DNA from: Dehalococcoidia bacterium
GTDB lineage: Bacteria; Chloroflexota; Dehalococcoidia; Lucifugimonadales; UBA2985
DNA length: 64,000 bases
Assembly: GCA_965218945.1 (NCBI GenBank)
Contig: OZ244718.1
Span: 2,845,324-2,909,323 of the forward strand
Direction of reading: 5' to 3'
Position numbers and translations under genes: made by a program. Positions 1 through 64,000 of this stretch are shown here, piece by piece. The number at the start of each line of letters is the position of its first letter. Within the stretch, counting starts at the first letter, position 1. Below the pieces are notes generated by a model. The model saw only the letters and a program-made list of their open reading frames with translations, had not been told where the DNA came from and searched no databases.

Positions 1-620
1 AATGTGACCCTGAGCTATTCGATGAGCTACATAAGATAGTGTGTGAGAAAAAGAAACGTGAAATAGCTGGAATCCAGGGCAGCGGGGTACTCCCGAACAA
101 TACGGCCTACTATGGTCAGAGCCTGTCCTACCCGCCAAGGGAATCCGTGGCCTCCAAGAAGACAAGACGGGAAACTTGGCTAAAGGGCGCCCTTGAAGCC
201 ACCAAGGAAGCAGAACTGGTCTTTGTGGACCCGGACAATGGCATTACTGAAACGGTAAGGCCTTTACGCAAGAGAGGGCCACAATACGTGGTAAAGCCGT
301 GGCACAAGAAGGGGCCCAAGTACGTGTTTATGGACGACCTCAAGCAATTCTACAAGCGGGGCCAGAGCTTGGTCATCTATCACCACATCGCGCGCTGGGA
401 TGAGGCGGACAATCAGATCAGATATTTCGCCGAGAGGCTACAAGAGTGCCTGCATTTGCCTAGCTTGCCGTGGTCACTCTGGTATCACCGAGGCACGGCG
501 CAGGCTTACTTCATAGTGCTCCACGAAAGCCATAAGGTCGTGCTTGAGCAGCGGCAAGCGAGTTTCGCGGATAGTCCTTGGTGCGCTAAACCATCACGCC
601 ATTTTGAGCGTGTCACCTAA
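1..620 (+). CDS. Hypothetical protein, 5'-truncated by the window edge (possible SAM-dependent methyltransferase-like fold)
   Basis: Open frame ending at 620; LVFVDPDNG motif followed by SLVIYHH resembles Rossmann MTase-like strand-loop motifs; function is inference. Confidence 0.55.
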   Translation, partial: CDPELFDELHKIVCEKKKREIAGIQGSGVLPNNTAYYGQSLSYPPRESVASKKTRRETWLKGALEATKEAELVFVDPDNGITETVRPLRKRGPQYVVKPWHKKGPKYVFMDDLKQFYKRGQSLVIYHHIARWDEADNQIRYFAERLQECLHLPSLPWSLWYHRGTAQAYFIVLHESHKVVLEQRQASFADSPWCAKPSRHFERVT

Positions 621-634
621 GAACTTAGGATAAC

Positions 635-1105
635 CTAAAGACCGGCCCCCACGGCCCATCGCGCCAGCGCTTTCTCCGGTGCGGTGATCTCGCTGACGGA
701 CGTATAATAGTAGTCCTGCCAGCCTTCCTCCGGCAGGCCCGTGAACAGCATCAGGTTCAGGGGGTACTGCTCGCTTTCGACAACCCGGCGGAAGTCGTCT
801 CTGAACAGGAACGTGGGCTTTCCCAGCGCAATCGCCATGCCCAGCTCCACCATCACGCCCTCGTCCGGCGGAACACCGTTGACCACGGCGAAGATGGCGT
901 CCGACTCCACCACGTCGCGGAAGTCCCCCTGCCCAACGCGGTAGGCCCACCCCGCCGCCAGAAAGTCCACCTGGTTGTTCCGGGCAAAAGGCTCCCACAC
1001 CTCCAGGCCAAGCTCCTCCAGAGCCGCCACTATTGGAGGGAGCAGCGCAGCCTTCTGCTGTGCGGAGAACCCGTAAGGGTTGGCTAGATAGATGGTCTTT
1101 GCCAT
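635..1105 (-). CDS. Nucleoside 2-deoxyribosyltransferase family protein
   Basis: IYLANPYGFS N-terminus; D...SDAIFAV..G...DEGVMVELGMAIALGKP and NLM motifs. Confidence 0.9.
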   Translation of the reverse strand: MAKTIYLANPYGFSAQQKAALLPPIVAALEELGLEVWEPFARNNQVDFLAAGWAYRVGQGDFRDVVESDAIFAVVNGVPPDEGVMVELGMAIALGKPTFLFRDDFRRVVESEQYPLNLMLFTGLPEEGWQDYYYTSVSEITAPEKALARWAVGAGL

Positions 1106-1203
1106 AGGAAATCAAGCCTGCCAGCGAGGTATCGCGGACAGGCTGGTATGTTGATGTATGAAGCGCCGGCCTCGGCACGTGGCTGAGGCGCGGGCAGCCA
1201 AAT

Positions 1204-1695
1204 CTACGAGACCTCGCTGAGCCGCCCGGTTGCGCAGTCGTAGACGAAGCCTCGAATCTGGTCTTTGGCCGGGACAAAGGGACTGGCCTTAATGCGAGCG
1301 ATGGACTGGCGCACGTCCCCCTCCAGATTACCGAACGCCTCCATCGCAAAGGAGGGCCGGAGGCCGGTGTCGGCCAGTATTGCGTCCTTCACGTCGTCGT
1401 CCCGAAAGGTCAGCATCCCGCAGTCAGTGTGGTGTATCAGCACCACTTCGCGTGTGCCCAGCAGACGCTGGGAGATAACCAGCGAGCGGATCACGTCGTC
1501 GGTGACCACGCCGCCGGCGTTGCGTATCACGTGGGCGTCGCCTTCCTGAATCCCAAGCAGCTTGTGGGTGTCGAGGCGCGCGTCCATACACGCCACAACC
1601 GCCATGTTGAGCGCCGGCGGCAGCGGCAAGTCGGCTTTATCAAAGCCCTCGGCATATTGGGCGTTGTTCTTGAGGGCGTCATCCGTAGCGGTCAT
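1204..1695 (-). CDS. Beta-class carbonic anhydrase (clade D / COS hydrolase-like)
   Basis: CMDAR, HVIRNAGG and HHTDCGM zinc-ligand motifs; AGGAGG RBS. Confidence 0.92.
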   Translation of the reverse strand: MTATDDALKNNAQYAEGFDKADLPLPPALNMAVVACMDARLDTHKLLGIQEGDAHVIRNAGGVVTDDVIRSLVISQRLLGTREVVLIHHTDCGMLTFRDDDVKDAILADTGLRPSFAMEAFGNLEGDVRQSIARIKASPFVPAKDQIRGFVYDCATGRLSEVS

Positions 1696-1822
1696 AAGGA
1701 CCTCCTATTCGGGCAAAGAGTGAGTAATCAGAGTGATTTTACCCACATTTGCAGGCAAAGTACACTACCAACCGGACCACAGCGACTCCCACAGGCCCTC
1801 CACCGGCCGTCGTGGAGAGCTG

Positions 1823-3679
1823 CTATCCAGCTTGCGGCATGGCTCCTGCACTCGGGATGGTGAAGGCGTATACGCTGCCGTTCAGGGTCCCGACGTACAA
1901 CACGCCATCAGCGACGGTGTAGGACGGAACGCCATCGAAGTAGCCCTTGGAGAACGACCAGACCTCATCGCCGGTTGCAGCGACCAGCACCCTAAGGTTT
2001 CCATCAGCGGACTCTGCAATCAGGAAGCCGTTGACCACAGTAGGCGACCGCAGCGCCGAGTCCGTGTTCTCCCAACTCCAGAAGGGGCTACCGGTGGCGG
2101 CGTCCACCGCGTGGAGTACACCGGACTCCGACCTCACGAGCACCATGCCCTCAGCCACTACCGGTACATCAGTGATGAGATCGCCCGCCACATAGTACCA
2201 GTTAAAGTGTCCCGTAGTGACGTCCAGGGCATAGAGGTTGCTGTCAGGCGCGAAGTAGTAGACGCCGTCCACGACGACTGCCGGGTGGTCTATGGCAGGG
2301 AACATCTCTGTGCCGTAGCTCCAGATCTCCTCCCCGGTGGCCTCGTCCAAGGCGTAGGCAGTGTTGACCGCAGTCAGGTAGACCACTCCGTCCACCACTG
2401 TGGGTGGGGACTCCGATCCCATGCCGACGCTGAGGCTCCAGAACACTTCCCCTGTTGATGCGTCCATAGCGTAAAACTCGCCAGACGCGCCCGGCGCGTA
2501 GAGCTTGCCGTTCGCAACTGTGACAGCAAACTCAGCGCCGTAGGGGTACGGCACTCCGGCGGCCCACACCTGCTCCCCGGACATTGCATCGAGAGCGTGG
2601 ACACTGTAGTCTACATCTCCCTGCGCTCCGATGTAGACCACTCCACCAGTCACTACGGGTGAGTACTGCACCTCTTTGCTCGCGTCGTGCTTCCACAACA
2701 TCTCTCCGGTCTCGGCGTCCAGAGCGTACACGTAGTTGTCGTTGGACCCCACGTACACCGCTCCGCCGGCCAGGGTCGGAGTAGACCTTATTATATCGCC
2801 GGTCTCAAAGCTCCAGAGCATGGACCCGGTCGCGGCGTCCAGTGCGTACACGGAGTTGTCGTCGGAGCCGGCGTACACCACGCCATCGGCAACCGCAGGT
2901 GCATTGACAACCCTGCCACCCGTCTGGAAGCTCCAGAGGGACGCATCATCCGGCGGCGGCGGGACTGAAGGACCCCCGGGACCGTCCCCTCCCATAAGGG
3001 CTGACATCATCTCTTCCGGCAGACAGGTCAGCAGTCCAAAGCCGAACTGCATGGCCGCCGCCTGTTCAGCAGGACCGGCCTCCGGCAGATCGGAAGCGAC
3101 GATGGCCGCTATGTCCGCATCCTTTAGCAGACCTCTCACACAGGCTTCAGATTCTTCAGGCAGCGGAGGCAACTGCGCAGTAAAGGACGCCAGGAAAAGT
3201 TCGGAGGCCGTCTCCTGGGACAGGCAGCCAAAAACCGATACCTGCAATGGCTCCGTGGCGCCTTCCGAAAAAACGGGCCTATCCCTGACAGACGCCAGTT
3301 GATCTCCCAGCTCACTGCTGATGCACGCCTGCTCCGGCTCGCTTAGTGCGTCGTACAGGTCTCCCCATCGCATGTCCGGGCTAAATTCGATTGCAGGAAT
3401 GGCGGGCATGGTGTCCGGCTCCGTGGTTGGAGCGACGGCAGGCGCCTGCGTGGGCGCTGCGGTAGGCGCAGGCGTTGACGTGGGCGCTGCGGTGGGCGCA
3501 GGTATTGACGCCGCCGTAGGGGAAACGGATGAAGTTGTATCTGTGCCAGCTGGAGCGGGGCTGCCCTCAGAAGCCTCAGTGGCGATAGGTTGCGTCTCAT
3601 CGCCGCACGCCGTTACTAAAGCGACGGCCAGCAGGCCCATCAATCCAAGCAATGCTAGTTGTCTAAGTGAGTGTCTCAT
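1823..3679 (-). CDS. Lipoprotein with Pro/Thr/Ala linker and PQQ-like (BamB-type) beta-propeller repeats
   Basis: Lipobox VTAC after a hydrophobic signal; APTAAPT repeats; multiple VYALDAxTGxxxW repeats; start moved to ATG 3679 with AGGGGG RBS. Confidence 0.88.
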   Translation of the reverse strand: MRHSLRQLALLGLMGLLAVALVTACGDETQPIATEASEGSPAPAGTDTTSSVSPTAASIPAPTAAPTSTPAPTAAPTQAPAVAPTTEPDTMPAIPAIEFSPDMRWGDLYDALSEPEQACISSELGDQLASVRDRPVFSEGATEPLQVSVFGCLSQETASELFLASFTAQLPPLPEESEACVRGLLKDADIAAIVASDLPEAGPAEQAAAMQFGFGLLTCLPEEMMSALMGGDGPGGPSVPPPPDDASLWSFQTGGRVVNAPAVADGVVYAGSDDNSVYALDAATGSMLWSFETGDIIRSTPTLAGGAVYVGSNDNYVYALDAETGEMLWKHDASKEVQYSPVVTGGVVYIGAQGDVDYSVHALDAMSGEQVWAAGVPYPYGAEFAVTVANGKLYAPGASGEFYAMDASTGEVFWSLSVGMGSESPPTVVDGVVYLTAVNTAYALDEATGEEIWSYGTEMFPAIDHPAVVVDGVYYFAPDSNLYALDVTTGHFNWYYVAGDLITDVPVVAEGMVLVRSESGVLHAVDAATGSPFWSWENTDSALRSPTVVNGFLIAESADGNLRVLVAATGDEVWSFSKGYFDGVPSYTVADGVLYVGTLNGSVYAFTIPSAGAMPQAG

Positions 3680-3884
3680 GAGACCCCCTATACATGTCGT
3701 CAACGCCCGACGGACGTTGCGAATTTCGTTAGTACATACCTAGTATCACATAGTAGGAGAACACCGGTCAAGCTGGACTGAGTCTGCGGTGGCTCATGGG
3801 GGAGGTATGCGGGCTGGTATAATGAGGGGTAGCTAGAGGTGGTGGATGGCAGCGGATATAGCCAAAGCGCGGGTAACACTGGGC

Positions 3885-3934
3885 TTGAAATTGCCATCCT
3901 CTGTAACTACACTATAGTAGCTACAGAGGATGGC
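3885..3934 (+). promoter_or_regulatory. Sigma70 promoter (TTGAAA-N17-TACACT) overlapped by an 18-bp inverted repeat (operator/hairpin) upstream of brnA
   Basis: GCCATCCTCTGTAACTAC (3893-3910) / GTAGCTACAGAGGATGGC (3917-3934), 1 mismatch. Confidence 0.65.
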
Positions 3935-3936
3935 TT

Positions 3937-4227
3937 ACGAAGAGAGAGAGCAAGCTTCCAAAGGACCAGAGCGCTGAGCTTCAGGCGCTGGATGGCCTAC
4001 GCGAAGACCAAATCAACACCACCGACATACCTGAGATACTTGATTGGTCGGACGCTAGGCGCGGCGTGTTCTACCGGCCCGTGAAACAACAGATCACTCT
4101 GCGGCTGGACGCAGACGTTGTGGCATGGTTCAAGGTGCATGCACATCATGGCAGAGGTTACCAAACGGACATTAATCGCGCTCTTCGCGAGCACGTACAG
4201 CGATACGAAACCGAAGAGTCCAAATAG
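3937..4227 (+). CDS. brnA: BrnA-family antitoxin (orphan); apparent ACG start codon; missing from the ORF track
   Basis: Manual translation: (T/M)KRESKLPKDQ...DIPEILDWSDARRGVFYRPVKQQITLRLDADVVAWFK...GRGYQTDINRALREHV; AGAGGA RBS 6 nt before ACG. Confidence 0.8.
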   Translation, partial: TKRESKLPKDQSAELQALDGLREDQINTTDIPEILDWSDARRGVFYRPVKQQITLRLDADVVAWFKVHAHHGRGYQTDINRALREHVQRYETEESK

Positions 4228-4250
4228 CAGGCTGTGATGGGCGCCTCACT

Positions 4251-4664
4251 CTAGTACCGCACCCGGGATCCCATTGGCGTGATGACGTCACACGCCGGGC
4301 CGCTGGCGCCGCTCAGCTTCCGGTCGAGGGTCAGCAGCGGGCAGTTGAGCGCCTCCGCCAGCGCCACATACCAGGCGTCGTAGCTGGTCAGGTTGCTCCG
4401 CAACGCCCATACCCGCTCGGCGAAGGGTGCGAAGGGAAACAGCACAAGGTCAAGGCGAAGCAGGTCAGCCTGGGCGCTTGTTGCCTCAAAGCGGGATATC
4501 TCCCCGGCCAGCTCCAGCCGTCGCAGGATGTTGGTGGCCTCGACAAGGGCCAACTCCGGGCTTGCGAGGACATCGCCCGCAATCGCGTATTCCGCCCACC
4601 TGCCTTCCTCACCTGAGTCCACCAAGGCCGCAACCAGCACGGAGGCGTCTATGACCGCCGTCAC
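4251..4664 (-). CDS. vapC: VapC PIN-domain toxin
   Basis: VIDAS...E...YDAWYVALAEAL..LLTLD PIN motifs; GTGA overlap with the antitoxin. Confidence 0.92.
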   Translation of the reverse strand: MTAVIDASVLVAALVDSGEEGRWAEYAIAGDVLASPELALVEATNILRRLELAGEISRFEATSAQADLLRLDLVLFPFAPFAERVWALRSNLTSYDAWYVALAEALNCPLLTLDRKLSGASGPACDVITPMGSRVRY

Positions 4665-4897
4665 GTCCGGTCTGCGTCACGGGCGCGAAGAATGCTGTAC
4701 GGCTGTACCCTGGTCTCCGCAACTGCCTTGCGCTCGCGGACTCCCTGCAGCCACGCGCCCAGCGAAGGCCGCGAAGCTATGCGCTCCAGTTCACCGCGGA
4801 GGAACTCCTGCATGGACTGACGCTGGAGAGCGGCGCGCGCGGCAAGCTGGTCTCTGACCTCTTCCGGCACGTCCCTTATAGTGATCTGTACTGGCAT
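4661..4897 (-). CDS. FitA-like ribbon-helix-helix antitoxin (VapB role), leaderless
   Basis: MPVQITIRDVPEEVRDQLAARAALQRQSMQEFLR RHH pattern; directly upstream of vapC. Confidence 0.88.
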   Translation of the reverse strand: MPVQITIRDVPEEVRDQLAARAALQRQSMQEFLRGELERIASRPSLGAWLQGVRERKAVAETRVQPYSILRARDADRT

Positions 4898-4903
4898 GAT
4901 TGC

Positions 4904-4932
4904 ATTATACCAGTATTGCCAGCGTTTTGCAA
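4904..4932 (-). promoter_or_regulatory. Sigma70 promoter TTGCAA-N17-TATAAT, 6 nt before the ATG (leaderless transcript)
   Basis: Read directly on the minus strand; no Shine-Dalgarno before ATG 4897. Confidence 0.75.
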
Positions 4933-4978
4933 CAGGCCTGGACCCCAATGAGCATACCTGTCTGGAAAGACGGTCCGT

Positions 4979-6805
4979 CTACCGGGGAGGGTTCGTGCGC
5001 CTGGTGGCGGTGTCGGCGATGAAACTGGACAGGTTGAGAGCGGTGTGGATCAGGCCTATGTGGGAGTAGGCCTGCGGAAAGTTTCCCAACTGCCGGTTGG
5101 CGCCGGTGTCAAACATCTCGGCGAGGAGGCCCACGTGGTTGGTATGCTTTGTGATGACCTCGTGGAAATAGTCAAGCCCGCGGTCGGTCTGTCCGGTGTA
5201 GATGAGATTACCAATCAGCCAGAAGCTGAGGAGGGTGAAAGCGCCCTCATCCTGGCCCTCCAGGCCGTCGTCCGTCTCCCCCGGGAGGTATCGCCACACC
5301 AGGGGGCCGTCCGTCAGCTCCCGCTCAATGGCGTCGACGTTCTGGCGGACGCGGGGGTCGTCCCGCGGCACCAGGCCCAGAAACGGAATAATCAGATTGG
5401 AGGCGTCCAGTGCGTCGTGGCCGTACCGCTGGCGGAAGGCCTGCTTGTTGGGAGTCCATCCATCGTTCAGAATCTCGGACCTGATGCGGGCGGCGGTCCG
5501 TGACCATCGATTATACAGATTCCTTTCGCCCCTTGCGGCGGCAATGTAAGCGGCGCGGTGTAGTCCCACCCAACACAGGACCTTGGAGTAGACGAAGTGC
5601 TGCATCTCGCCCCGCACCTCCCAAACGCCGCGGTCCTTTCGATGCCAGTTTGTCATTATGACCTCAGCCATGGAGTGGACCAGATCCCAGGCTTCCGGTA
5701 GTATGTCGCCCTCAAGAAGGAAGAGGGAATGGACTGCGATAATCACCTCTCCAAAGACGTCCAACTGCAGGTGCCTGGCGGCCCCGTTGCCGATCCGGAC
5801 AGGGGGCGAGTCCTCGAAGCCACTGAGGTGGTCCAGGGTGTACTCTCTGAGCGATGATGTCGGGGTGATCCCATAGAGAATACGGGTCTTCCGACGCGTC
5901 AACTGGCACTGTTCCAGCAGCCAGTGGATGTACCGGTCTGCGCCGTAGACGTCGCCCAGGCGGTACAGGATGTCCACCGTGAAGGCGGAGTCACGCAGCC
6001 AGGAGTACCGGTAGTCCCAGTTGCGGGAGCCGCCAATGGTCTCCGGCAGGCTTGTGGTGGGCGCAGCGACAATGGCCCCCGTGCGCCGGTACATCATCAG
6101 GTGAAGCACCAGGAAAGAGCGGACAACGGCGTCCCGCCAGAGTCCCTCGTAGTTCATGCCGGCCACCAGCCCCTGCCAGTAGTTCCGCGTCTGTCTGAGC
6201 TTCAGTGGAGTGCGAAGCCGTTCAAGGCTTGTCGCGCGGCCGTGACCGTACACAAGCACGAAGGTTACGGTCTGCCCCTCTCTGAGTGTGAAGTTGCAGC
6301 CGACGCCCCGGTCATCAAATGGGAGGGGGATGCTGGCGACAAGGGTCATGGTCTGTCGGCCGCCCCGCGCCTGGACGGCTCCTTCGCGCAGCTTCCGAAA
6401 CTCAGGCACTGTGCGCGCGTAGTCGTGTATTGGATTGAAGTCGCATCGCATCTCAACACTGCCGGAGATGCAGGTGACGATGCGGTGAATTTCGTGGGAG
6501 GCCGCAAAGGGAGTGGCCGGGTCGTCGTCGTGGTCGCTGACGGGCATGAAGTCGGTGATGGTAACTATGCCTGCATCCGTGGTGAAGGTGGTCTCCAGGA
6601 TGTTGGTGTCCGGCAGGTACTCCTGAGTGGAGGTGAAGCCGGGATCAGTGGGGCTGATGCGGAAGCGTCCCCCGTTATCCTGGTCCAGAATGGCGGTGAA
6701 GACGCTGGGAGAATCGAAGCGGGGAAAGCAACACCAGTCCACGGAGCCGTCGGCGCCGACCAGCGCCGCAGATGCCATGTCGCCTATCAGTCCGTAGTTA
6801 TACAT
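4979..6805 (-). CDS. Glycoside hydrolase family 15 (trehalase/glucoamylase-like)
   Basis: YGLIGD, AAPTTSLPE, RNWDYRYSWLRD, GVWEVR and LGNFPQAYSH motifs; start MYNYGL. Confidence 0.93.
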   Translation of the reverse strand: MYNYGLIGDMASAALVGADGSVDWCCFPRFDSPSVFTAILDQDNGGRFRISPTDPGFTSTQEYLPDTNILETTFTTDAGIVTITDFMPVSDHDDDPATPFAASHEIHRIVTCISGSVEMRCDFNPIHDYARTVPEFRKLREGAVQARGGRQTMTLVASIPLPFDDRGVGCNFTLREGQTVTFVLVYGHGRATSLERLRTPLKLRQTRNYWQGLVAGMNYEGLWRDAVVRSFLVLHLMMYRRTGAIVAAPTTSLPETIGGSRNWDYRYSWLRDSAFTVDILYRLGDVYGADRYIHWLLEQCQLTRRKTRILYGITPTSSLREYTLDHLSGFEDSPPVRIGNGAARHLQLDVFGEVIIAVHSLFLLEGDILPEAWDLVHSMAEVIMTNWHRKDRGVWEVRGEMQHFVYSKVLCWVGLHRAAYIAAARGERNLYNRWSRTAARIRSEILNDGWTPNKQAFRQRYGHDALDASNLIIPFLGLVPRDDPRVRQNVDAIERELTDGPLVWRYLPGETDDGLEGQDEGAFTLLSFWLIGNLIYTGQTDRGLDYFHEVITKHTNHVGLLAEMFDTGANRQLGNFPQAYSHIGLIHTALNLSSFIADTATRRTNPPR

Positions 6806-6931
6806 AGTGGTGTGGGTGAGAGCGACCGACGAATGGCAGGAGTTTACCATTGGCGCGCCGACTATGCAAACGAGACGGACGGGGCACCGGACGCGCAGCC
6901 TTGGCGGTAGGATCAGCCAACCATGATTGGG

Positions 6932-7222
6932 TCAGACATATACAGCCTCTCGCTCCACGTAGGGGCGGAGCTCAGGGCGAAGCGTCTTCTCGGTTACCAG
7001 GTCTACCGGGCGATCCAGCAGGTCCTCAATGTAGAATTGGACACCGAAGTACGTCCTTGACGTGGCCGGTCCGTCGAAGCTGACCAAGATGTCCACGTCG
7101 CTCCCGTCCGTAGCTTGATCCCGGGCAAAGGAGCCGAACAAAGCGAGTCCGGTCACGCCGAAACGCTCCGCGAGGGTATGCTTGTGGGCCTGGAGCTTTT
7201 CCAGGATTTCATCTCTGTTCAT
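6932..7222 (-). CDS. Minimal nucleotidyltransferase (MntA-type antitoxin); HepT partner reduced to an overlapping 8-codon stub
   Basis: LFGSFARDQA..GSDVDILV..VDLVT motifs; overlapping ATG TCT GAC stops after 8 codons. Confidence 0.9.
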   Translation of the reverse strand: MNRDEILEKLQAHKHTLAERFGVTGLALFGSFARDQATDGSDVDILVSFDGPATSRTYFGVQFYIEDLLDRPVDLVTEKTLRPELRPYVEREAVYV

Positions 7223-7282
7223 TGATCCGGCTACTCGGCGTGGTTGTACTCGTTGAGCTTGGAATGGCGGTCATTGAGCCGA

Positions 7283-7359
7283 AGGCCGTAGTTGTACATA
7301 TTTGTGTAGTGAGAGCGACTGGCGGATGCCAGGAGCTTACCATTGGAGCGTTGAGTATG
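7283..7359 (-). repeat. Degenerate direct repeat of the GH15 promoter and first codons (partner 6789-6866)
   Basis: About 78 bp at roughly 75-80% identity by eye; encodes MYNYGL then diverges. Confidence 0.85.
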
Positions 7360-7380
7360 TATACATAAATTGGTGTGTAC

Positions 7381-9405
7381 CTACTGCCTTACGAATTTGA
7401 GTGTCCACATAGCACCGCTCTCAGCCTCTACCTCTATCGGTGTCCTGCCGGGCGGAATCTCATTATATGCACTCCCGACGGTGACGAGCTTCCTGCCGCT
7501 CCATGTGTCAGCCCTTTCAATCACAACATTATCACCACCTATTTCTATGGTGAAGTAAGCTTCCGAACAGGAGTCGAGTACGGCATAGCAACGGCTGTTC
7601 CCTGAGATGCTTATCTCCACTACCCACTCACCAGCAGAGAGATCGACAAACTTGACATCTTGGCCTTGGCCTGAAATGGTCTCATCCAGATCCAACGCGG
7701 GTGGCGGCTCAATGAACTCTAGCGCCCACGAAGCATCTTGCGAAACGTTTATCTCAACTGCGGCCTTGCCAGGTGAAATCTCAGAGCTTTCATTCCCGAC
7801 GGTGATGAGAGACCTGCCGCTCCACGTGTCAGCCCGCACACTTGCAACGTAGCTATCACCAACTTGTATCGAAATAGAGTCGCGTATCGAAATAGAGTCG
7901 CGGTCGCCGTCATTCGATACGCTCATCTCCACAACCCATTCCCCAACAGGAAGATCCACAATCCTTACATCCGTCCCCTGACCAGACATCACCTCACTCG
8001 AAGCCAAAGTGGATAGAGTAGTCGCGCGTACGAACTCAAGAGTCCATGTAGCACCACTCTCAGCTTCTACCTCTATCGGAGTTCTGCCAGGCGGAATCTC
8101 ATCATATGCACTCCCGACAGTGACGAGCTTCTTACCGCTCCATGTATCAGCGTCTTCAAACACAACATCGTCACCACCTATTTCTATGGTGAAGTAAGCT
8201 TCCGAACAGGAGTCGAGTACGGCATAGCAACGGCTGTTCCCTGAGATGCTTATCTCCACTACCCACTCACCAGCAGAGAGATCGACAAACTTGACATCTT
8301 GACCTCGACCTGAAATCGTCTCATCTGAAGCTAAAGTAGGTGGTGGGTCTACAAATGTGAGTGTCCATGAAGCTTCTTGCGCCACGTCTATTTCAATCGC
8401 GGTGTTGCCAGGCGGAATCTCGGAGCGTTCACTTCCAACCACTATAAGTGATCTGCCGCTCCACGTGTCAGCCCGCACACTTGCAACGTAGCTATCACCA
8501 ACTTGTATCGAAATAGAGTCGCGTATCGAAATAGAGTCGCGGTCGCCGTCATTCGATACGCTCATCTCCACAACCCATTCCCCAACAGGAAGATCCACAA
8601 TCCTTACATCCGTCCCCTGACCAGATATCGAAGGAGGTGGCATTGGCCTGGGCGTGGGTGTAGGTGTGGGCTCCGGCGTCGGCGTGGCCGTTGGAGTCCG
8701 TGTTGGAGTTGGTTCTGGCAACGACGTGGGTGTGCTAGCCTGCGTCTGTGCAACTTCGGGTGTTTGTACAGCTGTTAGCTCTGGTGTGGGAGTTGTGGTC
8801 TCGGCCCGAGCCTGAGCGGTTCCGGGAGTTGAAGCCGGCGAGCTAGGAGAAGACTCGGATGTCACGGTCACCACTGGAATAGCGTCGGATTGGGCAGTCG
8901 GTGTCGGCTGCGTGGTATTGGTTATTGTCGGTGTATTCGCAGGAGCTTCTGGAATGACACTGCACCCGATCACGTCAATGGTGAATGGGTCTCTATCCTC
9001 TCCTTCGTCTCCTTTGCCACGCAGAGTCACGCGTTCACCTTTCCGAATAGAAGTAATGTCGCCTAAGTGACTCTCACTGAAATGGCACCTAACCGAGGTC
9101 AATGACATGCTACCAGCGCTCAAGTCAACGTAGTAGGCATCACCACTCCCTCCACCCGACACCGCTTCAATAGTTCCGCTTACCTCTAGGACTTTTCCAT
9201 CGTATTTCTGATTTGCAGCGACCTCGTTGGCCTCGTAGTCTTCCGCCAAGCGAGAAGCGGTCACGCGGACGTCAATCGGAGCTCCGGCGATATCGATCTC
9301 GGCTTGCTCAGCTTCTTCTTCTGAGACACTGCACCCCGCTATTACTGCCATCAATAGCAGACCAATCAGTGCAATGGCCATAAGCGGGATGGGATTAGCT
9401 CGCAT
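7381..9405 (-). CDS. Lipoprotein: OB-fold (tRNA_anti-like) domain, Pro/Thr linker and a duplicated 213-aa beta-rich module
   Basis: Lipobox IAGC; YEANEVAANQKYDGKVLEVSG OB-fold motif; internal repeat with 639-bp period. Confidence 0.85.
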   Translation of the reverse strand: MRANPIPLMAIALIGLLLMAVIAGCSVSEEEAEQAEIDIAGAPIDVRVTASRLAEDYEANEVAANQKYDGKVLEVSGTIEAVSGGGSGDAYYVDLSAGSMSLTSVRCHFSESHLGDITSIRKGERVTLRGKGDEGEDRDPFTIDVIGCSVIPEAPANTPTITNTTQPTPTAQSDAIPVVTVTSESSPSSPASTPGTAQARAETTTPTPELTAVQTPEVAQTQASTPTSLPEPTPTRTPTATPTPEPTPTPTPRPMPPPSISGQGTDVRIVDLPVGEWVVEMSVSNDGDRDSISIRDSISIQVGDSYVASVRADTWSGRSLIVVGSERSEIPPGNTAIEIDVAQEASWTLTFVDPPPTLASDETISGRGQDVKFVDLSAGEWVVEISISGNSRCYAVLDSCSEAYFTIEIGGDDVVFEDADTWSGKKLVTVGSAYDEIPPGRTPIEVEAESGATWTLEFVRATTLSTLASSEVMSGQGTDVRIVDLPVGEWVVEMSVSNDGDRDSISIRDSISIQVGDSYVASVRADTWSGRSLITVGNESSEISPGKAAVEINVSQDASWALEFIEPPPALDLDETISGQGQDVKFVDLSAGEWVVEISISGNSRCYAVLDSCSEAYFTIEIGGDNVVIERADTWSGRKLVTVGSAYNEIPPGRTPIEVEAESGAMWTLKFVRQ

Positions 9406-9487
9406 TTATGTTCTCCTTCTCATGGCCGTGATTATTCAACTGGCATAGAGGCGCATTGTCTAGACAGAGTCAAACTCTTGTCGTAAG

Positions 9488-9559
<72 letters not shown>

Positions 9560-9593
9560 TTGAATCAAAGCTTAAGGCTGCGACAAAGGGGTG

Positions 9594-10808
9594 TCAAGGA
9601 ACGGGGGCAGCGGAGAGCAGCTTCGCCACACGGTCCAGTATGCTGTGGCCCACGTCGTACTTGCTCATCAGCGGCAGCTCATCAACGCCGCCCTCGCGGT
9701 CCAGGAGGATGACCTTGTTGGTGTCGACGTTGAACCCGCTGTCGGGCGCGGTGATGTCGTTGGCGGCGATGAGGGCCATGTCCTTCCCCTCAAGCTTGAC
9801 GCGTGCGTTGGCCAGGAGGTCCTCGCTTTCGGCGGCGAAGCCTATTCGCAGGACGCCCTTGGGCACCTCCAAGAAGAAGTCGTTGTTCTTGACCAGGTTG
9901 AGCGTCATCCCCTCGCTGTCCGACACCTTCTTGATCTTCTGGTCGGCTATCTGGGCCGGGCGGTAGTCGCTGACGGCCGCCGCCATTATCAGGGCGTCCG
10001 CGCCGACGCAGGCGCTGAGCACGGCCTCCCGCATATCGGCGACCGTGACCACGCGGCGCATCTCCACGCCCGCGGGAATAGGAAGGGCGGTGGGAGCGGT
10101 GACCAGGGTCACCTTCGCGCCCCTGTCCCTGGCCGCCTGGGCCAGTGCGTAGCCCATCTTGCCGGAGGAGTGGTTTGTTATCACCCTCACCGGGTCAATT
10201 GGCTCCTGGGTGCCGCCGGCGCTGACCACAATGTGCTTGCCGGCCAGGTCGCCGTTGCGCCCCATAATCCCGTACAGGCTATCCACGATTTGCGCCGTAT
10301 CCACAAGTCGTCCCATCCCGCTCAGACCGGAGGCCAATCGACCGGCCGCCGGGCCGATGATGAATGCTCCGCGCTCTCGCAGCTTGTCGATGTTCTCCTG
10401 GGTGGCCGGGTTGTCGTACATGTGGCCGTCCATCGCCGGCGCAATGACCAGGGGAGCGGAGGACGCCAGGATGGTCGTCGTCAGGGCGTCGTCGGCCATG
10501 CCGTGGGCCAGCTTGGCTATGCAGTGGACGGTTGCGGGAGCCACCAGGATGAGGTCGGCCCTGTGCGCGAGGGCAACGTGCTCCACGGCCAGCTCCGACT
10601 GGGTGTCGAACATATCGGTGATGACGGGCCTGTGGGTCAGGCTCCGAAATGTCAGGGGCGTGATGAAGTTGGCCGCGCCCTGGCTCAGGATGACGTCAAC
10701 GTGCGCGCCCTCCTGCGCGAGCTTGCTGGCGAGGTCAGCGGCCTTGTAGCAGGCGATGCTACCCGTGACTCCAAGAACGATGTTGCTGTCTCTAAGCGGG
10801 TTATTCAT
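9594..10808 (-). CDS. coaBC: Phosphopantothenoylcysteine decarboxylase/ligase
   Basis: LGVTGSIACYKA, APAT, PAM, GGTQEPIDPVRVITNHSSGKMG and IGFAAES motifs. Confidence 0.97.
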   Translation of the reverse strand: MNNPLRDSNIVLGVTGSIACYKAADLASKLAQEGAHVDVILSQGAANFITPLTFRSLTHRPVITDMFDTQSELAVEHVALAHRADLILVAPATVHCIAKLAHGMADDALTTTILASSAPLVIAPAMDGHMYDNPATQENIDKLRERGAFIIGPAAGRLASGLSGMGRLVDTAQIVDSLYGIMGRNGDLAGKHIVVSAGGTQEPIDPVRVITNHSSGKMGYALAQAARDRGAKVTLVTAPTALPIPAGVEMRRVVTVADMREAVLSACVGADALIMAAAVSDYRPAQIADQKIKKVSDSEGMTLNLVKNNDFFLEVPKGVLRIGFAAESEDLLANARVKLEGKDMALIAANDITAPDSGFNVDTNKVILLDREGGVDELPLMSKYDVGHSILDRVAKLLSAAPVP

Positions 10809-11595
10809 GCTTCCCCTCCATACCTGCGGCCTTGGCGTTGATGTCGTAGATGAGCCTCAGGCCGACCAGTGTGAGATCCAGATTTACCGCATCGAAAATC
10901 GAGGTCTCCGATTCAATCAGGGGAGCCATACCTCCGGTGGCCACCACCTTGGTATTCCCCTCCATCTCAGCTTTGAAGCGACCCACCATCGCCTCCACCA
11001 TGCCCACGTGACCGAACACGATGCCGGACTGTATGCTGGCCGCGGTGCTGCGGCCGATGGCGTTCTTGGGCGGCACAAGCTCCACTCGCCGGAGCTGCGA
11101 CGTGCGCTCGTAGAGGGCCTCGGCGGTGAGGCGAATCCCGGAGGCGATTGCGCCGCCCAGGTACTCGCCGTCCTTGGACACGGCATCGAAGACGGTGGCG
11201 GTGCCGAAGTCCACGACTATTACGGGACCGCCGTAGAGGTTGAAGGCCGCGGCTGCGTCCACTACGCGGTCCGCTCCCACGTCACGAGGGTTGTCGTAAA
11301 GTATTTTCACTCCGGTCCGTGTACCCGTGCCAATCACAAGCGAGGGAACGTTGAAGTATGTGTTGCCAAGTTCCTCGAAGACGCCGGTCAGTGGAGGCAC
11401 AACGCTGCATATGGCGATGCTGTCGATGTCCTGGGGACTCACTCCCTTGATGGGAAGCATGTTCAGCAGTAGCAGGCCGTACTCGTCGGGGAGCCTGTGG
11501 GTATCCGTAGCCAGACGCCAAGTGGCCAGGAGGTCCTCATCCTGGAAGACCCCAAGAGTCACGTTGGTGTTACCGATGTCTATTGCCAGCAGCAT
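10801..11595 (-). CDS. coaX: Type III pantothenate kinase
   Basis: LLAIDIGNTN, VGADR, VDFGTATVFD and VVATGG motifs. Confidence 0.97.
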   Translation of the reverse strand: MLLAIDIGNTNVTLGVFQDEDLLATWRLATDTHRLPDEYGLLLLNMLPIKGVSPQDIDSIAICSVVPPLTGVFEELGNTYFNVPSLVIGTGTRTGVKILYDNPRDVGADRVVDAAAAFNLYGGPVIVVDFGTATVFDAVSKDGEYLGGAIASGIRLTAEALYERTSQLRRVELVPPKNAIGRSTAASIQSGIVFGHVGMVEAMVGRFKAEMEGNTKVVATGGMAPLIESETSIFDAVNLDLTLVGLRLIYDINAKAAGMEGKHE

Positions 11596-11654
11596 AGTCC
11601 ACCCCTAGCTGAATTATACCCAAGGGGGTTTGTCCCTTCAACCACGACAAGCCT

Positions 11655-13205
11655 TCATTCCCTCAGCTGCTTGATGGCCCGGGGCAGCTGAGGCAGCAGG
11701 TCTCCGGCCACCATACCGGCCTCTCCCAGCTCCGCTCTGACGCGCTCGCCGGCCGCGCCGTGGAGGTAGACGCCGCACACAGCGGCATCGAAGGGGGACG
11801 CGCCCTGGGCCAGCAGGCCCGCAATGGCCCCGGCCAGAACGTCCCCGGTCCCGGCTGAGGCGAGTCCAGGGTTAGCGAAGGGGCTTACCAGAACACGACC
11901 GTCCGGAGAGCCGACGGCCGTATACGCTCCCTTCAACGTCACTACTTTATCCCATTGCGCAGCGAATCTCCTTGCGGCGCTCAGACGGTCGGAGTTGATC
12001 TGCGCCGCGTCCGTTCCCGTGAGCCGCGACATCTCGCCGGGATGGGGCGTGACCACGGCCTCATTTCTTAGCTGTAACCACCACTCAGGCACTGAGGACA
12101 GGATGTTGAGGGCGTCGGCGTCCAGCGCCATAGGAGGCCCGGAGTAGCGATGGGTGAGGAGCGTCTGCCGGAGGAACGCGGAGGTATCCGGGCTCTGACC
12201 GAGACCGCAGCCTGCCAGCAGTGCCTGGTAACTGGGCGCCTCCGACAGCACAAGCTCCGAGGCCTCCGGGGACAGAGCGCCGTCTTTCTCTGGCAGAGGA
12301 AGAAAGGTGGTCTCGGTGAGCTTGGAGGCAAACACGGGCATAAGGCTCTGCGGCGCGGCCAGGGTCACGAGACCCGCTCCCGATCGCGCAGCCCCCATGC
12401 AGGCGAGGTACGCAGCGCCAATGTACCGGGGAGAGCCGGCGATCACCATCACCCTGCCGAATGTGCCCTTGTGGGCGTTCTGAGGCCTGCGGGGGAGAGC
12501 GCCCCTAACACGCTCCGGCGTTATCAGCTCCTGTGACACGTCCTCTGCCAGAGACGGCGGAATGCCGATGTACACCACCTCCAGCCGTCCCACGCGGTCG
12601 GCTCCCGGAAACGCGAAGTGGCCCACCTTGGGGTAACCCAAGGCTACCGTAACGTCCGCGTTAGGGCACAGAAGGTCCGCCTCGCCGGTATCGGCGTTGA
12701 GGCCGGTGGGAAGGTCCAGCGCCACGAGCTTCATCCTGACTCGCTCCGCCCTGGCCTTTGCCAGGCGCGACAGCACCCCGGCAAGTGTACCCTCGATTGG
12801 CCGCGACCTCCCAGTGCCGAGCAGAGCGTCTATCACAAGATACGCCCTCCCAAGCAGGTCGTCCAGCTGTTCGAATGAGGCGTCATCCTCCGCGCTGACA
12901 ACGGATACTCCGATGTCGGGCAGAAACTTGAGCTTGGGATCGTGCTTACTGCGAGGGAGGGCCAGGTAAACCGTCACGTCTGTGCCCCACTCCCAGAGGT
13001 GGCGGGCGGCCACCAGACCGTCGCCGCCGTTGTTGCCCGGGCCTACCAAGACCAGAAGCGACGCCCTTCGAACGACTTCCAGGCGCTCCCTGGCCTTCCG
13101 GGCTACAGCCAGCCCCGCATTCTCCATGAGGGTATCCATTGGGATGCCCTGCTGAACGCACCGCTCCTCTATGCGGCGCATCTCCTCAACCGTGACTATT
13201 TTCAT
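11655..13205 (-). CDS. nnr: Bifunctional NAD(P)H-hydrate epimerase/dehydratase
   Basis: LMENAG, GPGNNGGDG, HKGTFG, TPHPGEM and AGTGDVLAG motifs. Confidence 0.95.
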   Translation of the reverse strand: MKIVTVEEMRRIEERCVQQGIPMDTLMENAGLAVARKARERLEVVRRASLLVLVGPGNNGGDGLVAARHLWEWGTDVTVYLALPRSKHDPKLKFLPDIGVSVVSAEDDASFEQLDDLLGRAYLVIDALLGTGRSRPIEGTLAGVLSRLAKARAERVRMKLVALDLPTGLNADTGEADLLCPNADVTVALGYPKVGHFAFPGADRVGRLEVVYIGIPPSLAEDVSQELITPERVRGALPRRPQNAHKGTFGRVMVIAGSPRYIGAAYLACMGAARSGAGLVTLAAPQSLMPVFASKLTETTFLPLPEKDGALSPEASELVLSEAPSYQALLAGCGLGQSPDTSAFLRQTLLTHRYSGPPMALDADALNILSSVPEWWLQLRNEAVVTPHPGEMSRLTGTDAAQINSDRLSAARRFAAQWDKVVTLKGAYTAVGSPDGRVLVSPFANPGLASAGTGDVLAGAIAGLLAQGASPFDAAVCGVYLHGAAGERVRAELGEAGMVAGDLLPQLPRAIKQLRE

Positions 13206-13566
13206 CCACGCTCATCACTACGGAGGCCACGGCGTACTCCTGGGAATGGGAGAGGCTGATAGCCACCTGGGTAACGCCCATGCGCTCCGCCCTGGCTGCG
13301 CCGCGGGAGTGAAGGACTATGGCAGGCGGGCCGCCGCGGCTTCGGGTCACCTGGATGTCCTTCCAGCCGACGCCCCGGATGCCGGTGCCCAGGGCCTTCA
13401 TCACGGCCTCCTTGGCGGCGAAACGCGACGCCAGTTGGGGGATGCGTCCACGGCAGTAGGCCTGCTCCTCCGGCGTATAGATGCGGTCCAGGAACCGCTG
13501 TCCCCACCGTTCATACACCGCCTTTATGCGCGACAGTTCCACAATATCCACGCCTACGGTCAGCAT
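13186..13566 (-). CDS. acpS: Holo-ACP synthase
   Basis: GVDIVE, RFAAKEAVMKALGTG and ISLSHS motifs. Confidence 0.95.
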   Translation of the reverse strand: MLTVGVDIVELSRIKAVYERWGQRFLDRIYTPEEQAYCRGRIPQLASRFAAKEAVMKALGTGIRGVGWKDIQVTRSRGGPPAIVLHSRGAARAERMGVTQVAISLSHSQEYAVASVVMSVDENSHG

Positions 13567-13570
13567 AAGC

Positions 13571-14461
13571 TCACTGGACCCTTTCACGGGCGGGCGTCCC
13601 GCTCATCTCCAGGACCTGCGGTATGTATCGCTCCCAGCCAATGGCCATGATGTGGACGCCGTCGCAGATGTCCCGGGCCTCCCGGATAATCCGTGCGGCG
13701 ATTTGTATTCCTGCCTGGGCCTTGTCATTTGCGCTATCCATCTCGGCGATGAGATCGTCCGGGACGAGAACGCCGGGAATGTTCTGGTTCATGTTACGGG
13801 CCATTTCACCCGACTTGAGGAGGATTACGCCGGCGATGACGGGCGCGCCGAGGGGCTTCACAATCGCCATGAACTCTGCCAGCTGTGTCGTATCGAAGAC
13901 GGCCTGGGACTGGAAGAACTGCGCCCCCGCGCTTACCTTCTCCTCCATCCGTATTATCTCGTCGGCAAGCTCACTGGCGAAGGGGTTGACCGCTGCGCCC
14001 AGGTAGAAGCTGGGCGCGCCCCTCAGCCGGTTGCTGCCCATGTCCGTGCCTCCGTTGAGTGAGGTCGCCGCCTCCAGCAGCCTGATGGAGTCCAGGTCGA
14101 ACACCGTCTTGGCCTCCGGGTGGTCGCCGGCGCCTACGGGATCGCCCGTCAGGCACAGGACGTTCTCGACGCCCAGCACGTGGGCCGCAAGGAGGTCGCC
14201 CTGGATGGCGATACGGTTGCGGTCTCGGCACGTGACCTGAAGGATGGCTTCCAGACCGCGCTCCCGAATCAGGGGCGCAAGGGCGAGAGGGCTCACGCTC
14301 ATGTGGGATCCCGGGTGGTCGGTGAGGTTTACGGCGTCCACCAGCCCGCTCAGGACATCCGCCCTGGACAGGGTGTCCGTCATATCCACGCCCTTGGGAG
14401 GATTGATCTCCGCGGTAACGACGAAATTGCCGGACTGAAGAAGCTCGGATAGATGGGACAC
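13571..14461 (-). CDS. metF: Methylenetetrahydrofolate reductase
   Basis: TAEINPPKG, TCRDRNR, LTGDP, GAQFFQSQ and GVHIM motifs. Confidence 0.92.
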   Translation of the reverse strand: MSHLSELLQSGNFVVTAEINPPKGVDMTDTLSRADVLSGLVDAVNLTDHPGSHMSVSPLALAPLIRERGLEAILQVTCRDRNRIAIQGDLLAAHVLGVENVLCLTGDPVGAGDHPEAKTVFDLDSIRLLEAATSLNGGTDMGSNRLRGAPSFYLGAAVNPFASELADEIIRMEEKVSAGAQFFQSQAVFDTTQLAEFMAIVKPLGAPVIAGVILLKSGEMARNMNQNIPGVLVPDDLIAEMDSANDKAQAGIQIAARIIREARDICDGVHIMAIGWERYIPQVLEMSGTPARERVQ

Positions 14462-14597
14462 AGGGCCTCCTGATGATGCTCTGCCGGTGGAAGTTGGCTA
14501 ATTATATTCTCACGACTTATGGCGTGTCCACCGGGTCGTTGTTAGCAGAGGGTGAGTGTGCTAGGATTTTGGTGATGCTGTAGGCAGGAGGCTGTAC

Positions 14598-15491
14598 TTG
14601 AGCGCACTTATAATCGACGGCAACAGGATTGCCAAGGACATACGCGGCGAAGTTGCGGAGGGCGTGAAGGAGTTCAAGGCCAGTCGCGGATACGCTCCGG
14701 GCCTGGCGGCGGTCCTGGTGGGCGACGATCCCGCCTCCGCGGTCTACGTCCGCAACAAGGAACGAGCCTGCTCCGAGGTCGGCATCTTCTCGGAGACATT
14801 CAATCTGCCCCAAGACAGCGCCCAGAGCCAGGTCATCGAGCAGGTGCAGAAGCTCAACAGGGACGACCGCTTCCACGGCATACTGGTCCAGCTGCCGCTG
14901 CCTCCCCATATGGACGAGCGCGCCGTGATAGCCTCCCTGGACCCTGACAAGGACGTGGACGGCCTGCATCCGGTGAACATGGGCCGCCTGATGGAGGGAC
15001 GGCCTGTGTTCGTGCCGGGCACTCCCGCAGGCGTCCAGCAGCTGCTGGTGCGCACAGGCAACAGCCCGGAGGGCAAGAGCGTTGTGGTGTGCGGCCGCAG
15101 CGACATCGTTGGGAAGCCGGTCGCCATGCTCCTGATGCAAAAGCAGGAGGGGGCCAACGCCACCGTGACCGTCTGCCATACCGGGACCAGGGACCTGCCG
15201 CAGGTCACACGGTCGGCGGACATCCTGATTGCGGCTATGGGCCGCGCCAGGGCCATCACCGCGGACATGGTGAAGGAGGGAGCTGTGGTCATCGACGTGG
15301 GCATCAACCGCGTGGACGACTCCACCCGGCAGCGAGGCTACAGGCTGGAGGGGGACGTGGACTACGAGGAGGTATCGAAGAAGGCCGCGGCCATCACGCC
15401 TGTCCCAGGCGGCGTGGGGCCGATGACCGTGGCGATGCTGCTGAGCAACACCCTCAAGGCGGCGCAGCACAGGGCAGGCTCTCAGGCGTAG
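14598..15491 (+). CDS. folD: Methylene-THF dehydrogenase/cyclohydrolase
   Basis: YVRNK, ILVQLPLP, KDVDG, GRSDIVGKP and TPVPGGVGPMT motifs; TTG start with AGGAGG. Confidence 0.97.
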   Translation: MSALIIDGNRIAKDIRGEVAEGVKEFKASRGYAPGLAAVLVGDDPASAVYVRNKERACSEVGIFSETFNLPQDSAQSQVIEQVQKLNRDDRFHGILVQLPLPPHMDERAVIASLDPDKDVDGLHPVNMGRLMEGRPVFVPGTPAGVQQLLVRTGNSPEGKSVVVCGRSDIVGKPVAMLLMQKQEGANATVTVCHTGTRDLPQVTRSADILIAAMGRARAITADMVKEGAVVIDVGINRVDDSTRQRGYRLEGDVDYEEVSKKAAAITPVPGGVGPMTVAMLLSNTLKAAQHRAGSQA

Positions 15492-15566
15492 CTTTCTCCT
15501 GTGCCCTGGTAACGGCAGTATCGATGCTGCCCAGGCTCAAGAGAGCGCCATCAGAATCCGTCCGGC

Positions 15567-15935
15567 CTAGCTCCCGGATTTCAAGACCGCCGTGAAGACA
15601 AGCGCAAGGGCTGCCGGAACATAAAACATTCCAATAGAGGCAGCTGACAGTACGCAGAGGCCCGCAAGGCCCAGGGCGATTCCCCATAGAAGCGCGATGT
15701 TGGCGTTGCCCTTCCATACGGCCCGCAGTACGACGCCGGTAAGCAGTACCGGCACGAGAAGCACAAGAACGCCATACAGGCCAGCCACCTGTATCAGAGT
15801 AGAGGTGTGTGACTCACCGTTAGATGACCCGCTGTAGACGGGCCCAAGAGCCAGGAATATCCCGGCGACCCACGCCAAGGCATGAGCCACCCACGCTGAG
15901 ATAAGTACAGGTTTTACGGATCTGAATATCTGCAT
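15567..15935 (-). CDS. Small 4-TM membrane protein, tandem paralog 1
   Basis: Hydrophobic segments; shares MQIFRSVKPVLISAW with the next ORF. Confidence 0.75.
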   Translation of the reverse strand: MQIFRSVKPVLISAWVAHALAWVAGIFLALGPVYSGSSNGESHTSTLIQVAGLYGVLVLLVPVLLTGVVLRAVWKGNANIALLWGIALGLAGLCVLSAASIGMFYVPAALALVFTAVLKSGS

Positions 15936-16008
15936 CAGGACGCTGCGGCACGGGGCCGACTCTCAGACATAAGCTTTCTTCCCGTCTTCTTCGCTCTAAA
16001 ATTGCTCC

Positions 16009-16383
16009 CTACGCAACGGAACGACCTCTAGGATAGGTGAACGCCGTGAAGACCAGCGCAAGGGCCGCAGGCAGGTAGAACACTCCAATCGAGAGTATCG
16101 ATAAAGCGCATAACACCAACAGCAACACTGCACTACCCCAGAGAAGCAAGAAGCGCCTCATCTGGCTGATGTCAGCACGTCGGACTACCAACACCACAAT
16201 GCCCGTCAGCAGTACCGGCACGAAAAGCAACCAAATCACGTACAGACCGTTCTTCTCAACCAGAGAACTTGATGACCCACTGTAGACTGGCCCAAAAGCC
16301 AGGAAGATGCCGGCTATCCACGCCAGGCCGTGGGCCGCCCACGCTGAGATAAGTACAGGTTTTACGGATCTGAATATCTGCAT
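16009..16383 (-). CDS. Small 4-TM membrane protein, tandem paralog 2
   Basis: Paralog of 15567-15935. Confidence 0.75.
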   Translation of the reverse strand: MQIFRSVKPVLISAWAAHGLAWIAGIFLAFGPVYSGSSSSLVEKNGLYVIWLLFVPVLLTGIVVLVVRRADISQMRRFLLLWGSAVLLLVLCALSILSIGVFYLPAALALVFTAFTYPRGRSVA

Positions 16384-16593
16384 CAGGACGCTGCGGCACA
16401 GGGCCGAACCTTTCCAACGGTGTTACGAAGACTTCCGAACGCCAGGAACAATCATGTTGAATATTAGAGTCCATCGCCTATCTGGTCAACCACACTGAAA
16501 CGCCGACAGAGGACCATCTAACGGTTCGCCATTTCCCCTCTGTGATAAAATGCGCCTGAAGTAGTCCCCAAATTCTGAAGTGAGGTGCAAGCT

Positions 16594-17610
16594 ATGGTCG
16601 AGGGAGTGAATCGTCAGGTTGTGCTGGCAGCCCGGCCCGTTGGCTATCCACAGGAAGAGGACTTCCAGGTCAGAGACGCGCCCATGCCCACTCTGGGGGA
16701 GCGGCAGGTGCTTGTGCGCAACCTGTGGCTGTCCCTTGACCCGTACCAGCGCGGCCGCATGAGCGACGCCCCGTCCTACACCGCCTCAACTGAGATCGGC
16801 GACGTGATGACAGGAGGCACAGTTGGCAGGATAGTCGCCAGCAACAGCGGTGACTTTGCGACGGGCGAGATTGTCCAGGGGCAGCTCGGCTGGCAGGACT
16901 ACGCCGTCTCCAACGGGTCCAACCTCCGCAAGCTGGACCCAAGCCAGGCGTCGGTATCGACGGCCCTGGGCATTCTTGGAATGCCGGGACTCACCGCCTA
17001 CTTCGGGCTGTTCGAGGTGTGCCGGCCCAAGCCGGGTGATACGGTGGTGGTGTCGGCGGCCTCCGGGGCCGTCGGCGCGGTGGTCGGTCAGCTTGCCAAA
17101 ATGGCCGCCTGTCGAGTGGTGGGCACGGCGGGAACACAGCAGAAGATCGACTACATTACCGGGGAGCTTGGATTCGATGCCGGCATCAACTACAAGACGG
17201 AGGACGTAGGAGCGCGGCTCGAAGAGGCCTGCCCGGACGGCGTGGACGTCTACTTCGACAACGTGGGCGGCTTTGTGACCGACGCTGTGATGGAGGTTCT
17301 TGCTTACCGCGCCCGCATAGCCATCTGCGGCCAGATCTCCCAGTACAACCTTGAGACGCCGGACGACGGCCCCCGCAACCTCAGGAACCTGCTGACACGC
17401 CAGGCGACTATGGAGGGGTTCATCGTCGGCAGATTCGCCGACCGCAACGAGGAGGCCCTGCGCCGCCTCACTCGCTGGGTGAGCGAGGGCAGGCTCAAGT
17501 ACAAAGAGGACGTGGTTGAAGGGCTGCAAAATGCTCCACGCGCCTTTATGGGCCTGATGCGCGGAGAGAACTTCGGGAAGCAGTTAATCAGGGTCTCGGA
17601 CGACTCCTGA
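16594..17610 (+). CDS. NADP-dependent oxidoreductase (CurA/YncB, prostaglandin reductase-like MDR)
   Basis: LSLDPYQRGRM, GMPGLTAYFG, VSAASGAVG, YFDNVGG and GENFGK motifs. Confidence 0.93.
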   Translation: MVEGVNRQVVLAARPVGYPQEEDFQVRDAPMPTLGERQVLVRNLWLSLDPYQRGRMSDAPSYTASTEIGDVMTGGTVGRIVASNSGDFATGEIVQGQLGWQDYAVSNGSNLRKLDPSQASVSTALGILGMPGLTAYFGLFEVCRPKPGDTVVVSAASGAVGAVVGQLAKMAACRVVGTAGTQQKIDYITGELGFDAGINYKTEDVGARLEEACPDGVDVYFDNVGGFVTDAVMEVLAYRARIAICGQISQYNLETPDDGPRNLRNLLTRQATMEGFIVGRFADRNEEALRRLTRWVSEGRLKYKEDVVEGLQNAPRAFMGLMRGENFGKQLIRVSDDS

Positions 17611-17633
17611 CGGCGGGCGGCCCTGCTGCCAGT

Positions 17634-17715
17634 GGATGCCTGCTTTCGCAGGCATGGTTAGAATTACGCATAACGGATAGAGGCGTCGTAAGGGCGCTTC
17701 GCGAAGCGCCCTTAC
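17634..17715. repeat. Two REP-like palindromes (GTCAT-type remnant and a perfect 28-bp GTAG-like palindrome)
   Basis: GGATGCCTGCTTTCGCAGGCATG; GTAAGGGCGCTTCGCGAAGCGCCCTTAC at 17688-17715. Confidence 0.75.
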
Positions 17716-17763
17716 ATTAGCGTTTTTCCGAAGGAGAGGTCCGTAGAATTCAAGGGGTGTTCC

Positions 17764-18288
17764 GTGGAAATCCGCGAGCTGACCCAGAATGACTCCTTCA
17801 AATACCGAGGACTTAGACTGAGGGCCCTCAAGGAGCATCCAACGGCATTCAGCTCCTCGTATGAGGAACAGAAAGACTGGCCTCTGGAGGCTTTCGCTGA
17901 GCGGCTGCCCACGACTCCTGATTCAGCCGACTCCTTCATCCTTGGCTGTTTCGTCGAAGAGAACCTCATCGGTACAATTGGATTTCATCGAGAGAAGGAG
18001 CTCAAGCGGATGCACGTGGGTGCGATCGTCGGCATGCACGTCGCCGCCGAGCAACAAGGTAGAGGTGTCGGGCGGGCGCTGCTGCGAGCAGCCCTGGGAC
18101 GGGCGCGCCAAGAGCCGGGGCTTGCTCTTATCCAACTCTCGGTGGAGAGCACGAACGAGCCTGCAAAGTCACTGTATGCGTCCTTTGGCTTTGAGACTTA
18201 CGGCATCGAGAGGCAGGCCATATTCGTTGATGGCGAGTACTTCGACGAAGAACTGATGGCACTGAAGCTGGACTTGCCCACCGGGTGA
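17764..18288 (+). CDS. GNAT family N-acetyltransferase
   Basis: LRLRALKEHPTAF, MHV..EQQGRGVG and N..AKSLYASFGF motifs. Confidence 0.9.
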   Translation: MEIRELTQNDSFKYRGLRLRALKEHPTAFSSSYEEQKDWPLEAFAERLPTTPDSADSFILGCFVEENLIGTIGFHREKELKRMHVGAIVGMHVAAEQQGRGVGRALLRAALGRARQEPGLALIQLSVESTNEPAKSLYASFGFETYGIERQAIFVDGEYFDEELMALKLDLPTG

Positions 18289-18388
18289 GCGCTCACCCCT
18301 CCCGGACGCCCGTCCCTGCATCAAGTGCGGGGCAGGCTACACGGGCATGACAAACGGGAAGCATCTGCCCATTTCCAGGATCGGGGAT

Positions 18389-19261
18389 CTACGGCGCGAG
18401 GAACTCCGCCAGCGTCTCCGCCAGCTCGCGCGGCTGCTCGTATCCGATGTCGTGGCCGGAGTCCTGTATCCACACAGCCCTGCTGTTGGGCATGGCGGCC
18501 TGGGCAGCCTCCACGTTCTGCCTGCGACGCTGCAGATACTCCGGGTTGGCGCCCGTTCGGCCTGCGGCGGCCACCATGAGGACGGGGCACTGCACCCTAG
18601 GCAGCATATTATGAGTGGAGTCCGAGAACATAGCCCATAACATCTGCTGCTGATTCTCAAGCTCCAGGCACTCGTGGACGCTGCCGTCCGGGTCGATACG
18701 CACCATCGACATCACAATGTACTCAAGCTGCTCGCTCCAGCAGTGGTCGAACTGGCTCCGGAGCGCTCCCAGGTATCGCTCCCTGGGGCCGTAGATGTCC
18801 CTGGGACTGAGCCGCTCCTTGAACTCCTCCCACGTCACGTTGGGAGAGCGCGGGCCGGCGCCGAAACCGCCGTCGATCATCACCAGAGAGGCAACGCGGT
18901 CCGGGTGCAGCGCAGCGACGCTCAGGGCGACGCTGGCTCCCCATGAGTGACCCATGACAGCAGCGCGGTCTATGCCCAGCGTGTCCAGCGTTCCCACCAC
19001 GTCTCCGGCCAGGGTCGCCCAGTCGTAGCCTGTGGATGGCTGGTTCGTCTTCCCGTGGCCCCGCTGATCCGGGGCTATGATGCGCACGCGGTCACGAAGG
19101 TGCGGAATGGTCAGGTCGTACCAGTGGGACGAGGACGCAGCCCCGTGCAGCGCCACGGCGGGCGCGCCGTCGCCTCCCCAGTCCATATAGTGGACATTCA
19201 GGTCGCCAACCTTGAGCCACTGGCCCGGCGGGTGTGTCTTTTCCATCTCGCTTTGGTTCAT
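18389..19261 (-). CDS. Alpha/beta fold hydrolase
   Basis: LHG, DQRGHG, GHSWG nucleophile elbow and SGH catalytic His. Confidence 0.92.
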   Translation of the reverse strand: MNQSEMEKTHPPGQWLKVGDLNVHYMDWGGDGAPAVALHGAASSSHWYDLTIPHLRDRVRIIAPDQRGHGKTNQPSTGYDWATLAGDVVGTLDTLGIDRAAVMGHSWGASVALSVAALHPDRVASLVMIDGGFGAGPRSPNVTWEEFKERLSPRDIYGPRERYLGALRSQFDHCWSEQLEYIVMSMVRIDPDGSVHECLELENQQQMLWAMFSDSTHNMLPRVQCPVLMVAAAGRTGANPEYLQRRRQNVEAAQAAMPNSRAVWIQDSGHDIGYEQPRELAETLAEFLAP

Positions 19262-19332
19262 GTCGATCCTATAATAGCACGGCGGAGAGTCAGGCTAAAG
19301 GCCGCATATAGGGGGATGAGCAGACTCCCCGC

Positions 19333-19827
19333 CTGGATTCCCGATCGGAGTCGGGAATGACGGTTGGGATGGCGCGTTACTTGCATCGTCATTCGCGCGG
19401 AGGCAGGGATGGGAATGGCGGTTCGCGAACCGCCTCTACGCGGGTCATCGCCGTCTACGTTCAGGAATCCGGAGGCGGCGCGCCAATTGTCATTCTGAAC
19501 GGAGCGAAGTGAAGAATCCAAAGCCTCTGCCCGCAAAGCAGCGATGTCTTCAATGAAACCCTTGGATTCTTCGCGTAGTTTATCCTGAGCGTAGCCGAAG
19601 GGCTCAGAATGACATTCAACGGAGCCGCCGCGCGGGTTATTCAAAGGTCTCCTGAAGGGAGAGAAGACCACGCCCACGCCGAAATACTCCTTCCCTCGCC
19701 TGCGGGAGAAGGCTGGGAAGGAGATACCGGCCAGTTGCACATAGGTATCCCTCCGAGCCGGGCGTTCAGGGACGTCTTATCCGTGTCGAGATTCGCCCCG
19801 GATTCCCCTGGTCTCGCAGGAATGACG
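19333..19827. repeat. Cluster of REP-like palindromes from several families
   Basis: GGATTCCCG..CGGGAATGAC, GGCGGTTCGCGAACCGCC, the inverted pair GTCATTCTGA..GAAGAATCC / GGATTCTTC..TCAGAATGAC, and others. Confidence 0.8.
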
Positions 19828-19966
19828 ATATAGGCGCGCTCAGGACATTTATGTTGAATCATGTGAGCAGGAACAAACGATGCATTCGGCAAAGACAGCG
19901 GCGTACCCAGTGTGCTATCCTATCGGCAATTAGCTCCTTAAACTCTCTACGAACGGGAGGATTGCC

Positions 19967-22489
19967 ATGACAGAGCACCTGGAAGCCCAACCCCTCTCCG
20001 ACCTGCGCGTCGTCGACCTTACCCACGGCATAGCCGGCCCCTACTGCACCAAGCTCCTGGCCGACTTCGGCGCAGACGTCATCAAGGTGGAGCGCCCCGG
20101 CTCCGGCGACTACGCCCGGGCCGAGGGGCCATTCCCTCAAGATGTACCTCACCCTGAGAAGAGCGGCCTCTTCCTGCACCTGAACACCAACAAGCGGAGC
20201 GTCACCCTGGACCTGAAGTCGCAGCAGGCCGTGGAGGTGGTCAAGGAGCTTGTGAAGAGCGCCGACGTGCTGGTCGAGAACTTCCGACCCGGAGTTATGA
20301 CCAACCTGGGTCTGGACTACGACACCCTTTCCAAGATCAACCCTGACCTGATTATGACCTCCATCTCCAACTTCGGGCAGACCGGCCCGTACCGGGACTA
20401 CCTGGCCTCCGAGCTGACCCTCTTTGGAATGGGCGGCAGGATGCACGCCTCCGGCTTCCCGGAGCGCTACCCGCTCATGCTGGGAGGCAAGCACGTCCAG
20501 TACCAGGCAGGGAACAACGCCGCCATGGCGACCATGTTCGCCTTGCACGGGCGCAACTACCAGGGCATGGGCGGACAGCTGGTGGACATCTCCATCTTCG
20601 AGACCCAGATGGCCTCCATCAACGGGCGGATGGTCGGCCTGCTCCAGTACCAGTACAACGGCGAGATAGGGCAGCGACTTGGCGGCGTCCGCATAGGCTA
20701 TCCGGCGGGCATCTACCCCTGCGCGGACGGCTACGTGAACATCACAGCGGGCGCCATGTTCTGGCCCCGCACCGTCGCCTTGCTGGGGATGCCCGAACTT
20801 GACGACTCCAAGTTCGCTCCCCCTATGGGGCAGCTGGACCTGGACGCCAAGCAGGAGTTCGAGGAGACCATCTGGCTGCCGTGGACGCTCTCGCGCACCA
20901 AGCTCGAGGTCGTGGCGGACTGCCAGAAGTTCGAGATACCGTCCGCGGGCATCAACAACATCGATGACGTCGTGGACCACCTTCCGCAGCTCCAGGAGAG
21001 AGGGTACTTTGTGGAGATTGACCACCCTGAGGCCGGGAAGTTCCGCTACACGGGCAGGCCCATAGTCACGGACGGCCGCTGGTGGCAGATACGCAGGCCG
21101 GCGCCCCTGCTGGGCCAGCACAACGATGAGGTCGCGGCGGAGGTGGAGAAGAGTCGCGCATCGACGAGTCCCGCCCCGGCCGCAGCGCCATCGGAGAGGA
21201 AGGCGAAGCTCCCTCTGGAGGGCATCAGAATCGCTGACATGACCGTGGTCCTGGCTGGCCCCTACTCCACCATGTTCCTGGGGGACATGGGCGCAGAGGT
21301 GATACGGGTGGAGTCGGTCAACGTGAAGCCCATCGGCAGCCGCGGCCCGGCGCGCGCCACCAAGGAGGAGGAGGCCAAGCGAGCCATTTCGACGTACCCT
21401 GACCGCGACCCGGGCCCGCGTCCCTGGAACCGCTCCGCCAACTTCAACGCCCACAATCGCAGCAAATACTCCATGACCGCTGACCTGCACACGCCGGAGG
21501 GCAAGGACATCATGCGCAGGCTGATTGAGATCAGCGACCTGTTCATGGAGAACAACGCCCTGGGATCCATGGAGCGCCTGGGCCTCACCTACGACGTGGT
21601 CAGCCAGTGGAACCCCCGCATCATCATGATCTCCACCACCGGCTTCGGGCACACCGGCCCCTGGTCCGGATACCGAGGCTTCGGGATGCAGTTCGAGGCC
21701 GCCTACGGCCACGCCTCCGTCATGGGGTACCCGGACATGGACGCAGAGGGCGTGCCCGCCGCCGTCCCGTCGGACGCCTCCACCGGCGTCACCATGGCCA
21801 TCGCCGCCCTCATGGCTCTTCGCCACAGGGAGAAGACCGGCAGGGGCATGTACATCGACATCTCCCTGGGCGAAAACTTCCTGCCCCATCTGGGCGAGCT
21901 GGTAATGGACTACACCATCAACGGCAGGGTCGCATCCACCCTGGGCAACCGGGACTACAAGCTGGTGCAGGGGGCGTACCGCTGCGCCGGTAACGACGAG
22001 TGGATCGCCATCTCCATCGGGAAGATTGAGGAATGGCAGACCCTTTGCCGACTGATGGGCAGGAACGAGCTTATGGAGGACGATCGCTTCGTCGATATGG
22101 AGAAGCTACGCGCCAACCACAACGAGGTGGACAGGACAATCGGGGCGTGGACGGTCGATAAGGACCCCATCCAGCTGTTCCACCTCCTCCAGAAGGAGAG
22201 CATCACCGCCGGGCCAATCATGCACGAGATCCACGCCTTCGCCGATCCCCACGTGAAGGAGCGTGAGTTCTTCCAGGAAGTCACGGCCCCGGAGCTGGGC
22301 ACTCACCTAAACCCCACCACGACCTTCAAGCTGTCCAAGGTTCCCTTCCCGAAGCTGAAGCCGCCGGTGCGCCTGGGCGAGGACAACGACTACGTGTACC
22401 GGGAAGTGCTGAAGATATCGGAGGAGGAGTACGACAAACTGAAGGCCCTGGGCCAGATAGGCATGGACTACGCGCCGCACGTGACGTAG
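19967..22489 (+). CDS. Family III CoA-transferase (CaiB/BaiF), two fused domains
   Basis: Two LxxxRVxDxT..AGP...GAxVI.VE and N.NK.S.T.DL repeats. Confidence 0.93.
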   Translation: MTEHLEAQPLSDLRVVDLTHGIAGPYCTKLLADFGADVIKVERPGSGDYARAEGPFPQDVPHPEKSGLFLHLNTNKRSVTLDLKSQQAVEVVKELVKSADVLVENFRPGVMTNLGLDYDTLSKINPDLIMTSISNFGQTGPYRDYLASELTLFGMGGRMHASGFPERYPLMLGGKHVQYQAGNNAAMATMFALHGRNYQGMGGQLVDISIFETQMASINGRMVGLLQYQYNGEIGQRLGGVRIGYPAGIYPCADGYVNITAGAMFWPRTVALLGMPELDDSKFAPPMGQLDLDAKQEFEETIWLPWTLSRTKLEVVADCQKFEIPSAGINNIDDVVDHLPQLQERGYFVEIDHPEAGKFRYTGRPIVTDGRWWQIRRPAPLLGQHNDEVAAEVEKSRASTSPAPAAAPSERKAKLPLEGIRIADMTVVLAGPYSTMFLGDMGAEVIRVESVNVKPIGSRGPARATKEEEAKRAISTYPDRDPGPRPWNRSANFNAHNRSKYSMTADLHTPEGKDIMRRLIEISDLFMENNALGSMERLGLTYDVVSQWNPRIIMISTTGFGHTGPWSGYRGFGMQFEAAYGHASVMGYPDMDAEGVPAAVPSDASTGVTMAIAALMALRHREKTGRGMYIDISLGENFLPHLGELVMDYTINGRVASTLGNRDYKLVQGAYRCAGNDEWIAISIGKIEEWQTLCRLMGRNELMEDDRFVDMEKLRANHNEVDRTIGAWTVDKDPIQLFHLLQKESITAGPIMHEIHAFADPHVKEREFFQEVTAPELGTHLNPTTTFKLSKVPFPKLKPPVRLGEDNDYVYREVLKISEEEYDKLKALGQIGMDYAPHVT

Positions 22490-22502
22490 ACAAGACGGCC
22501 GG

Positions 22503-22739
22503 ATGCCGACGATACTGAGAGAGGGGCCTTACAGGTTATACTTCGTGTCTGCCGATAGAGGTGAGCCGCCACACGTACACGTTCGTCGTGATGACGGATT
22601 CGCCAAGTTCTGGCTCCAACCAATTGAACTTCAGAGTAGCGGGAACTTCGGCAGGACAGAAGTGCTCACCATTCAGGGCATCGTAGAGAGGAACCAAATG
22701 GCGTTTCTGGAGGCTTGGAATGACTATTTCAGTAGTTGA
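22503..22739 (+). CDS. DUF4160 family protein (putative toxin of the DUF4160/DUF2442 TA pair)
   Basis: MPTILREGPYRLYFVS.D..EPPHVHV...AKFWL motif. Confidence 0.88.
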   Translation: MPTILREGPYRLYFVSADRGEPPHVHVRRDDGFAKFWLQPIELQSSGNFGRTEVLTIQGIVERNQMAFLEAWNDYFSS

Positions 22740-23499
22740 AATAGAAGTGCCTGGGGCCTTAAATGTTACAGCTACCGAGGACACGCTGACCGTAGACCTT
22801 GCCGATGGGCGGACGATCTCTACGCCATTGGTCTGGTATCCCCGGTTGGTTCACGCCACGCCACAGGAACGCGGCAGCTGGGAGCTGCACGCCGCAGGCC
22901 AACACATTCACTGGCCTGACCTGGATGAGGACCTCAGCGTTGAGGGCTTGCTTGCGGGCAGGAAGTCCGGCGAGGGTAGGAAGTCACTTGAGCGGTGGCT
23001 TGAGGCAAGGAAGGAAGGCCGTAGCGTGGCAATTCACGACATCGCAACTCAGGACTTCACAAGGTCAAATGAATTAAACCCAAACGCTGCACAATCTTAT
23101 ATCATGCGGGCAGTAGCCTTCCAACTGCAGGGCGATTACAACAGTGCCCTTCAGGACTACACCAGGGCAATAGAGTTGGAGCCAAGCTCTGCCAGTGCCT
23201 ACCACAGTCGAGGCACGACATACTGGTATCAAGGCAACTACGACCGCGCTACTCAGGACTTCAAAAAGGCGCTAGAGTTGGACCCCAGCATGTCCATTGC
23301 TTACCTCAGTCGTGGTTTGAGTTATCTAGTTGCGAAAGATTTATTTAATGCCATGTTGGATCTAAATGTTGCGCAGAATAGTGGATTCGACGTAGCTTCT
23401 GAATTCTGCCAAAACTTCGGGAGCGTTGAGGAATTTGAGCAGAAGTACAGTGTTCGACTGCCTGAAAACATTAAGGAGATGCTCACGCCTAAGCAGTGA
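22720..23499 (+). CDS. DUF2442 domain (putative antitoxin) fused to TPR repeats
   Basis: LADGRTISTPLVWYPRL...IHWPDLDEDLSVEGLL then ALQDYTRAIELEP / QDFKKALELDP TPRs. Confidence 0.85.
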   Translation: MTISVVEIEVPGALNVTATEDTLTVDLADGRTISTPLVWYPRLVHATPQERGSWELHAAGQHIHWPDLDEDLSVEGLLAGRKSGEGRKSLERWLEARKEGRSVAIHDIATQDFTRSNELNPNAAQSYIMRAVAFQLQGDYNSALQDYTRAIELEPSSASAYHSRGTTYWYQGNYDRATQDFKKALELDPSMSIAYLSRGLSYLVAKDLFNAMLDLNVAQNSGFDVASEFCQNFGSVEEFEQKYSVRLPENIKEMLTPKQ

Positions 23500-23529
23500 A
23501 TGCTAGTGAAACGGTGAAAGAGAACCATC

Positions 23530-24750
23530 ATGGACTTTGATTACCACTACACCGAGGAGCAGGAGACGTTCAGGCGGGAGGTGCGCGCCTGGCTGGAGGA
23601 GAACGTCCCCGACGACATGGCTGAGCCGGTGGACAGGAATGACTTGACCGACGAGCAGTACGCCTTCGCCCGCGACCTGGACGTGCGGCTGGCGGAAAAG
23701 GGCTGGCTGTCGCCAACCATGCCCACGGAGTACGGCGGAGGGGGATTGAGCCAGGAGCACGCGGCCATCATCGCTGAGGAGTTCTTCCGCAAGGGGCTGG
23801 TCTCGCCCGTCAGCGGCTCCGCTCCCCCGGCCCTTGTGGTCTGGGGGACGGAGGAGCAGAAGCAGGAGTTCCTGACGCCCATCCTGATGGGGGATAAGAC
23901 ATCGGTCATTCTCCTGACGGAACCCAAGGGCGGGGCCGACCTGGCCGCTCTGGAGACCCGCGCGGTCAGGGACGGGGACGACTGGCTCATCACCGGCGCC
24001 AAGTGCTTCATAAGCCATCGTCGCACGCCGGACCTCATGTTCGGGCCCGCGATCACTGACCCGGACTCGCCCCGTCATCGCAACCTGGGTTACTTCGTCA
24101 TACCGGTCCCGTCGCCCGGCCTAACGCTGGAGAAGCAGGACCTGCTGGTCGGAAACGAGCAGCTCTACATCCACATGGACAACGTCAGGGTGCCTGGCAG
24201 GAACCTGATTGGCGGCGACCACCAGGGCTGGCAGGTGACTCAGACGGCCCTGGGCGACGAGCAGGCGACTCCGGTGGTTGGCGTGCCCAGGCGTCCGCTG
24301 TTCCAGATGGACGCCATCCACGAGTGGTTCTCATGCTTCCCCTGGCAGGACATGGTGGGCTACCTGCAAACGACCCCGCGTGACGGTAAGTCCATCGGCG
24401 GCGATCCGCTGGTGCAGCAGACTGCCATCGACTGCTATCTGGAGGCGCACATCTACAACCTCCTGGCGCGCCGGAACTTCTGGATGCACCACAGCGGCGA
24501 GAAGTCGACCTACCACGGCCACGAGGCGGACGTGCACAAGAGGAGCATGTGCGTTCGCAACGTGACCAGGATCCGGGAGATTATGGGGATGTACACCCAT
24601 CTCAACGGCGAAGACCCGCTTGCGCCCCTGGGAGGGCTACCGGACGTCTGCGGCCGCGACGCCTACACGGCCCAGCACGGACACGGCAGCATGAACATCG
24701 CGAAAGTGGTGCTGGCCCGGCAGCTGGGCATCAGCCGGACGCAGCGATAG
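23530..24750 (+). CDS. Acyl-CoA dehydrogenase family protein
   Basis: FRREVRAWL, EYGGGG, GTEEQK, TEPKGGADLA and ITGAKCFIS motifs. Confidence 0.9.
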   Translation: MDFDYHYTEEQETFRREVRAWLEENVPDDMAEPVDRNDLTDEQYAFARDLDVRLAEKGWLSPTMPTEYGGGGLSQEHAAIIAEEFFRKGLVSPVSGSAPPALVVWGTEEQKQEFLTPILMGDKTSVILLTEPKGGADLAALETRAVRDGDDWLITGAKCFISHRRTPDLMFGPAITDPDSPRHRNLGYFVIPVPSPGLTLEKQDLLVGNEQLYIHMDNVRVPGRNLIGGDHQGWQVTQTALGDEQATPVVGVPRRPLFQMDAIHEWFSCFPWQDMVGYLQTTPRDGKSIGGDPLVQQTAIDCYLEAHIYNLLARRNFWMHHSGEKSTYHGHEADVHKRSMCVRNVTRIREIMGMYTHLNGEDPLAPLGGLPDVCGRDAYTAQHGHGSMNIAKVVLARQLGISRTQR

Positions 24751-24761
24751 GCCGGAGCCTA

Positions 24762-24812
24762 CGTCCTGGGAGACCCCAATCCCCTGTGGCGCGACGAGGA
24801 GTACGCAAAGGG
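24762..24812 (+). pseudogene. Fragment duplicating an internal segment of the MaoC-N gene (DPNPLWxDEEYAKG; partner about 25797-25847)
   Basis: GACCCCAATCCCCTGTGGCGCGACGAGGAGTACGCAAAGGG vs GACCCCAATCCTCTCTGGCACGACGAGGAGTACGCCAAGGG. Confidence 0.8.
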
Positions 24813-24824
24813 AGAAATGAGCCG

Positions 24825-25031
24825 ATGAAAATGATGGTAACGATTGACCGGGATGAAGACGGCGTCTGGATCGTAGAATGTCCGGCCATTCCGGGTTGCG
24901 TCAGCCAGGGAAACACCAAAGAGGAAGCCTTGGCCAACATACGGGAAGCCATCGCGCTCTGCTTGGAAGTGCGGGCCGAACAGGGCCTGCCGCTGAGCAT
25001 TGAGACGCAGAAGGTGGAAGTGGCGCTGTAA
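24825..25031 (+). CDS. hicB: HicB family antitoxin (short form)
   Basis: DEDGVWIVECPAIPGCVSQGNTKEEALANIREAIALCLE; real start ATG 24825. Confidence 0.9.
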   Translation: MKMMVTIDRDEDGVWIVECPAIPGCVSQGNTKEEALANIREAIALCLEVRAEQGLPLSIETQKVEVAL

Positions 25032-25100
25032 TGCCTCCCTTGCGGGCTTTGAGCAGCGAGCAAACGGTGCGCGTGATAATCAAGGCAAAAGACACCACAT
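25031..25100 (+). pseudogene. hicA: HicA toxin N-terminal stub, truncated just before the REP-GIY-YIG element
   Basis: TAATG overlap with hicB; MPPLRALSSEQTVRV resembles a HicA N-terminus; the GSH motif is absent. Confidence 0.65.
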
Positions 25101-25471
25101 CGTCATTCCGGCGGAAGCCGGAATCCAGAGGACACCCAAGTGAAACAGCCCTGTGTCTATATCATGGCAAGCAAACGCAACGGCACACTGTACATAGGAA
25201 CAACATCTAATCTTGTTCAGCGGGTCTGGCAGCACAAGAACGATATTGCAGCTGGGTTCACCAAACGTTATCGCGTGCACACTCTGGTTTGGTATGAAGG
25301 CCACGCAACAATGCTGAACGCAATTACTCGGGAGAAACTGCTCAAGGAGTGGAAACGGGTCTGGAAGCTCGATTTGATTGAGAGAATCAATCCGTCATGG
25401 CGGGATTTATATGCGGATGTGATATGAACAGGGTTCAGGCACCCTGGATTCCGGCTTCCGCCGGAATGACG
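25101..25471. mobile_element. GIY-YIG gene bracketed by perfect 28-bp inverted REP repeats (candidate mobile unit)
   Basis: CGTCATTCCGGCGGAAGCCGGAATCCAG (25101-25128) and its exact reverse complement (25444-25471). Confidence 0.7.
25140..25427 (+). CDS. GIY-YIG nuclease family protein (UPF0213-like)
   Basis: VYIMASKRNGTLYIGTTSNL..RVWQH...FT.RY...LVWYE...AI.REK.LK.W.R.WK. Confidence 0.93.
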   Translation: MKQPCVYIMASKRNGTLYIGTTSNLVQRVWQHKNDIAAGFTKRYRVHTLVWYEGHATMLNAITREKLLKEWKRVWKLDLIERINPSWRDLYADVI

Positions 25472-25639
25472 GGACGGGGGCTTATCTGTTTCTCCAGCAA
25501 TGACAGAAGCTACTAGGGAACCTACTATATAATGGAACTCAAGGATTACCAAGCCAGCAAGCTGAACGCCTCTGTCCGATGGCTGAACGCGCCAGTGCTA
25601 CCGGCGCCTCAGATAGGCCCGCCTAGGGAGGGATCCACC

Positions 25640-25687
25640 ATGTACTTTGATTACCACTACACGGAGGAGCGGGAGGTGTCGCCTTGA
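25640..25687 (+). pseudogene. Remnant of an acyl-CoA dehydrogenase 5' end (MYFDYHYTEEREV), coupled to MaoC-N
   Basis: Matches 23530-23585 with an internal deletion; its TGA overlaps the TTG start at 25684. Confidence 0.8.
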
Positions 25688-26160
25688 CCCAGGATCATGA
25701 CGGCCTTATTACCGAGGAGATGCGCAGGGCCATCGGCGTGGAGTCGGAGCCGGGCGTGATCGAGGTTGAGAAGGAGACCATCCGCAGGGTGGCCGACGCC
25801 TTGGACGACCCCAATCCTCTCTGGCACGACGAGGAGTACGCCAAGGGCACCTCCCGCGAGGGCATCATCGCCTTTCCAATCGCATTCCATCCCTCCACGC
25901 GCGCAGGGAGGCCCAACGCGAGCTACGAGAGCCCGGCCCGCGGCGGCGTGGTGGCCAACGACGAGTGGGAGTTCTTTGAGCCGGTCCGCCCGGGGGACAG
26001 GATAACCGTGACCACCAGGGTTGTAGACTTCTACGAGAGGGAGGGCAGGCAGGGAAGGATGCTCTTCACCGTTACGGAGACCACCTACCGGAACCAGCAC
26101 GGCCGCGTGGCGATGCTCCAGCGCAGGACTGGCGTGGGGTTCGCTCCGAGGAAGCAGTAA
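25684..26160 (+). CDS. MaoC-like dehydratase N-terminal (FAS1-like hotdog) subunit
   Basis: VEKETIRRVADALDDPNPLWHDEEYA; EWEFFEPVRPGD; GRQGRMLF. Confidence 0.88.
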   Translation: MTQDHDGLITEEMRRAIGVESEPGVIEVEKETIRRVADALDDPNPLWHDEEYAKGTSREGIIAFPIAFHPSTRAGRPNASYESPARGGVVANDEWEFFEPVRPGDRITVTTRVVDFYEREGRQGRMLFTVTETTYRNQHGRVAMLQRRTGVGFAPRKQ

Positions 26161-26172
26161 AGGAGCGGGCAA

Positions 26173-26595
26173 ATGGCGGAGCAGCTCTACTACGAGGATG
26201 TTTCGGAAGGGATGACCATACCCGGTCTGGAGAAGGTCGTCACCTCAAGGTCGCTGGTGATGTATTGCGCCGCCTACGAGGATTTTGCAGAGATACACCA
26301 CGATAAGGACGCAGCTCAGCAGGCGGGGTTCCCCAGTACCGTTGTGCCCGGCCTGTTCACCAGCGCGTTCCTGGCGCAGATGCTGACAGATTGGATCACA
26401 CCGGAGGGCAGCATCAGGAGGCTTCAGGCCAACTACCGGCGTCCCCACTTCTCAGGCGAAAAGGTCGTCTGCAAGGGGCGCGTGACCGCTATGCGCGTCG
26501 AGGAGGGAGAGCGCCTGGTCGAGTGCGAGGTGTGGGTCGAGAACGCGGAGGGCGAGACGAGTACGACCGGGAGCGCGGTGGTGATCCTGCCTTAA
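26173..26595 (+). CDS. MaoC family dehydratase
   Basis: YYEDVSEG, DFAEIHHD..AA..AGF..VVPG hydratase motif. Confidence 0.9.
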   Translation: MAEQLYYEDVSEGMTIPGLEKVVTSRSLVMYCAAYEDFAEIHHDKDAAQQAGFPSTVVPGLFTSAFLAQMLTDWITPEGSIRRLQANYRRPHFSGEKVVCKGRVTAMRVEEGERLVECEVWVENAEGETSTTGSAVVILP

Positions 26596-26629
26596 CGCTA
26601 GCCTCTGGCGTGCGGCTGTCACTCATCCA

Positions 26630-26854
26630 CTAGGCCCCGGACGCCACCGCTACTTCCACAATGTCGGCGGTGGCCTGGGGTTTGGGGATAGGCTCCCCAT
26701 CTTGACGCATACCCTCTATGTGGAACTCGATCGCTTCCCGGATTTCCTTAAGCAGCGCATCGCGGGTGCTGGCTGTAGCCACGCAGCCTGGCAGGTCCGG
26801 CACATAGGCCGCGTAGTTGTTGGGAGTCTTTTCAATTACGACAGTGTATTTCAT
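26630..26854 (-). CDS. hicB: HicB family antitoxin
   Basis: YTVVIEKTPNNYAAYVPDLPGCVAT...IREAIEFHIEG. Confidence 0.93.
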   Translation of the reverse strand: MKYTVVIEKTPNNYAAYVPDLPGCVATASTRDALLKEIREAIEFHIEGMRQDGEPIPKPQATADIVEVAVASGA

Positions 26855-26862
26855 GGTCTAGG

Positions 26863-27054
26863 TTACTCCTTGAGGCCGGACTGCTTCAAAACGCTGTCCC
26901 AAGTACCAGGGGGCAGATCGTCACCTGACTTGCCGGGTATAGTAACGCGGCCGGGTTTAACAGGATGCTTGTATTGTCTGTGGCTTCCCCTTGTCCGAAC
27001 CAAGCGCCATCCGTCCCTCTCTATCAATTCAATTGCTTCTCTAACCTTTGGCAC
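26863..27054 (-). CDS. hicA: HicA family toxin
   Basis: DGWRLVRTRGSHRQYKHP.KPGRVTIPG...GT..SVLKQSGL. Confidence 0.93.
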   Translation of the reverse strand: MPKVREAIELIERDGWRLVRTRGSHRQYKHPVKPGRVTIPGKSGDDLPPGTWDSVLKQSGLKE

Positions 27055-27247
27055 GTTTAAATTGTCTCACGCCTAAAGGTAGTCTCCCGTGTCTTGGGTA
27101 CCGGCAACTTTCCCATCTGAATCCGCTTTCTGGGGTCTGCCCTCAAGCCTCCGGCTGATAAGCCCTGAGATAGTCCAAGAATAGGCGCGCAGGCACATAC
27201 AGTCAATGCCGGTCAGGGCAACGACTCCAAGAATACAACCTCTCTTC

Positions 27248-27367
27248 CAAGGGGCGCGTGACCGCTATGCGCGTCGAGGGGGGAGAGAGCCTGGTCGAGT
27301 GCGAGGTGTGGGTTGAGAACGCTGAGGGCGAGACGAGTACGACCGGGAGCGCGGTGGTGGTCCTGCC
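27248..27367 (+). repeat. 120-bp direct repeat of the maoC 3' end (partner 26472-26591)
   Basis: 5 mismatches in 120 bp counted by eye; this copy continues VVLPSRSTG*. Confidence 0.92.
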
Positions 27368-28530
27368 GTCCCGCTCGACCGGCTAGCCGGACGCGGGCGG
27401 CCGAGAGGGTCCAGGAACACATAGTCTGAGGAGTCCCCACTCTCCTGAGCTATCATCGTCTTCGCTTCGGCTGCGACAACGGTTGTTTTCCCGGCCAGGT
27501 AATGGCTGATCTGGGTCACGCTCACTCTTTTCGTCGCCTTGCTGGCAAGTATGCCCGCTGTGAGACCGGCCAGCAGCGCAACGCCCGCCGGCCCACTCGC
27601 GGCTCCGACAAGCGCGACCGCCGACAGCGTCGCTCCCGCGCCAACACCACCCCTGAGTTGGCCGTCGATCAGCTCTGCGTACTCGCCGGTCTCGTGCGCC
27701 TTGTGAAAGGCCTTAGCCAGGGACACGACCGTCACAATGAGCAGCAGCGGGTTGGCGCTGATGGCGGCCGACAGTCCCATGCCTCCTACCAGCCTGGCAA
27801 AGGTCGCGGTCTGAGCGCGGTTCCAGCTGAAGGTCAATGCGACTGCCCCGACCGCGCCGCCGAGCAGCTCCGCAGCATCATAGGTGTTCAGGTCGTAGAA
27901 CCACCCCTTTGGTATGTTGAAGCCCGACTCCAGCGCGCCGGCCACCCGGTCGAAGGTGGCATTGTCCCAGTTCGCAAGGGGAAGGCCCCTGATGGGTGTC
28001 ACGCCTCTGAGGAGTCCCTGAACCGTGCCCAAGCCCTCCCGGACGATGCTGTCCTCTGGAGATGCACCCCCGGCCGCTCTGCCGGCTCCGAGAATGGTGT
28101 GTCCTCCGTCGAACAGCCTGTGGTAGGCGCTGCTGCCCGCCTGCGCTGCAAGATCCTCGGCGTCCATAGCCTTGTCGTAGATGGATTCGCTGCCCTTGAC
28201 CAAGTTCTGAAGCAGGTCGTTCAGGCCCTCGGACAGCCTTAGCGTCAGAATACTCTGGGTGGTTGACATCAGCGTAGTGGCGACAGAGGTGGTCGCGTCC
28301 CACGCGGTCCTTGAGCCGGTCTTCACACGCTCGGCCGTCGCATGGGTGACGTCCGACGCCGTCCTGGAAGCGCCATGCCCAACCGAAGTCGCGGTGTCCG
28401 CGAACTTCCTGGAGCCCCTCTTTACCTGTTTCGCCGCGGTGGTCTTAGAGCCGGACGTATCCTCGGCTCCTTCCGCGGTGGGCTGAAGCTCTTCCACGTT
28501 CAGATACTTCAATTCATCCGGGTTGGTCAT
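27265..28530 (-). CDS. Hypothetical protein with hydrophobic Gly/Ala-rich C-terminal helices
   Basis: 421-aa ORF with a HRLFDGGHT segment; the last ~35 codons are antisense to the maoC repeat. Confidence 0.65.
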   Translation of the reverse strand: MTNPDELKYLNVEELQPTAEGAEDTSGSKTTAAKQVKRGSRKFADTATSVGHGASRTASDVTHATAERVKTGSRTAWDATTSVATTLMSTTQSILTLRLSEGLNDLLQNLVKGSESIYDKAMDAEDLAAQAGSSAYHRLFDGGHTILGAGRAAGGASPEDSIVREGLGTVQGLLRGVTPIRGLPLANWDNATFDRVAGALESGFNIPKGWFYDLNTYDAAELLGGAVGAVALTFSWNRAQTATFARLVGGMGLSAAISANPLLLIVTVVSLAKAFHKAHETGEYAELIDGQLRGGVGAGATLSAVALVGAASGPAGVALLAGLTAGILASKATKRVSVTQISHYLAGKTTVVAAEAKTMIAQESGDSSDYVFLDPLGRPRPASRSSGTAGPPPRSRSYSSRPQRSQPTPRTRPGSLPPRRA

Positions 28531-28581
28531 ATCTCGATTATCCAGACTTGGGTGTAACCCAAGCGCTCTTGTCTCACCTTC

Positions 28582-29534
28582 CTAGTCAGGCATCGTGATT
28601 ATCGATGCGGTAATTCGAACCGTATAGTGGAATACCTCGTTCAGGAACTCTGCCCAGGATTCGCCGTCATTTGCGAGGTTATCAAGTATGAATACCTTGT
28701 CTACGCCGAGCCTGTCCAGGCGATCCCGCATTTCGGAAGTGACTATTCCGGCAATGAGTATGTTCACACAATTCGGAGGCGTTGCCTCAAAGCTCTTCTG
28801 TATTGCTCCCAGCCTTTCGAGTGCGCCCGCCGGGTCTTTGCCCCCTTCACCTCAATAGTTGCAACAACCCTCGGTTCCCCGTTTACGACCTGACTGAACT
28901 CAACGTCCGGTTCCGAGCCGTAGCGCATGGAATAACCGTCCGGCAACTCAAATTGTGTCTGCTCGGCATTATGCTGGACTATAAGTTGTCGGCTGTCCAG
29001 CCAATCCCTGATCCTGGTCTTGATAAGCTGCTCTGCGTCCTGGCCGATGATGTTTCGGACTGTGCCGTCCAATCCTATGCCCATGTTGGCGATTACGTTC
29101 CTGTATCCGTTCTCAAGCGTCCAGCCGGTGGAACCCTCGATTATGGAAGAGATTACAGCGTTGTACAGCTGCGCAACGCGAAGCACGTGGGCCTCTCTCA
29201 CAGCAGTCGTTCTAGTCCCGTCCTCCCAGGAGTCCACGGCCCCCGCTATCTCGGTAACGCGCTTGCGAGGCAGCAATGCGATGCCCCGGTAGTATGCAGA
29301 TGCGCGAGGGTGTCGGGTCAGCAATAAAGGGTGTGCAAAAACCAGCTTGGGATCAATACCGGAAGATGTTACGTGATCCCATGCTTCCTGACTGATCATT
29401 AGCTCGTCCAGAGGCGTGAACGTCAGTTCGTCGGGGAATTCGGCAATCGCTTGCCTTAGCGCCAGGTCGGTCCTCTGCTGGATACGTTGCGCAATTACCT
29501 CCGAGCGTCTCCTGGCGTCATCCAGCTTGGCCAT
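28582..29534 (-). pseudogene. XcyI-family type II restriction endonuclease, frameshifted in a G run
   Basis: SEPDV...IEVKG; one extra G at 28841-28845 restores GGKDPAGALERLGAIQKSF and joins ORF 28582-28767. Confidence 0.8.
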
Positions 29535-31026
29535 ATCCCCGCACCCACTTGTACACGCACTTTCTTAGCTCCCGACGCCCAAATCGCCCCATCTGCTGAC
29601 TGGAGTTGCCCTTACCACGGGGCAACGCCCAGATATGCTCGCACACAAACCCGGACCGTTCAGCATAGTCGGATAGAATCAGGTCTACGGGCACCTCTTC
29701 GCCGTGATACTGCACGTTGTCGTTCACCATAATCACGGTTCCACCCGGCCTGACGATACGGCCCAACTCCGCTATGATTACCGCCATCTCAAGAAAGTAT
29801 CCCTCTATCAGACGGACGACGTGGGGATTGCTTAGCTCACTCATATGCTCTCTGAGAATGGTCAGAACCTCGTGAACAGCCGCCTGCTCCTCGTACATTC
29901 CAAATGCCGCGTCGATCAAGGGAGACTCTCCGTATTCCTTTCGCAGCAGCTCTCTTTTGGGCTTGTTCTCAACCGTTGCAGACAACATGCTCTGGCGCAG
30001 AGCACTAAAGGCGTCCTGGTCGTATCCAAGCCACGCAAGTTCAAGGGCGTAGGTCCTTGTGTAATCGTACCGGTTTGCGTACGGCGGAGAGGTGATGACC
30101 ATATCGAACGAGCTATCGGGCAACAGACGAAGATGCTCCAAGCTGGAGCCTGCGATGAACTCCGGACGCCCTCCCCCGTACCGCTGCTTGAGCAGATCCA
30201 TATCCTCCGCCATCTCGCCAAGACGGGCGTCCAAAGCGAACGGGAACGGCAGAATCGGCTCCTTGTCTACGCGCCCTCTGAGCTGTCGCCCCGACCGGTG
30301 GTCCCATCGAAGGTATTGCCCGTCCTTGCGCGTATAGCTCACGGACTCCAGTACGCTCATGCAGGCGAAGTCCAGCATGGTCTGGATACTGGGGGCATCC
30401 ACCGCGCTGATGAACTCCCGAGCCTTGGCAAGCTCCGTTTCCGTCTCTGCAGGGAAAGCGGACTCCGTGATTCGCACGTGGCGAAATGTGTGCTCCTGGC
30501 CAGGCTCGTTGCCGGACTGCACGTGCTTGAGCAGTTCCGCGGCAGCTTCTCTGAAAGCTTCTGGCCGCAGGCCGTTGGCCGCATGAGCAATCGCGTTGCC
30601 GGTCAGTACACCGACGGGGATGATTTCGATTCCCGTGGCCTGCAGGCCCCTGCCGGCCGCGATGAGTGGAGTAGTCCCAATGCCGGAGAAGGGATCAAGG
30701 ACAGACCGCGGTTGAAAGTCCGCTATCAGCCGCTCCACCAGTTCCCTTGAGAATCCCTCCTTGTATTTCATCCACCGGAAGCCCGGGGCGCGACGGTTGC
30801 CCTGGTACGATACCGCTCTACGCGTCAGCGTCGGGTTGATGGACAAGCGTTCTTCAAACCGTTTGTGTAAGGCGCGGCGTTGGTCAACACTCCCACCGTT
30901 GGGAGACTCCACAGCGGCCATACACAGGCTTGTTGTCGAGTCGGCGTGTGCAGTCTGACGCAGAAATCCCGGGAGCAGGGGCTGCTCTTCAGTGGTTGCT
31001 GCTTTCAATTCATCCGGGTTGGTCAT
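29518..31026 (-). CDS. Site-specific DNA methyltransferase (N4-cytosine type)
   Basis: LDPFSGIGTT (motif I) and ITSPPY (motif IV); overlaps the REase start. Confidence 0.9.
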   Translation of the reverse strand: MTNPDELKAATTEEQPLLPGFLRQTAHADSTTSLCMAAVESPNGGSVDQRRALHKRFEERLSINPTLTRRAVSYQGNRRAPGFRWMKYKEGFSRELVERLIADFQPRSVLDPFSGIGTTPLIAAGRGLQATGIEIIPVGVLTGNAIAHAANGLRPEAFREAAAELLKHVQSGNEPGQEHTFRHVRITESAFPAETETELAKAREFISAVDAPSIQTMLDFACMSVLESVSYTRKDGQYLRWDHRSGRQLRGRVDKEPILPFPFALDARLGEMAEDMDLLKQRYGGGRPEFIAGSSLEHLRLLPDSSFDMVITSPPYANRYDYTRTYALELAWLGYDQDAFSALRQSMLSATVENKPKRELLRKEYGESPLIDAAFGMYEEQAAVHEVLTILREHMSELSNPHVVRLIEGYFLEMAVIIAELGRIVRPGGTVIMVNDNVQYHGEEVPVDLILSDYAERSGFVCEHIWALPRGKGNSSQQMGRFGRRELRKCVYKWVRGYGQAG

Positions 31027-31048
31027 GTTGCGATTATCCAGCCTTGGG
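31004..31048 (-). repeat. 45-bp direct repeat (promoter plus MTNPDELK codons; partner 28508-28552)
   Basis: 41/45 identical; GATAAT-N6-ATG in both copies. Confidence 0.92.
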
Positions 31049-31068
31049 ACGGATTCGGTCCGGGGAGG

Positions 31069-32343
31069 CTACCCCTCTTCCTGCAGTCTCCCCGCGTCCG
31101 CCAGTTCCGAGACAATGCTACTCATGGGCACCGGGCGCTGCTCGCCTCTGGCCATGTCCCGGAGGACTACGACACCCTGGTTAAGCTCCTCCTCGCCCAG
31201 GATGAGGGTGTATGGCGCGCCCAGTGAGTTGGCATAGCGCAGCTGAGAGCGCAGGCTCCTGCCCGACGCGGCCAGCACCACTCTTTTGCCCTCTCTCCGA
31301 AGCTGCGAGGCCAGGGCAATCGCCGCCTCTTTAGCCTCGTTGCCCAGGTACGCTATCACGGCGTGGAGGGAGTCCTCGTCCGGTACAAGAACGTCCTGGC
31401 GCTTGAGGTTCAGCACCAGCCGCTCCCTACCCGACCCAAACCCGACGCCGGGTGTGGGCGGGCCACCCATCGCCTGGATGAGTCCGTCGTAGCGGCCGCC
31501 GCCGCATATGGTGCTCTGGCCTCCCTCCTCCGGGGGCTGTATCTCGAAGACGGTGCGGGTGTAGTAGTCCAAGCCTCGCACCAGCCTGTGCTCAACCCTG
31601 AATGCGATATCCAGCCGTTGCAGGTATTTCAGCAGCTCCTCCCAGTGGTCGCGGCACTCGGGGCAGAGGTGATCGACCATCCTGGGGGCTTCCTCAGCCA
31701 TCGCCATGCACGTCTCCTGCTTGCAGTCCAGAAGCCGCAGGGGGTTGCGCTCCAGCCTGGACTTACAGTCCTGGCACATGCCGGCGATACGACCCGCGTA
31801 GTAGCCCTTAAGCTCCTCCAGGTAGGCCGGCCTGCACTGGGGGTCGCCGATGCTGTTCACCAGCACGGACAGGTCCTTTAGACCCAGGTCCTTTGTAAGC
31901 TGCCAAGCCATCTCTATGATCTCGGCGTCCACGGACGGGTCGCCGTCTCCCAGGGCCTCCACGCCGAACTGGTGGTGCTGCCGGAACCGCCCGGCCTGGG
32001 GGCGCTCGTATCGGAAGACTGGGCAGAAGTAGTAGAGACGCACCGGTTGGGGCAGGTTGCGCATACCGTGTTCCAGGTACGCTCGACAGACGGGAGCGGT
32101 CCCCTCAGGACGCAGGGCCATGGAGTCGCCGCCGCGGTCCTGGAAGATGTACATCTCCTTCTCGACGATATCGGTGCCCTGGCCCACACCCCGCGTAAAG
32201 AGGTCGCTCTGCTCAAAGATGGGGGTATCCAGTCGTCCATAGCCGTATCGCCGGCCCAGAGCCTCTGCCCTGGCCTCTATGTAGCGCCAGTACCTCTGCT
32301 CCTCCGGCAGAGTGTCCGCGGTGCCCCTGGGAGCTCGGTACAA
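31069..32343 (-). CDS. hisS: Histidine--tRNA ligase
   Basis: PRGT, LRPEGTA, FRYERPQAGRFRQ, LVRGLDYY and GGGRYD motifs; TTG start after AAGGAGG. Confidence 0.98.
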   Translation of the reverse strand: MYRAPRGTADTLPEEQRYWRYIEARAEALGRRYGYGRLDTPIFEQSDLFTRGVGQGTDIVEKEMYIFQDRGGDSMALRPEGTAPVCRAYLEHGMRNLPQPVRLYYFCPVFRYERPQAGRFRQHHQFGVEALGDGDPSVDAEIIEMAWQLTKDLGLKDLSVLVNSIGDPQCRPAYLEELKGYYAGRIAGMCQDCKSRLERNPLRLLDCKQETCMAMAEEAPRMVDHLCPECRDHWEELLKYLQRLDIAFRVEHRLVRGLDYYTRTVFEIQPPEEGGQSTICGGGRYDGLIQAMGGPPTPGVGFGSGRERLVLNLKRQDVLVPDEDSLHAVIAYLGNEAKEAAIALASQLRREGKRVVLAASGRSLRSQLRYANSLGAPYTLILGEEELNQGVVVLRDMARGEQRPVPMSSIVSELADAGRLQEEG

Positions 32344-32456
32344 GACAGGCCTCCTTGTGCAGATTGAGGACAAGGATAGCCCACGACGACGGGTTTGCCA
32401 AGGTGTGCACTCTTGGTTATACTTCCCTTACATACGCGTATCGACGGGTCAAGAGA

Positions 32457-34643
32457 ATGGAAGACCTTCTTACCAAAGCAAAGAGCTATCTACCCCAGGA
32501 CAAAATTGGGGTAATTGAAGAGGCGTACAACTTCGCCCATAAGGCCCACGAGGGACAGATGCGCCTTTCGGGCGAGCCATACGTGGTGCACCCGATCAGC
32601 ACCGCCCTCTTCCTGGCCGACCTCAACCTGGACGCCACGACCCTTGCGGCCGCTCTCCTCCACGACGTTATCGAGGACTGCGACGTCTCCTACGAGGACC
32701 TGCAGCGCAAGTTCGGCTCAGAGGTGAGCCGGCTGGTGGACGGCGTCACCAAGCTGAGCAAGATGGAACTGATGACATCGGAGGGCGGGCTTCGCTACGG
32801 CAGCGAGGACGGCCAGGCGGAGAGCCTTCGCAAGATGCTGGTGGCCATGGCCCAGGACATCCGCGTGGTGCTTATCAAGCTGGCGGACCGCCTGCACAAC
32901 ATGGAGACGCTCAAGGCCCACACCCCTGAAAAGCGTATCGACATTGCCAGGGAGACCCTGGACATCTATGCGCCCCTGGCCCACAGGCTGGGGATATGGG
33001 ACATCAAGTGGCGACTGGAAGACCTGTCCTTCAGCCATCTGCAGCCCGACAAGTACAGGGAGATTTCACGCCTCCTGGCCTCCAAGCGGGAAGAGCGGGA
33101 GAGTTACATCGATCAGGGATGCGAGGTGCTCAGGGAGGAGCTGCAAAAGGCGAGCATAACCGCCGAGGTATCGGGCAGGGCGAAGCACATATACAGCATC
33201 TACCAGAAGATGGAGAAGTACGCCCAGCAGGGCAAGGAGTTCGGGCAGATATACGACCTGTTTGCTCTGAGGATACTGGTCAAAGAGGTGCAGGACTGCT
33301 ACAGCGCCCTGGGGGTGGTTCACGGGCTGGGTCATCCCATTTCCGGAGAGTTCGACGACTACATAGCAAGTCCCAAGGATAACATGTACCAGTCGCTGCA
33401 CACGGCGGTCATGTACAAGGGGAACACGCCCCTGGAGGTGCAGATACGCACCTATGGTATGCACCAGCTATCGGAGTACGGGGTCGCGGCCCACTGGAGG
33501 TACAAGGAGGGAGACGCAAAGGACCCCCACTTCGAGGAGAAGATGGGCTGGCTGAGGCAACTCCTGGACTGGCAGAGAGACGTGACGGGAGCGGAGGAGT
33601 TCGTGGAGTCGGTGAAGATGGACATCTTCCAGGACCAGGTCTTCGTGTACACGCCAAGGGGTGAAATACGGGAGCTTCCGAAGGGATCCACGCCTCTGGA
33701 TTTCGCATACCGCATTCACACGGACCTGGGACATCGCTGCATTGGGGCCAAGGTCAACGGCAAGCTGGTGCCTCTCTACACCCGGCTGAACAACGGGGAC
33801 ACTGTGGAGATAATGACCAGCAAGGTCGCCAGAGGCCCCAGCATGGACTGGCTCAACGCCAACCTGGGCTACGTGAACACCGCCAACGCCAGGGAGAAGG
33901 TCCGGCAGTGGTTCCGCAGGCAGGAGCGAAGCGCCAGCATCCAGCGCGGCAAGGAGCTTCTAAACAAGGAGTTGAAGCGCCTGAACCTGAAGATGGAGCA
34001 CGAAGAGGTTTCAGCGCTCCTCAAGTTTGATAACGTTGCGGAACTGCTGGCTGCCCTGGGAAGCGGGACCACAAACGTATCCCAGTTGACAACCAGGCTG
34101 GCGGGGCAGCAGGAGCAAGCGACGGAGACGCTGCCCTCCACCTTCCCTCTCACATGGCCCTCGTCCGGCATAGAGGTGCTGGGAGTGGGCGATCTGCTGA
34201 CCCGCCTCTCCCAGTGCTGCAACCCCATTCCCGGCGACGAGATAGTGGGCTACATCACCCGGAGCCGCGGCGTATCGGTGCACCGCTTGGACTGCCCCAA
34301 CGTCCGCAACGAGGACGAGAAGGAACGGCTGGTGCAGGTGAACTGGGGTAAGGGCAAGACGCTGTACCCCGTAAGGCTGCAGATCCAGGCCTGGGACCGG
34401 GTGGGACTGCTCAGGGACATAACCACGCTGGTCTCACAGGAGAAGGTCAACATAGCATCGGTTCTCACCATGGAGCACGCAGACAGCAGTACCACCACTT
34501 ACCTTACGGTGTTTACCACCGGCGTGGGACAGCTGAGCCTCCTCTTCTCGCGGCTTGAAGGGGTAGAGGGGGTGTACTCGGTGGCTCGGAGCAGCCCCGA
34601 AGAGGAAGCAAACGCAAGCTCAAATCCAAGAACTTCGGACTAA
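32457..34643 (+). CDS. relA: Bifunctional (p)ppGpp synthetase/hydrolase (Rel/SpoT)
   Basis: HD motif LLHDVIED, KLADRLHNM, YQSLHT, TGS (DFAY..HT) and ACT domains. Confidence 0.97.
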   Translation: MEDLLTKAKSYLPQDKIGVIEEAYNFAHKAHEGQMRLSGEPYVVHPISTALFLADLNLDATTLAAALLHDVIEDCDVSYEDLQRKFGSEVSRLVDGVTKLSKMELMTSEGGLRYGSEDGQAESLRKMLVAMAQDIRVVLIKLADRLHNMETLKAHTPEKRIDIARETLDIYAPLAHRLGIWDIKWRLEDLSFSHLQPDKYREISRLLASKREERESYIDQGCEVLREELQKASITAEVSGRAKHIYSIYQKMEKYAQQGKEFGQIYDLFALRILVKEVQDCYSALGVVHGLGHPISGEFDDYIASPKDNMYQSLHTAVMYKGNTPLEVQIRTYGMHQLSEYGVAAHWRYKEGDAKDPHFEEKMGWLRQLLDWQRDVTGAEEFVESVKMDIFQDQVFVYTPRGEIRELPKGSTPLDFAYRIHTDLGHRCIGAKVNGKLVPLYTRLNNGDTVEIMTSKVARGPSMDWLNANLGYVNTANAREKVRQWFRRQERSASIQRGKELLNKELKRLNLKMEHEEVSALLKFDNVAELLAALGSGTTNVSQLTTRLAGQQEQATETLPSTFPLTWPSSGIEVLGVGDLLTRLSQCCNPIPGDEIVGYITRSRGVSVHRLDCPNVRNEDEKERLVQVNWGKGKTLYPVRLQIQAWDRVGLLRDITTLVSQEKVNIASVLTMEHADSSTTTYLTVFTTGVGQLSLLFSRLEGVEGVYSVARSSPEEEANASSNPRTSD

Positions 34644-34658
34644 ATGGGAGGAAATCCT

Positions 34659-34916
34659 TTGCCTAGCGAGAAATCGGCCCGCGTGGTCGCCAAGAAAACA
34701 CTTCGAAACAGACCCATACGCACCTCTGCCAGGACCTTTGTGAAGAGGGCGCAGGACTCCATAGCCGGCGGCGGCGCGGAAGCGGCCTTGGCTGACACAA
34801 GGGAGGCCATAAGGGTGCTGGACAAGGCAGCCCAGAAGGGCGTCATTCACAGGAACAACGCCGCCCGGCGCAAGTCCAGGCTCATGGCCAAGCTCAACCA
34901 GCTGCAGAGCGCCTGA
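34659..34916 (+). CDS. rpsT: 30S ribosomal protein S20
   Basis: LDKAAQKGVIHRNNAARRKSRL; TTG start after GGAGG. Confidence 0.96.
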   Translation: MPSEKSARVVAKKTLRNRPIRTSARTFVKRAQDSIAGGGAEAALADTREAIRVLDKAAQKGVIHRNNAARRKSRLMAKLNQLQSA

Positions 34917-34973
34917 CCAGACCGGCTCTTCCTAAATACTCCCCTCAGCCTGAACGCTGTGTGGTGAGACGCA

Positions 34974-35378
34974 ATGGACAATTGGAAGCCAAGCGGGCCT
35001 AGCCACCCATTGATAACGGCGGCTATAGCTGTTGTCCTGGCATTGGCGACTAGTCTTGTCATTATCTCCCACGGGGTCTTCTACGGCGCCGTCGACGACG
35101 ACAACGCCTCCGTAATCGGCTTAGCCAAGCTGTCAATGGCCGTGCCTATTGTCTTGACCGGCGTGGCGTTCGTGGCGGCCCTGCGCGACTGGCACAGTCG
35201 CATAGTCTGGGGAACCGCCGTGCTCCAGTTCTTCTTCTTCTGTACCATTTTCCTGCTATTTTTCCCCATTTTTCAGGTTAGTCTACTCTTTTTGCTCTCG
35301 GCTTACTTTCTACTCCGTACGGCGGGGTCAATCTTAAGAAATAAGAAACTGAAGGCGGAAGACCACTCCTTCCGTTAG
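34974..35378 (+). CDS. Hypothetical membrane protein
   Basis: About four hydrophobic segments. Confidence 0.6.
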   Translation: MDNWKPSGPSHPLITAAIAVVLALATSLVIISHGVFYGAVDDDNASVIGLAKLSMAVPIVLTGVAFVAALRDWHSRIVWGTAVLQFFFFCTIFLLFFPIFQVSLLFLLSAYFLLRTAGSILRNKKLKAEDHSFR

Positions 35379-35445
35379 CGCCTGGCCACGCCCTGGCGGG
35401 CGGGGTAGTACGTTTTACACGACCTCCTTCCCTGCCACTCCCTTG

Positions 35446-35474
35446 TTGACAATATAGAACGCATATTCTATTCT
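35446..35474 (+). promoter_or_regulatory. Sigma70 promoter TTGACA-N17-TATTCT with LexA-like box AGAAC-GCAT-ATTCT in the spacer
   Basis: Seen directly; one mismatch from the GAAC-N4-GTTC SOS box. Confidence 0.75.
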
Positions 35475-35525
35475 TCTCCCCTAGCTACCGTCCGGTCAGG
35501 AGAACGCCGATGGTGACAGGAGGAG

Positions 35526-35846
35526 TTGTTGATACAGTCATTGCTGAGCCTGGCGGCCGTTCCGGGCGCGCTTATTGTCGTCTCCGGGGGCTTCAACGCC
35601 ATCTTCTTTGCCAACTACTCCGCAACGCAGGCGCGCAGGAGAGTGGGCGCTCTGGTGCTGGCCCTGGTCAACCTGAGCTTCCTGCTCCAGGGGCTGTACT
35701 GGCTGGCGCTGCCTCTCCGGTCGGGATACCAACAGACCCCGGGGAACGGCAACGCCCTGATCGTCGAGTTGATAACCCTTGCTTCATCGCTGGCAATCAC
35801 CGCGCTGATACTCAGGCAGAGGTCCGGCGGTAGACGCAACGGCTGA
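35526..35846 (+). CDS. 3-TM membrane protein heading the packaging operon (holin-like topology)
   Basis: AGGAGG RBS, three hydrophobic segments, basic C-terminus. Confidence 0.65.
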   Translation: MLIQSLLSLAAVPGALIVVSGGFNAIFFANYSATQARRRVGALVLALVNLSFLLQGLYWLALPLRSGYQQTPGNGNALIVELITLASSLAITALILRQRSGGRRNG

Positions 35847-35916
35847 CGGGGAGGACATCAGATTTGGCACTGGCAACTTCCGCCGGACCTAGAGTGATGG
35901 ATGAGAGTGAGGAGCC

Positions 35917-36075
35917 ATGAGAACCTTAGAGCTGGCAATCGAGAGGCAGGAGTGGAAGGTGGTGGCCGTATGCCTCCTGCGGGGGCTAGTGCAGGCATCA
36001 TCCGCATTGCAGCCGGAGACCCTGCACCAACTGCTGGAGGCCCTGGAAGGAGAGAGCAGTGCCCCGGAGAAGTAG
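35917..36075 (+). CDS. 52-aa hypothetical protein (not in the ORF track)
   Basis: GAGGAG RBS; MRTLELAIERQEWKVVAVCLLRGLVQASSALQPETLHQLLEALEGESSAPEK*; overlaps the next start. Confidence 0.7.
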   Translation: MRTLELAIERQEWKVVAVCLLRGLVQASSALQPETLHQLLEALEGESSAPEK

Positions 36076-36391
36076 CAAGCCGCCGGAGAGACCACAGGAG
36101 TTCTACGAGGAAGCCCTGTCCAAGGCGGAACGTGTGCGCCTCTCCCGCGCCAAGCAGATACAGGGGCTGGACGAGGAGATAGCTCTGCTCCGACTGCGCC
36201 TGAGTCGTCTGACGGAGGAGCAGCCGGAGAACCTGGAGCTGCTGATAAAGGGGATAGGGATGCTGGTGCGGGCGGTGTCGGCCAAGTACAAGCTGTCCCA
36301 CAAGGCGGAGGAGGACCTGTACCAGAGCCTGCTCGGTGTGCTCCAGGGCATTGGGAGCGTCCTGCTGCCGGAGGGGTCCGATGGAGAGTGA
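36059..36391 (+). CDS. Putative terminase small subunit
   Basis: Small helical protein (FYEEAL...GLDEEIALLRLRL) upstream of TerL; assignment is positional inference. Confidence 0.55.
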   Translation: MPRRSSKPPERPQEFYEEALSKAERVRLSRAKQIQGLDEEIALLRLRLSRLTEEQPENLELLIKGIGMLVRAVSAKYKLSHKAEEDLYQSLLGVLQGIGSVLLPEGSDGE

Positions 36392-36614
36392 TGAGATGAA
36401 GGACGCCCTCCGGAAGCTGCGCAGGCCGCGTGCCCCTGAGGTGGACCTGTCGCCGGCGTCCACATTCGACGCCCTGCTGGACCAGCGACTCGGACACCTG
36501 GAGCGTCACGTCGAGGAGCTGAAGACCCGGATAAACGGGCTGGTCTTTCTGGTGATAGGGGCGGTTGTAGCGCAGATAGTTTTGAGCTTTTGGGGATACG
36601 AGGTGAACCTATGA
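36381..36614 (+). CDS. Coiled-coil protein with a C-terminal TM helix
   Basis: LDQRLGHLERHVEELKTRINGLVFLVIGAVVAQIVL; GGAGG RBS; ATGA-coupled to TerL. Confidence 0.65.
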   Translation: MESDEMKDALRKLRRPRAPEVDLSPASTFDALLDQRLGHLERHVEELKTRINGLVFLVIGAVVAQIVLSFWGYEVNL

Positions 36615-37996
36615 ACAAGCTGCTTGGCCTGAGACCTTATCAGACGGAGATAGGCAGGACGGTCCTGGATAGTGTCCTGCACGGCAGGGGTCGCACCTTC
36701 ACGGTGGAGATAGCCCGCCAGGGCGGGAAGAATGAGCTGTCGGCGCAGCTGGAGATGCTGCTCCTGGTGCTCTTCTCCGTCAAGGGAGGGAACCTGGTCA
36801 AGGCCGCGCCCACCTTCGACCCGCAGGTTCGTATCAGCATCTCGCGGCTTAAGGAGCGTCTGAGGGACGCCGGGCTGGCCGGTCTGTGGCAGACCGAGGC
36901 CGGAAGCGCCATCCGACTGGGCAGGACTCGCCAGATGTTCCTCAGCGCCGAGCCGTCCAGCAACGTGGTGGGGGCCACGGCGCACATCCTCCTGGAGATG
37001 GACGAGGCCCAGGACGTTGACCGGGAGAAGTTCTACAAGGAGTTCAGGCCAATGGGCGCGTCCACCAACGTCACCACCGTCCTGTACGGCACTCCCTGGA
37101 TGGGAGACTCGCTCCTGGAGGAGATGAAACAGGGCAACCTGGAGTCGGAGCGGTCGGACGGCGTGAAGCGCCACTTCCGGCTGGACTGGCAGGAGGTGGC
37201 AAAGCACAACCCGCAGTACGAAGCCTACGTTGAGGGCGAAAGGCAGCGCCTGGGTGATAGCCATCCGTTGTTTCGCACCCAGTACCTCCTGGAGCCACTC
37301 AACGGGAGCGGCGGCCTGTTCTCACATCAGCAGCTTGCTCAGTTGCAGGGGAGGCACAGCCGCCGCTCCCGACCGGAGCAGGGGCAGTTGTACGTGGCCG
37401 GCATCGACGTCGCCGGGGAGGCTTCGGAGGCCGAAGGGCGGGGACGCGGAGCCGTCGATTCCGGCAGGGACTCCACGGTGGTCACCATCGGCGAGCTTGA
37501 CTTCTCGCGGTGCGACGACCTTTCGCCGGAGCCGGTGGTCAGGGTCGTGGAGCACTATCGGTGGACTGGCGAGAGCCACGCATCCCTCTTCCCAAGGCTG
37601 CGCGACCTGCTGCGCGACGTCTGGCGATGCCGGCGCGTGGTCGTGGACGCAACCGGGCTTGGACAGGGCGTCGCCAGTTTTCTTGAGAAGGCCATGAGCA
37701 AGGGGGTCGCGCACCCCTTTGTCTTCACGTCCCAGAGCAAGTCCCGCCTGGCCTTCGACCTGCTGGCCGCGGTGAACTCCGGGCGGCTGAAGATGTACGC
37801 CCCGGACGACTCGCCGGAGTCACGGGAGTTTCACTTCCAGATGGAGCGGGCGCGAGGCCACTTCAGGGCAAACCAGACCATGAATTTCTACGTGGATCCC
37901 GCGCAGGGCCACGACGACTACCTGTCGAGCCTGGCGCTGCTGGTGAAGGCGGCAGAGTATCGGCCGCGCCTTGCCCGCGGTCGTATGGATACGTGA
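36611..37996 (+). CDS. Phage terminase large subunit
   Basis: LRPYQ adenine motif, ARQGGKN Walker A, LEMDEAQ Walker B, YGTP coupling motif, GIDVA / VDATGLG / GHDD RNase H-like nuclease acidic residues. Confidence 0.88.
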   Translation: MNKLLGLRPYQTEIGRTVLDSVLHGRGRTFTVEIARQGGKNELSAQLEMLLLVLFSVKGGNLVKAAPTFDPQVRISISRLKERLRDAGLAGLWQTEAGSAIRLGRTRQMFLSAEPSSNVVGATAHILLEMDEAQDVDREKFYKEFRPMGASTNVTTVLYGTPWMGDSLLEEMKQGNLESERSDGVKRHFRLDWQEVAKHNPQYEAYVEGERQRLGDSHPLFRTQYLLEPLNGSGGLFSHQQLAQLQGRHSRRSRPEQGQLYVAGIDVAGEASEAEGRGRGAVDSGRDSTVVTIGELDFSRCDDLSPEPVVRVVEHYRWTGESHASLFPRLRDLLRDVWRCRRVVVDATGLGQGVASFLEKAMSKGVAHPFVFTSQSKSRLAFDLLAAVNSGRLKMYAPDDSPESREFHFQMERARGHFRANQTMNFYVDPAQGHDDYLSSLALLVKAAEYRPRLARGRMDT

Positions 37997-38031
37997 GTTG
38001 AGGAGCAGAACTACGGAGAGGTGTGAACTAA

Positions 38032-38319
38032 GTGAGTCCAAGAAAGAGTGTGTCCATAATAGATTCTCTGCCGGAGCAGTTCCCGTATCGGGACAGCGGC
38101 TGTGAGGTCTCCCCCTCCTGCCTTGAGTGCCCACTTCCGTTGTGCAAGTACGACGACCCCGCGGCCTACCACCGGCAGATACGGGAGGGCCGCGACCGCG
38201 AGGTCGTCGACGCGAAGTGCGACCAGGGCAAGACCGTCTCGCAGATAGCAAGCCATTTCGGGTTGAGCCAGCGGACCATCCATCGAATCCTGGAGCGGTC
38301 CAGGGCAAATTTCCTTTAG
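38032..38319 (+). CDS. HTH regulator with an N-terminal four-Cys motif
   Basis: CEVSPSCLECPLPLC followed by GKTVSQIASHFGLSQRTIHRIL. Confidence 0.8.
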   Translation: MSPRKSVSIIDSLPEQFPYRDSGCEVSPSCLECPLPLCKYDDPAAYHRQIREGRDREVVDAKCDQGKTVSQIASHFGLSQRTIHRILERSRANFL

Positions 38320-38328
38320 GAGCACGCT

Positions 38329-39648
38329 ATGGACAACGAGTCTCTGCATCAGAACATTGCCCGTATGGACGGCGACAGGCTGAGGGCCTATCGGGAGAAC
38401 CTGGCCTTCTACAACGGGGCGCAGTGGGTGGGCGCGCCGCATCGCCGGGAGAGGCGCCTCACCTTCAACTACGCCCGCGCCTTTGTGGACAAGATAACCT
38501 CCTACCTGATGACCGGGATGTCCATCGTGATAGATCCCTGGGACTCATCGCCGGAGGCGCGGGAGCGCGCCGACAGAGCCGAAGACGCGCTTCGCCAGGT
38601 GTACGACGCCAACCACTTGGAGCAGCTTGACTTCGATACAGAGCTGGACGCCGCCATTCTTGGCGACGGGTGCTACAAGGTGACCTGGGACACGGAGGAG
38701 CAACGGGTGAGGGTCACCTCGCCCGACGTGCAGGGCCTCTACGCCTGGTGGGTGGCCGACGACGTTGGGCGCGTCTGGCGCGTGGCCAGCCGGTACACCC
38801 TGTCCTCGGAGGAGGCGCAGATGCTCTACGGCGTCGGGAGCGCCCCCACCGGCGGCAGTGAACAGCGGGTGACGGTTGTGGAGATGTGGACAGCCGAAGA
38901 CCTACGCCTGTGGGTGGGCGACGCCCTGGTCCAGGAGAAACCCAATCCCTACGGATTCATACCATTCATCCTCTTCCCGAATCTGAGGGAACCCAAGAAG
39001 TTCTGGGGTCTGTCGGACGTTCCTCCCCTTGTGGAGCCGTCGAGGGAGCTGAACAGGGCTATCTCCCAGCTTTCCATGATCCTGGAGCTGTCCGGCAACC
39101 CCATAGCCGTACTGGAGGGCGTTGAGCGCGCGGAGGACATCGCCGTGCAGCCCGGCGCGGTGTGGGAGCTGCCGGAGCAGGCCAGGGCCTACCTCCTGGA
39201 CCTGCTCCAGGGCGGAGGCATCAAGCTCCACGTGGACTTCATCGACCTGATATACCGGTCGCTGCACGACATCTCGGAGGCGCCCAGGATCAGCTTTGGC
39301 GACAATCCCCGCAGCCTGTCGGGCGTGGCCCTTGAGATGGAGCTAAGCCCTCTGCTCCAGAGGGTGCGACGCAAACGCCTCATCCGGACGGCGGTGTACA
39401 AGGCCCGCAACGAGACGGCGCTGCGACTGCTGACCCAGCGGACGGGCGTCGCGTACCTGCCGGTGAAGCAGCGCATCCTCTGGGGACCGCTGCTGCCCCA
39501 GGACAGGAGCCGGCTGGTGAGGGAGCAGCAGACGCTGGTGGAGACGGGCATCCAGAGCCGTCGGCGGGCGATGGAGAACCTGGGCATAGAGGACCCGGAC
39601 GCCGAATGGCAGCGCATGAGGGAGGAGGGGTCAGAACGGCCTGCGTAG
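38329..39648 (+). CDS. Phage portal protein (SPP1 gp6-like)
   Basis: FYNG.Q, NYARAFVD, AILGDG, NPYGFIPF..FPN and SGVAL motifs; 439 aa; follows TerL. Confidence 0.85.
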   Translation: MDNESLHQNIARMDGDRLRAYRENLAFYNGAQWVGAPHRRERRLTFNYARAFVDKITSYLMTGMSIVIDPWDSSPEARERADRAEDALRQVYDANHLEQLDFDTELDAAILGDGCYKVTWDTEEQRVRVTSPDVQGLYAWWVADDVGRVWRVASRYTLSSEEAQMLYGVGSAPTGGSEQRVTVVEMWTAEDLRLWVGDALVQEKPNPYGFIPFILFPNLREPKKFWGLSDVPPLVEPSRELNRAISQLSMILELSGNPIAVLEGVERAEDIAVQPGAVWELPEQARAYLLDLLQGGGIKLHVDFIDLIYRSLHDISEAPRISFGDNPRSLSGVALEMELSPLLQRVRRKRLIRTAVYKARNETALRLLTQRTGVAYLPVKQRILWGPLLPQDRSRLVREQQTLVETGIQSRRRAMENLGIEDPDAEWQRMREEGSERPA

Positions 39649-39663
39649 CCATGAAGCCAAAAG

Positions 39664-39954
39664 CTATCGACGCCACAGGCGTAACCCTTGAAATAAGATG
39701 TCTTTGGCGTCCTGATGGTAATCCGAACCATCAGTAGTTATAATCCTGTGTGTAGTAGCTATATGCTTCCCATTTGGAAGGCGATGTTTTACAATTTGGC
39801 TGAGGGCGTCCGGCCAATTCCTAGAGGGAACTGTCTTATTGGGTACTACCTCACTTATCAGGCGACCGTCTCGGATTTTAGTCCATATGTTGAATTCTTC
39901 AAATAGGACATTCAGCACTTGGCGGTTTACTTCGGCGGTAGGGACACGAGGCAT
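39664..39954 (-). CDS. Hypothetical protein (low-GC insert)
   Basis: 96-aa ORF in an AT-richer segment. Confidence 0.6.
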   Translation of the reverse strand: MPRVPTAEVNRQVLNVLFEEFNIWTKIRDGRLISEVVPNKTVPSRNWPDALSQIVKHRLPNGKHIATTHRIITTDGSDYHQDAKDILFQGLRLWRR

Positions 39955-39981
39955 TGTGGATCTCAGATTGGAAGCACTACC

Positions 39982-40338
39982 ATGAGAGAGTTCTTAGAGA
40001 TACTAGCAAAATATGTGAGCCGCGAGCAGCCATTCTCGGTTGTGGAGGAATGGCTAGCCGGTGTTGACTGGGATGATCCAAACCTGACCCAAGAGAATAA
40101 AGAGATCTTCGGTTTGTTCGAACTCCTTACAACCGAAGTTTCCGAGGGGTTGCGAGACCAACAAGAACTGATCGGTGAAGCTATTACATTGCTCATGAGG
40201 CAAGGCCAGAACGTTTTCCTGAATTATATGACAGTTGAAGCAACAATTCAGGCCAGTTCAGTAGACACGCCTATCATTTTGGTAACGCCCGAGCAGGGCC
40301 AGAGAACCTGGAGTATATCACCTCAATTGGTAATCTAG
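39982..40338 (+). CDS. Hypothetical acidic helical protein (low-GC insert)
   Basis: MREFLEILAKYV...VEEWL..VDWD; convergent 65-bp overlap with the next gene. Confidence 0.55.
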   Translation: MREFLEILAKYVSREQPFSVVEEWLAGVDWDDPNLTQENKEIFGLFELLTTEVSEGLRDQQELIGEAITLLMRQGQNVFLNYMTVEATIQASSVDTPIILVTPEQGQRTWSISPQLVI

Positions 40339-40720
40339 TAAGCAACTCGTCGTCGAAATATACGTTTACCCAGTGTACTCCCGGCATCTCCATCCTCATA
40401 CTCATGTCCGCAACTACGTTTACACCTCTGTTGCCTCCCTCAAGATGTACAGAAAGTAAGATCGGTTCTTTGGTCTCTGCTGACGGTAGTTCTGGAACAA
40501 TTCTAACCGGGTAACTCCCTCTAGCCTCGCCCGATTTCAATGACAATACTAGTTTCCAATTGAGGTCGAAAGCAGGCATTTCCTCGGGTGCTTGTGGCCC
40601 TCCACGGCTATGGGTAGTTCTGTCCACCACGTTGATTAGGGATAACATTCCCCTCTTGTCTTCAATTACCTGCTCACAAAATGCCGCTATCTGAAGATAG
40701 GGTCCCTTCTCAAAAGCCAT
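40274..40720 (-). CDS. DUF6941-like protein
   Basis: AAFCEQVIEDKRGMLSLINVVD...PGVHWVNVYFDDELL pattern; GAGG RBS. Confidence 0.7.
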   Translation of the reverse strand: MAFEKGPYLQIAAFCEQVIEDKRGMLSLINVVDRTTHSRGGPQAPEEMPAFDLNWKLVLSLKSGEARGSYPVRIVPELPSAETKEPILLSVHLEGGNRGVNVVADMSMRMEMPGVHWVNVYFDDELLTRLPIEVIYSRFSGPARALPK

Positions 40721-40831
40721 TTCCTCTTCACCTTCTTCCTGCTTCCTGCGAGTTTCTCCGTATATTGTCCCCGAATTCATCTCCCATGACAAATGAACGC
40801 CGCCTAGCCCGTAGCCACCCCTTTCCTCTCG

Positions 40832-40875
40832 TTGACATTCCCCCCTTGCGCAGTCTATATTAGAACTGATATTCT
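40832..40875 (+). promoter_or_regulatory. Sigma70 promoter TTGACA-N18-TATATT followed by LexA-like box AGAAC-TGAT-ATTCT
   Basis: Same operator variant as at 35456-35469. Confidence 0.72.
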
Positions 40876-40906
40876 GCAACAAGTCAACTTCTTATCAGGA
40901 GAGATT

Positions 40907-41425
40907 ATGGCTGAAGATAATGCTCAGACTACAGAGATGGAGTCAGATACAGACGTCGGCGAGGCGGTTGGAATGGAAACAGAGGAGGCCTCACAGGAGC
41001 AAACGGAGGACGCTCTGTCGGAGCGCGACCGGCGTCTGTCGGGATTGGAGGAGGCGCTGGGACAGCGGGACGCCAGGATAGCGCACCTGGAGGCGGCTTT
41101 GGGCGAGGCGGAGGACGCCGCGAAAAGGCGTGATGAGGAGATTGAGGGCGTCACCGCCCGGCTGGCCCAGGCGGTGGAGCTGTACCGCGTCTCGCTGCTG
41201 GCGTCGGAACCGGACGTGCCGGAGGATATGGTGCAAGGCTCCACCGTCGAGGTTGTCCAGGAGTCCCTCGCGCGAGTGCGTCAGATGGTCGAGCAGGTAC
41301 GAGGCCGTATGGAGGCGCGGGCATCCCTGGAGCGCACGCCCCTGGGCGTTCCGGCACGCTCGGCCCCGGACCTCTCAGCGCTGACGCCCCAGGAGAAGAT
41401 ACTGGTAGGCCTGAGAGGCCGCTAG
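40907..41425 (+). CDS. Putative capsid scaffolding protein
   Basis: Acidic N-terminus, long coiled coil and a C-terminal PDLSALTPQEKI helix; follows the portal; assignment by composition and position. Confidence 0.6.
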   Translation: MAEDNAQTTEMESDTDVGEAVGMETEEASQEQTEDALSERDRRLSGLEEALGQRDARIAHLEAALGEAEDAAKRRDEEIEGVTARLAQAVELYRVSLLASEPDVPEDMVQGSTVEVVQESLARVRQMVEQVRGRMEARASLERTPLGVPARSAPDLSALTPQEKILVGLRGR

Positions 41426-41452
41426 AGGCAGGCTTCCGAAGAACGGAGCCTG

Positions 41453-41749
41453 CTAGGAGTCGGGCAGGTCCTCTATCATCTTGTAGAACTCCTCCTCGGT
41501 GAAGGCCTTGAGGGTGGTGATGCGAATATGCCCCTGGCCGGCGGCGGACAGGGAGGCAGTAGCCATCACCTCATCGCTGGGGGCCTCGATTATGGCGACC
41601 ACGTCGTACTGCCCCAGGGTGTAGAAGCGCTGTATCTTGATTCCGACTGCCTCCAGCTGCTTATTGGTCTCATCCCTCAGCCTTGGGAGGTCCCGGATGT
41701 TCCTTGTCCCTTCGTCGGTAAAGTTCCCCAGGACTATGTAGTGCGGCAT
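41453..41749 (-). CDS. GYD domain protein
   Basis: YTLGQYDVVAIIEAP...TTLKAF. Confidence 0.88.
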   Translation of the reverse strand: MPHYIVLGNFTDEGTRNIRDLPRLRDETNKQLEAVGIKIQRFYTLGQYDVVAIIEAPSDEVMATASLSAAGQGHIRITTLKAFTEEEFYKMIEDLPDS

Positions 41750-41828
41750 ATCGTCCCTCCTGATTCCGGCATTAGCCCGTTTTCTCGTGCGATGACATTG
41801 TATCACTGATGGAGCGGCCTGAGACCGT

Positions 41829-43106
41829 CTAGCCTACGGCGCTCCTCGACACCTTCTGTGGCTTGCGCACCAGCAGAATCAGGAAGGCGGCCACGAGGCT
41901 GAGGACCGACAGGGCAAGGAAGGGGCTGGAATAGCTGCCCGTCACATCGAAAAGGAACCCGGCAAAGACGGGGCCGATGAGGGACAGAGAGTTGGTGACC
42001 ACCATTGAGACGCCGGTGATGCTGGCAAACCGCCTTCTCCCGAAGAGCTCGCCCCGGTAGGCGGTGAGGGCTGCTCCCCGGCCGCTCCAGCCCGGGGCGA
42101 ACAGCAGCCCGAAGAGCACGAACATGAAGACGGTGTTCCCCACCGCAAAGACGAACAGGGCCGCCGTCTGGAATAGCAGAAACCCGGCTATGACGTACCG
42201 CTTGTCGAAGATGTCGGCTATGTACCCGCTGAAGATGCGGAAGAATATGCCGACGCCGGTGTATATTGTCACCACCAGCCCGGCCATTTGCAGCGAGACC
42301 CCAGCCTGCACCATTCGCTCGATCTGGTGGACAGCCAGCGCCGACAGGGACATTACGGCAATCCCGTGGACAAGGGAGACCATCCAGAAGGCCTGGCTGT
42401 GGAGGGCCTCCTTCACAGTCATGTCGTCCTCATCATCATAAGCGCTTCCGGTTACTGCGTCCTGGCCGGAGGGGTCATCCGCATTGGAAGGAGGGGCCAC
42501 ATCGCCGTCCGGGAGAAGGCCGTAGTCTTCCGGACGGTCACGCAGCACCATAGTGATGGGGGCTATCAGCGCCCAAACAATCAGGGCGCAGATAATGGCG
42601 GCCGTCCTCCAACCGACACTGTCGACTGCCCAGGTCAGCAGCACTATGAGCAGACCGCCGACGTTCACTCCCACGGTGGCGACGGCCATAGCCCGGGCGC
42701 GCAGTCGATAGAACCAGTTGGTCAGCGAGGACATGATCGCCAGGAAGCCGCCGATGCCGGTTCCCAGGGCAATCACCACAAGGGCGATGTAGAAGGAGAG
42801 CAGGCTGTCCACGCGGCTGAGCAGGATGAAGCCCACGCCCAGGATGGCCAAGCCAACGGCCACCATCTTGCGCGGACCTACCCTGTCGACGAGGTAGCCC
42901 TCCACCGGACCCAGGAAGCCGGACTCGGCCCTGGAGAGGGCAAAGGCCCCCGAAAGGAGGGCGCTGCTCCAGAGGTACTCCCGTTGCAAGGCGGAGAAGA
43001 ACACCCCCAAGCCGTGCAGGCCCGCTATCCCCAGTAACACCATGACCAGGGAGCCGGCCGAGAGCACCCAGTAGCCGTAGAATATCCTTGGTTTGGTCGT
43101 TCTCAT
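41829..43106 (-). CDS. MFS transporter (OFA-like)
   Basis: IFYGYWV start, GYLVDRVGPR motif A, about 12 TM segments. Confidence 0.92.
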   Translation of the reverse strand: MRTTKPRIFYGYWVLSAGSLVMVLLGIAGLHGLGVFFSALQREYLWSSALLSGAFALSRAESGFLGPVEGYLVDRVGPRKMVAVGLAILGVGFILLSRVDSLLSFYIALVVIALGTGIGGFLAIMSSLTNWFYRLRARAMAVATVGVNVGGLLIVLLTWAVDSVGWRTAAIICALIVWALIAPITMVLRDRPEDYGLLPDGDVAPPSNADDPSGQDAVTGSAYDDEDDMTVKEALHSQAFWMVSLVHGIAVMSLSALAVHQIERMVQAGVSLQMAGLVVTIYTGVGIFFRIFSGYIADIFDKRYVIAGFLLFQTAALFVFAVGNTVFMFVLFGLLFAPGWSGRGAALTAYRGELFGRRRFASITGVSMVVTNSLSLIGPVFAGFLFDVTGSYSSPFLALSVLSLVAAFLILLVRKPQKVSRSAVG

Positions 43107-43298
43107 GGCTTCACACTCCGGGGGCTGCGCGGCAAGGAGCGGGCGCGGCCAAGGGACGCGGGACAAACTCAAGACGGCCTGTCTGTACTTGGACTATCCG
43201 TCAACCCGTTGGGAAGCAGTCGTCCTGCGCCATATCCGAAAGACAGGTCTTACTTCGCCGTCGATAGGACAGCCCCTGAGCACTGGCGAGTATACTAA

Positions 43299-44502
43299 GG
43301 AAGGTCTGAACAATGTGTTGCCAGGCTGATTTCTTGATTGCTGGGTGCAGAAGCAGACTTACCCTCCTGGTTATTGGCCTTGGTTTTTGAAGATGCGGTT
43401 AATTTCGGCCCTCTTTGCCCTCTCCTCTTCGGCCGCTTTGCGGCTTCAGTCCCGCTTTTGGGCCTACTACCCCCCAGGTCAACCAGCCAAGAGGCCCCGG
43501 GCCCGGTTCAGGTTGGACAGCCCCAGCAGCAGCGCCAGCCGTTCTGTGTTCTTGGCCAAGCCCCGGTAGCGTACTTTAGCGTAGCCGAATACCCCCTTCA
43601 CGTCCCAGAAGGGATGTTCCACCTTAGCTCGCACCGACGCCTTAGACTTCTCCGCTAAGGCTACCAGACTCCCCGAATCCAGCTTTCGTCGCTGTCCCGG
43701 CTTCATAGCCACCTGCCACTGTACCCCCAACTCCAGATTCTCGGACCGCTTCTCCACCCCTGTGTATCCGGCATCCCCCCATACCTGCTGCTCCCCACCA
43801 TGCAATAGACGATGGGCTTGGGTCACATCATGCACGTTGGCCGGCGTTGTTGAGAAGCTGTGTACCAAGCCTGTCCGGGAGTCTACACCAATGTGCAGCT
43901 TCATCCCGAAATGCCACGCATTCCCCTTCTTCACCTGGCGCATCTCCGGGTCACGCTGCCCCGCCCCGTTCTTCGTTGACGACGGCGCTGCTATGATGGT
44001 GGCGTCCACTATGCTCCCCTCCTGCAGCCGTACCCCCTGCTTCTCCAGGTGACCTTTAATCTCCTCAAACAACCCCTGACCCAGTTGATGCTTCTCCAAC
44101 AGGTGGCGAAAGTGTAGTATCGTGCTCTCGTCTGGCAGGTCTTCCGACAGCCTGAGACCCACGAACCGCCTCACCGACTCTGCCTCATACAGCAGATCTT
44201 CCATACCAGGGTCACTCAAATTGTAGCAGAGTTGGACTACGTGCACTCGCAGCATCACCGACAGGGAGTAAGGCCGACGACCCCGCTCCGCCTTAAAGTA
44301 GTGGGGCCGGATGCGCTCCTCCAACGTCTCCCAGGGTATCAGACATTCCATCCGCTCCAGAAAGACCTCTCGACGGGTCCTGCGCTTCTTGTGCCGGTAT
44401 TCCAAGTCGGCGAAGGTGGGCTGGTCAGTCATGGCGTCCTCCCTGGCTTTTGCTTGCTTTGCCTAAATTATGCCATAATCAGGGACATTATTCAGAGATT
44501 CC
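43299..44502 (-). mobile_element. IS5-family insertion sequence, 1204 bp, CTAA target-site duplication
   Basis: TIRs GGAAGGTCTGAACAATGT / GGAATCTCTGAATAATGT; CTAA at 43295-43298 and 44503-44506. Confidence 0.92.
43479..44432 (-). CDS. IS5 family transposase
   Basis: PDESTILHFRHLLE, VDATII, HFGMKLHIGVD, GDAGY and RAKVEHPF DDE motifs. Confidence 0.95.
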   Translation of the reverse strand: MTDQPTFADLEYRHKKRRTRREVFLERMECLIPWETLEERIRPHYFKAERGRRPYSLSVMLRVHVVQLCYNLSDPGMEDLLYEAESVRRFVGLRLSEDLPDESTILHFRHLLEKHQLGQGLFEEIKGHLEKQGVRLQEGSIVDATIIAAPSSTKNGAGQRDPEMRQVKKGNAWHFGMKLHIGVDSRTGLVHSFSTTPANVHDVTQAHRLLHGGEQQVWGDAGYTGVEKRSENLELGVQWQVAMKPGQRRKLDSGSLVALAEKSKASVRAKVEHPFWDVKGVFGYAKVRYRGLAKNTERLALLLGLSNLNRARGLLAG

Positions 44503-44584
44503 CTAACAGAGGCAGCCTGTAGCAGCAAGGTCACACCACCCCCATAGTAGTCCCTACATGTTCTGGCAGTGGCAAGCCCCCCTT

Positions 44585-44700
44585 ACCGCTCATGGTGAGC
44601 TTGCGAACCATTTAAGCGGGTATGCAGCGTCTGTGCGGTTCCCGCTAGCTCTCTTCGATATGCTCAGTGCCTGCCCCGTACTTGATACGGGGACGAGCGG
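44585..44700. repeat. Inverted REP doublet with a nested 24-nt hairpin
   Basis: ACCGCTCATGGTGAGCTTGCGAACCAT ... CTTCGATATGCTCAGT[GCCTGCCCCGTACTTGATACGGGG]ACGAGCGG. Confidence 0.75.
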
Positions 44701-44821
44701 TACTATTCGTCATAGCCAACACCCGTTGGGAATACCCACAACCCAGCCCGTTGAAAAGCCGTGTCGCTGGTGTTAGACTCACCTGCGAGGCGCTGAGCGC
44801 CGGGAGGCTCGCAACAACCCC

Positions 44822-45544
44822 ATGTTCAGATCAGACGGCAGACCCAACGACCAGCCCAGAGACGTGACCATAACGCCGTCCTTCCTGGTTTTCCCGGAAG
44901 GCTCCGCGCTCATCGAAGTGGGAGAGACCAAAGTCGTATGCACGGCTACCCTGGAAGAGCGGGTGCCTCCCTTCATGAGAGGACAGGGCAAGGGCTGGGT
45001 GACGGCAGAGTACAACATGCTGCCACGCTCCACGCTAACCAGGACTGCGCGGGAGCGCGACGCCGGCAGAGCCTCCGGTCGCACTCTTGAGATACAGCGA
45101 CTGATTGGACGCTCCCTACGGGCGGTTGTGGACATGAACGCCCTGGGAGAGCGCACCCTTGTGGTAGACTGCGACGTCCTGCAAGCCGACGGCGGCACTC
45201 GCACGGCCTCCATCACCGGCGCATACATCGCCCTCTACCAGGCAATGCTGTACATGGTCAATGCAGGCATTATCCGCTCCATACCCCTGAAGGGCGCAGT
45301 GGCCGCAATAAGCGTGGGGCTGGTGGACAATGAGAGCATTCTGGACCTCTGCTACGACGAGGACTCCAGGGCAGAGGTGGATTTCAACGTGGTTATGACG
45401 GACACGGGGGAGTTCGTGGAGCTGCAGGGCACGGCGGAAGGCAGCCCCTTCTCCAGAAACGCCATGGACGACCTGCTGGCCTTGGCCGGCACAGGCATCC
45501 AGTACCACTTCGAGGCGCAGCAGAAGGCTATCAAGTCCCTCTGA
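44822..45544 (+). CDS. rph: Ribonuclease PH
   Basis: [29 protein letters not shown] and [17 protein letters not shown] motifs. Confidence 0.98.
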
Positions 45545-45589
45545 GAACCTCGAACAGATCGTTTCCATCCAAGCGTCGGGGGAATTCCT

Positions 45590-46804
45590 ATGGATAGACA
45601 GCAATACCAGGTAGCCATTATCGGAGGCGGAATAATCGGCCTGTCCACTGCGCTGCGCCTGACGGAAAGGCATCCCGACTGTCGAGTGGTGGTGTTGGAG
45701 AAGGAGCCTCAGCTGGCTCAGCACCAGACCGGCCACAACAGCGGGGTTATACACTCCGGCATCTACTACGCGCCCGGGTCGAGCAAGGCCCAGTTCTGCA
45801 CCGCAGGCGTGGGGCTGCTCACCCAGTTCTGCGAGGAGAACGACATAGACTTCGAGCGGTGCGGCAAGGTGATCGTGGCGACCAGCGAGTCGGAGTTCGG
45901 ACGGCTGGACACGCTGCTCCAGAGGGGAATCGCCAACGGCGTCCAGGGTCTGGAGGAGATAGGGCCTGAGAGGCTGAAGGAGATCGAGCCTCACGCCTTC
46001 GGTCTGAAGGCCATCTGGGCCCCCAATACCGGGATAGTCGACTACAAGAAGGTTGCCAACGCATACGCCGCCAAGATCAGGGCAAGCGGCGGAGAGATAG
46101 TGACCGACGCAACCGTCCGGGCCATCCGGGAGAGCGAGGGATCGCTGGTGGTGGAGACCACCCAGGGCGAAGTTAAGACCAGCCATCTGATTAACTGCGC
46201 CGGACTCGCGGCGGACAGGGTCGCTCGCATGATGGGCATAAGGCCAAACGTGAGGATCATACCCTTCAGAGGTGAGTACTACACGCTCAAAGATGACCGC
46301 CGGGACCTGGTAAAGGGACTCATCTATCCCGTGCCAAACCCCAGCCTCCCATTCCTGGGCGTACACTTCACCAAGAGGATCAACGGAGAGGTGGAAGCAG
46401 GCCCCAACGCGGTGCTGGCCTTCGCGCGGGAGGGGTACACCAAGACCAGCTTCAAGATGGGCGAGTTCATGGACACCCTGTCCTACGGGGGCTTCTGGTC
46501 GATGTCGCGGAAGTTCTGGAAGGTGGGCATTGCAGAGATGCACCGCTCCTTCAGTAAGTCCACCTTTGTGAGAGACCTCCGACGCCTACTCCCGGATATA
46601 ACGTCCGATGACGTAGTATCGGGAGGAGCCGGCGTACGAGCGCAGGCCGTGAACCCGAATGGCTCTCTGGTGGACGACTTCCGCATCGAAGAAACCCGGG
46701 GAGCCATCCACGTCCTGAACGCGCCATCACCGGGGGCCACGTCATCCCTCGCTATAGGCAGCTACATTGTTGACATGGCGTCCAAGTCCTTCGACTTGGG
46801 GTAG
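45590..46804 (+). CDS. lhgO: L-2-hydroxyglutarate oxidase
   Basis: GGGIIG, HQTGHNSGVIHSGIYY, PFLGVHFT and NAPSPGATSSLAIG motifs. Confidence 0.93.
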   Translation: MDRQQYQVAIIGGGIIGLSTALRLTERHPDCRVVVLEKEPQLAQHQTGHNSGVIHSGIYYAPGSSKAQFCTAGVGLLTQFCEENDIDFERCGKVIVATSESEFGRLDTLLQRGIANGVQGLEEIGPERLKEIEPHAFGLKAIWAPNTGIVDYKKVANAYAAKIRASGGEIVTDATVRAIRESEGSLVVETTQGEVKTSHLINCAGLAADRVARMMGIRPNVRIIPFRGEYYTLKDDRRDLVKGLIYPVPNPSLPFLGVHFTKRINGEVEAGPNAVLAFAREGYTKTSFKMGEFMDTLSYGGFWSMSRKFWKVGIAEMHRSFSKSTFVRDLRRLLPDITSDDVVSGGAGVRAQAVNPNGSLVDDFRIEETRGAIHVLNAPSPGATSSLAIGSYIVDMASKSFDLG

Positions 46805-47006
46805 GGGCGGGTAAACTACCCATAAACCCGCCTGCCCGCGACTTGTAGTATTTGCTAAGCCAAAGATAAACTTTCATCTGAGGCTATTGACACATTACAC
46901 GGAAACGGATAGACTGAGTGGCGCACAGATGGTCTAATGTCGCTTACTGTAAGCTCTACTGCCGTAACCGCTTGCAGGGCTGACACCAAAAAGGAGGCAA
47001 GTACCA

Positions 47007-47886
47007 ATGAGCAGATTGCCGTCTCCAATATATCTGCAAGGGGAATTGACCGAGGTAGGAGGTAAGAGTTCTGAGAGCAAAAGACGTAGCCGACGTAAGC
47101 TGATAGCGTTCGGCTGGTACGGAGGCAAATATAACCACTTGGGCTGGCTGCTGCCCCTGCTCCCCGAAAGTCCACTACTGTGAGCCATTTGCCGGATCAG
47201 CAGCTGTTCTACTGAACAGACGCCCCTCACCGGTAGAGACGTACAATGACATTGATGGCGAGATAGCTAACTTCTTCAAGGTATTGAGAGACCGAACAGA
47301 GGATCTGGTAAAGCACATAGCGCTTACTCCATTTTCAAGAGAGGAGTTCTACTGGGCTGTATCAGAGGGCACAGAGCATCTTGACGATTTAGAGCGCGCC
47401 CAGAGATTCTTCATACGCGCCCGCCAGTCCAGAACGGGTTTGGCTCAGACCGCATCCCTGGGTCGTTGGGCCAACTGCAAGAACACGAGCAGGGCGGGAA
47501 TGTCCGGTGTAGTTTCACGTTGGCTTGGTAGTGTAGAGCACCTACCGGAGATAGCCATGCGATTGCTCAGAGTCCAGATTGAGAACAGACCGGCTGTAGA
47601 CGTAATCCGCTTATACGACAGCCCCAACACCCTCTTCTACTGCGATCCACCCTACCTCCACTCCAGCCGTGGTGACAGCAAGGCATACGGATTTGAGATG
47701 GAAGAAGAGTCTCACAAAGAGCTTTCCGAGGTGCTTCGCAACTGCAAGGGTAATGTAGCTATTTCCGGCTACAGGTGCGATCTTATGGACGATCTGTACA
47801 AGGACTGGCAATGCCATGAAGCTCTACCCAAGCTCTGTCACTCAGTGAAGGAGCAGAGGCAAGAGGCCCTTTGGACCAATTTCTAG
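47007..47886 (+). pseudogene. Dam-like (D12 class) DNA adenine methyltransferase, frameshifted near 47170
   Basis: AAGGAGG-ATG 47007; FGWYGGK in one frame, HYCEPFAGS...YND and YCDPPY in another. Confidence 0.85.
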
Positions 47887-47904
47887 AAGTATGAATGACG
47901 CAAT

Positions 47905-49007
47905 ATGCCTGTGAGTCTGGTCGAAGCGGCAGCCGCTACTCTGCAAGAAATCTGGGCGAGTGTTCTGTCCGCTGCAGAAGATGGGCCGCTCGTGGATGCC
48001 ATAGAGGAAGATGACGGCGAGCTACTCGAAAGCATCCGTCTCTCTGTGAATTCAAATACAAAGACCTACCGCTATGTGCTACCCACTCAGCTTCTTGCCA
48101 AGATAGCCGACCCCGCTCTGGACTGTCGCTCACTGCAGGCGGGCGCCGATAGGACCGGCTCCTTTGATGCGCGCACCATTGCCCACCAAATCATAGTTCC
48201 TTTTGACCAAGCAAACGATCGCGTGTTGGGAGGCTCGCCGGAGCCGTACGTTAACAATCCGGTTAGAGTTTCGGAGGTCTCGGAGCGGCATCGAAATCCA
48301 CAAAAAAACAAGCGGGGCTGGGACCACCTGTGTCGCGTGCTGGAAGTCGTTGAAAGCGCCCAAGATGAGGACTTCACAAAGACCGTACTGCGTCAGGTCA
48401 TCATTGAAATATACCGCCGACTGTCAGAGGTCAGAGTGGCATATCCAACGCCACGACGGATTAGTTTGTCTGGGTGTATGAGACTCATAGATGAGTATCG
48501 GCTGAGACTTCGGGTGGAGACCGGCTGTTGGCGCTTTCTTCCGCGCTTTTTGCCGTGATAGGTAGGAAATTTCACTTATTTTCAAGAGTAGAGAGAGCCT
48601 CAATCACGGCCTCAGATGCTTCTACGGGAATGCTTGCCGACTTGGAGTGTAGTACTGAGGACGGCACAATAGTGCTGGTCGTGGAGGTAAAGGACAGGAT
48701 TCTCACTGTGAGCCAGATGATGGGAAAAGTAGCCAACATGCGCGAGAAGCAAGTCTCAGAGATATTCTTTGTGGCTCAACAAGGTGTTGAAGACCAGGAG
48801 CAGGTGGACTCACTGATAGAGAGCGAGTTTGTAAGCGGCCAGAATATCTATGTAATGAGCCTTTCCAGGCTGGCAGAAGTCAGCTTGGCGCTATTGGGTG
48901 AAGAGGGCAGGCGGGAATTCCTGTTGGGGGTGGGATCCCAGCTGGATGACCACCGATCCGACATCAGACACAGACGACGCTGGTCAGAGCTCTTGGCATC
49001 CGTCTAA
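47905..49007 (+). pseudogene. SacI-family restriction endonuclease, frameshifted near 48499
   Basis: KTYRYVLPTQLLAK, FDARTIAH and EPYVNNP; one missing base restores ETSGGDRL joined to ASD...ADLE...VEVKD. Confidence 0.78.
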
Positions 49008-49056
49008 TGTGCCCCCAAAGGGAGTAGGTCTTCTCTGTCTCCGCTGGTTTCCGACG

Positions 49057-49362
49057 CTAAGCCACCGGCCTGGGCGGCGGCCAGATCCCTTCGAAGGTGC
49101 AGCGCACTCCCGAGCTCAGGGCGTCGGTGACCGTTGGCGCGAGTATCCTGGCCGTGGCGCCGTCCTCGCACACCACGTGAAGGCCGCTTCTCTCTATAGA
49201 TGTGACTGCAAATTCCCAAGGCTGCCCGGCTATCGGCATAAACTCTCCATGCCATCTTCTAAGGCCGGGGTCGTTCTGGTCCACCCAACCGACCATCCGG
49301 CAGCCCCCAATCAAGCCTCCATCCTTGTCCTTGATTGTCACCCTTTCATCGAATGCAAGCAT
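49057..49362 (-). CDS. Hypothetical protein
   Basis: 101-aa ORF with AGGGG RBS and beta-rich composition. Confidence 0.5.
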   Translation of the reverse strand: MLAFDERVTIKDKDGGLIGGCRMVGWVDQNDPGLRRWHGEFMPIAGQPWEFAVTSIERSGLHVVCEDGATARILAPTVTDALSSGVRCTFEGIWPPPRPVA

Positions 49363-49420
49363 CGCTGCCCCTGTTCTATTCTTGAAACGTGTTCCTGCCC
49401 CCGCAGGAATGACAGCGGAT

Positions 49421-49449
49421 GTAGGGGCGGTTCGCGAACCGCCCCTACA
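49421..49449. repeat. GTAG-type REP palindrome
   Basis: TGTAGGGGCGGTTCGCGAACCGCCCCTACA; related copies at 19417 and 46801. Confidence 0.8.
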
Positions 49450-49617
49450 TCCTCCTTCAGAATCGCGCCTACATTTTACTATAACCCGGCTCTCCAGTCT
49501 GCTTTCCCTTCAGCCACTTTGGGGACAACGCCGGCAGCCACCCGCCTTTGTCGATGGGCCGGCTGCGCCTTGTGCTATACTCTATAACCAAACGTTATTC
49601 ACAAGAGAGTTGTAAGC

Positions 49618-51354
49618 GTGCGCAATCTACGTCTGGCTATGGCCCAGATCAACACAACCGTGGGCGACCTGGAGGGCAACACCGCCAAGGTCCTGGAGCA
49701 CATCCGGAAGGCCAAGGCGCAGCAGGCCAACCTTGTTGTCTTTCCGGAGATGGCAATCCCCGGCTACCCGCCGGAGGACCTGCTGTTCAAGCCCTCATTC
49801 ATCCGCTCTAACATCGAGAAGATGCATGAGGTTGTAGCCAACTCCCAGGGCATCACCGTCGTTGTGGGCTTTGTCGACTCCCAGGGGGACATCTACAACG
49901 CCGCGGCCGTGGCGCACGACGGGCAGCTTGTGGGCGTCTATCACAAGATGTATCTGCCCAACTACGGCATCTTTGACGAAGACCGCTACTTCAAGGCCGG
50001 GGCCGAGTGCCCCGTCTTCGTCATCAACGGCATCCACATTGGCGTCAACATCTGCGAGGACATCTGGTACGCCCTGGGACCGGCGGCGGTGCAGCGAGAG
50101 GCGGGCGCAGAGATAATCATCAACATCAACGGCTCGCCATACCACGCCGGAAAGCTGGGCTTCCGGGAGCGAATGGTGGCCACCCGCGCCTCAGACAACG
50201 AGGTGTACGTGTCCTACACCAATCTGGTGGGAGGCCAGGATGAGCTGGTGTTCGACGGCGGCAGCGTCGTATTCGACCAAGGCGGGGAGCTTGTGGCCCG
50301 CGGCAAGCAATTCGAGGAGGACCTGGTGGTGGTCGACCTGGACATGGACGCCGTCTTCCGCCATCGCCTGCACGACCCCAGGCCTCGCAAGGAGCGACCC
50401 ATCCTGAGCGCGATAGGATCGTCCCAGCTAGTACACGTCTCGGAACACACCCCGGCGGAGCCAAAGACGGCGCTGGACGGCTGCATCGCCAAGCCGATGG
50501 ACCCACTGGCAGAGACATACTCCGCCCTGGTGCTGGGAACAGGGGACTACGTTCGCAAGAGCGGTTTCAGCAAGGTTGTCATCGGCCTCTCCGGCGGGAT
50601 CGATTCCAGCCTGACGGCTGCCATCGCGGCCGACGCCCTGGGCAGCGAGAACGTCCTCTGCGTCGCTATGCCCTCCCGGTACTCCTCCGAGGGCAGCATC
50701 CTGGACGCCCAGGAACTGACCCAAAACCTGGGCATCGAGCTGCTCACCGTCCCCATAGAGGAGGCCTTTGAGGCCATGCTGCACATGCTGTCGGGCCCAT
50801 TCCAGGACAGCCCGCCCAACGTGGCCGAGGAGAACATCCAGACTCGCGTCAGGGGCAATATCCTCATGGCCCTGTCCAACAAGTTCGGCTGGCTGGTGCT
50901 CACCACCGGCAACAAGAGCGAGTTTGCCACCGGCTACGCAACCCTCTATGGCGACATGGCCGGGGGATTCGCCGTGATCAAGGACGTGCCCAAGACCCTG
51001 GTGTACCAGCTTGCCCAGTATCGAAACGACCACGGCTCGCCCCGCAACGCAATCCCTCAAAGCGTGATAGAGAAGGCTCCCAGCGCCGAACTGAAGCCCG
51101 ACCAGACGGACCAGGATACCCTTCCTCCCTACGATCTGCTAGACGGGATTCTCAAGGCCTACGTGGAGGAAGACCGCAGCTACGCCGACATAGTGGACAT
51201 GGGCTTCGACTCAGAGACAGTCTTGAGGGTCATTGCGATGGTTGACCGCAACGAGTACAAACGCAGACAGGCCCCCCCTGGTGTCAAGATCACGCCGCGG
51301 GCCTTCGGGCGGGACAGGCGTCTGCCCATAGTCAACCGGTACAGACAGAGCTAG
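49618..51354 (+). CDS. nadE: Glutamine-dependent NAD+ synthetase
   Basis: Nitrilase domain (FPE, K..LPNY, ICEDIW) plus SGGIDS, NKSE and PSAEL motifs. Confidence 0.97.
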   Translation: MRNLRLAMAQINTTVGDLEGNTAKVLEHIRKAKAQQANLVVFPEMAIPGYPPEDLLFKPSFIRSNIEKMHEVVANSQGITVVVGFVDSQGDIYNAAAVAHDGQLVGVYHKMYLPNYGIFDEDRYFKAGAECPVFVINGIHIGVNICEDIWYALGPAAVQREAGAEIIININGSPYHAGKLGFRERMVATRASDNEVYVSYTNLVGGQDELVFDGGSVVFDQGGELVARGKQFEEDLVVVDLDMDAVFRHRLHDPRPRKERPILSAIGSSQLVHVSEHTPAEPKTALDGCIAKPMDPLAETYSALVLGTGDYVRKSGFSKVVIGLSGGIDSSLTAAIAADALGSENVLCVAMPSRYSSEGSILDAQELTQNLGIELLTVPIEEAFEAMLHMLSGPFQDSPPNVAEENIQTRVRGNILMALSNKFGWLVLTTGNKSEFATGYATLYGDMAGGFAVIKDVPKTLVYQLAQYRNDHGSPRNAIPQSVIEKAPSAELKPDQTDQDTLPPYDLLDGILKAYVEEDRSYADIVDMGFDSETVLRVIAMVDRNEYKRRQAPPGVKITPRAFGRDRRLPIVNRYRQS

Positions 51355-51368
51355 GGACCTTCGCCACC

Positions 51369-51494
51369 CTACTTTTTATCCCCATCCTTGGGAGCGGTCA
51401 ACTTGCCGATCAAAAGCAGGAGCAGAAATGAACCTGCTATCCCCACGAAGAACAGCATAGCCATAAGCACCAGCACAAACGTTATGGTGGACAT
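51369..51494 (-). CDS. 41-aa single-TM small protein (not in the ORF track)
   Basis: MSTITFVLVLMAMLFFVGIAGSFLLLLLIGKLTAPKDGDKK*; starts 10 nt after the EamA stop. Confidence 0.45.
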   Translation of the reverse strand: MSTITFVLVLMAMLFFVGIAGSFLLLLLIGKLTAPKDGDKK

Positions 51495-51504
51495 GGCGTA
51501 ACGC

Positions 51505-51984
51505 TCAGGAGGTGTTCCTGCTGAACGTGATGATCACCACACCCAGCACAACCAGGAGAGTGCCCATAATGGTCCTCTTTGTGATCTTCTCCAGCCGTTG
51601 CAGGAAGAGGTGGGCCAGAGTCAGGGATACCAACGGACTGATGGCGACCACCGGCGAGATGACGACAACTGGCGCCTCGCTCAAGGCAAAGTAGAGCAGC
51701 GCCACACCGGACGCCGAGGTTATTCCCGACAGCGAGAACCACAGGTAGCCCCGGCGGGGGTTGGCCTTTATGTCAACCGGGATGTGCCTGTGAAACATGA
51801 GGGAGACGTATAGCAGGCCGAAGAGCAGGGCGAAAGCTGTGCCCACCAACGGCGGCGCGTACTCGGTTGTTATATGCTTTCCGATGGTCTGAGATGCGCC
51901 ATAGGACATAGCCGCGCCCATCGCGACCGCGTATCCCAGCCATAAGCGGCCGCCGCTGCCAAGCCGCGACTGAAGCGACTTCAA
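51505..51984 (-). CDS. EamA/DMT transporter, single domain (half 2)
   Basis: TTGA coupling to the upstream gene; APVVVISPVVAISPL...LEK. Confidence 0.85.
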   Translation of the reverse strand: MKSLQSRLGSGGRLWLGYAVAMGAAMSYGASQTIGKHITTEYAPPLVGTAFALLFGLLYVSLMFHRHIPVDIKANPRRGYLWFSLSGITSASGVALLYFALSEAPVVVISPVVAISPLVSLTLAHLFLQRLEKITKRTIMGTLLVVLGVVIITFSRNTS

Positions 51985-52409
51985 CGGACCTGCTCGCTCG
52001 TTATCAGGACTATGCCGCCGACTATGGTGACGGTGCCCAGAAGAAGCCAGGGAGTGACGGACTCGCCCAGGAAGAGTATCGCCAGAATAGTTGCGAAAAG
52101 GGGCGCTGTGCTGAACAGCGGCGTAGCGCGTGCGACTCCCGCCAGCTGGATGCTGAACGTATTGAACAGTCGTCCCAGGGCGAAGTTGAACAGCCCGCTC
52201 AGCGCAAACCACAGAAAGGCAATAGCTGTCAGCGTAGGGAAGGCGTCTCGGTTGAACACGAGGGCAAGCCCCATCACCAATACGACACCCGGGATGAGAG
52301 AGATCCAGGTGCCGGTGGTGGGTCGGAGATGCTGGAGGCCGAATCGCACAAGCACGGCGCTGAAGCCCCAGCAGGTCGCCGCCAGGATTCCCAAGAGAAT
52401 GCCTAACAT
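51981..52409 (-). CDS. EamA/DMT transporter, single domain (half 1)
   Basis: GVARATPLFSTAPLFATILAILFLGE. Confidence 0.88.
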   Translation of the reverse strand: MLGILLGILAATCWGFSAVLVRFGLQHLRPTTGTWISLIPGVVLVMGLALVFNRDAFPTLTAIAFLWFALSGLFNFALGRLFNTFSIQLAGVARATPLFSTAPLFATILAILFLGESVTPWLLLGTVTIVGGIVLITSEQVR

Positions 52410-52507
52410 AGGGTAGCCGTCATGTAGAAGGGGACTAACGTCAAAGAGCTAGAGAATGCGGTGTACGGCTGCACCCCGGCTCTGCCGGATTGCAGCCGTG
52501 CCCACAA

Positions 52508-53197
52508 CTAGCTCATATTCCGCGCCAAGAAGTCCAGGGTCTTCTGCCAAGCGTCCTTTGAGGCCTCCTCCCAATAGGTCGGTGGCCTGCTGTCGTTGAA
52601 GAATGCGTGGGGCGCGCCCGGGTAGGTGTGAATCTCCACGGTCTTGCCGTAGCCGGTCAACGCCTCTCTCAGGGCATTGACCGCGTCCGGGAAGAGACGA
52701 TCGTCTTCGCCGTAGATGCCCAGGACCGGGCCAGGTATGTCCTGGACCTGCTCCAGCGGGTTGGGGTTGCCACCGTAGTAGACGATTGTGGCGTCAACGG
52801 GATAGCGGCAGGAGGCCGAAAGGGAAAGGCCGCCGCCCATGCAGTAGCCTATGGTGGCGACTGTGCCCTTGGCGTAAGGCTGGCCCCTGAGGTAAGTGAC
52901 GGCGCCGCCCACTTCACGGACGGCCAGGTCCATGTCCGTCTCCATCGCCAGCTTCCGAGCCTCGTCCGGCTCGTCGGTTACGGCTCCGTGATACAGATCC
53001 GGGGCGAGGGCTGCGTACCCCTCGCGGGCAAAGCGCTCCGCTATGTCCTTGATGTGCGGCTCAAGGCCCCACCACTCCTGAATGACCACAATAGCCGGGA
53101 ACGGCCCGTCGCCCTCGGGTCGGGCCAGATAGCCGGGCACCGCGGGGCTGTCGGTAACCGGGCACTCTACCATCTCAGTAAGGATTTCGCCTGCCAT
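52508..53197 (-). CDS. Dienelactone hydrolase family protein
   Basis: IQEWWGL, GYCMGG and YPGAPHAFFND motifs. Confidence 0.93.
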   Translation of the reverse strand: MAGEILTEMVECPVTDSPAVPGYLARPEGDGPFPAIVVIQEWWGLEPHIKDIAERFAREGYAALAPDLYHGAVTDEPDEARKLAMETDMDLAVREVGGAVTYLRGQPYAKGTVATIGYCMGGGLSLSASCRYPVDATIVYYGGNPNPLEQVQDIPGPVLGIYGEDDRLFPDAVNALREALTGYGKTVEIHTYPGAPHAFFNDSRPPTYWEEASKDAWQKTLDFLARNMS

Positions 53198-53367
53198 TCT
53201 CACTCCTTAGCTTCCAGGATTTGCCTGCATTATAGCATACCCTCCCGGCAGTCTAAGGGGCGTGACCCATTTGGGAAAGGTGGTCGAAGCGATATGCCGA
53301 CAAAAACGAGCGCGCAACAATACAGAACGTTACCGTTTGCCCGATGGATGCGCGGTTGGGGAACGAC

Positions 53368-53817
53368 TCAGGGCAGGGGAGCCGAGGAGCGCTTCTTGAC
53401 CGACAGCGTGACGAATGTCTCGCTGCGCTTGACCCCGGGGATCTTGCCCACGGTGCCCAGTAGGAAGCTGTGAAGCTGCTCCGGGGAGGGCAACGCCACC
53501 CACGCGAAGATGTCGAATGCGCCGGTGGTCACGGAGACGTTCAGGGTCTCCGGCACCCTGCCCAGCTCATTGGCAACGTCCTCAAGCTTGCCAGGATCCA
53601 CCTGAATGCCAACTATGGCCTCAGTGTTATAGCCCAGCTTGGATGGTTCGGGCAAAGCCACCACCTGAATAGCCTCGTCCTCGATGAGGCGCTTCAGCCG
53701 GCGTCGTATGGTCCCCTCGCTCACTCCCAACTGCCTGGCTATCTTGGCGTTGGAAGCCCTGCCGTCCACCTGAAGAATTCCGATTATTTTTCTGTCTAAT
53801 TCGTCCATAGCACCCAT
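53368..53817 (-). CDS. Lrp/AsnC family transcriptional regulator
   Basis: DELDRKII..LQ.DGR.SNA.IAR.LGVSE.T.R.R; TGAFD. Confidence 0.93.
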   Translation of the reverse strand: MGAMDELDRKIIGILQVDGRASNAKIARQLGVSEGTIRRRLKRLIEDEAIQVVALPEPSKLGYNTEAIVGIQVDPGKLEDVANELGRVPETLNVSVTTGAFDIFAWVALPSPEQLHSFLLGTVGKIPGVKRSETFVTLSVKKRSSAPLP

Positions 53818-54018
53818 AACAACATAAGTCTTTCTATGACAATCCTATACCACTTGTACGAAATGTGTCAATAGCGCAATGTGCGCCGATGTGAAATCCG
53901 CACCCGAATCTCCGCCTCAGACTCCAGGGGCTAATGCTACCCCCGATAGCCGCCCGGCGCAATACGGCTCGCGGCCTACATGAGACCTTTGAACAACCTA
54001 TGCCAAATCTCTATAAAT

Positions 54019-54195
54019 CGTCATTCCCGCCCCCGTATCGGAGTACGGGGCAGGCTACGAGCGGGAATCTAGGTGGGGGGACTCCCGTCTGCAGAGACCT
54101 TTGCATAGCCTTTTGCGCCCCCATCCTAACCTTCCCCCGCGGGCGGGGGAAGGGATTTCTCGCCCCCTTCAGGGGGAGAGTCAGAGAGGGGGCGT
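54019..54195. repeat. CGTC-type REP with a nested hairpin, plus a CCC...GGG-rich palindromic doublet
   Basis: CGTCATTCCCGC[CCCCGTATCGGAGTACGGGGCAGGC]TACGAGCGGGAATCT; CCTTCCCCCGCGGGCGGGGGAAGG. Confidence 0.72.
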
Positions 54196-54259
54196 ACCTC
54201 TTTGCCAGTTATGAAAGCCTCCATTCTGCATGGGAGCGACAATTAGGATCGGGCTCACC

Positions 54260-55135
54260 CTACAGCGGAAGCAGTTCACGCCGCACGCGTTTCCAGTACG
54301 CTTCCGCCAGCCTTTGTGTCATAGGTCCGGGCGCGCTCGCGCCGATAGGGCTGCCGTCCAGCGAGACCACCGGCACAGGTCCCTGGACCACGTTGGTCAG
54401 GAACACCTCGTCGGCCCCGGCGACACGCTCCGGCGTCAGCGACCGCTCCACAGTGGGTATGCCCAGGCTTCTCGCTTCTTCCAGCGCCGTGAGCCGGGCT
54501 ATCCCCGGCAGGACGCCGTCCTCCTCCGGTGGAGTGAGCAGGCTGTCGCCATCGACTGCGAATACGTTGCTCGATGTCCCGCCTGTCACAAAGCCAGTGG
54601 TGTTGCACAGAAGGGCGTCATCGGCCCCACCGCGCTGGGCTGCCAGCCGGGCTGTCACGCCCTCCACGTAGGACAGGGATTTTATGCGGGACAGGGGAGA
54701 GCGATCATTGCGCGCTATCGCCGAGAGCGCCAGCCTGCGGCCCGGCGGCGCTGACTCCGGCGGACCCTGCCATGGCGCGACCCGCACCACGACGGAAGGC
54801 TCGATGCCGGGCGGCGCATCCAGACCGCGACCGAAGTCCACGCCCCGGCTCACGGTAAGACGCACCACGGAGCGCGGGTAGCCGTTCCGTCCTATGCTCT
54901 CCAGAACAACCCCTGTCAGTTCTTCCGCAGACGGCAGGGCAAGATACAGCGCCTCAGCGCCCCGTCGCATCCGGGCAAGGTGGTCTCCCATGCGAAACAC
55001 CCTGTCGCCCAAAGCCACCATTGTCTCAAAGAGGCCGTCGGCGAGGGTGAAACCCCTGTCGAGGGGCGAAAGGCTAGACTCGGCCTCCGGCACAAACCGG
55101 CCGTTGACGTACAGCACCGGGGTGATTTCAGTCAT
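54260..55135 (-). CDS. pabC: Aminotransferase class IV (aminodeoxychorismate lyase-like)
   Basis: DRGFTLADGLFETM, H..R, IKSLSY, LPGIAR and DEVFLTN motifs; coupled to pabB. Confidence 0.8.
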   Translation of the reverse strand: MTEITPVLYVNGRFVPEAESSLSPLDRGFTLADGLFETMVALGDRVFRMGDHLARMRRGAEALYLALPSAEELTGVVLESIGRNGYPRSVVRLTVSRGVDFGRGLDAPPGIEPSVVVRVAPWQGPPESAPPGRRLALSAIARNDRSPLSRIKSLSYVEGVTARLAAQRGGADDALLCNTTGFVTGGTSSNVFAVDGDSLLTPPEEDGVLPGIARLTALEEARSLGIPTVERSLTPERVAGADEVFLTNVVQGPVPVVSLDGSPIGASAPGPMTQRLAEAYWKRVRRELLPL

Positions 55136-56546
55136 CGCATCCCAGGGCAAGGCGGAGACCCCGCGCCTTATGGAGAGTTTCCTGGTACTCGGACTCAGGG
55201 TCGGAGTCAGCCACAATCCCTCCGCCAACCTGGAGATAAGCCTCGCCGCGGGTCAGCACCAGCGTCCGTATGGTTATGCTGGTCCCCATATCCCCGCTGA
55301 ATGAAATGTAACCTATGGCGCCGCAGTAGACTCCACGTCGCACCGGCTCCAGCTCCTCGATGATCTCCATTGCCCGCACCTTGGGCGCCCCCGTCACCGA
55401 CCCGCCGGGGAAGCAGGCCTTCAGCAGTCCCACGGCGTCCGTAGAGGGAAGCAGCTCGCCGGTTATGGTGGATACCAGGTGCAGCACAGTGGGGTGCTGC
55501 TCGACGGCGAAGAGGCTGGGCACCTCCACCGACCCGATGCGGCACACCCGCCCTATGTCGTTGCGCAGCAGGTCGACAATCATGACGTTCTCGGCCCGCT
55601 CCTTCTCGCTGGCCAGAAGCGACTCAGCCTGAAACGCCGTCTCCTCGGGAGTCCTGCCCACCGGCCGCGTCCCCTTGATGGGCCGGACCCGCACCCGGCC
55701 CTCCTCCAGATTTAGGAACTCCTCCGGGGACGCGCTGAGCACATCCACTTCGGGAAAGCTCAGGTAGGCCGCAAAGGGCGCAGGGTTGAACCGGCGCAGC
55801 CTCTGGTACAGGCCCCAGGGGTCGCCTTCAAAGGGGGAGTGGAACCGCTGTGACAGGTTTACCTGGTATGCGTCCCCGGACTCCAGGTACTCCTTTACGC
55901 GCCCCACAGCAGCCATGTACGACTTTGGCGTAAAGTTGGACTGCAAAGACGCGGGAGTGCGCAGAACAGGGGATAGCGCTTCCTGCGGTTTCTCGCTCAG
56001 CCGGCGCATCACATCTGCTGCGCGGGCCTCGGCCATATCCGACGTGGCGTCCGGCATCCCGGAGGAGACCAGCCACGACCTGCCGGTTACCCCGTCGTGG
56101 GCCAGCGCCCAGTCGTAGAAACCCAGGTACATCTCCGGAAGGCCCAGATCGTCCTCGGCCCGGGACGGGAGACGCTCCAGGTGTCTTCCCAGGTCGTATC
56201 CCCAGTAGCCCAGCGCTCCGCCCTGGAAGGGCGGCAGTCCCGGCGACTTCTCAACGTGGTGCCTGCGAAGGAGGTCCTGTAGTATCTGCCAGGGGTCGCC
56301 TTCCATCTCGTGAACTGCGCCGTTCTGAAGAAGGTCCACGCGTCGGCCGCGGCTTCGCATCACCAGAAACGGGTCCGCAGTCAGATACGAGTACCTGCTG
56401 CCCGTGGCTCCGGGCATAGCCCCGTCCAGCAGCGCGGGGTATGGAAGGTCGCGGAAGGACGGGAAGAGCAGCGCCGGATGAGGCAGCGAGTCAAAGGCGT
56501 AGCTCAGGGGAAGATCGTCAAGCTGGGTCGCCGACGGCGCTTTCAA
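55128..56546 (-). CDS. pabB: Aminodeoxychorismate synthase component I
   Basis: YQVNLSQR, SASPE, PIKGTR, ENVMIVDLLRND and FPGGSVTGAPK motifs. Confidence 0.93.
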   Translation of the reverse strand: MKAPSATQLDDLPLSYAFDSLPHPALLFPSFRDLPYPALLDGAMPGATGSRYSYLTADPFLVMRSRGRRVDLLQNGAVHEMEGDPWQILQDLLRRHHVEKSPGLPPFQGGALGYWGYDLGRHLERLPSRAEDDLGLPEMYLGFYDWALAHDGVTGRSWLVSSGMPDATSDMAEARAADVMRRLSEKPQEALSPVLRTPASLQSNFTPKSYMAAVGRVKEYLESGDAYQVNLSQRFHSPFEGDPWGLYQRLRRFNPAPFAAYLSFPEVDVLSASPEEFLNLEEGRVRVRPIKGTRPVGRTPEETAFQAESLLASEKERAENVMIVDLLRNDIGRVCRIGSVEVPSLFAVEQHPTVLHLVSTITGELLPSTDAVGLLKACFPGGSVTGAPKVRAMEIIEELEPVRRGVYCGAIGYISFSGDMGTSITIRTLVLTRGEAYLQVGGGIVADSDPESEYQETLHKARGLRLALGCDD

Positions 56547-56623
56547 CGTAGAGCACCTCAGATTCAGATTCGCCCGGCCGAGGGGCCTAGGACACTCATA
56601 TGTGACTTTCAGGCCGATTCGTT

Positions 56624-56676
56624 ACCGCTCATGGCCTGCCCCGTACTTGGTACGGGGGGTGAGCTTGTCGAATCAT
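56624..56676. repeat. REP interrupted by a nested 24-nt hairpin
   Basis: ACCGCTCATG[GCCTGCCCCGTACTTGGTACGGGG]GGTGAGCTTGTCGAATCAT. Confidence 0.78.
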
Positions 56677-56708
56677 TTGAGCGGGGTAGTACGCTACACC
56701 CCGCCGAC

Positions 56709-57653
56709 CTATAACTCGCCGTTGGACGTAAGGAACTGCTCAGCGTCTATGGCGGCCATGCACCCGGTGCCCGCAGCCGTCACCGCCTGCCGGTAGACCC
56801 AGTCCTGCACGTCGCCGCTGGCAAAGACCCCTGGCACGTTGGTCTTGGTGCCGTCGTGGGTGATGATGTACCCGTTCTCGTTTGTGTCCACATGCCCGAT
56901 AAAGGGCTCCGTATTGGGCTTGTGTCCTATCGCCATGAACACCCCGTCTATGGGCCTTACAATCACCTCGTCGGTCTTGACGTTGCGAAGCTTGACCGAC
57001 TTCACCTCGCCCTCCTCGACTCCCAGGATCTCCTCCACCACCGAATCCCAGACGAAGTCTATCTTCGGGTTGTTGAAGGCCCGCTCCTGCATTATCCTGG
57101 AGGCCCTCAGCTGGTCCCGCCTGTGCACCACGTGCACCTTCGAGGCGAACTTGGTGAGGAAGGTGGACTCCTCCATCGCCGTATCGCCGCCGCCAACGAC
57201 AACGAGTTCCTTGTCCCTGAAGAAGAACCCGTCGCATGTGGCGCAGGCCGAAACACCCCGCCCCATAAGCTCCGCCTCCCCGGGAACGCCCAAAAGGCTA
57301 GCCGTAGCGCCGGAGGAGATGATCACGGTCTTTGCATAGTAGTTGTCCTCCTCGTCCACCTCTATGCGGAACGGGCGCTTGGAGAAGTCGACCGCCGTGA
57401 CGCTGCCGTTCACGTATCGCGCCCCGAACCGCTCCGCCTGCTCCCGGAACTTGAACATAAGCTCCGGCCCCATCACACCCTCAGGGAATCCGGGGTAGTT
57501 CTCCACGTCCGTGGTTATGGTGAGCTGTCCGCCCGGTGTGATGCCGTCTATCACCAGGGGCTTGAGGTCAGCCCGGGCGGCGTAGAGGGCTGCGGTGTCG
57601 CCCGCCGGCCCCGACCCAATAATAAGCACGTTCTCTATCTGGTTTTCCGTCAC
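56709..57653 (-). CDS. trxB: Thioredoxin-disulfide reductase
   Basis: IGSGPAG, GGQLTITTDVENYPG, CATCDG, GGGDTA and YRQAVTAAG motifs. Confidence 0.97.
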   Translation of the reverse strand: MTENQIENVLIIGSGPAGDTAALYAARADLKPLVIDGITPGGQLTITTDVENYPGFPEGVMGPELMFKFREQAERFGARYVNGSVTAVDFSKRPFRIEVDEEDNYYAKTVIISSGATASLLGVPGEAELMGRGVSACATCDGFFFRDKELVVVGGGDTAMEESTFLTKFASKVHVVHRRDQLRASRIMQERAFNNPKIDFVWDSVVEEILGVEEGEVKSVKLRNVKTDEVIVRPIDGVFMAIGHKPNTEPFIGHVDTNENGYIITHDGTKTNVPGVFASGDVQDWVYRQAVTAAGTGCMAAIDAEQFLTSNGEL

Positions 57654-57695
57654 GGTTCCTCCCCTTGCAACAATGCTTCAAAAGTCCGGGATACC

Positions 57696-58082
57696 CTATG
57701 GGTCCGGCTCGTCCTGGTCTTGCCCAAGGACGGCTCTGATGGCCGACAGGTCCACGCTGTGAGCCTGCATAGTACGGGTGTGGTCTTGCACGAGGGCCTC
57801 TATCCGCTCAAGGCGTTCCTCCATCCGTCCCTGTCGATCCTCCATCAGCCCCAGTCGTTCCTCTATCAGCCCCAGCCGTTCCTCCATCAGCCCCAGCCGT
57901 TCCTCCATCCGAACCAGTCGATTGCTGGTATCCACGTAGGCAAGGGCCAAGCGTTCCAGCGCTTCACCCATCCTGTCCAGGATCGCGCCGTGGGCATTCT
58001 GTCCCTGCGCCATCGTTGAGGTCTGGTCTTGCAGCTCCGCGATGTGCCGTTCCGCCGATGAAAGTCGTTCTTCTGTGGTCAT
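57696..58082 (-). CDS. Coiled-coil protein with heptad tandem repeats
   Basis: MEERLGL-type units; five 21-bp units at 57814-57918. Confidence 0.75.
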   Translation of the reverse strand: MTTEERLSSAERHIAELQDQTSTMAQGQNAHGAILDRMGEALERLALAYVDTSNRLVRMEERLGLMEERLGLIEERLGLMEDRQGRMEERLERIEALVQDHTRTMQAHSVDLSAIRAVLGQDQDEPDP

Positions 58083-58217
58083 TCCCGTATTCCCGTCTGT
58101 CCGCGTCGAACTCCGTAGTAGCGCAGGGTGTCGCCCGCCGGCCTCGACCCGATAATAAGCGCGTTCTCTACACGGTTATCCGTCACGACTCCTCCCCTTG
58201 CGACAATGCTGTCAAAA
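58079..58217 (-). pseudogene. Duplicated trxB upstream region and first ~20 codons, forming a leader ORF coupled to the coiled-coil gene
   Basis: 58127-58217 vs 57594-57683, about 88% identical; MTDNRVENALIIGSRPAGDT...RE* with ATGA overlap at 58082. Confidence 0.88.
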
Positions 58218-58232
58218 AACCGTAGTCCACGC

Positions 58233-59636
58233 TCAGTTGTGGTACCGGGATCTCCCATCGACCATGTCCTTGTTGAGACGCCTCTTGAGGTGGAGACCCT
58301 CCAGAATGAACTCCATAGCCGACGCTATAATCCCGTGGGTGTTGTCGGCCCCCAGTCGCTTGATAGGCTCGTCAAAGGCCTCCACCTCTCCCAGCAGCGT
58401 CACGTACTCCATCGACGGTCTGTCGCTGCCGGTCTCGATTGTCATGCCCTCCTCAAAGGACTCCACAATCCCCTCCATCTCCTCCATATCGACGTGGCGG
58501 CCAAATATGTTCAGCACCGCCCTCTTGGTGATGTCCTCCAGTATCTTCGCCTCGCGGCCGTCTTCCATCGTCTCCAGCTCTATCTTGCCCATTGTGGACG
58601 GCACAATGGCGGACAGGTCGCTAATGCGCGGGACAACCTTGCCCTCACCGAACCGCAGGGCGCGCTTGTAGGCGTTGCTGATAATGCTTTCGTAGTTGGC
58701 GATGGACACCCTGACGCTCACTCCCGACCGCTGATTGATGTCCCCGCTCCGACGCGCCAGGCCGGTCACCTCGGCAATGATGTCTTTCATATAGCCGGGC
58801 ACGGACACCAGGTCCTCCATGTCAGCGAAGATGGTGCGCTCCTGCTCCATTATCTGCACCTCGTCTTCGGGAAACTGGGGATAGTGGGTGCGGATCTGCG
58901 CCCCGTAGCGGTCCTTGAGCGGTGTGATGATACGTCCCCGGTTGGTGTAGTCCTCCGGGTTGGCGCTGGCCACCAGGTACACGTCCACTGGCAGGCGTAT
59001 CCTGTAACCCTTTATCTGGATGTCCCTCTCCTCCATGAGGTTGAACAGCCCCACCTGAATGCGTTCCGCCAGGTCCGGCAGCTCATTGATGGAGAATATA
59101 CCCCGGTTGGTCCTCGGTATAAGGCCGAAGTGGACCGTCAGCTCATCCGACAGGTAGCGGCCCTCGGCGACCTTGATTGGATCGACCTCTCCGATGAGGT
59201 CGGCCACGGCGATGTCAGGGGTAGCCAGCTTCTCGCCGTACCGGTCGTCGCGCCCCAGCCACGCTATCGCGATGTCGTCCCCCTCGCTCTCCAGCTTGTC
59301 TTTGCAGGCCCTGCAGATTGGATCGAATGGATTGTCATTGATCTCGCAGCCGGCAATGCAGGGTATCTCCTCGTCCAGCAGGTTGACCAGAGCGCGGATT
59401 ATCCTGGACTTGGCCTGACCGCGCTCGCCCAGCAGAATGATGTCCTGCCCGGAGAGGATGGCGTTCTCGATCTGGGGAATAACTGATTCGCTGTAGCCGA
59501 TTATCCCTGGGAAGAGGTCCTCGTCCGCGACGATCTTCTTCACGAGGTTCCGCCTAAGCTCCTCTCTCACCCCCACCACCTCATATCCGCTCTCCTTCAG
59601 CTCCCTCAGGGTATTTGCCTTCCGGGTAGAGGTCAT
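58233..59636 (-). CDS. Magnesium-chelatase-like AAA+ ATPase
   Basis: LGERGQAKSR Walker A, NELPDL Walker B variant, SANPEDYTNRGRIITPLKDR. Confidence 0.88.
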   Translation of the reverse strand: MTSTRKANTLRELKESGYEVVGVREELRRNLVKKIVADEDLFPGIIGYSESVIPQIENAILSGQDIILLGERGQAKSRIIRALVNLLDEEIPCIAGCEINDNPFDPICRACKDKLESEGDDIAIAWLGRDDRYGEKLATPDIAVADLIGEVDPIKVAEGRYLSDELTVHFGLIPRTNRGIFSINELPDLAERIQVGLFNLMEERDIQIKGYRIRLPVDVYLVASANPEDYTNRGRIITPLKDRYGAQIRTHYPQFPEDEVQIMEQERTIFADMEDLVSVPGYMKDIIAEVTGLARRSGDINQRSGVSVRVSIANYESIISNAYKRALRFGEGKVVPRISDLSAIVPSTMGKIELETMEDGREAKILEDITKRAVLNIFGRHVDMEEMEGIVESFEEGMTIETGSDRPSMEYVTLLGEVEAFDEPIKRLGADNTHGIIASAMEFILEGLHLKRRLNKDMVDGRSRYHN

Positions 59637-59813
59637 AAGCTCCCCCTAACGTGTCTTGGTTAAATGGACCGGGTTACATCCTTATACTAGACAATGCGGT
59701 CTCAAAATGGAAGCGCATAGCCCTGAAGCCCCGCTCATAGGCGAGCGTATCAAAGGGACACCACCGTGGCCCTGTCCGGTTTGAAGATATAGACTATCCC
59801 GTACCTTCGCAGG

Positions 59814-60110
59814 CTACGCGTCGGGGTCGGGGTCGCTCTCTTCGTCGGTAAACTCAAAGCCGATGGTCTGTGCGTGGGACTGGCTAATCAGCATCAGAGT
59901 GTTGGCCAGGTCCTCCGCAACGTCCGTCGTCATGCGAAGGTCGAGAGTCTTGGGGTTCTCGTCAGTTCCGGGCCCGATAACCAGTATCTGAATGCCTTCC
60001 TGGTCTGCTACCATCATCTTGGTTATCGCCATGTAGGGCCGGAGTTCTCCCCCGTAGTTGCTTATTCGGGCCTCGTGTTTCATCTCCAGATTGACCTCAA
60101 TGTGCGCCAT
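59814..60110 (-). CDS. Hypothetical protein
   Basis: AAGGAGG RBS; 98 aa. Confidence 0.65.
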   Translation of the reverse strand: MAHIEVNLEMKHEARISNYGGELRPYMAITKMMVADQEGIQILVIGPGTDENPKTLDLRMTTDVAEDLANTLMLISQSHAQTIGFEFTDEESDPDPDA

Positions 60111-60250
60111 ACAAACCTCCTTGTAGTTCTTTGCCTAAAGCGTAATGTCCAACAAGCCTCCAGCCCAAACAGCTCCCATCCCCTATGATTATACCCCGTA
60201 GCGAAAGTCTCGTGGTATCATAGTGTACTAAAATTGCGGGGAAAGAGAGT

Positions 60251-61222
60251 ATGGCGAGCAAAGGCGACTTGTCGCTGGCGATAGACTTGGGCGGCACCAA
60301 CATCCGCGTAGCTGTGGTTGACCGGGGCGGCGCGGTGCTGCAAAGAGAGCGTGAGCGAACCCAAGCCCACCTTGGCGCGGAGCACGCGATGGCGCGGCTG
60401 ACGGAAACAGCCACTAGACTCATGCACAACGCCGGCGAGGGAGAGTTTGCAGGAATCGGCGTAGCCCTGGGCAGCCCCGTGGACCCGGATACCGGAACCA
60501 TGTACAACCCGCCAAGTCTTCCCGGCTGGGACGGCTTCTCACCCAGGCGCGCCCTTGAAGAGTCTCTCCACCTTCCGGTGCATATTGCCAACGACGCGAC
60601 CCTGGGCGCTGTCGGCGAGTACGCCTACGGCATAGGCCAGGGCATGGATGACCTGGTCTACGTCACCGTGAGCACGGGCATCGGTGGAGGCGTCATAGTG
60701 AACGGCGCCCCCGTCCTGGGCATGGAGGGCTTTGCCGCCGAGCTGGGGCACATGAGCATAGACAGGAACGGGACGCTGTGCAACTGTGGCAACACCGGCT
60801 GCCTGGAGACGCTGGCATCCGGCACGGCCCTGGCCAACATCGCTATGGAACGGCTGCGGCAGGGGGAGAACAGCTCGATGGAGGCAATGGCAGAAGACGG
60901 CATCGGTATCAGGGCGGAGGCAGTGATGGAGGCCGCGGCTCAGGGAGACCCGCTGGCCAAGGAGATCGTCGAGCAGTTTGCCGAAGACCTGGGTACCGGC
61001 CTGGTCAACCTGCTGCACATTTTCAACCCCCAGATGATAGTTCTGGGAGGAGGGGTCTGCCAGAACCTGCACCTGTTCTTCGCCCCTCTCAAGGCGGCCA
61101 TCCAGCGCAGGGCAATGGCGCACCTCAAGGAGCGCATCCCCGTGGTGGCGTCCGTCTTGGGGGACGACGCCTCGCTGCTGGGCGCGGCGCACCTGGTCTT
61201 TGAAGGGTTGAGGCAGGAGTAG
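60251..61222 (+). CDS. ROK family sugar kinase (glucokinase-like)
   Basis: IDLGGTN, NDA, STGIGGG and ELGH...CNCGNTGCLE motifs. Confidence 0.93.
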   Translation: MASKGDLSLAIDLGGTNIRVAVVDRGGAVLQRERERTQAHLGAEHAMARLTETATRLMHNAGEGEFAGIGVALGSPVDPDTGTMYNPPSLPGWDGFSPRRALEESLHLPVHIANDATLGAVGEYAYGIGQGMDDLVYVTVSTGIGGGVIVNGAPVLGMEGFAAELGHMSIDRNGTLCNCGNTGCLETLASGTALANIAMERLRQGENSSMEAMAEDGIGIRAEAVMEAAAQGDPLAKEIVEQFAEDLGTGLVNLLHIFNPQMIVLGGGVCQNLHLFFAPLKAAIQRRAMAHLKERIPVVASVLGDDASLLGAAHLVFEGLRQE

Positions 61223-61225
61223 GGG

Positions 61226-62128
61226 CTACAGGTCCGAAGTCTCTCCCAGGACTTCCAGCGCTTCTTCGGCCGCCTCTACAACCAGATCGTCCGAGGACTT
61301 TAGGCAACTGAGCAGGGCCTTCTTGGCCAGACTCCCTCCTATAGCGCCGACGGCAGCTATGGCCGATGTCTGCGCCTGCTGGTCTTCGTCCTTGAACAGC
61401 TGTATGAGATGAGGCACGGCGTCCTCCTCACCCATCTCGCCGCAGGCGTTGGAGGCCTCGAATCGCATGGCCGGATGGGGACTGCTAAGCTCCTGGAGAA
61501 TGGTGGACAGCCACTGGGGGTTGCAGCTTTTGCCCATTGCGTAGACGGCGCTGCACTTCATCTCGAGCTGGTCGCTGCTGTAAGCCTCCCGGATAATCTG
61601 GTGGACCTCCGGTGTGTTGAAGGGCGCAACAGCCTCGACGGCGCGGCGTCTCACCTCCTGGGACTCGCCGGAGTTGCTAATGGCCGAGGTCAGGGACTCC
61701 CTAATCCTTTCGCCATCCTTGCTGAGTATCTTCCCGTGCTGGGCCAGCACAGAGAACTTGCTCAGGGCCGTAGCCGCGGCGGCTCTCACCCTGTCCGACG
61801 GATCATCTCTCAACAGGCTGGCCAGTGGAGTCACGAGGGACCGGTCGTCGCACTCCCAAAGCCCCTCTATGGCCTTAGCCTTCACCTCCGGGTCTTCGTC
61901 CTTCAGGCACAGCCGGAAGAGGCTGTTGAAGTCCGCGTCCAGGTTGTCCTCCGCAATATCGATAAGGCGCTGCAGGACCAGTTGCCGACGCTCGGAGTCC
62001 ACGTCCTCCCAGGCCGAGACTATAGCCTCCAGTTCCTCAATGGTCATACCCGACAGGGTCATCAGTTCTGCGTTTCGAAGAGGCTGCTCACTGTCGACAA
62101 TTACGTTCAGGCATTGCTCCAAGGTCAC
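61226..62128 (-). CDS. HEAT repeat protein
   Basis: Repeated D.D..V+..A..AL units; GTG start after AAGGAGG. Confidence 0.85.
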   Translation of the reverse strand: MTLEQCLNVIVDSEQPLRNAELMTLSGMTIEELEAIVSAWEDVDSERRQLVLQRLIDIAEDNLDADFNSLFRLCLKDEDPEVKAKAIEGLWECDDRSLVTPLASLLRDDPSDRVRAAAATALSKFSVLAQHGKILSKDGERIRESLTSAISNSGESQEVRRRAVEAVAPFNTPEVHQIIREAYSSDQLEMKCSAVYAMGKSCNPQWLSTILQELSSPHPAMRFEASNACGEMGEEDAVPHLIQLFKDEDQQAQTSAIAAVGAIGGSLAKKALLSCLKSSDDLVVEAAEEALEVLGETSDL

Positions 62129-62142
62129 CTTGTCGATCCTCC

Positions 62143-63447
62143 TTATCCCTTTGCCGTCACTGCGACTCCCTCGCACAACAATGCGGGGGCGCTCAGAAAT
62201 CCCCTGAGCCACCGGCTCTCGCTGCCGACGCTGATTACTCGATTGAGGGCATCGTACACGTTGCCGGACACCATTACGTCCTTGGCCCGGCCCGCAATTT
62301 CGCCCTTGCTTATATAATATCCCAGAAGCACATTGGCGTTAAAGCCTCCGCCAAGGATATTTCCCTGTCCCGCCCCAAGTAATCTCTCGACCACCAAGGC
62401 CTCCTCCAGACCCGAAACAATGTCCTCGAAGGACGTATCTCCCGGAGAGAAGAGTAGCACGCCGGGGCCCGGTTGGGGCAGGGTTGCCAGAGAGCGGGAC
62501 GCGCTGCCTGTAGTCTCCTTACCGGCTTGGGCGGCCGTCTGGAGATCGTAGAGGAAGCTCGCCGCCCTGCCCCTGTCGATGAGAGGCGTGGCCCGGCTGG
62601 GAATACCCTCGTCGTCGCAGATGCGGCTGCCCGGGATGAAGGGCTGGGTGGGGTCGTCCCAGAGGGAGATCCGCTCGTCCACAACCTGCTCCCCCAGCCT
62701 GCCCACCAGTGGCGACGTTCCCTTGAGGACGGTCTTGCCGCTGAACCCGCTTACAAGCGGGCCTATAAGAACCCCCGCCAAGCCTCGCGGTGTGAACAGC
62801 ACAGGCATGGCCCGGTTGGGCACCGGCGCAATTCGGCTGGCCCGCTCCAGCTGAAGCAGCATCGAGTCCGCGAGGGGTTTGACGTCGGCTATGGGATGGC
62901 ACGAGGTCTCGCTCTCCGAGACGTAGAGCATATCGGTGCCCTGAATCAGGACGGCCTCAAAATATACGCTCATTACGGTCTTGGTGTAGGAGACCCGACA
63001 GCCGCGGGAGTTCATCAACTCCGTTCTGGTCACGCTCCTGCCGACCCTACCTTCGCACTGGACCTGGGGCCACTCCGCCCTCACCGCGTCTATCAGGCTC
63101 TGCCCAAGATGCCTCATATCGTCCATACCAAACTCCGCCAGCCGGTGGTCTTGGACATCGACTGAGGGATAGCCAGTCGCAGAGGGCAGTTCCAGAAGGG
63201 CCTCAGCGCCAAAGGGGGCCATCTCCAGCGCTCGCTCCACCAGGGCGTCCTCCTCCTCAAGGTTGGTTGTGGAGGAGAACCCTATGCGCCCGTCCTTGAC
63301 GAGGCGAAGGGCCAGCCCGGAAGTCTCGCGAGTATCCACCATCTTCAGTCGATTGGCCTCAAAGCTCATGCTGGTGTCGGTTTGAGACACACCGTACACC
63401 TCGCACTCCTTGGCGGCCTTTATGGCTTTATCCAGCAGCGTTTCCAC
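62143..63447 (-). CDS. pmbA: TldE/PmbA family protein
   Basis: GLALRLVKDGRIGFSST, DDEG.P and SGN; no HE motif seen; downstream of tldD. Confidence 0.88.
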   Translation of the reverse strand: METLLDKAIKAAKECEVYGVSQTDTSMSFEANRLKMVDTRETSGLALRLVKDGRIGFSSTTNLEEEDALVERALEMAPFGAEALLELPSATGYPSVDVQDHRLAEFGMDDMRHLGQSLIDAVRAEWPQVQCEGRVGRSVTRTELMNSRGCRVSYTKTVMSVYFEAVLIQGTDMLYVSESETSCHPIADVKPLADSMLLQLERASRIAPVPNRAMPVLFTPRGLAGVLIGPLVSGFSGKTVLKGTSPLVGRLGEQVVDERISLWDDPTQPFIPGSRICDDEGIPSRATPLIDRGRAASFLYDLQTAAQAGKETTGSASRSLATLPQPGPGVLLFSPGDTSFEDIVSGLEEALVVERLLGAGQGNILGGGFNANVLLGYYISKGEIAGRAKDVMVSGNVYDALNRVISVGSESRWLRGFLSAPALLCEGVAVTAKG

Positions 63448-63450
63448 GGC

Positions 63451-64000
63451 CTATACCCCTCCCACCAGGCAGTTCCGAATTCGAATGTGCGGACTTCCGT
63501 TGCTCACCGGCAAAGGCGACTGGCCGCCTTTCCCGCAGCCCCCTCCCTGGTTGAAGTCCAAGTCGTTGCCCACCGCGTCCAGATTTCGGAGGGTGGTGAA
63601 CAGGTTTCCGGAGAGCATAACCGGCCGGACCAGCTCCTCGATCCTTCCGTTGCGTATCATGTAGGCCTCGCCCGATGAGAAGGTGAACATCTCCATGCTG
63701 GTCATGCCGCCGTACCAGTTGCAGGCGTAGACCCCTTCCTTGACGTCGGCCAGCAGGTCGGCAAGGGACGCCTCTCCCGGCTCGATGAAGGTGTTGGTCA
63801 TGCGGACGATGGGAGGGAACTGGTGGCTGATGGCACGAGCGTTGCCGGAGGGAGGCTCTCCCATCTTCGCAGCCGTCTCCCGGGAGTGGAGCCTGCCGAC
63901 CAGAACACCCTCTCGTATCAGGTCGGTGCGGGTGGAAGGAACGCCCTCGTCGTCGTACTTGTAGCTTCCCCTCAGGCCATCGACGGCTCCCCCGTCCACG
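63451..64000 (-). CDS. tldD: TldD metalloprotease, C-terminal part (5' end outside the window)
   Basis: YDDEG, GNAR, VRMTNTFI and GCGKGGQ.PLPVS.GSPH motifs. Confidence 0.92.
   Translation of the reverse strand, partial: VDGGAVDGLRGSYKYDDEGVPSTRTDLIREGVLVGRLHSRETAAKMGEPPSGNARAISHQFPPIVRMTNTFIEPGEASLADLLADVKEGVYACNWYGGMTSMEMFTFSSGEAYMIRNGRIEELVRPVMLSGNLFTTLRNLDAVGNDLDFNQGGGCGKGGQSPLPVSNGSPHIRIRNCLVGGV

Follow-up and report, generated by a model that had tools for sequence, protein, structure and literature searches.

Five cargos between duplicated gene ends in a Dehalococcoidia genome are probable insertions with long target duplication

Results

Five cargos lie between duplicated ends of resident genes

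In a 64,000-nt stretch of a Dehalococcoidia genome (the window), an mntA-like gene, a hicB-like gene with a GIY-YIG gene, a hicAB pair, an XcyI-type restriction-modification (R-M) pair, and a coiled-coil ORF are cargo between duplicated gene ends. We consider it probable that these five cases represent insertion with long target duplication (ILTD), brought about by host recombination, after which the spare copy eroded and the site was re-used. Below, G000 is the genome under study and its relatives are the other numbered genomes (seven genus genomes, including G000, in the GH15 comparison).

A repeat search and whole-genome self-BLAST found seven local direct-repeat pairs in the window, 41-137 nt long and 80-96% identical:

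6792-6857 / 7286-7350: GH15 5' end, 83% (56-nt core 6816-6871 / 7309-7364, 80%)
15823-15959 / 16271-16407: membrane paralogs, 91%; plus 15585-15639 / 16039-16093, 82%
23519-23565 / 25629-25675: acd 5' end, 87%
24757-24812 / 25792-25847: maoC-N, 84%
26472-26599 / 27248-27375: maoC-C 3' end, 94%
28508-28552 / 31004-31048: MTNPDELK start, 91%
57594-57683 / 58127-58217: trxB 5' end, 88%

All repeat pairs named in an earlier note on this DNA were present at their places, at a narrower range of identity than the 78-99% it had given. As it had also said, the pairs are mutually unrelated: they have no sequence in common, and each is two-copy in the genome. The repeat pattern exceeds chance, because every window pair reached E<=1e-4 in BLAST against the whole 3.15-Mb genome and because a genome-wide scan for two-copy local repeats (40-400 nt, 100-6000 nt apart) returned 72 direct pairs versus 1 inverted. 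The same junctions recur in G001 and G005, which were assembled independently, and in contigs built from short reads of other runs; this excludes the assembly artefact that the earlier note had thought unlikely. Random matches, gene conversion among paralogs, and misassembly are barely credible as a general account. They do explain part of the genome-wide list, where the 32 isolated events among the 72 direct pairs include 3 that fall within a single long ORF, 2 at the N-termini of tandem paralogs, and 2 formed by paralogous tRNA genes, and they extend to the window membrane pair; for the five cargo cases they are refuted by the E-values, the direct-to-inverted ratio, the independent junctions, and the empty alleles described below.

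The membrane pair had been counted as a sixth capture:

15567..16383, minus strand: two membrane paralogs in tandem, 122 and 124 aa (repeat search, relatives' copy number, protein similarity)

We rejected it. Both paralogs are entire, similarity at the protein level runs 262 nt past the DNA repeat, and the copy number is one in G001, G002, and G003, two in G000 and G006, and three in G005; the pair is an ordinary tandem gene duplication. The gene names given earlier agreed with Pfam (GH15, NTP_transf_2 for the mntA-like gene, Acyl-CoA_dh, HicB, GIY-YIG, MaoC/FAS1_DH, HicA, RE_XcyI, and N6_N4_Mtase), and Pfam gave no family above cut-off for the coiled-coil ORF and a 421-aa gene.

Remnants of 5' ends precede the cargo at the GH15 and trxB sites

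The GH15 and trxB sites are laid out as follows:

6792..6871, minus strand: GH15 5' region, gene-proximal repeat copy (repeat search, self-BLAST)
6932..7222, minus strand: cargo 1, mntA-like nucleotidyltransferase, 96 aa (Pfam NTP_transf_2, 1.9e-16)
7231..7364, minus strand: upstream GH15 5' copy with remnant ORF (repeat search, self-BLAST)
57594..57683, minus strand: trxB 5' region, gene-proximal copy, GTG start 57653 (repeat search, self-BLAST)
57696..58082, minus strand: cargo 5, 128-aa coiled-coil ORF with 21-nt internal repeats (repeat search)
58079..58217, minus strand: upstream trxB 5' copy with 35-codon remnant ORF, GTG 58186 (repeat search)

The ORF at 4979-6850 matches Pfam Glyco_hydro_15, and its likely true start is the ATG at 6805 (MYNYGLIGD), the sequence with which the G005 orthologue begins too. 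The GH15 remnant has 22 codons (ATG 7299 to TAG 7231) and stops 8 nt ahead of the ATG of the mntA-like gene, which is without a HepT partner. Among the seven genus genomes, the second GH15 5' copy is found in G000 only; no clean empty allele was seen, as six of six relatives are single-copy but a different island comes after. The trxB remnant terminates in ATGA over the coiled-coil start, and in G011 and G018 the site is empty, an ATPase gene leading directly into one trxB 5' copy.

The earlier description of 5' remnants as fused in frame or stop/start-coupled to the next gene held at trxB, GH15, acd, and the methylase. Cargo has the same orientation as the gene with the duplicated end in 16 of 16 judged events, with four more not judgeable.

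Differing stubs at the acd/maoC-N site point to erosion of one duplication

The acd/maoC-N site holds two cargos:

23519..24750, plus strand: complete acyl-CoA dehydrogenase gene, ATG 23530, 5' repeat copy 23519-23565 (Pfam, repeat search)
24757..24812, plus strand: maoC-N fragment, corresponding to maoC-N nt 109-164 (repeat search)
24825..25031, plus strand: cargo 2a, lone hicB-like antitoxin gene (Pfam HicB_lk_antitox, 7.3e-11)
25101..25471, plus strand: cargo 2b, GIY-YIG gene 25140-25427 with inverted arms (Pfam GIY-YIG, 3.2e-17)
25629..25675, plus strand: acd 5' remnant, RBS and 15 codons (repeat search)
25684..26595, plus strand: resident hot-dog genes maoC-N 25684-26160 and maoC-C 26173-26595 (Pfam FAS1_DH_region, MaoC_dehydratas)

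The maoC-N fragment lies in frame after the acd stop, and this frame terminates in ATGA over the hicB start; likewise, the TGA of the acd remnant overlaps the TTG start of maoC-N (TTGA). The GIY-YIG unit is bounded by perfect 28-nt inverted arms (25101-25128 and 25444-25471) and is missing in G005 and in one X1 contig. One contig of metagenome X8 joins 24746 to 25699 with 37 nt between, giving an intact operon and hence an empty allele. Upstream of the hicB cassette stands maoC-N(109-164) in G000, G001, and G005, and acd(1-46) in G003 and G004. Such differing stubs would be expected if a single acd..maoC-N duplication had decayed in different ways, so "duplication followed by erosion", one of the routes proposed earlier, fits this case well. 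From its layout, the duplicated stretch can be put at 1.4 kb or more.

This layout also bears on a rival account that puts duplication before insertion: host errors in replication or recombination would spontaneously have duplicated a gene-end region in tandem, with cargo arriving later at or near the joint and the spare copies eroding, so that the repeats are duplication relics. Tandem duplication is active here, as the one to three membrane paralogs among six genus genomes attest, and the acd/maoC-N arrangement can be reached only through a duplication of 1.4 kb or more and two deletions within it. However, the two-copy state without cargo was found at no site in any relative examined, each precise empty allele being single-copy, and the foreign look of one copy at two loci (the left maoC copy and ev10, both below) is left unexplained. 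We therefore judge duplication first to be unlikely.

The maoC-C 3' site carries different cargos in sister genomes

At the maoC-C 3' end, the repeat serves two genes:

26472..26599, plus strand: maoC-C 3' end, left repeat copy (repeat search)
26630..27054, minus strand: cargo 3, hicA 26863-27054 and hicB 26630-26854 (Pfam HicA_toxin 2.8e-21, HicB_lk_antitox 9.4e-13)
27248..27375, plus strand: maoC-C 3' end, right copy (repeat search)

A convergent 421-aa gene (27265-28530, minus strand) has its own 3' end in the right copy and runs in the same direction as the hicAB cargo; maoC-C of G000 ends early (..ILP*) at a stop on the cargo edge. In G002 and G003, the hicAB allele is empty and the flanks overlap on a single copy. 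The site holds hicAB with a 128-nt duplication in G000, a 199-aa Mrr_N gene (GC3 0.43) with a 177-nt duplication in G001, and an LRR gene plus a bPH_2 gene with a 136-nt duplication in G005. These duplications are nested, that of G001 being the longest at both sides; one old event followed by cargo turnover would fit as well as three separate events. At its cargo-near end, the left copy of G000 lacks an 11-nt stretch, as do the G002 and G003 alleles and unlike its own right copy, a hint that one copy may be of foreign origin.

The R-M pair replaced another module

Next to it, the start of the 421-aa gene is duplicated around the R-M pair:

28508..28552, minus strand: repeat spanning 22 nt of upstream sequence and the MTNPDELK codons with which the 421-aa gene truly begins (repeat search)
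28764..31026, minus strand: cargo 4, XcyI-type restriction gene 28764-29534 and methylase 29518-31026 (Pfam RE_XcyI, N6_N4_Mtase)
31004..31048, minus strand: 421-aa gene start, upstream copy, where the methylase now begins (repeat search)

By in-frame fusion the methylase begins with 8 codons from the 421-aa gene, with a further 27 extra codons before the G006 start, and the restriction ORF has 256 aa in G000 versus 317 aa in G006. Insertion of the pair into an empty site, as first supposed, gives way to allelic substitution of another two-gene module.

Empty sites, possibly foreign tracts and recombinases across the genome

The claim that the target is duplicated and the resident gene left whole was borne out by alleles with one copy and no cargo at three of the five window sites. 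Outside the window, empty sites were found at three of six events checked in relatives; ev10 is empty in 4/5 relatives, ev14 in 3/5, and ev29 in 1/5, and no second copy was seen beside the G001 cargo at the ev14 site. Duplication accompanies cargo at the five window sites of G000 but is not obligatory: the coiled-coil gene is accompanied by only one trxB copy in G002, G003, and G006, and the R-M pair of G006 is not flanked by any repeat of at least 18 nt. Across events, repeats range from 41 to 264 nt, and half of the events lie at 5' ends. Cargo elsewhere in the genome includes NYN, PaREP1/HEPN, AlbA_2, NUDIX, and ion channel genes. A frequency above background had been anticipated; repeat density is similar in two relatives and no higher than there, so nothing is special to G000. 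GTA or transformation could be the supply route, as had been suggested earlier; the genome has a ComEC gene, but the ComEC family was also matched in 10 of 14 control genomes.

Repeat divergence had been read as a clock for events of different ages, a use that ev10 undermines: identity to G001/G005 is ~88% over its right copy and 1.1 kb or more of flank but ~96% on its left side, with G001 versus G005 at ~96%, so copies can arrive with foreign DNA. Most of the structures might have been made elsewhere: double crossover in the core genes on either side would have brought in complete repeat-cargo-repeat alleles from diverged relatives, and the window would record allele-exchange hot spots rather than local insertions. 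Besides ev10, this is supported by the R-M allele common to G000 and G005 and not to the closer G001 (hisS 97% vs 91% amino-acid identity), and by ev9, where two cargo modules stand in one order in G000 and in another in G001/G005. Import accounts for spread, but not for origin, as some genome must first make each duplication, and boundaries at the same maoC-C 3' site differ between sister genomes. We judge import possible but doubtful.

The absence of an adjacent integrase was confirmed, the nearest of seven Phage_integrase matches in the genome lying 186 kb away; nor is a transposase adjacent. None of the 15 Resolvase matches in the genome falls inside the window, and one DDE transposase (43479-44432) is at least 12 kb from every pair. 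A recombinase encoded elsewhere could act in trans, the repeats being attachment-site duplications: the genome has 7 tyrosine recombinase, 15 serine recombinase, and 43 DDE transposase matches, ev61 (outside the window) adjoins a serine recombinase gene, and ev43 holds an IS5-type transposase. Against this, the pairs are each two-copy and without common sequence at lengths of 41 to 264 nt, boundaries vary among lineages at the maoC site, and there are no terminal inverted repeats save around the GIY-YIG unit. We regard such action in trans as highly improbable. Since the cargo carries no recombinase, the joins would have been made by host recombination.

Discussion

We favor ILTD for the five cases. 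Judged from sequence, the cargo is apparently a small cassette without its own promoter. Incoming DNA carrying it beside a copy of the target stretch would most likely have entered by a single, Campbell-type crossover; a tandem duplication with cargo at the new joint would give a formally equivalent product. The spare copy would then erode to a stub, in an order that we can only infer. Surviving stubs would be those that keep the resident gene whole, which would matter for overlapping convergent genes or genes needing their own start region, and they may supply the cargo with an RBS and start, or with a stop-start overlap, from which it could be expressed. Once formed, the site is re-used, different cargos replacing or joining each other at one stretch, and whole alleles may travel between lineages through ordinary homologous recombination.

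In Campbell-type integration, as in laboratory insertion-duplication mutagenesis, the product is target-cargo-target, the duplicated length equals the homologous piece on the incoming circle, one copy is partly donor-derived, and no site-specific enzyme is needed. The window product has this target-cargo-target form. In contrast, the stretches of homology in the window are very short, now 41-137 nt, and the divergent tract of ev10 extends past the repeat, contrary to expectation for a simple Campbell event. The 15 of 78 joints listed, all from contig data, which drop rare forms, included no circular donor or other circular form and no joint left by excision of hicAB or the R-M pair.

Insertion with long target duplication was reportedly described by Nobusato, Uchiyama, Ohashi and Kobayashi in 2000 (Gene 259:99). 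Passages of a later account (Furuta, Abe and Kobayashi 2010, PMC2853133) describe direct repeats >30 bp that enclose cargo under 20 kb and correspond to a single copy in a related genome; mobile-element genes are lacking, and tabulated repeats measure 43-423 nt. The same passages include an R-M pair among the cargos, a methylase from gene fusion at the joint, and allelic substitution at the same loci (PMC2853133). The window cases match this known but little-studied process in their repeats of variable length >30 bp, lack of mobile-element genes, R-M cargo, methylase fusion, and allelic substitution; here it is frequent and involves several gene kinds. The general integrase-independent route proposed earlier stands as insertion without an adjacent recombinase, but it is not new. 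Unlike in ILTD as described, most cargos here are not R-M (a lone antitoxin-like gene, hicAB, a GIY-YIG gene, and a coiled-coil ORF; elsewhere NYN and others), so restriction cutting as the driver cannot hold for them. One site here has three cargos in three sister genomes, and Dehalococcoidia is absent from the taxon lists in those passages of PMC2853133.

Two other systems offer partial parallels. Integron cassettes may be analogous as promoter-less, co-oriented single-gene cassettes at a re-used site, expressed from outside and commonly carrying TA genes; here, in contrast, there is no IntI, attI, attC, or common recombination site, and the repeats are direct host gene-end copies, different per locus. 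Displacement of Rhs and polymorphic-toxin C-termini was reportedly treated by Jackson et al. in 2009. In that process, a new 3' piece and downstream genes recombine into the conserved end of a resident gene and displace its old 3' end downstream as an orphan copy, and the maoC-C 3' site and other 3'-end events are arranged alike; the resident genes here are instead metabolic rather than toxin genes, the cargo does not give the resident protein a new tip, and 5' ends account for half of the events. On the ILTD reading, accessory genes would be gained at duplicated ends of neighboring genes, with the resident gene left whole.

Copies of resident gene ends flank five cargos in the window

The earlier note had read at least six gene captures in the window, with cargo between direct repeats of a host gene end. 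Every claimed repeat pair was recovered by two independent scans (listed below), and the repeats are not assembly errors, since independent assemblies and contigs built from short reads contain the same junctions. The genome under study (G000) is a single contig of 3.15 Mb with 60% G+C, and the window spans G000:C1:2845324-2909323. Each repeat pair has a copy number of two in this genome and is neither a multi-copy element nor a tRNA; the sole tRNA of the window is tRNA-Met (9487-9559).

Direct repeat pairs in the window (left copy / right copy, window positions; identity between copies)
GH15 5' end: 6792-6857 / 7286-7350; 83%
Membrane gene: 15823-15959 / 16271-16407; 91%
acd 5' end: 23519-23565 / 25629-25675; 87%
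maoC-N: 24757-24812 / 25792-25847; 84%
maoC-C 3' end: 26472-26599 / 27248-27375; 94%
MTNPDELK start: 28508-28552 / 31004-31048; 91%
trxB 5' end: 57594-57683 / 58127-58217; 88%

In all five cargo cases, the repeats (41-137 nt) exceed the 30-bp threshold for insertion with long target duplication (ILTD), in which cargo lies between two copies of a resident gene end, and the inserts (0.43-2.45 kb) stay below its 20-kb limit. Pfam confirmed the gene names: an mntA-like nucleotidyltransferase, a lone hicB with a GIY-YIG gene, hicA-hicB, and, as the fourth cargo, an XcyI-type restriction gene with an N6/N4 methylase (the R-M pair). The coiled-coil cargo ORF (128 aa) had no family match in the Pfam scan.

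The proposal that the leftover second copy of a gene end leads directly into the newcomer agrees with our reading of the ORFs at trxB, GH15, acd, maoC-N, and the methylase. The trxB stub has 35 codons, and its terminal ATGA overlaps the start of the coiled-coil cargo. The GH15 stub (22 codons) stops 8 nt upstream of the mntA start, and the acd stub (15 codons) ends in a TTGA that overlaps the maoC-N start. An ATGA closing the frame of the maoC-N fragment overlaps the start of hicB, and the methylase N-terminus consists of eight codons of a 421-aa gene, fused in frame. Over 24748-24827, the maoC-N fragment lies in the acd reading frame with one TAG stop between; read-through of this stop would add 25 residues, up to the TGA overlapping the start of hicB.

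The membrane gene pair, counted as a sixth capture in the earlier note, is an ordinary tandem duplication. It consists of two whole head-to-tail paralogs (122 and 124 aa), protein-level similarity continues 262 nt past the DNA repeat, and copy number varies among relatives (one in G001, G002, and G003; two in G000 and G006; three in G005). The criteria for tandem gene duplication single out this pair only.

No integrase, DDE_Tnp_1 transposase, or integron adjoins the cargos

Pfam scans of the cargos and their neighbours, together with genome scans for PF00589, PF00239, and PF01609, upheld the claim that no integrase is adjacent. Phage_integrase (PF00589) has seven matches in the G000 genome, the closest 186 kb from the window, and Resolvase (PF00239) has fifteen, none inside the window. 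DDE_Tnp_1 (PF01609) matches 43 times, once in the window (43479-44432), at least 12 kb from any repeat pair. Each repeat pair is unique to its own locus, and therefore there is no shared attachment site. An integron was rejected: no PF00589 match lies within 186 kb, and the repeats at the junctions are direct copies of host genes with no relation to one another. Insertion by an IS or transposon was likewise rejected, the duplications being variable in length (41-137 nt) and without an adjacent transposase (PF01609).

Several small elements were observed alongside. The window transposase is a 317-aa ORF of IS5 type; because five genome copies score identically, the element is probably active now or was so recently. 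Among the window cargos, inverted arms of 28 nt are confined to the GIY-YIG unit; these are perfect, each with its own hairpin, and enclose the gene (25101-25471). A high-copy element of G000 was rejected as their source, as there is just one forward and one reverse exact copy and one GIY-YIG gene. In four metagenome runs, summed contig depth over 24808-25509 is 4600-8600 versus ~50 alongside; stand-alone 370-nt contigs match 25102-25471 precisely, and at the arms numerous contigs are interrupted or switch. Despite its single copy in G000, the unit seems to be a small element of very high abundance that occurs in many contexts. A ~245-nt element (L050:10012-10258; G000:C1:460011-460257) has more than 40 matching places in the relative G001 and many in G005, G002, and G006, and resembles a MITE-like repeat family within the genus. 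A ~60-nt intergenic element just 3' of trxB (56625-56685) recurs in all genus genomes, and the 109-nt stretch containing it (56600-56708) has 30 BLAST matches in G000.

Relatives carry empty, filled, and alternative alleles

Single-copy empty sites, which the earlier note had proposed seeking in relatives, were found for hicAB, trxB, and acd/maoC-N, and not for GH15/mntA or the R-M pair. At the hicAB site of G002 and G003, the maoC-C-side and 421-aa-side matches overlap on a single copy with no DNA between them. At the trxB site of G011 and G018, from another genus of the family, an AAA-ATPase gene runs into a single trxB 5' copy. The two-copy state of trxB is also present in G001 and G005, while in G002, G003, and G006 the coiled-coil gene is accompanied by a single trxB copy; in these three, the upstream stub was lost, or else the gene was there before the duplication. 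At acd/maoC-N, one contig of the metagenome run X8 connects 24746 to 25699 via 37 other letters. As we read this spacer, it comprises the stop codon of acd, a ribosome-binding site, and the start of maoC-N, and would thus represent the intact operon.

The GH15 5' stretch is single copy in all six genus relatives, with different DNA beyond it and no clean empty allele among the six. The interval from GH15 to tRNA-Met (6876-9559; loci L022, L023, and L026) is a variable island. It holds mntA and a 674-aa lipoprotein-like gene with 321-nt internal repeats in G000; a truncated mntA followed by a 422-aa ATPase gene and a 217-aa HNH gene with low GC3 in G001; a 688-aa UvrD-like gene (GC3 0.45) in G005; and still other DNA in the remaining relatives.

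The R-M pair occupies the gap between hisS and the 421-aa gene in G000 and G005, whereas four of the six genus genomes (G001, G002, G003, and G006) have a 314-aa gene and a radical-SAM-like gene there. In G006, an R-M pair with 81-84% identity to that of G000 lies downstream of trxB, in the position of the ~60-nt element of G000. No flanking repeat of at least 18 nt was found around it, and its methylase starts at residue 36 of the G000 methylase. Another module in most relatives and a repeat-free R-M pair elsewhere in G006 argue that a mobile R-M unit entered here by allelic substitution, like the cases in the tables of Furuta et al. In eight hisS neighbourhoods outside the genus, there was no homologue of the 421-aa gene.

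The XcyI-type gene of G000 (28582-29534) is split into ORFs of 256 and 61 aa, as is the tblastn match in G005, and is a single 317-aa ORF in G006; contigs from other runs have 1-nt indels at 28840-28842. The G000 pair may be a methylase with a broken nuclease. The alternative module (L013:5316-7251 in G001; same place in G002, G003, and G006) comprises the 314-aa gene, which has no Pfam family, and a 343-aa gene, putatively radical-SAM-like from a typical CxxxCxxC motif. This module looks acquired too, because its GC3 (0.50-0.61) is below the ~0.8 of its neighbours.

One gene end is re-used by different cargos

The maoC-C 3' stretch, which doubles as the 3' end of the convergent 421-aa gene, carries three unrelated cargos in three sister genomes.

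Cargos at the maoC-C 3' site (genome: cargo; duplication)
G000: hicAB; 128 nt
G001: 199-aa Mrr_N-domain gene, GC3 0.43; 177 nt, 97% identity
G005: LRR gene and bPH_2 membrane gene; 136 nt

Both inner boundaries differ among all three genomes, and those of G001 lie outside the other two sets. These data fit three separate events and a single old event with later cargo turnover equally well.

At acd/maoC-N, the relatives differ in what remains. Upstream of the hicB cassette lies maoC-N(109-164) in G000, G001, and G005, and acd(1-46) in G003 and G004; in G002, acd(4-49) lies upstream of the GIY-YIG gene. In G004, acd and maoC-C are reduced to stubs around cargo genes. This variety would follow from a single insertion that duplicated the entire stretch from acd to maoC-N(164), at least 1.4 kb, with spare parts then decaying differently in each lineage.

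Similar events occur across the genome and the order

The genome-wide repeat survey suggested in the earlier note covered two-copy local repeats 40-400 nt long and 100-6000 nt apart. We found 72 direct HSPs (66 events) versus one inverted. Near 2.034 Mb of G000, local BLAST gave a 58-nt pair (2035883/2037169) and no other. Thirty-two events in 3.1 Mb are isolated, i.e., their similarity has no protein-level extension, and six of these are inside the window. Automatic assignment of repeats to gene ends was rejected, as it chose antisense ORFs in GC-rich DNA, e.g., at trxB; gene-end classes were therefore counted by eye from maps of mechanical ORFs, which are not gene calls. Three isolated events lie inside one long ORF, two are N-termini of tandem paralogs, two are paralogous tRNA genes, one adjoins a serine recombinase gene, and one contains an IS5-type transposase. 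Excluding protein repeats, paralogs, tRNA genes, and recombinase/transposase cases leaves ~23 of the 32; in most of these, cargo is flanked by copies of a gene end or of an intergenic stretch, with one event lacking a cargo ORF and a few uncertain. Eleven of the 20 cargo ORFs scanned have a Pfam family (Ion_trans, AHJR-like/HEPN, RusA, NYN, PaREP1/HEPN twice, AlbA_2, NUDIX, LRR, DDE transposase, and GNAT), and nine have none.

Of six events outside the window that we compared across five relatives from the genus, three have precise empty sites. Event ev10 is empty in four of the five; ev14 is empty in three, with different inserts in the other two; ev29 is empty in one, and three more are also without a further gene. 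At ev9, ev11, and ev21, relatives have other arrangements at the same sites. In ev9 (G000:C1:322955-324582, L052), two cargo modules, a PIN-like toxin pair and AHJR-like/HEPN with RusA, sit around copies of a 251-nt stretch at the 3' end of a hot-dog gene; their order is reversed in G001 (L072) and G005 (L073), and the G001 locus also holds one copy of the ~245-nt element. Event ev9 looks like an array growing or reshuffled at one docking stretch.

In all 16 events judged (four were not judgeable), the cargo has the same orientation as the gene that supplied the duplicated end. If ~70% of neighbouring genes are co-oriented anyway, this outcome still has a chance of ~0.003. Seven pieces of G000 contain 6, 5, 3, 5, 2, 3, and 5 isolated events per 400 kb, compared with four in G022, from another family of the order, and two in G003, from the same genus. 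In G022, at least some events are arranged in this way too. Within the order, event density is not special to G000.

Insertion by host recombination is the favoured mechanism

The earlier interpretation was right in outline, and the process behind it is already known. In PMC2853133, Kobayashi's group names it "insertion with long target duplication", with repeats of 43-423 nt and nine cases, later more, in Helicobacter, Haemophilus, Thermus, Neisseria, Microcystis, and others. The same text describes a methylase arising through fusion at the joint, allelic substitution, and a proposed cycle of insertion, amplification via the repeats, and release. PMC3457768 extends ILTD to "other DNAs". As far as these texts describe it, the G000 cases resemble ILTD in their target-cargo-target layout, variable repeat length, and lack of an enzyme gene. 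They differ in that only one of the five window cargos contains both R and M genes, which in PMC2853133 is a screening rule and not part of the mechanism.

We favour, with moderate confidence, an explanation in which host recombination would insert the cargo and duplicate the target stretch, after which the spare copy would erode; within it, a Campbell-type crossover is a roughly even bet. Two comparisons hint that one repeat copy can arrive together with the cargo. First, the left maoC copy of G000 lacks an 11-nt stretch at its cargo-near end, as in G002 and G003 and unlike its own right copy. Second, the right copy of ev10 and at least 1.1 kb beyond it are ~88% identical to G001 and G005, versus ~96% on the left side and ~96% between G001 and G005. 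That duplication came first, we judge unlikely. A Campbell crossover predicts bases unlike the empty allele at the cargo-near ends of both copies. At ev29, the left copy equals G001 and the two differences of the right copy are cargo-distal; at ev14, the "foreign-looking" right flank is in fact common to G001 at 95%.

The spread of repeat identities had been taken to mean events of different ages, a reading that we abandon. The flank divergence of ev10 indicates that whole alleles move through ordinary recombination in the flanks, and repeat divergence therefore does not date the events. Joints skipping hicAB or the R-M pair, and circle joints, were absent among the 15 of 78 entries listed from four contig-only runs, where absence is uninformative. 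Ku, sought as a sign of end joining, has no match in G000 (genome 96.85% complete). ComEC is present; it is common in control genomes and hence uninformative.

A more far-reaching reading, improbable as a whole in our estimation, is that gene ends are re-usable docking sites of an integron-like, enzyme-free cassette system in compact genomes. Promoter-less cassettes may travel as small circles carrying a host-gene stub and may dock by host recombination wherever the stub matches, so that repeat-cargo-repeat-cargo arrays may pile up. Cassettes may be kept since stub-stub recombination would remove an addictive gene (a TA or R-M system), and stubs may turn into the newcomers' expression cassettes.

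Implications

Accessory genes often sit in bacterial chromosomes without an adjoining mobile element, and their origin is usually left open. Cargo between copies of a gene end is real in five of the six cases in the window, and the pattern extends across the genome and the order. G000 offers a dense and readable set of events, for which sister genomes supply empty, filled, and re-filled alleles. Four things are new here: the lineage of the host, the variety of cargo genes, a single stretch re-used for different cargos among sister genomes, and stubs with clear stop-start coupling. That the cargos are mostly not R-M systems argues that ILTD is a process of host recombination and not the cargo's doing. 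Remnant ORFs and borrowed N-termini, e.g., that of the methylase, account for odd starts and pseudo-fragments in the annotation of such genomes. Co-orientation and stop-start overlaps suggest that a promoter-less newcomer may gain expression through coupling to a stub, while an essential neighbour such as trxB would be spared.

What the first reader, a model, noticed from the sequence alone, without database searches (positions are those of the whole stretch)
35446..41425. Candidate domesticated, SOS-controlled gene transfer agent (phage packaging operon without a phage)
Seen: a co-oriented, tightly coupled set of uninterrupted ORFs (3-TM protein, 52-aa protein, putative TerS, coiled-coil/TM protein, TerL with all ATPase and nuclease motifs, Cys-HTH regulator, portal, putative scaffold). 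Base composition looks host-like and the RBSs are strong. It lies between rel-rpsT and GYD/MFS genes, with no integrase, att repeat, replication, tail or endolysin gene in the window. Both transcription units carry a LexA-like operator. Known: GTAs are vertically inherited phage head/packaging genes under host regulators, often split across loci. Inference: this is a host-maintained particle system (GTA-like) of Dehalococcoidia rather than a decaying prophage. The nearby accessory R-M genes are frameshifted while these genes are not.
Basis: partly seen in the sequence, partly recalled or inferred. Interest (0 to 1): 0.87.

Follow-up and report, generated by a model that had tools for sequence, protein, structure and literature searches.

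The report
Host-kept phage particle genes in Dehalococcoidia
A set of phage head, DNA-packaging and short-tail genes has been inherited with the chromosome across a whole class of bacteria, split over several sites under one shared stress-response switch, which looks like a new gene-transfer-agent-like system.

Summary
Window 35433-41425 holds two transcription units: 3-TM protein, p52, p110, p92, TerL, Cys-HTH and portal; then a scaffold-like gene. Each follows a sigma-70-like promoter with a TAGAAC-N4-ATTCT palindrome.

The missing capsid exists. An HK97-type capsid gene, an SU10-type adaptor, a 662-aa tail-like protein and a 70-aa protein lie at G000:C1:183659-187517, behind a third copy of the same promoter architecture.

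In relatives the genes stay beside relA-rpsT. They diverge in step with RelA. Within the genus dN/dS is 0.07-0.12 for TerL, portal and capsid, as for RelA, and dS is host-like.

In an even class sample, capsid was found in 153 of 251 genomes and TerL in 179 of 251, mostly single copy and family-coherent. Several lineages show decay.

Different lineages hold the units at one, two or three loci. No integrase or replication gene was seen at the loci examined. Integrase-bearing relatives are contiguous and lack the palindrome.

The palindrome matches the box in front of lexA in six genomes.

Best reading: a vertically inherited, LexA-box-controlled, phage-derived particle system, GTA-like or PBSX-like. 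Particle formation and DNA transfer are untested. My five paper searches found no description.

The parts
35433..35476 (+). Promoter P1 with operator: TGCCAC box, -35 TTGACA (35446), palindrome TAGAACGCATATTCTA (35455-35470), -10 TATTCT
   Evidence: It is conserved in 15 genomes of the family and order (A1). A terminator-like hairpin at 35390-35406 separates it from the upstream host gene.
35526..35846 (+). 106-aa protein with three hydrophobic stretches and a basic C-terminus; holin-like (inference)
   Evidence: One search gives the sequence. No family hit. It is conserved at 34-98% identity in the family and order. dN/dS is 0.07-0.33.
35917..36075 (+). p52, small protein of unknown role
   Evidence: It is conserved at 58-98% within the family and has no family hit. 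RNA-library contigs cover it.
36059..36391 (+). p110, candidate small terminase by position
   Evidence: Its homologue lies directly upstream of TerL in L088, L090 and G071. dN/dS is 0.05-0.12. The Atlas gives only a weak lead: T5 TerS at 0.80.
36336..36614 (+). p92, coiled-coil plus C-terminal membrane helix; the start is probably 36381 or 36396
   Evidence: It is conserved at 45-96%, with dN/dS 0.14-0.68. The only hit is below threshold: NCBIfam NF048001, 19 bits against a cut-off of 50.
36590..37996 (+). Large terminase (ATPase plus RNaseH-like nuclease)
   Evidence: Catalytic motifs are invariant in 11 sequences. It is single copy. dN/dS is 0.07-0.11.
38032..38319 (+). 95-aa protein with four Cys and a C-terminal HTH; candidate activator or DNA-recognition factor
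   Evidence: HTH_23 2.5e-6, Sigma70_r4 5.6e-5, phrog_836 4.6e-6. It heads the portal operon in L132-type contigs and in G071. dN/dS is 0.11-0.16.
38329..39648 (+). Portal protein, SPP1 type
   Evidence: PF05133 3e-20 and phrog_64 1e-32. It is single copy. dN/dS is 0.07-0.12.
39650..40830 (.). Variable lower-GC insert: ORFs 39664-39954(-), 39919-40338(+), DUF6941 40274-40882(-). Not part of the conserved system.
   Evidence: GC is 0.54. DUF6941 scores 1e-6. These ORFs were not found in relatives. Contigs of DNA runs X5 and X7 join about 39632-39645 to about 40792-40830.
40832..40876 (+). Promoter P2 with operator: TTGACA, 18 nt, TATATT, then the palindrome TAGAACTGATATTCTG (40861-40876)
   Evidence: It is conserved in the family (A2). 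It travels with the gene to a third locus in genus g6.
40907..41425 (+). 172-aa acidic coiled-coil protein; scaffold by position
   Evidence: It lies between portal and capsid in the contiguous relatives (p197 was hit in 77 of 84 IMG/VR loci). It has no family hit. dN/dS is 0.28-0.45. An RNA-library contig begins about 14 nt upstream of the ATG.

Best explanation
The finding is one half of a chromosomally inherited, phage-derived particle system of Dehalococcoidia.

SHOWN
- Three transcription units make up the system. Unit 1 runs from the 3-TM gene to the portal. Unit 2 is the scaffold-like gene. Unit 3 is capsid, adaptor, p662 and p70 at G000:C1:183659-187517.
- Each unit sits behind a conserved promoter with an AGAAC-N4-GTTCT-type palindrome. 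This palindrome equals the box in front of lexA.
- The genes are single copy, syntenic with host genes, under purifying selection and diverging at host rates.
- They occupy one, two or three loci in different lineages.
- No integrase or replication gene was seen at the loci examined.

INFERRED MECHANISM
- LexA represses all three promoters, and DNA damage lifts the repression.
- Scaffold, capsid protein and portal build a procapsid.
- TerL, with p110 and/or the Cys-HTH protein as DNA-recognition partner, fills the procapsid by headful packaging.
- Adaptor, p662 and p70 close the portal as a short tail.
- The 3-TM and p92 membrane proteins release the particles. The cell appears to lack peptidoglycan, so no endolysin would be needed.
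- Because the genes are scattered, the particles cannot carry the system itself. They would carry other cellular DNA, as in a gene transfer agent or a PBSX-like element.
For: SECOND LOCUS
- Capsid: PF05065 2e-13 and phrog_212 4e-74.
- Adaptor: SU10_adaptor 5e-9.
- p70 is conserved.

SYNTENY AND CO-DIVERGENCE
- RelA/TerL/capsid identity to G000: 99/97/98 (G001), 93/89/92 (G002), 79/75/88 (G026), 66/68/85 (G036), 57/62/73 (G058).

SELECTION
- Within-genus dN/dS: TerL 0.07-0.11, portal 0.07-0.12, capsid 0.08-0.10, RelA 0.07-0.10.
- dS against G002: relA 0.47, terL 0.60, portal 0.41, mcp 0.44.

DISTRIBUTION
- Close-relative sample: TerL in 21 of 61 and capsid in 25 of 61.
- Class sample: capsid in 153 of 251 and TerL in 179 of 251.
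- By my hand comparison of the two lists: both 146, capsid only 7, TerL only 33, neither 65.
- Presence is family-coherent: f40 16/17, f51 10/10, f53 0/16.
- Titles of 80 of 80 listed genome hits name Chloroflexota MAGs.

MODULARITY
- Contiguous 13.4 kb between housekeeping genes in G071.
- Two loci in G000.
- Three loci in genus g6, with the promoter kept.

PHAGE-LIKE RELATIVES
- L088 and L090 are contiguous, carry integrases and lack the palindrome.

SHARED PROMOTER AND LexA
- Alignments A1-A3.
- The composite pattern hits exactly these 3 sites in 3.1 Mb, against 0 in the control. The pattern was derived from these sites.
- Boxes before lexA in 6 genomes are (T)AGAAC-N4-GTTC.
- In G011 the lexA box GAGAACATGCGTTC differs at one base from its P1 operator GAGAACATGCGTGC.

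OTHER
- TerL motifs are invariant.
- Concerted decay: in G056 TerL and capsid are both broken, and G018 lost TerL and has a stop in p662.
- No Mur ligase domain was found in the genome, while 10 of 14 control genomes ring.
- RNA-library contigs of a close relative lie on parts of both units.
Against: NOT SHOWN
- No particle, packaged DNA or transfer has been shown.
- No receptor-binding protein, head protease or lysis enzyme was recognised.
- p662 has no family.

PATCHY PRESENCE AND DECAY
- The capsid gene was not found in 98 of 251 class genomes, and whole families lack it.
- Outside the class it was found in only 13 of 178 phylum genomes.
- Decay is frequent:
  - G056 and G046 (both genes broken or fragmentary).
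  - G018 and G028 (locus 1 lost).
  - G098 (broken portal, no capsid).
  - G027 (capsid in two places).
  - G005 (capsid frameshift).
  - G001 (TAG near the end of TerL; its RelA match also holds a TAG, so this may be an assembly error).

WEAK POINTS IN THE LexA LINK
- Each of G000's three operators has one mismatch in the GAAC/GTTC core. Some relatives have AGTAC.
- AGAAC-N4-GTTCT with up to 1 mismatch is not enriched genome-wide: 32 sites against 66 in the control.
- recA has no box.

OTHER
- Integrase-bearing relatives exist, so some class hits may be prophages.
- Genus g68 carries 2-6 TerL matches per genome.
- Class counts rest on single-protein searches.
- The RNA evidence comes from contigs of an RNA library that may hold DNA.
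- No gene tree was made.
Confidence: 0.7

Rival explanations
1. The system is domesticated, but not for gene transfer. The SOS-induced particles act as killer particles (a PBSX-like phage-derived bacteriocin), as a suicide or DNA-release device, or as an anti-phage decoy. Packaged DNA would be incidental.
For: The same evidence of host maintenance and LexA-box control applies. SOS induction with lysis is the PBSX pattern (recalled). A large, fast-evolving LRR/Ig surface protein lies beside locus 2: 54% identity where the capsid gene is 92%.
Against: TerL and its nuclease motifs are kept invariant. p110 is under strong constraint, with dN/dS 0.05-0.12. This implies that DNA packaging itself is selected. 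No toxin or contractile tail gene was seen at the loci.
Confidence: 0.2
2. It is a functional temperate phage or phage satellite that integrates at conserved sites. The apparent vertical pattern would reflect site-specific integration and co-speciation.
For: Relatives L088 and L090 carry tyrosine integrases next to the same packaging and head module. Genus g68 has several TerL copies. IMG/VR lists 141 relatives of the capsid gene as viral.
Against: The units lie at two or three loci up to hundreds of kb or more apart, so they cannot be packaged together. No integrase or replication gene was found at the loci in G000 or G071. dS equals that of flanking host genes. The IMG/VR contigs are short (2.2 to 20 kb), and L132-type contigs have no TerL beside the portal.
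Confidence: 0.05
3. It is a decaying prophage remnant with no function, conserved only because too little time has passed.
For: Broken copies exist in several lineages (G056, G046, G018, G098). Phage functions that were not recognised include a fibre, a head protease and a lysin.
Against: dN/dS is about 0.1 at dS 0.4-0.65. Full-length capsid genes at 53-81% identity occur across a class whose RelA falls to 45-66% within one order. Catalytic residues and promoters are invariant or conserved.
Confidence: 0.03

Closest known systems
RcGTA of Rhodobacter capsulatus and alphaproteobacterial GTAs (features recalled, not from a call)
   Same: Phage head and packaging genes with no replication or integration module. 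Vertical inheritance with purifying selection and lineage losses. Genes spread over several loci and tied together by host regulation. The contiguous form here is about 13 kb (G071), comparable in size.
   Different: No sequence kinship was seen: the best isolated-phage capsid match is 41%. The only RcGTA-family hit is below threshold, 19 bits against 50. Only an adaptor plus p662 and p70 form the tail; no tube or tape-measure gene was seen at the loci. No head protease was recognised. Control is by a LexA-type box directly on each promoter, not by CtrA/GafA. The host phylum is Chloroflexota.
PBSX / skin-type defective prophages of Bacillus subtilis (recalled)
   Same: SOS-inducible and chromosomally fixed. 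The particle packages host DNA. Small membrane proteins (XhlA/XhlB-like) sit with the structural genes.
   Different: PBSX is one contiguous element with a contractile tail, its own Xre repressor and an endolysin. Here the units are dispersed, the palindrome resembles the LexA box itself, and no lysin was found.
Integrase-bearing contigs L088 and L090 (IMG/VR)
   Same: The order is p110-like, TerL, portal, scaffold-like, capsid, adaptor, then a large p662-like protein. TerL is 57% and portal 55-56% identical.
   Different: They are contiguous. They carry tyrosine integrases and many small ORFs, a podophage GP4 fibre protein (L088) and a longer 359-aa capsid protein. They have no TAGAAC-N4-GTTCTA palindrome.
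Capsid-forming PICIs and other phage satellites (recalled)
   Same: A small set of head and packaging genes without tail-fibre or replication genes of a full phage.
   Different: Satellites are mobile, contiguous, integrase-bearing and patchy among strains. This system is dispersed, lacks an integrase at its loci, and co-diverges with the host.

Membership tests
Gene transfer agent (viriform) | Phage structural and packaging genes in the chromosome without integration, replication or lysogeny modules | tested here: met
   Pfam scans of the ORFs around both loci in G000 and around the contiguous cluster in G071 found only host genes, an IS, and a toxin-antitoxin pair. Only part of the window was scanned.
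Gene transfer agent (viriform) | Vertical inheritance under purifying selection | tested here: met
   Synteny beside relA-rpsT across genera. Identity tracks RelA. dN/dS is 0.07-0.12 and dS is host-like. No tree reconciliation was done, because the script machine was lost.
Gene transfer agent (viriform) | Control by host regulators | tested here: inconclusive
   Three promoters carry a palindrome equal to the box before lexA in six genomes. Binding was not tested. G000's own sites each have one core mismatch.
Gene transfer agent (viriform) | Particles package random host DNA, too little to carry the encoding genes | not testable with these tools
   There is only the indirect argument that the units lie at 2-3 distant loci.
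Gene transfer agent (viriform) | Delivery of DNA to recipient cells | not testable with these tools
   No data.
Functional tailed prophage | One contiguous genome with integrase and att, replication and lysogeny genes | tested here: not met
   Loci are split. No integrase lies at the loci. Att repeats were not searched.
LexA (SOS) regulon | Operator matching the organism's own LexA box in a repressing position | tested here: met
   G000's lexA promoter has CGAACATTAGTTCC. Five relatives have (T)AGAAC-N4-GTTC. The element's sites lie in the spacer or over the -10. recA lacks a box.
HK97-fold major capsid protein (PF05065) | Profile match above the curated cut-off | tested here: met
   50.6-51.1 bits against a cut-off of 24.2; phrog_212 4e-74.
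Large terminase | ATPase Walker A and B plus RNaseH-like nuclease acidic residues | tested here: met
   The motifs are invariant in 11 sequences. phrog_38 scores 8e-8. Pfam Terminase_6C is just under its cut-off, 21.6 against 22.6.
Small terminase (p110) | Recognised TerS family or fold | tested here: not met
   No hit in Pfam, PHROGs or NCBIfam. The Atlas score is 0.80 only. Position upstream of TerL is the sole argument.
PBSX-like phage-derived bacteriocin | Contractile tail and dedicated lysin | not tested
   None was seen at the loci.

The most novel reading that the evidence does not exclude
An ancient, class-wide gene transfer agent of Dehalococcoidia. It would be a short-tailed, capsid-forming particle whose three gene modules each carry their own LexA box and can therefore be scattered around the chromosome. 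DNA damage would switch on packaging of host DNA and holin-only release from wall-less cells. This would be an independent domestication in a phylum where no GTA is known, and a major route of gene exchange (for example of dehalogenase islands) in these slow-growing bacteria, most of them known only from metagenomes.
Probability: 0.4. Interest if true: 0.9.

Novelty: new member of a known kind. Interest (0 to 1): 0.8.

Why it matters
Only a handful of GTAs are known, each an independent domestication, and none that I know of in Chloroflexota (recalled).

Here the computational hallmarks are unusually clean:
- host-rate divergence;
- dN/dS of about 0.1;
- presence in most sampled species of a class;
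- dispersal of modules held together by a shared operator.

If the particles move DNA, this would explain gene flow in a class that matters for bioremediation and subsurface carbon cycling. It would also give a natural example of how a phage genome is broken into a host regulon.

It also has a practical side. IMG/VR files at least 141 such capsid loci as viral. Many of these look like chromosomal copies, which would inflate virus counts for this phylum.

Tried and rejected
CLOSED OR LOST TOOLS
- The script machine was lost. No gene trees, no tree-wide codon models and no scripted co-occurrence table were made. The 2x2 table was made by hand.
- Supplements of papers were not consulted.

SEARCHES THAT FOUND NOTHING USEFUL
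- PF03864 capsid family: no hit.
- PDB sequence searches with the p662 profile and the capsid protein: no hit.
- Atlas leads stay leads only: p662 near Sipho_Gp37 at 0.92, and p110 near T5 TerS at 0.80.
- p92 matched 'GTA head formation protein' NF048001 at 19 bits against a cut-off of 50. I rejected this as evidence, because it probably reflects a membrane helix.
- The strict composite promoter pattern found no fourth site, so no further regulon members were located. Looser patterns were not tried.

LEADS REJECTED
- The AGAAC-N4-ATTCT sites at G000:C1:480040 and 481321 lie inside two paralogous ORFs and were dropped as promoters.
- The 903-aa LRR/Ig protein beside p70 was considered as a fibre. 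It is inverted in G000 relative to the other genus members, so I left it out of the system.
- The 227-aa PT-rich lipoprotein-like gene upstream of the capsid gene is not a protease or scaffold.
- Extra TerL copies in G075 are solitary genes among host genes.

NOT USED OR NOT EVIDENCE
- The RNA run X22 left TerL, the HTH gene and parts of the portal without cover. That is not evidence of silence.
- Complex prediction and a second structure job were not used.
- The bioRxiv paper 10.64898/2026.09.15.751708 (abstract and passages read) concerns another element, IME1.


Full report
1. WHAT IS IN THE WINDOW

The portal is a clear SPP1-type portal (PF05133 3e-20; phrog_64 1e-32). TerL matches phrog_38 (8e-8) and falls just under the Pfam Terminase_6C cut-off. 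Its Walker A, Walker B, YGT and three nuclease acidic motifs are invariant in an alignment of 11 relatives that spans family, order, class and phage-like contigs.

The 95-aa protein has four cysteines and a sigma-70-region-4-like HTH; its best PHROG is a late activator. The 3-TM protein, p52, p110, p92 and p197 have no family in Pfam, PHROGs or NCBIfam.

The flanks are hisS, relA and rpsT on one side, and GYD, an MFS transporter and an IS transposase on the other. Further out lie host genes and R-M fragments.

Two corrections apply. First, a 1.2-kb lower-GC insert (39650-40830) with two opposite-strand ORFs separates portal and p197. It is absent from relatives, and contigs of two DNA runs skip it. 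Second, p197 starts at ATG 40907.

2. THE MISSING CAPSID

A search of the window's own 3.145-Mb single-contig genome with PF05065 gave one hit. At G000:C1:183659-187517 lie four genes:
- a 296-aa HK97-type capsid gene (phrog_212 4e-74);
- an SU10-type adaptor (5e-9);
- a 662-aa protein;
- a conserved 70-aa protein.

TerL, portal and capsid are each single copy. The two loci are 2.69 Mb apart on the contig, or about 442 kb if the contig is circular, which I did not establish.

3. ONE PROMOTER DESIGN, THREE TIMES

I aligned upstream regions from relatives:
- 15 genomes upstream of the 3-TM gene;
- 10 genomes upstream of p197;
- 15 genomes upstream of the capsid gene.

Each alignment shows the same conserved design: TG(C/A)CA(C/T), seven bases, TTG, and then a palindrome whose family consensus is TAGAAC-N4-GTTCTA.

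A strict composite pattern hits exactly these three sites in the genome and none in the control. The pattern was built from these sites, so this only shows that no fourth site exists. The two window sites are the best sigma-70-like promoters in the region. The palindrome lies in the spacer at P1 and over the -10/+1 at P2.

4. THE LexA LINK

G000's lexA gene is preceded by CGAACATTAGTTCC. In five relatives the lexA promoter carries (T)AGAAC-N4-GTTC. In G011 the lexA box and the P1 operator differ at one base. In G071, a member of another family, both element promoters carry TAGAACATTTGTGCTA, and an L132-type contig has TAGAACAATTGTGCTA before its HTH gene.

Against this:
- Each of G000's sites has one core mismatch.
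- Some relatives have AGTAC.
- The simple motif is not enriched genome-wide: 32 sites against 66 in the control.
- recA has no box.

That GAAC-N4-GTTC is the LexA box of Gram-positive bacteria and Dehalococcoides is recalled, not taken from a call.

5. INHERITANCE AND SELECTION

In 20-kb loci from 19 relatives, the order 3-TM, p52, p110, p92, TerL, HTH, portal is kept beside relA-rpsT throughout the family. Identity to G000 falls in step for RelA, TerL and capsid:

| Genome | RelA | TerL | Capsid |
|---|---|---|---|
| G001 | 99 | 97 | 98 |
| G002 | 93 | 89 | 92 |
| G026 | 79 | 75 | 88 |
| G008 | 77 | 76 | 86 |
| G036 | 66 | 68 | 85 |
| G034 | 61 | 66 | 75 |
| G058 | 57 | 62 | 73 |

Pairwise NG86 estimates within the genus come from my own script, G000 against up to six genomes:

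| Gene | dN/dS |
|---|---|
| TerL | 0.07-0.11 |
| portal | 0.07-0.12 |
| capsid | 0.08-0.10 |
| p110 | 0.05-0.12 |
| HTH | 0.11-0.16 |
| adaptor | 0.14-0.26 |
| p662 | 0.15-0.24 |
| p70 | 0.15-0.31 |
| p197 | 0.28-0.45 |
| RelA (host) | 0.07-0.10 |
| amidase (host) | 0.05-0.10 |

dS values match those of host genes. No tree was built, because the script machine was lost.

6. DISTRIBUTION

- Close relatives: TerL in 21 of 61 and capsid in 25 of 61. The carriers are the larger genomes. The 1.0-1.5-Mb family members lack both.
- Even class sample (at least 90% complete): capsid in 153 of 251 and TerL in 179 of 251, mostly one match per genome and coherent by family. These tallies include the unpublished G264.
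- Hand comparison of the two lists: both 146, capsid only 7, TerL only 33, neither 65.
- Outside the class: 13 of 178 phylum genomes have the capsid gene, at 43-55% identity and in a few families.
- Titles of all 80 listed genome-contig hits, out of 258 relatives, name Chloroflexota MAGs.
- The best isolated-phage capsid is 41% identical.

7. DECAY

- G056 has both TerL and capsid broken, and G046 has fragments of both.
- G018 keeps remnants of locus 1 without TerL and has a stop in p662.
- G028 lost locus 1.
- G098 has TerL with a broken portal and no capsid match.
- G027's capsid gene lies in two places, and G005's has a frameshift.
- G001's TerL has a TAG 22 codons before the end. Its RelA match also holds a TAG, so this may be an assembly error.

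The system is therefore dispensable, and its parts tend to decay together.

8. MODULARITY AND ANCESTRY

In IMG/VR contigs the order is p110-like, TerL, (HTH), portal, p197-like, capsid, adaptor, p662, p70. This places p197 where scaffolds lie.

L088 and L090 carry tyrosine integrases and a podophage fibre protein, and they lack the palindrome. They look like true phage relatives.

In G071 the whole set is a 13.4-kb block between radical-SAM and YqeY genes on one side and RNase H and CtpA genes on the other, without an integrase. G000 has two loci. In genus g6 the scaffold gene sits at a third locus, 63 kb from TerL in G023, and keeps its promoter.

A genome that must package itself cannot be scattered like this.

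9. RELEASE AND EXPRESSION

No endolysin was seen at the loci. No Mur ligase domain was found in the genome, while the 10 bacterial controls ring. The cell therefore probably has no peptidoglycan, and the 3-TM and p92 membrane proteins could suffice for release. This is inference. These small genes are found in the order but not in G071.

Contigs of one metatranscriptome library, 90-97% alike, lie on p52 and p110, on parts of the portal, and on the whole scaffold gene starting about 14 nt before its ATG. The library may hold DNA, so this is a weak hint.

10. READING

- Shown: a dispersed, single-copy, host-rate, purifying-selected set of head, packaging and neck/tail genes with a shared LexA-box promoter.
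- Inferred: SOS-triggered assembly of short-tailed particles that package cellular DNA, GTA-like or PBSX-like.
- Rivals: another use of the particles (0.2), a live phage or satellite (0.05), inert remnant (0.03).

11. LITERATURE

Five full-text searches returned no paper describing this system:
- 'gene transfer agent' with Dehalococcoidia;
- 'gene transfer agent' with Chloroflexota;
- 'gene transfer agents' with Chloroflexi;
- Dehalococcoides with terminase, portal protein and capsid;
- Dehalococcoidia with major capsid protein and prophage.

For these I saw the listings only. The one close title, on IME1, is a different element; I read its abstract and passages. Subscription journals and supplements were not searchable.

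Noticed in passing
window 39650-40830: A 1.2-kb lower-GC insert between the portal and the scaffold promoter carries three small ORFs, one of them DUF6941. Relatives lack it, and contigs of two DNA runs skip it. This points to a variable slot inside the element.
   Followed up: partly
G075, G122, G139, G155, G199 and others (genus g68); L285 7488-9140: Genomes of one genus carry 2-6 TerL matches each but only one capsid match. One extra copy is a solitary 550-aa TerL-like gene among host genes and an IS481. This is unexplained.
   Followed up: partly
whole genome G000: No Mur ligase N-terminal domain was found, while 10 of 14 control genomes ring. The organism probably makes no peptidoglycan.
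   Followed up: partly
window 47284-49587 and 28764-31026: There are fragments of restriction-modification genes: a D12 methylase lacking its N-terminus, SacI endonuclease pieces in overlapping ORFs, and an XcyI-like endonuclease with an N6_N4 methylase.
   Followed up: no
L042 3515-6226 (G000:C1:180514-183225): A 903-aa LRR plus Ig/cadherin-domain protein lies next to p70. It is only 54% identical in genus members whose capsid gene is 92% identical, and it is inverted in G000 relative to them. Ig/TIG-domain proteins also flank the element in G071, L132 and L156.
   Followed up: partly
L042 12207-13964: A tRNA-Asp, a SIMPL-family gene and a HigB/Gp49-like toxin-antitoxin pair lie upstream of the capsid locus.
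   Followed up: no
G034:C1:421522-424496; G036:C5:580469-583336: In two other families of the order, lexA lies directly beside relA. In the window's family, the element's packaging locus lies beside relA-rpsT.
   Followed up: no
family f48: Capsid matches are strong (E about 1e-135 to 1e-145) but TerL matches are much weaker (1e-70 to 1e-87). This suggests a diverged or exchanged terminase in that family.
   Followed up: no
window 43479-44432: An IS with a DDE_Tnp_1 transposase lies just beyond the MFS gene.
   Followed up: no
IMG/VR contigs L092-L171: At least 141 short contigs filed as viral carry this capsid gene at about 63-66% identity. The longer ones show the HTH, portal, scaffold, capsid, adaptor, p662 block with no TerL beside the portal and the LexA-type palindrome. 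They are probably chromosomal copies rather than viruses.
   Followed up: partly
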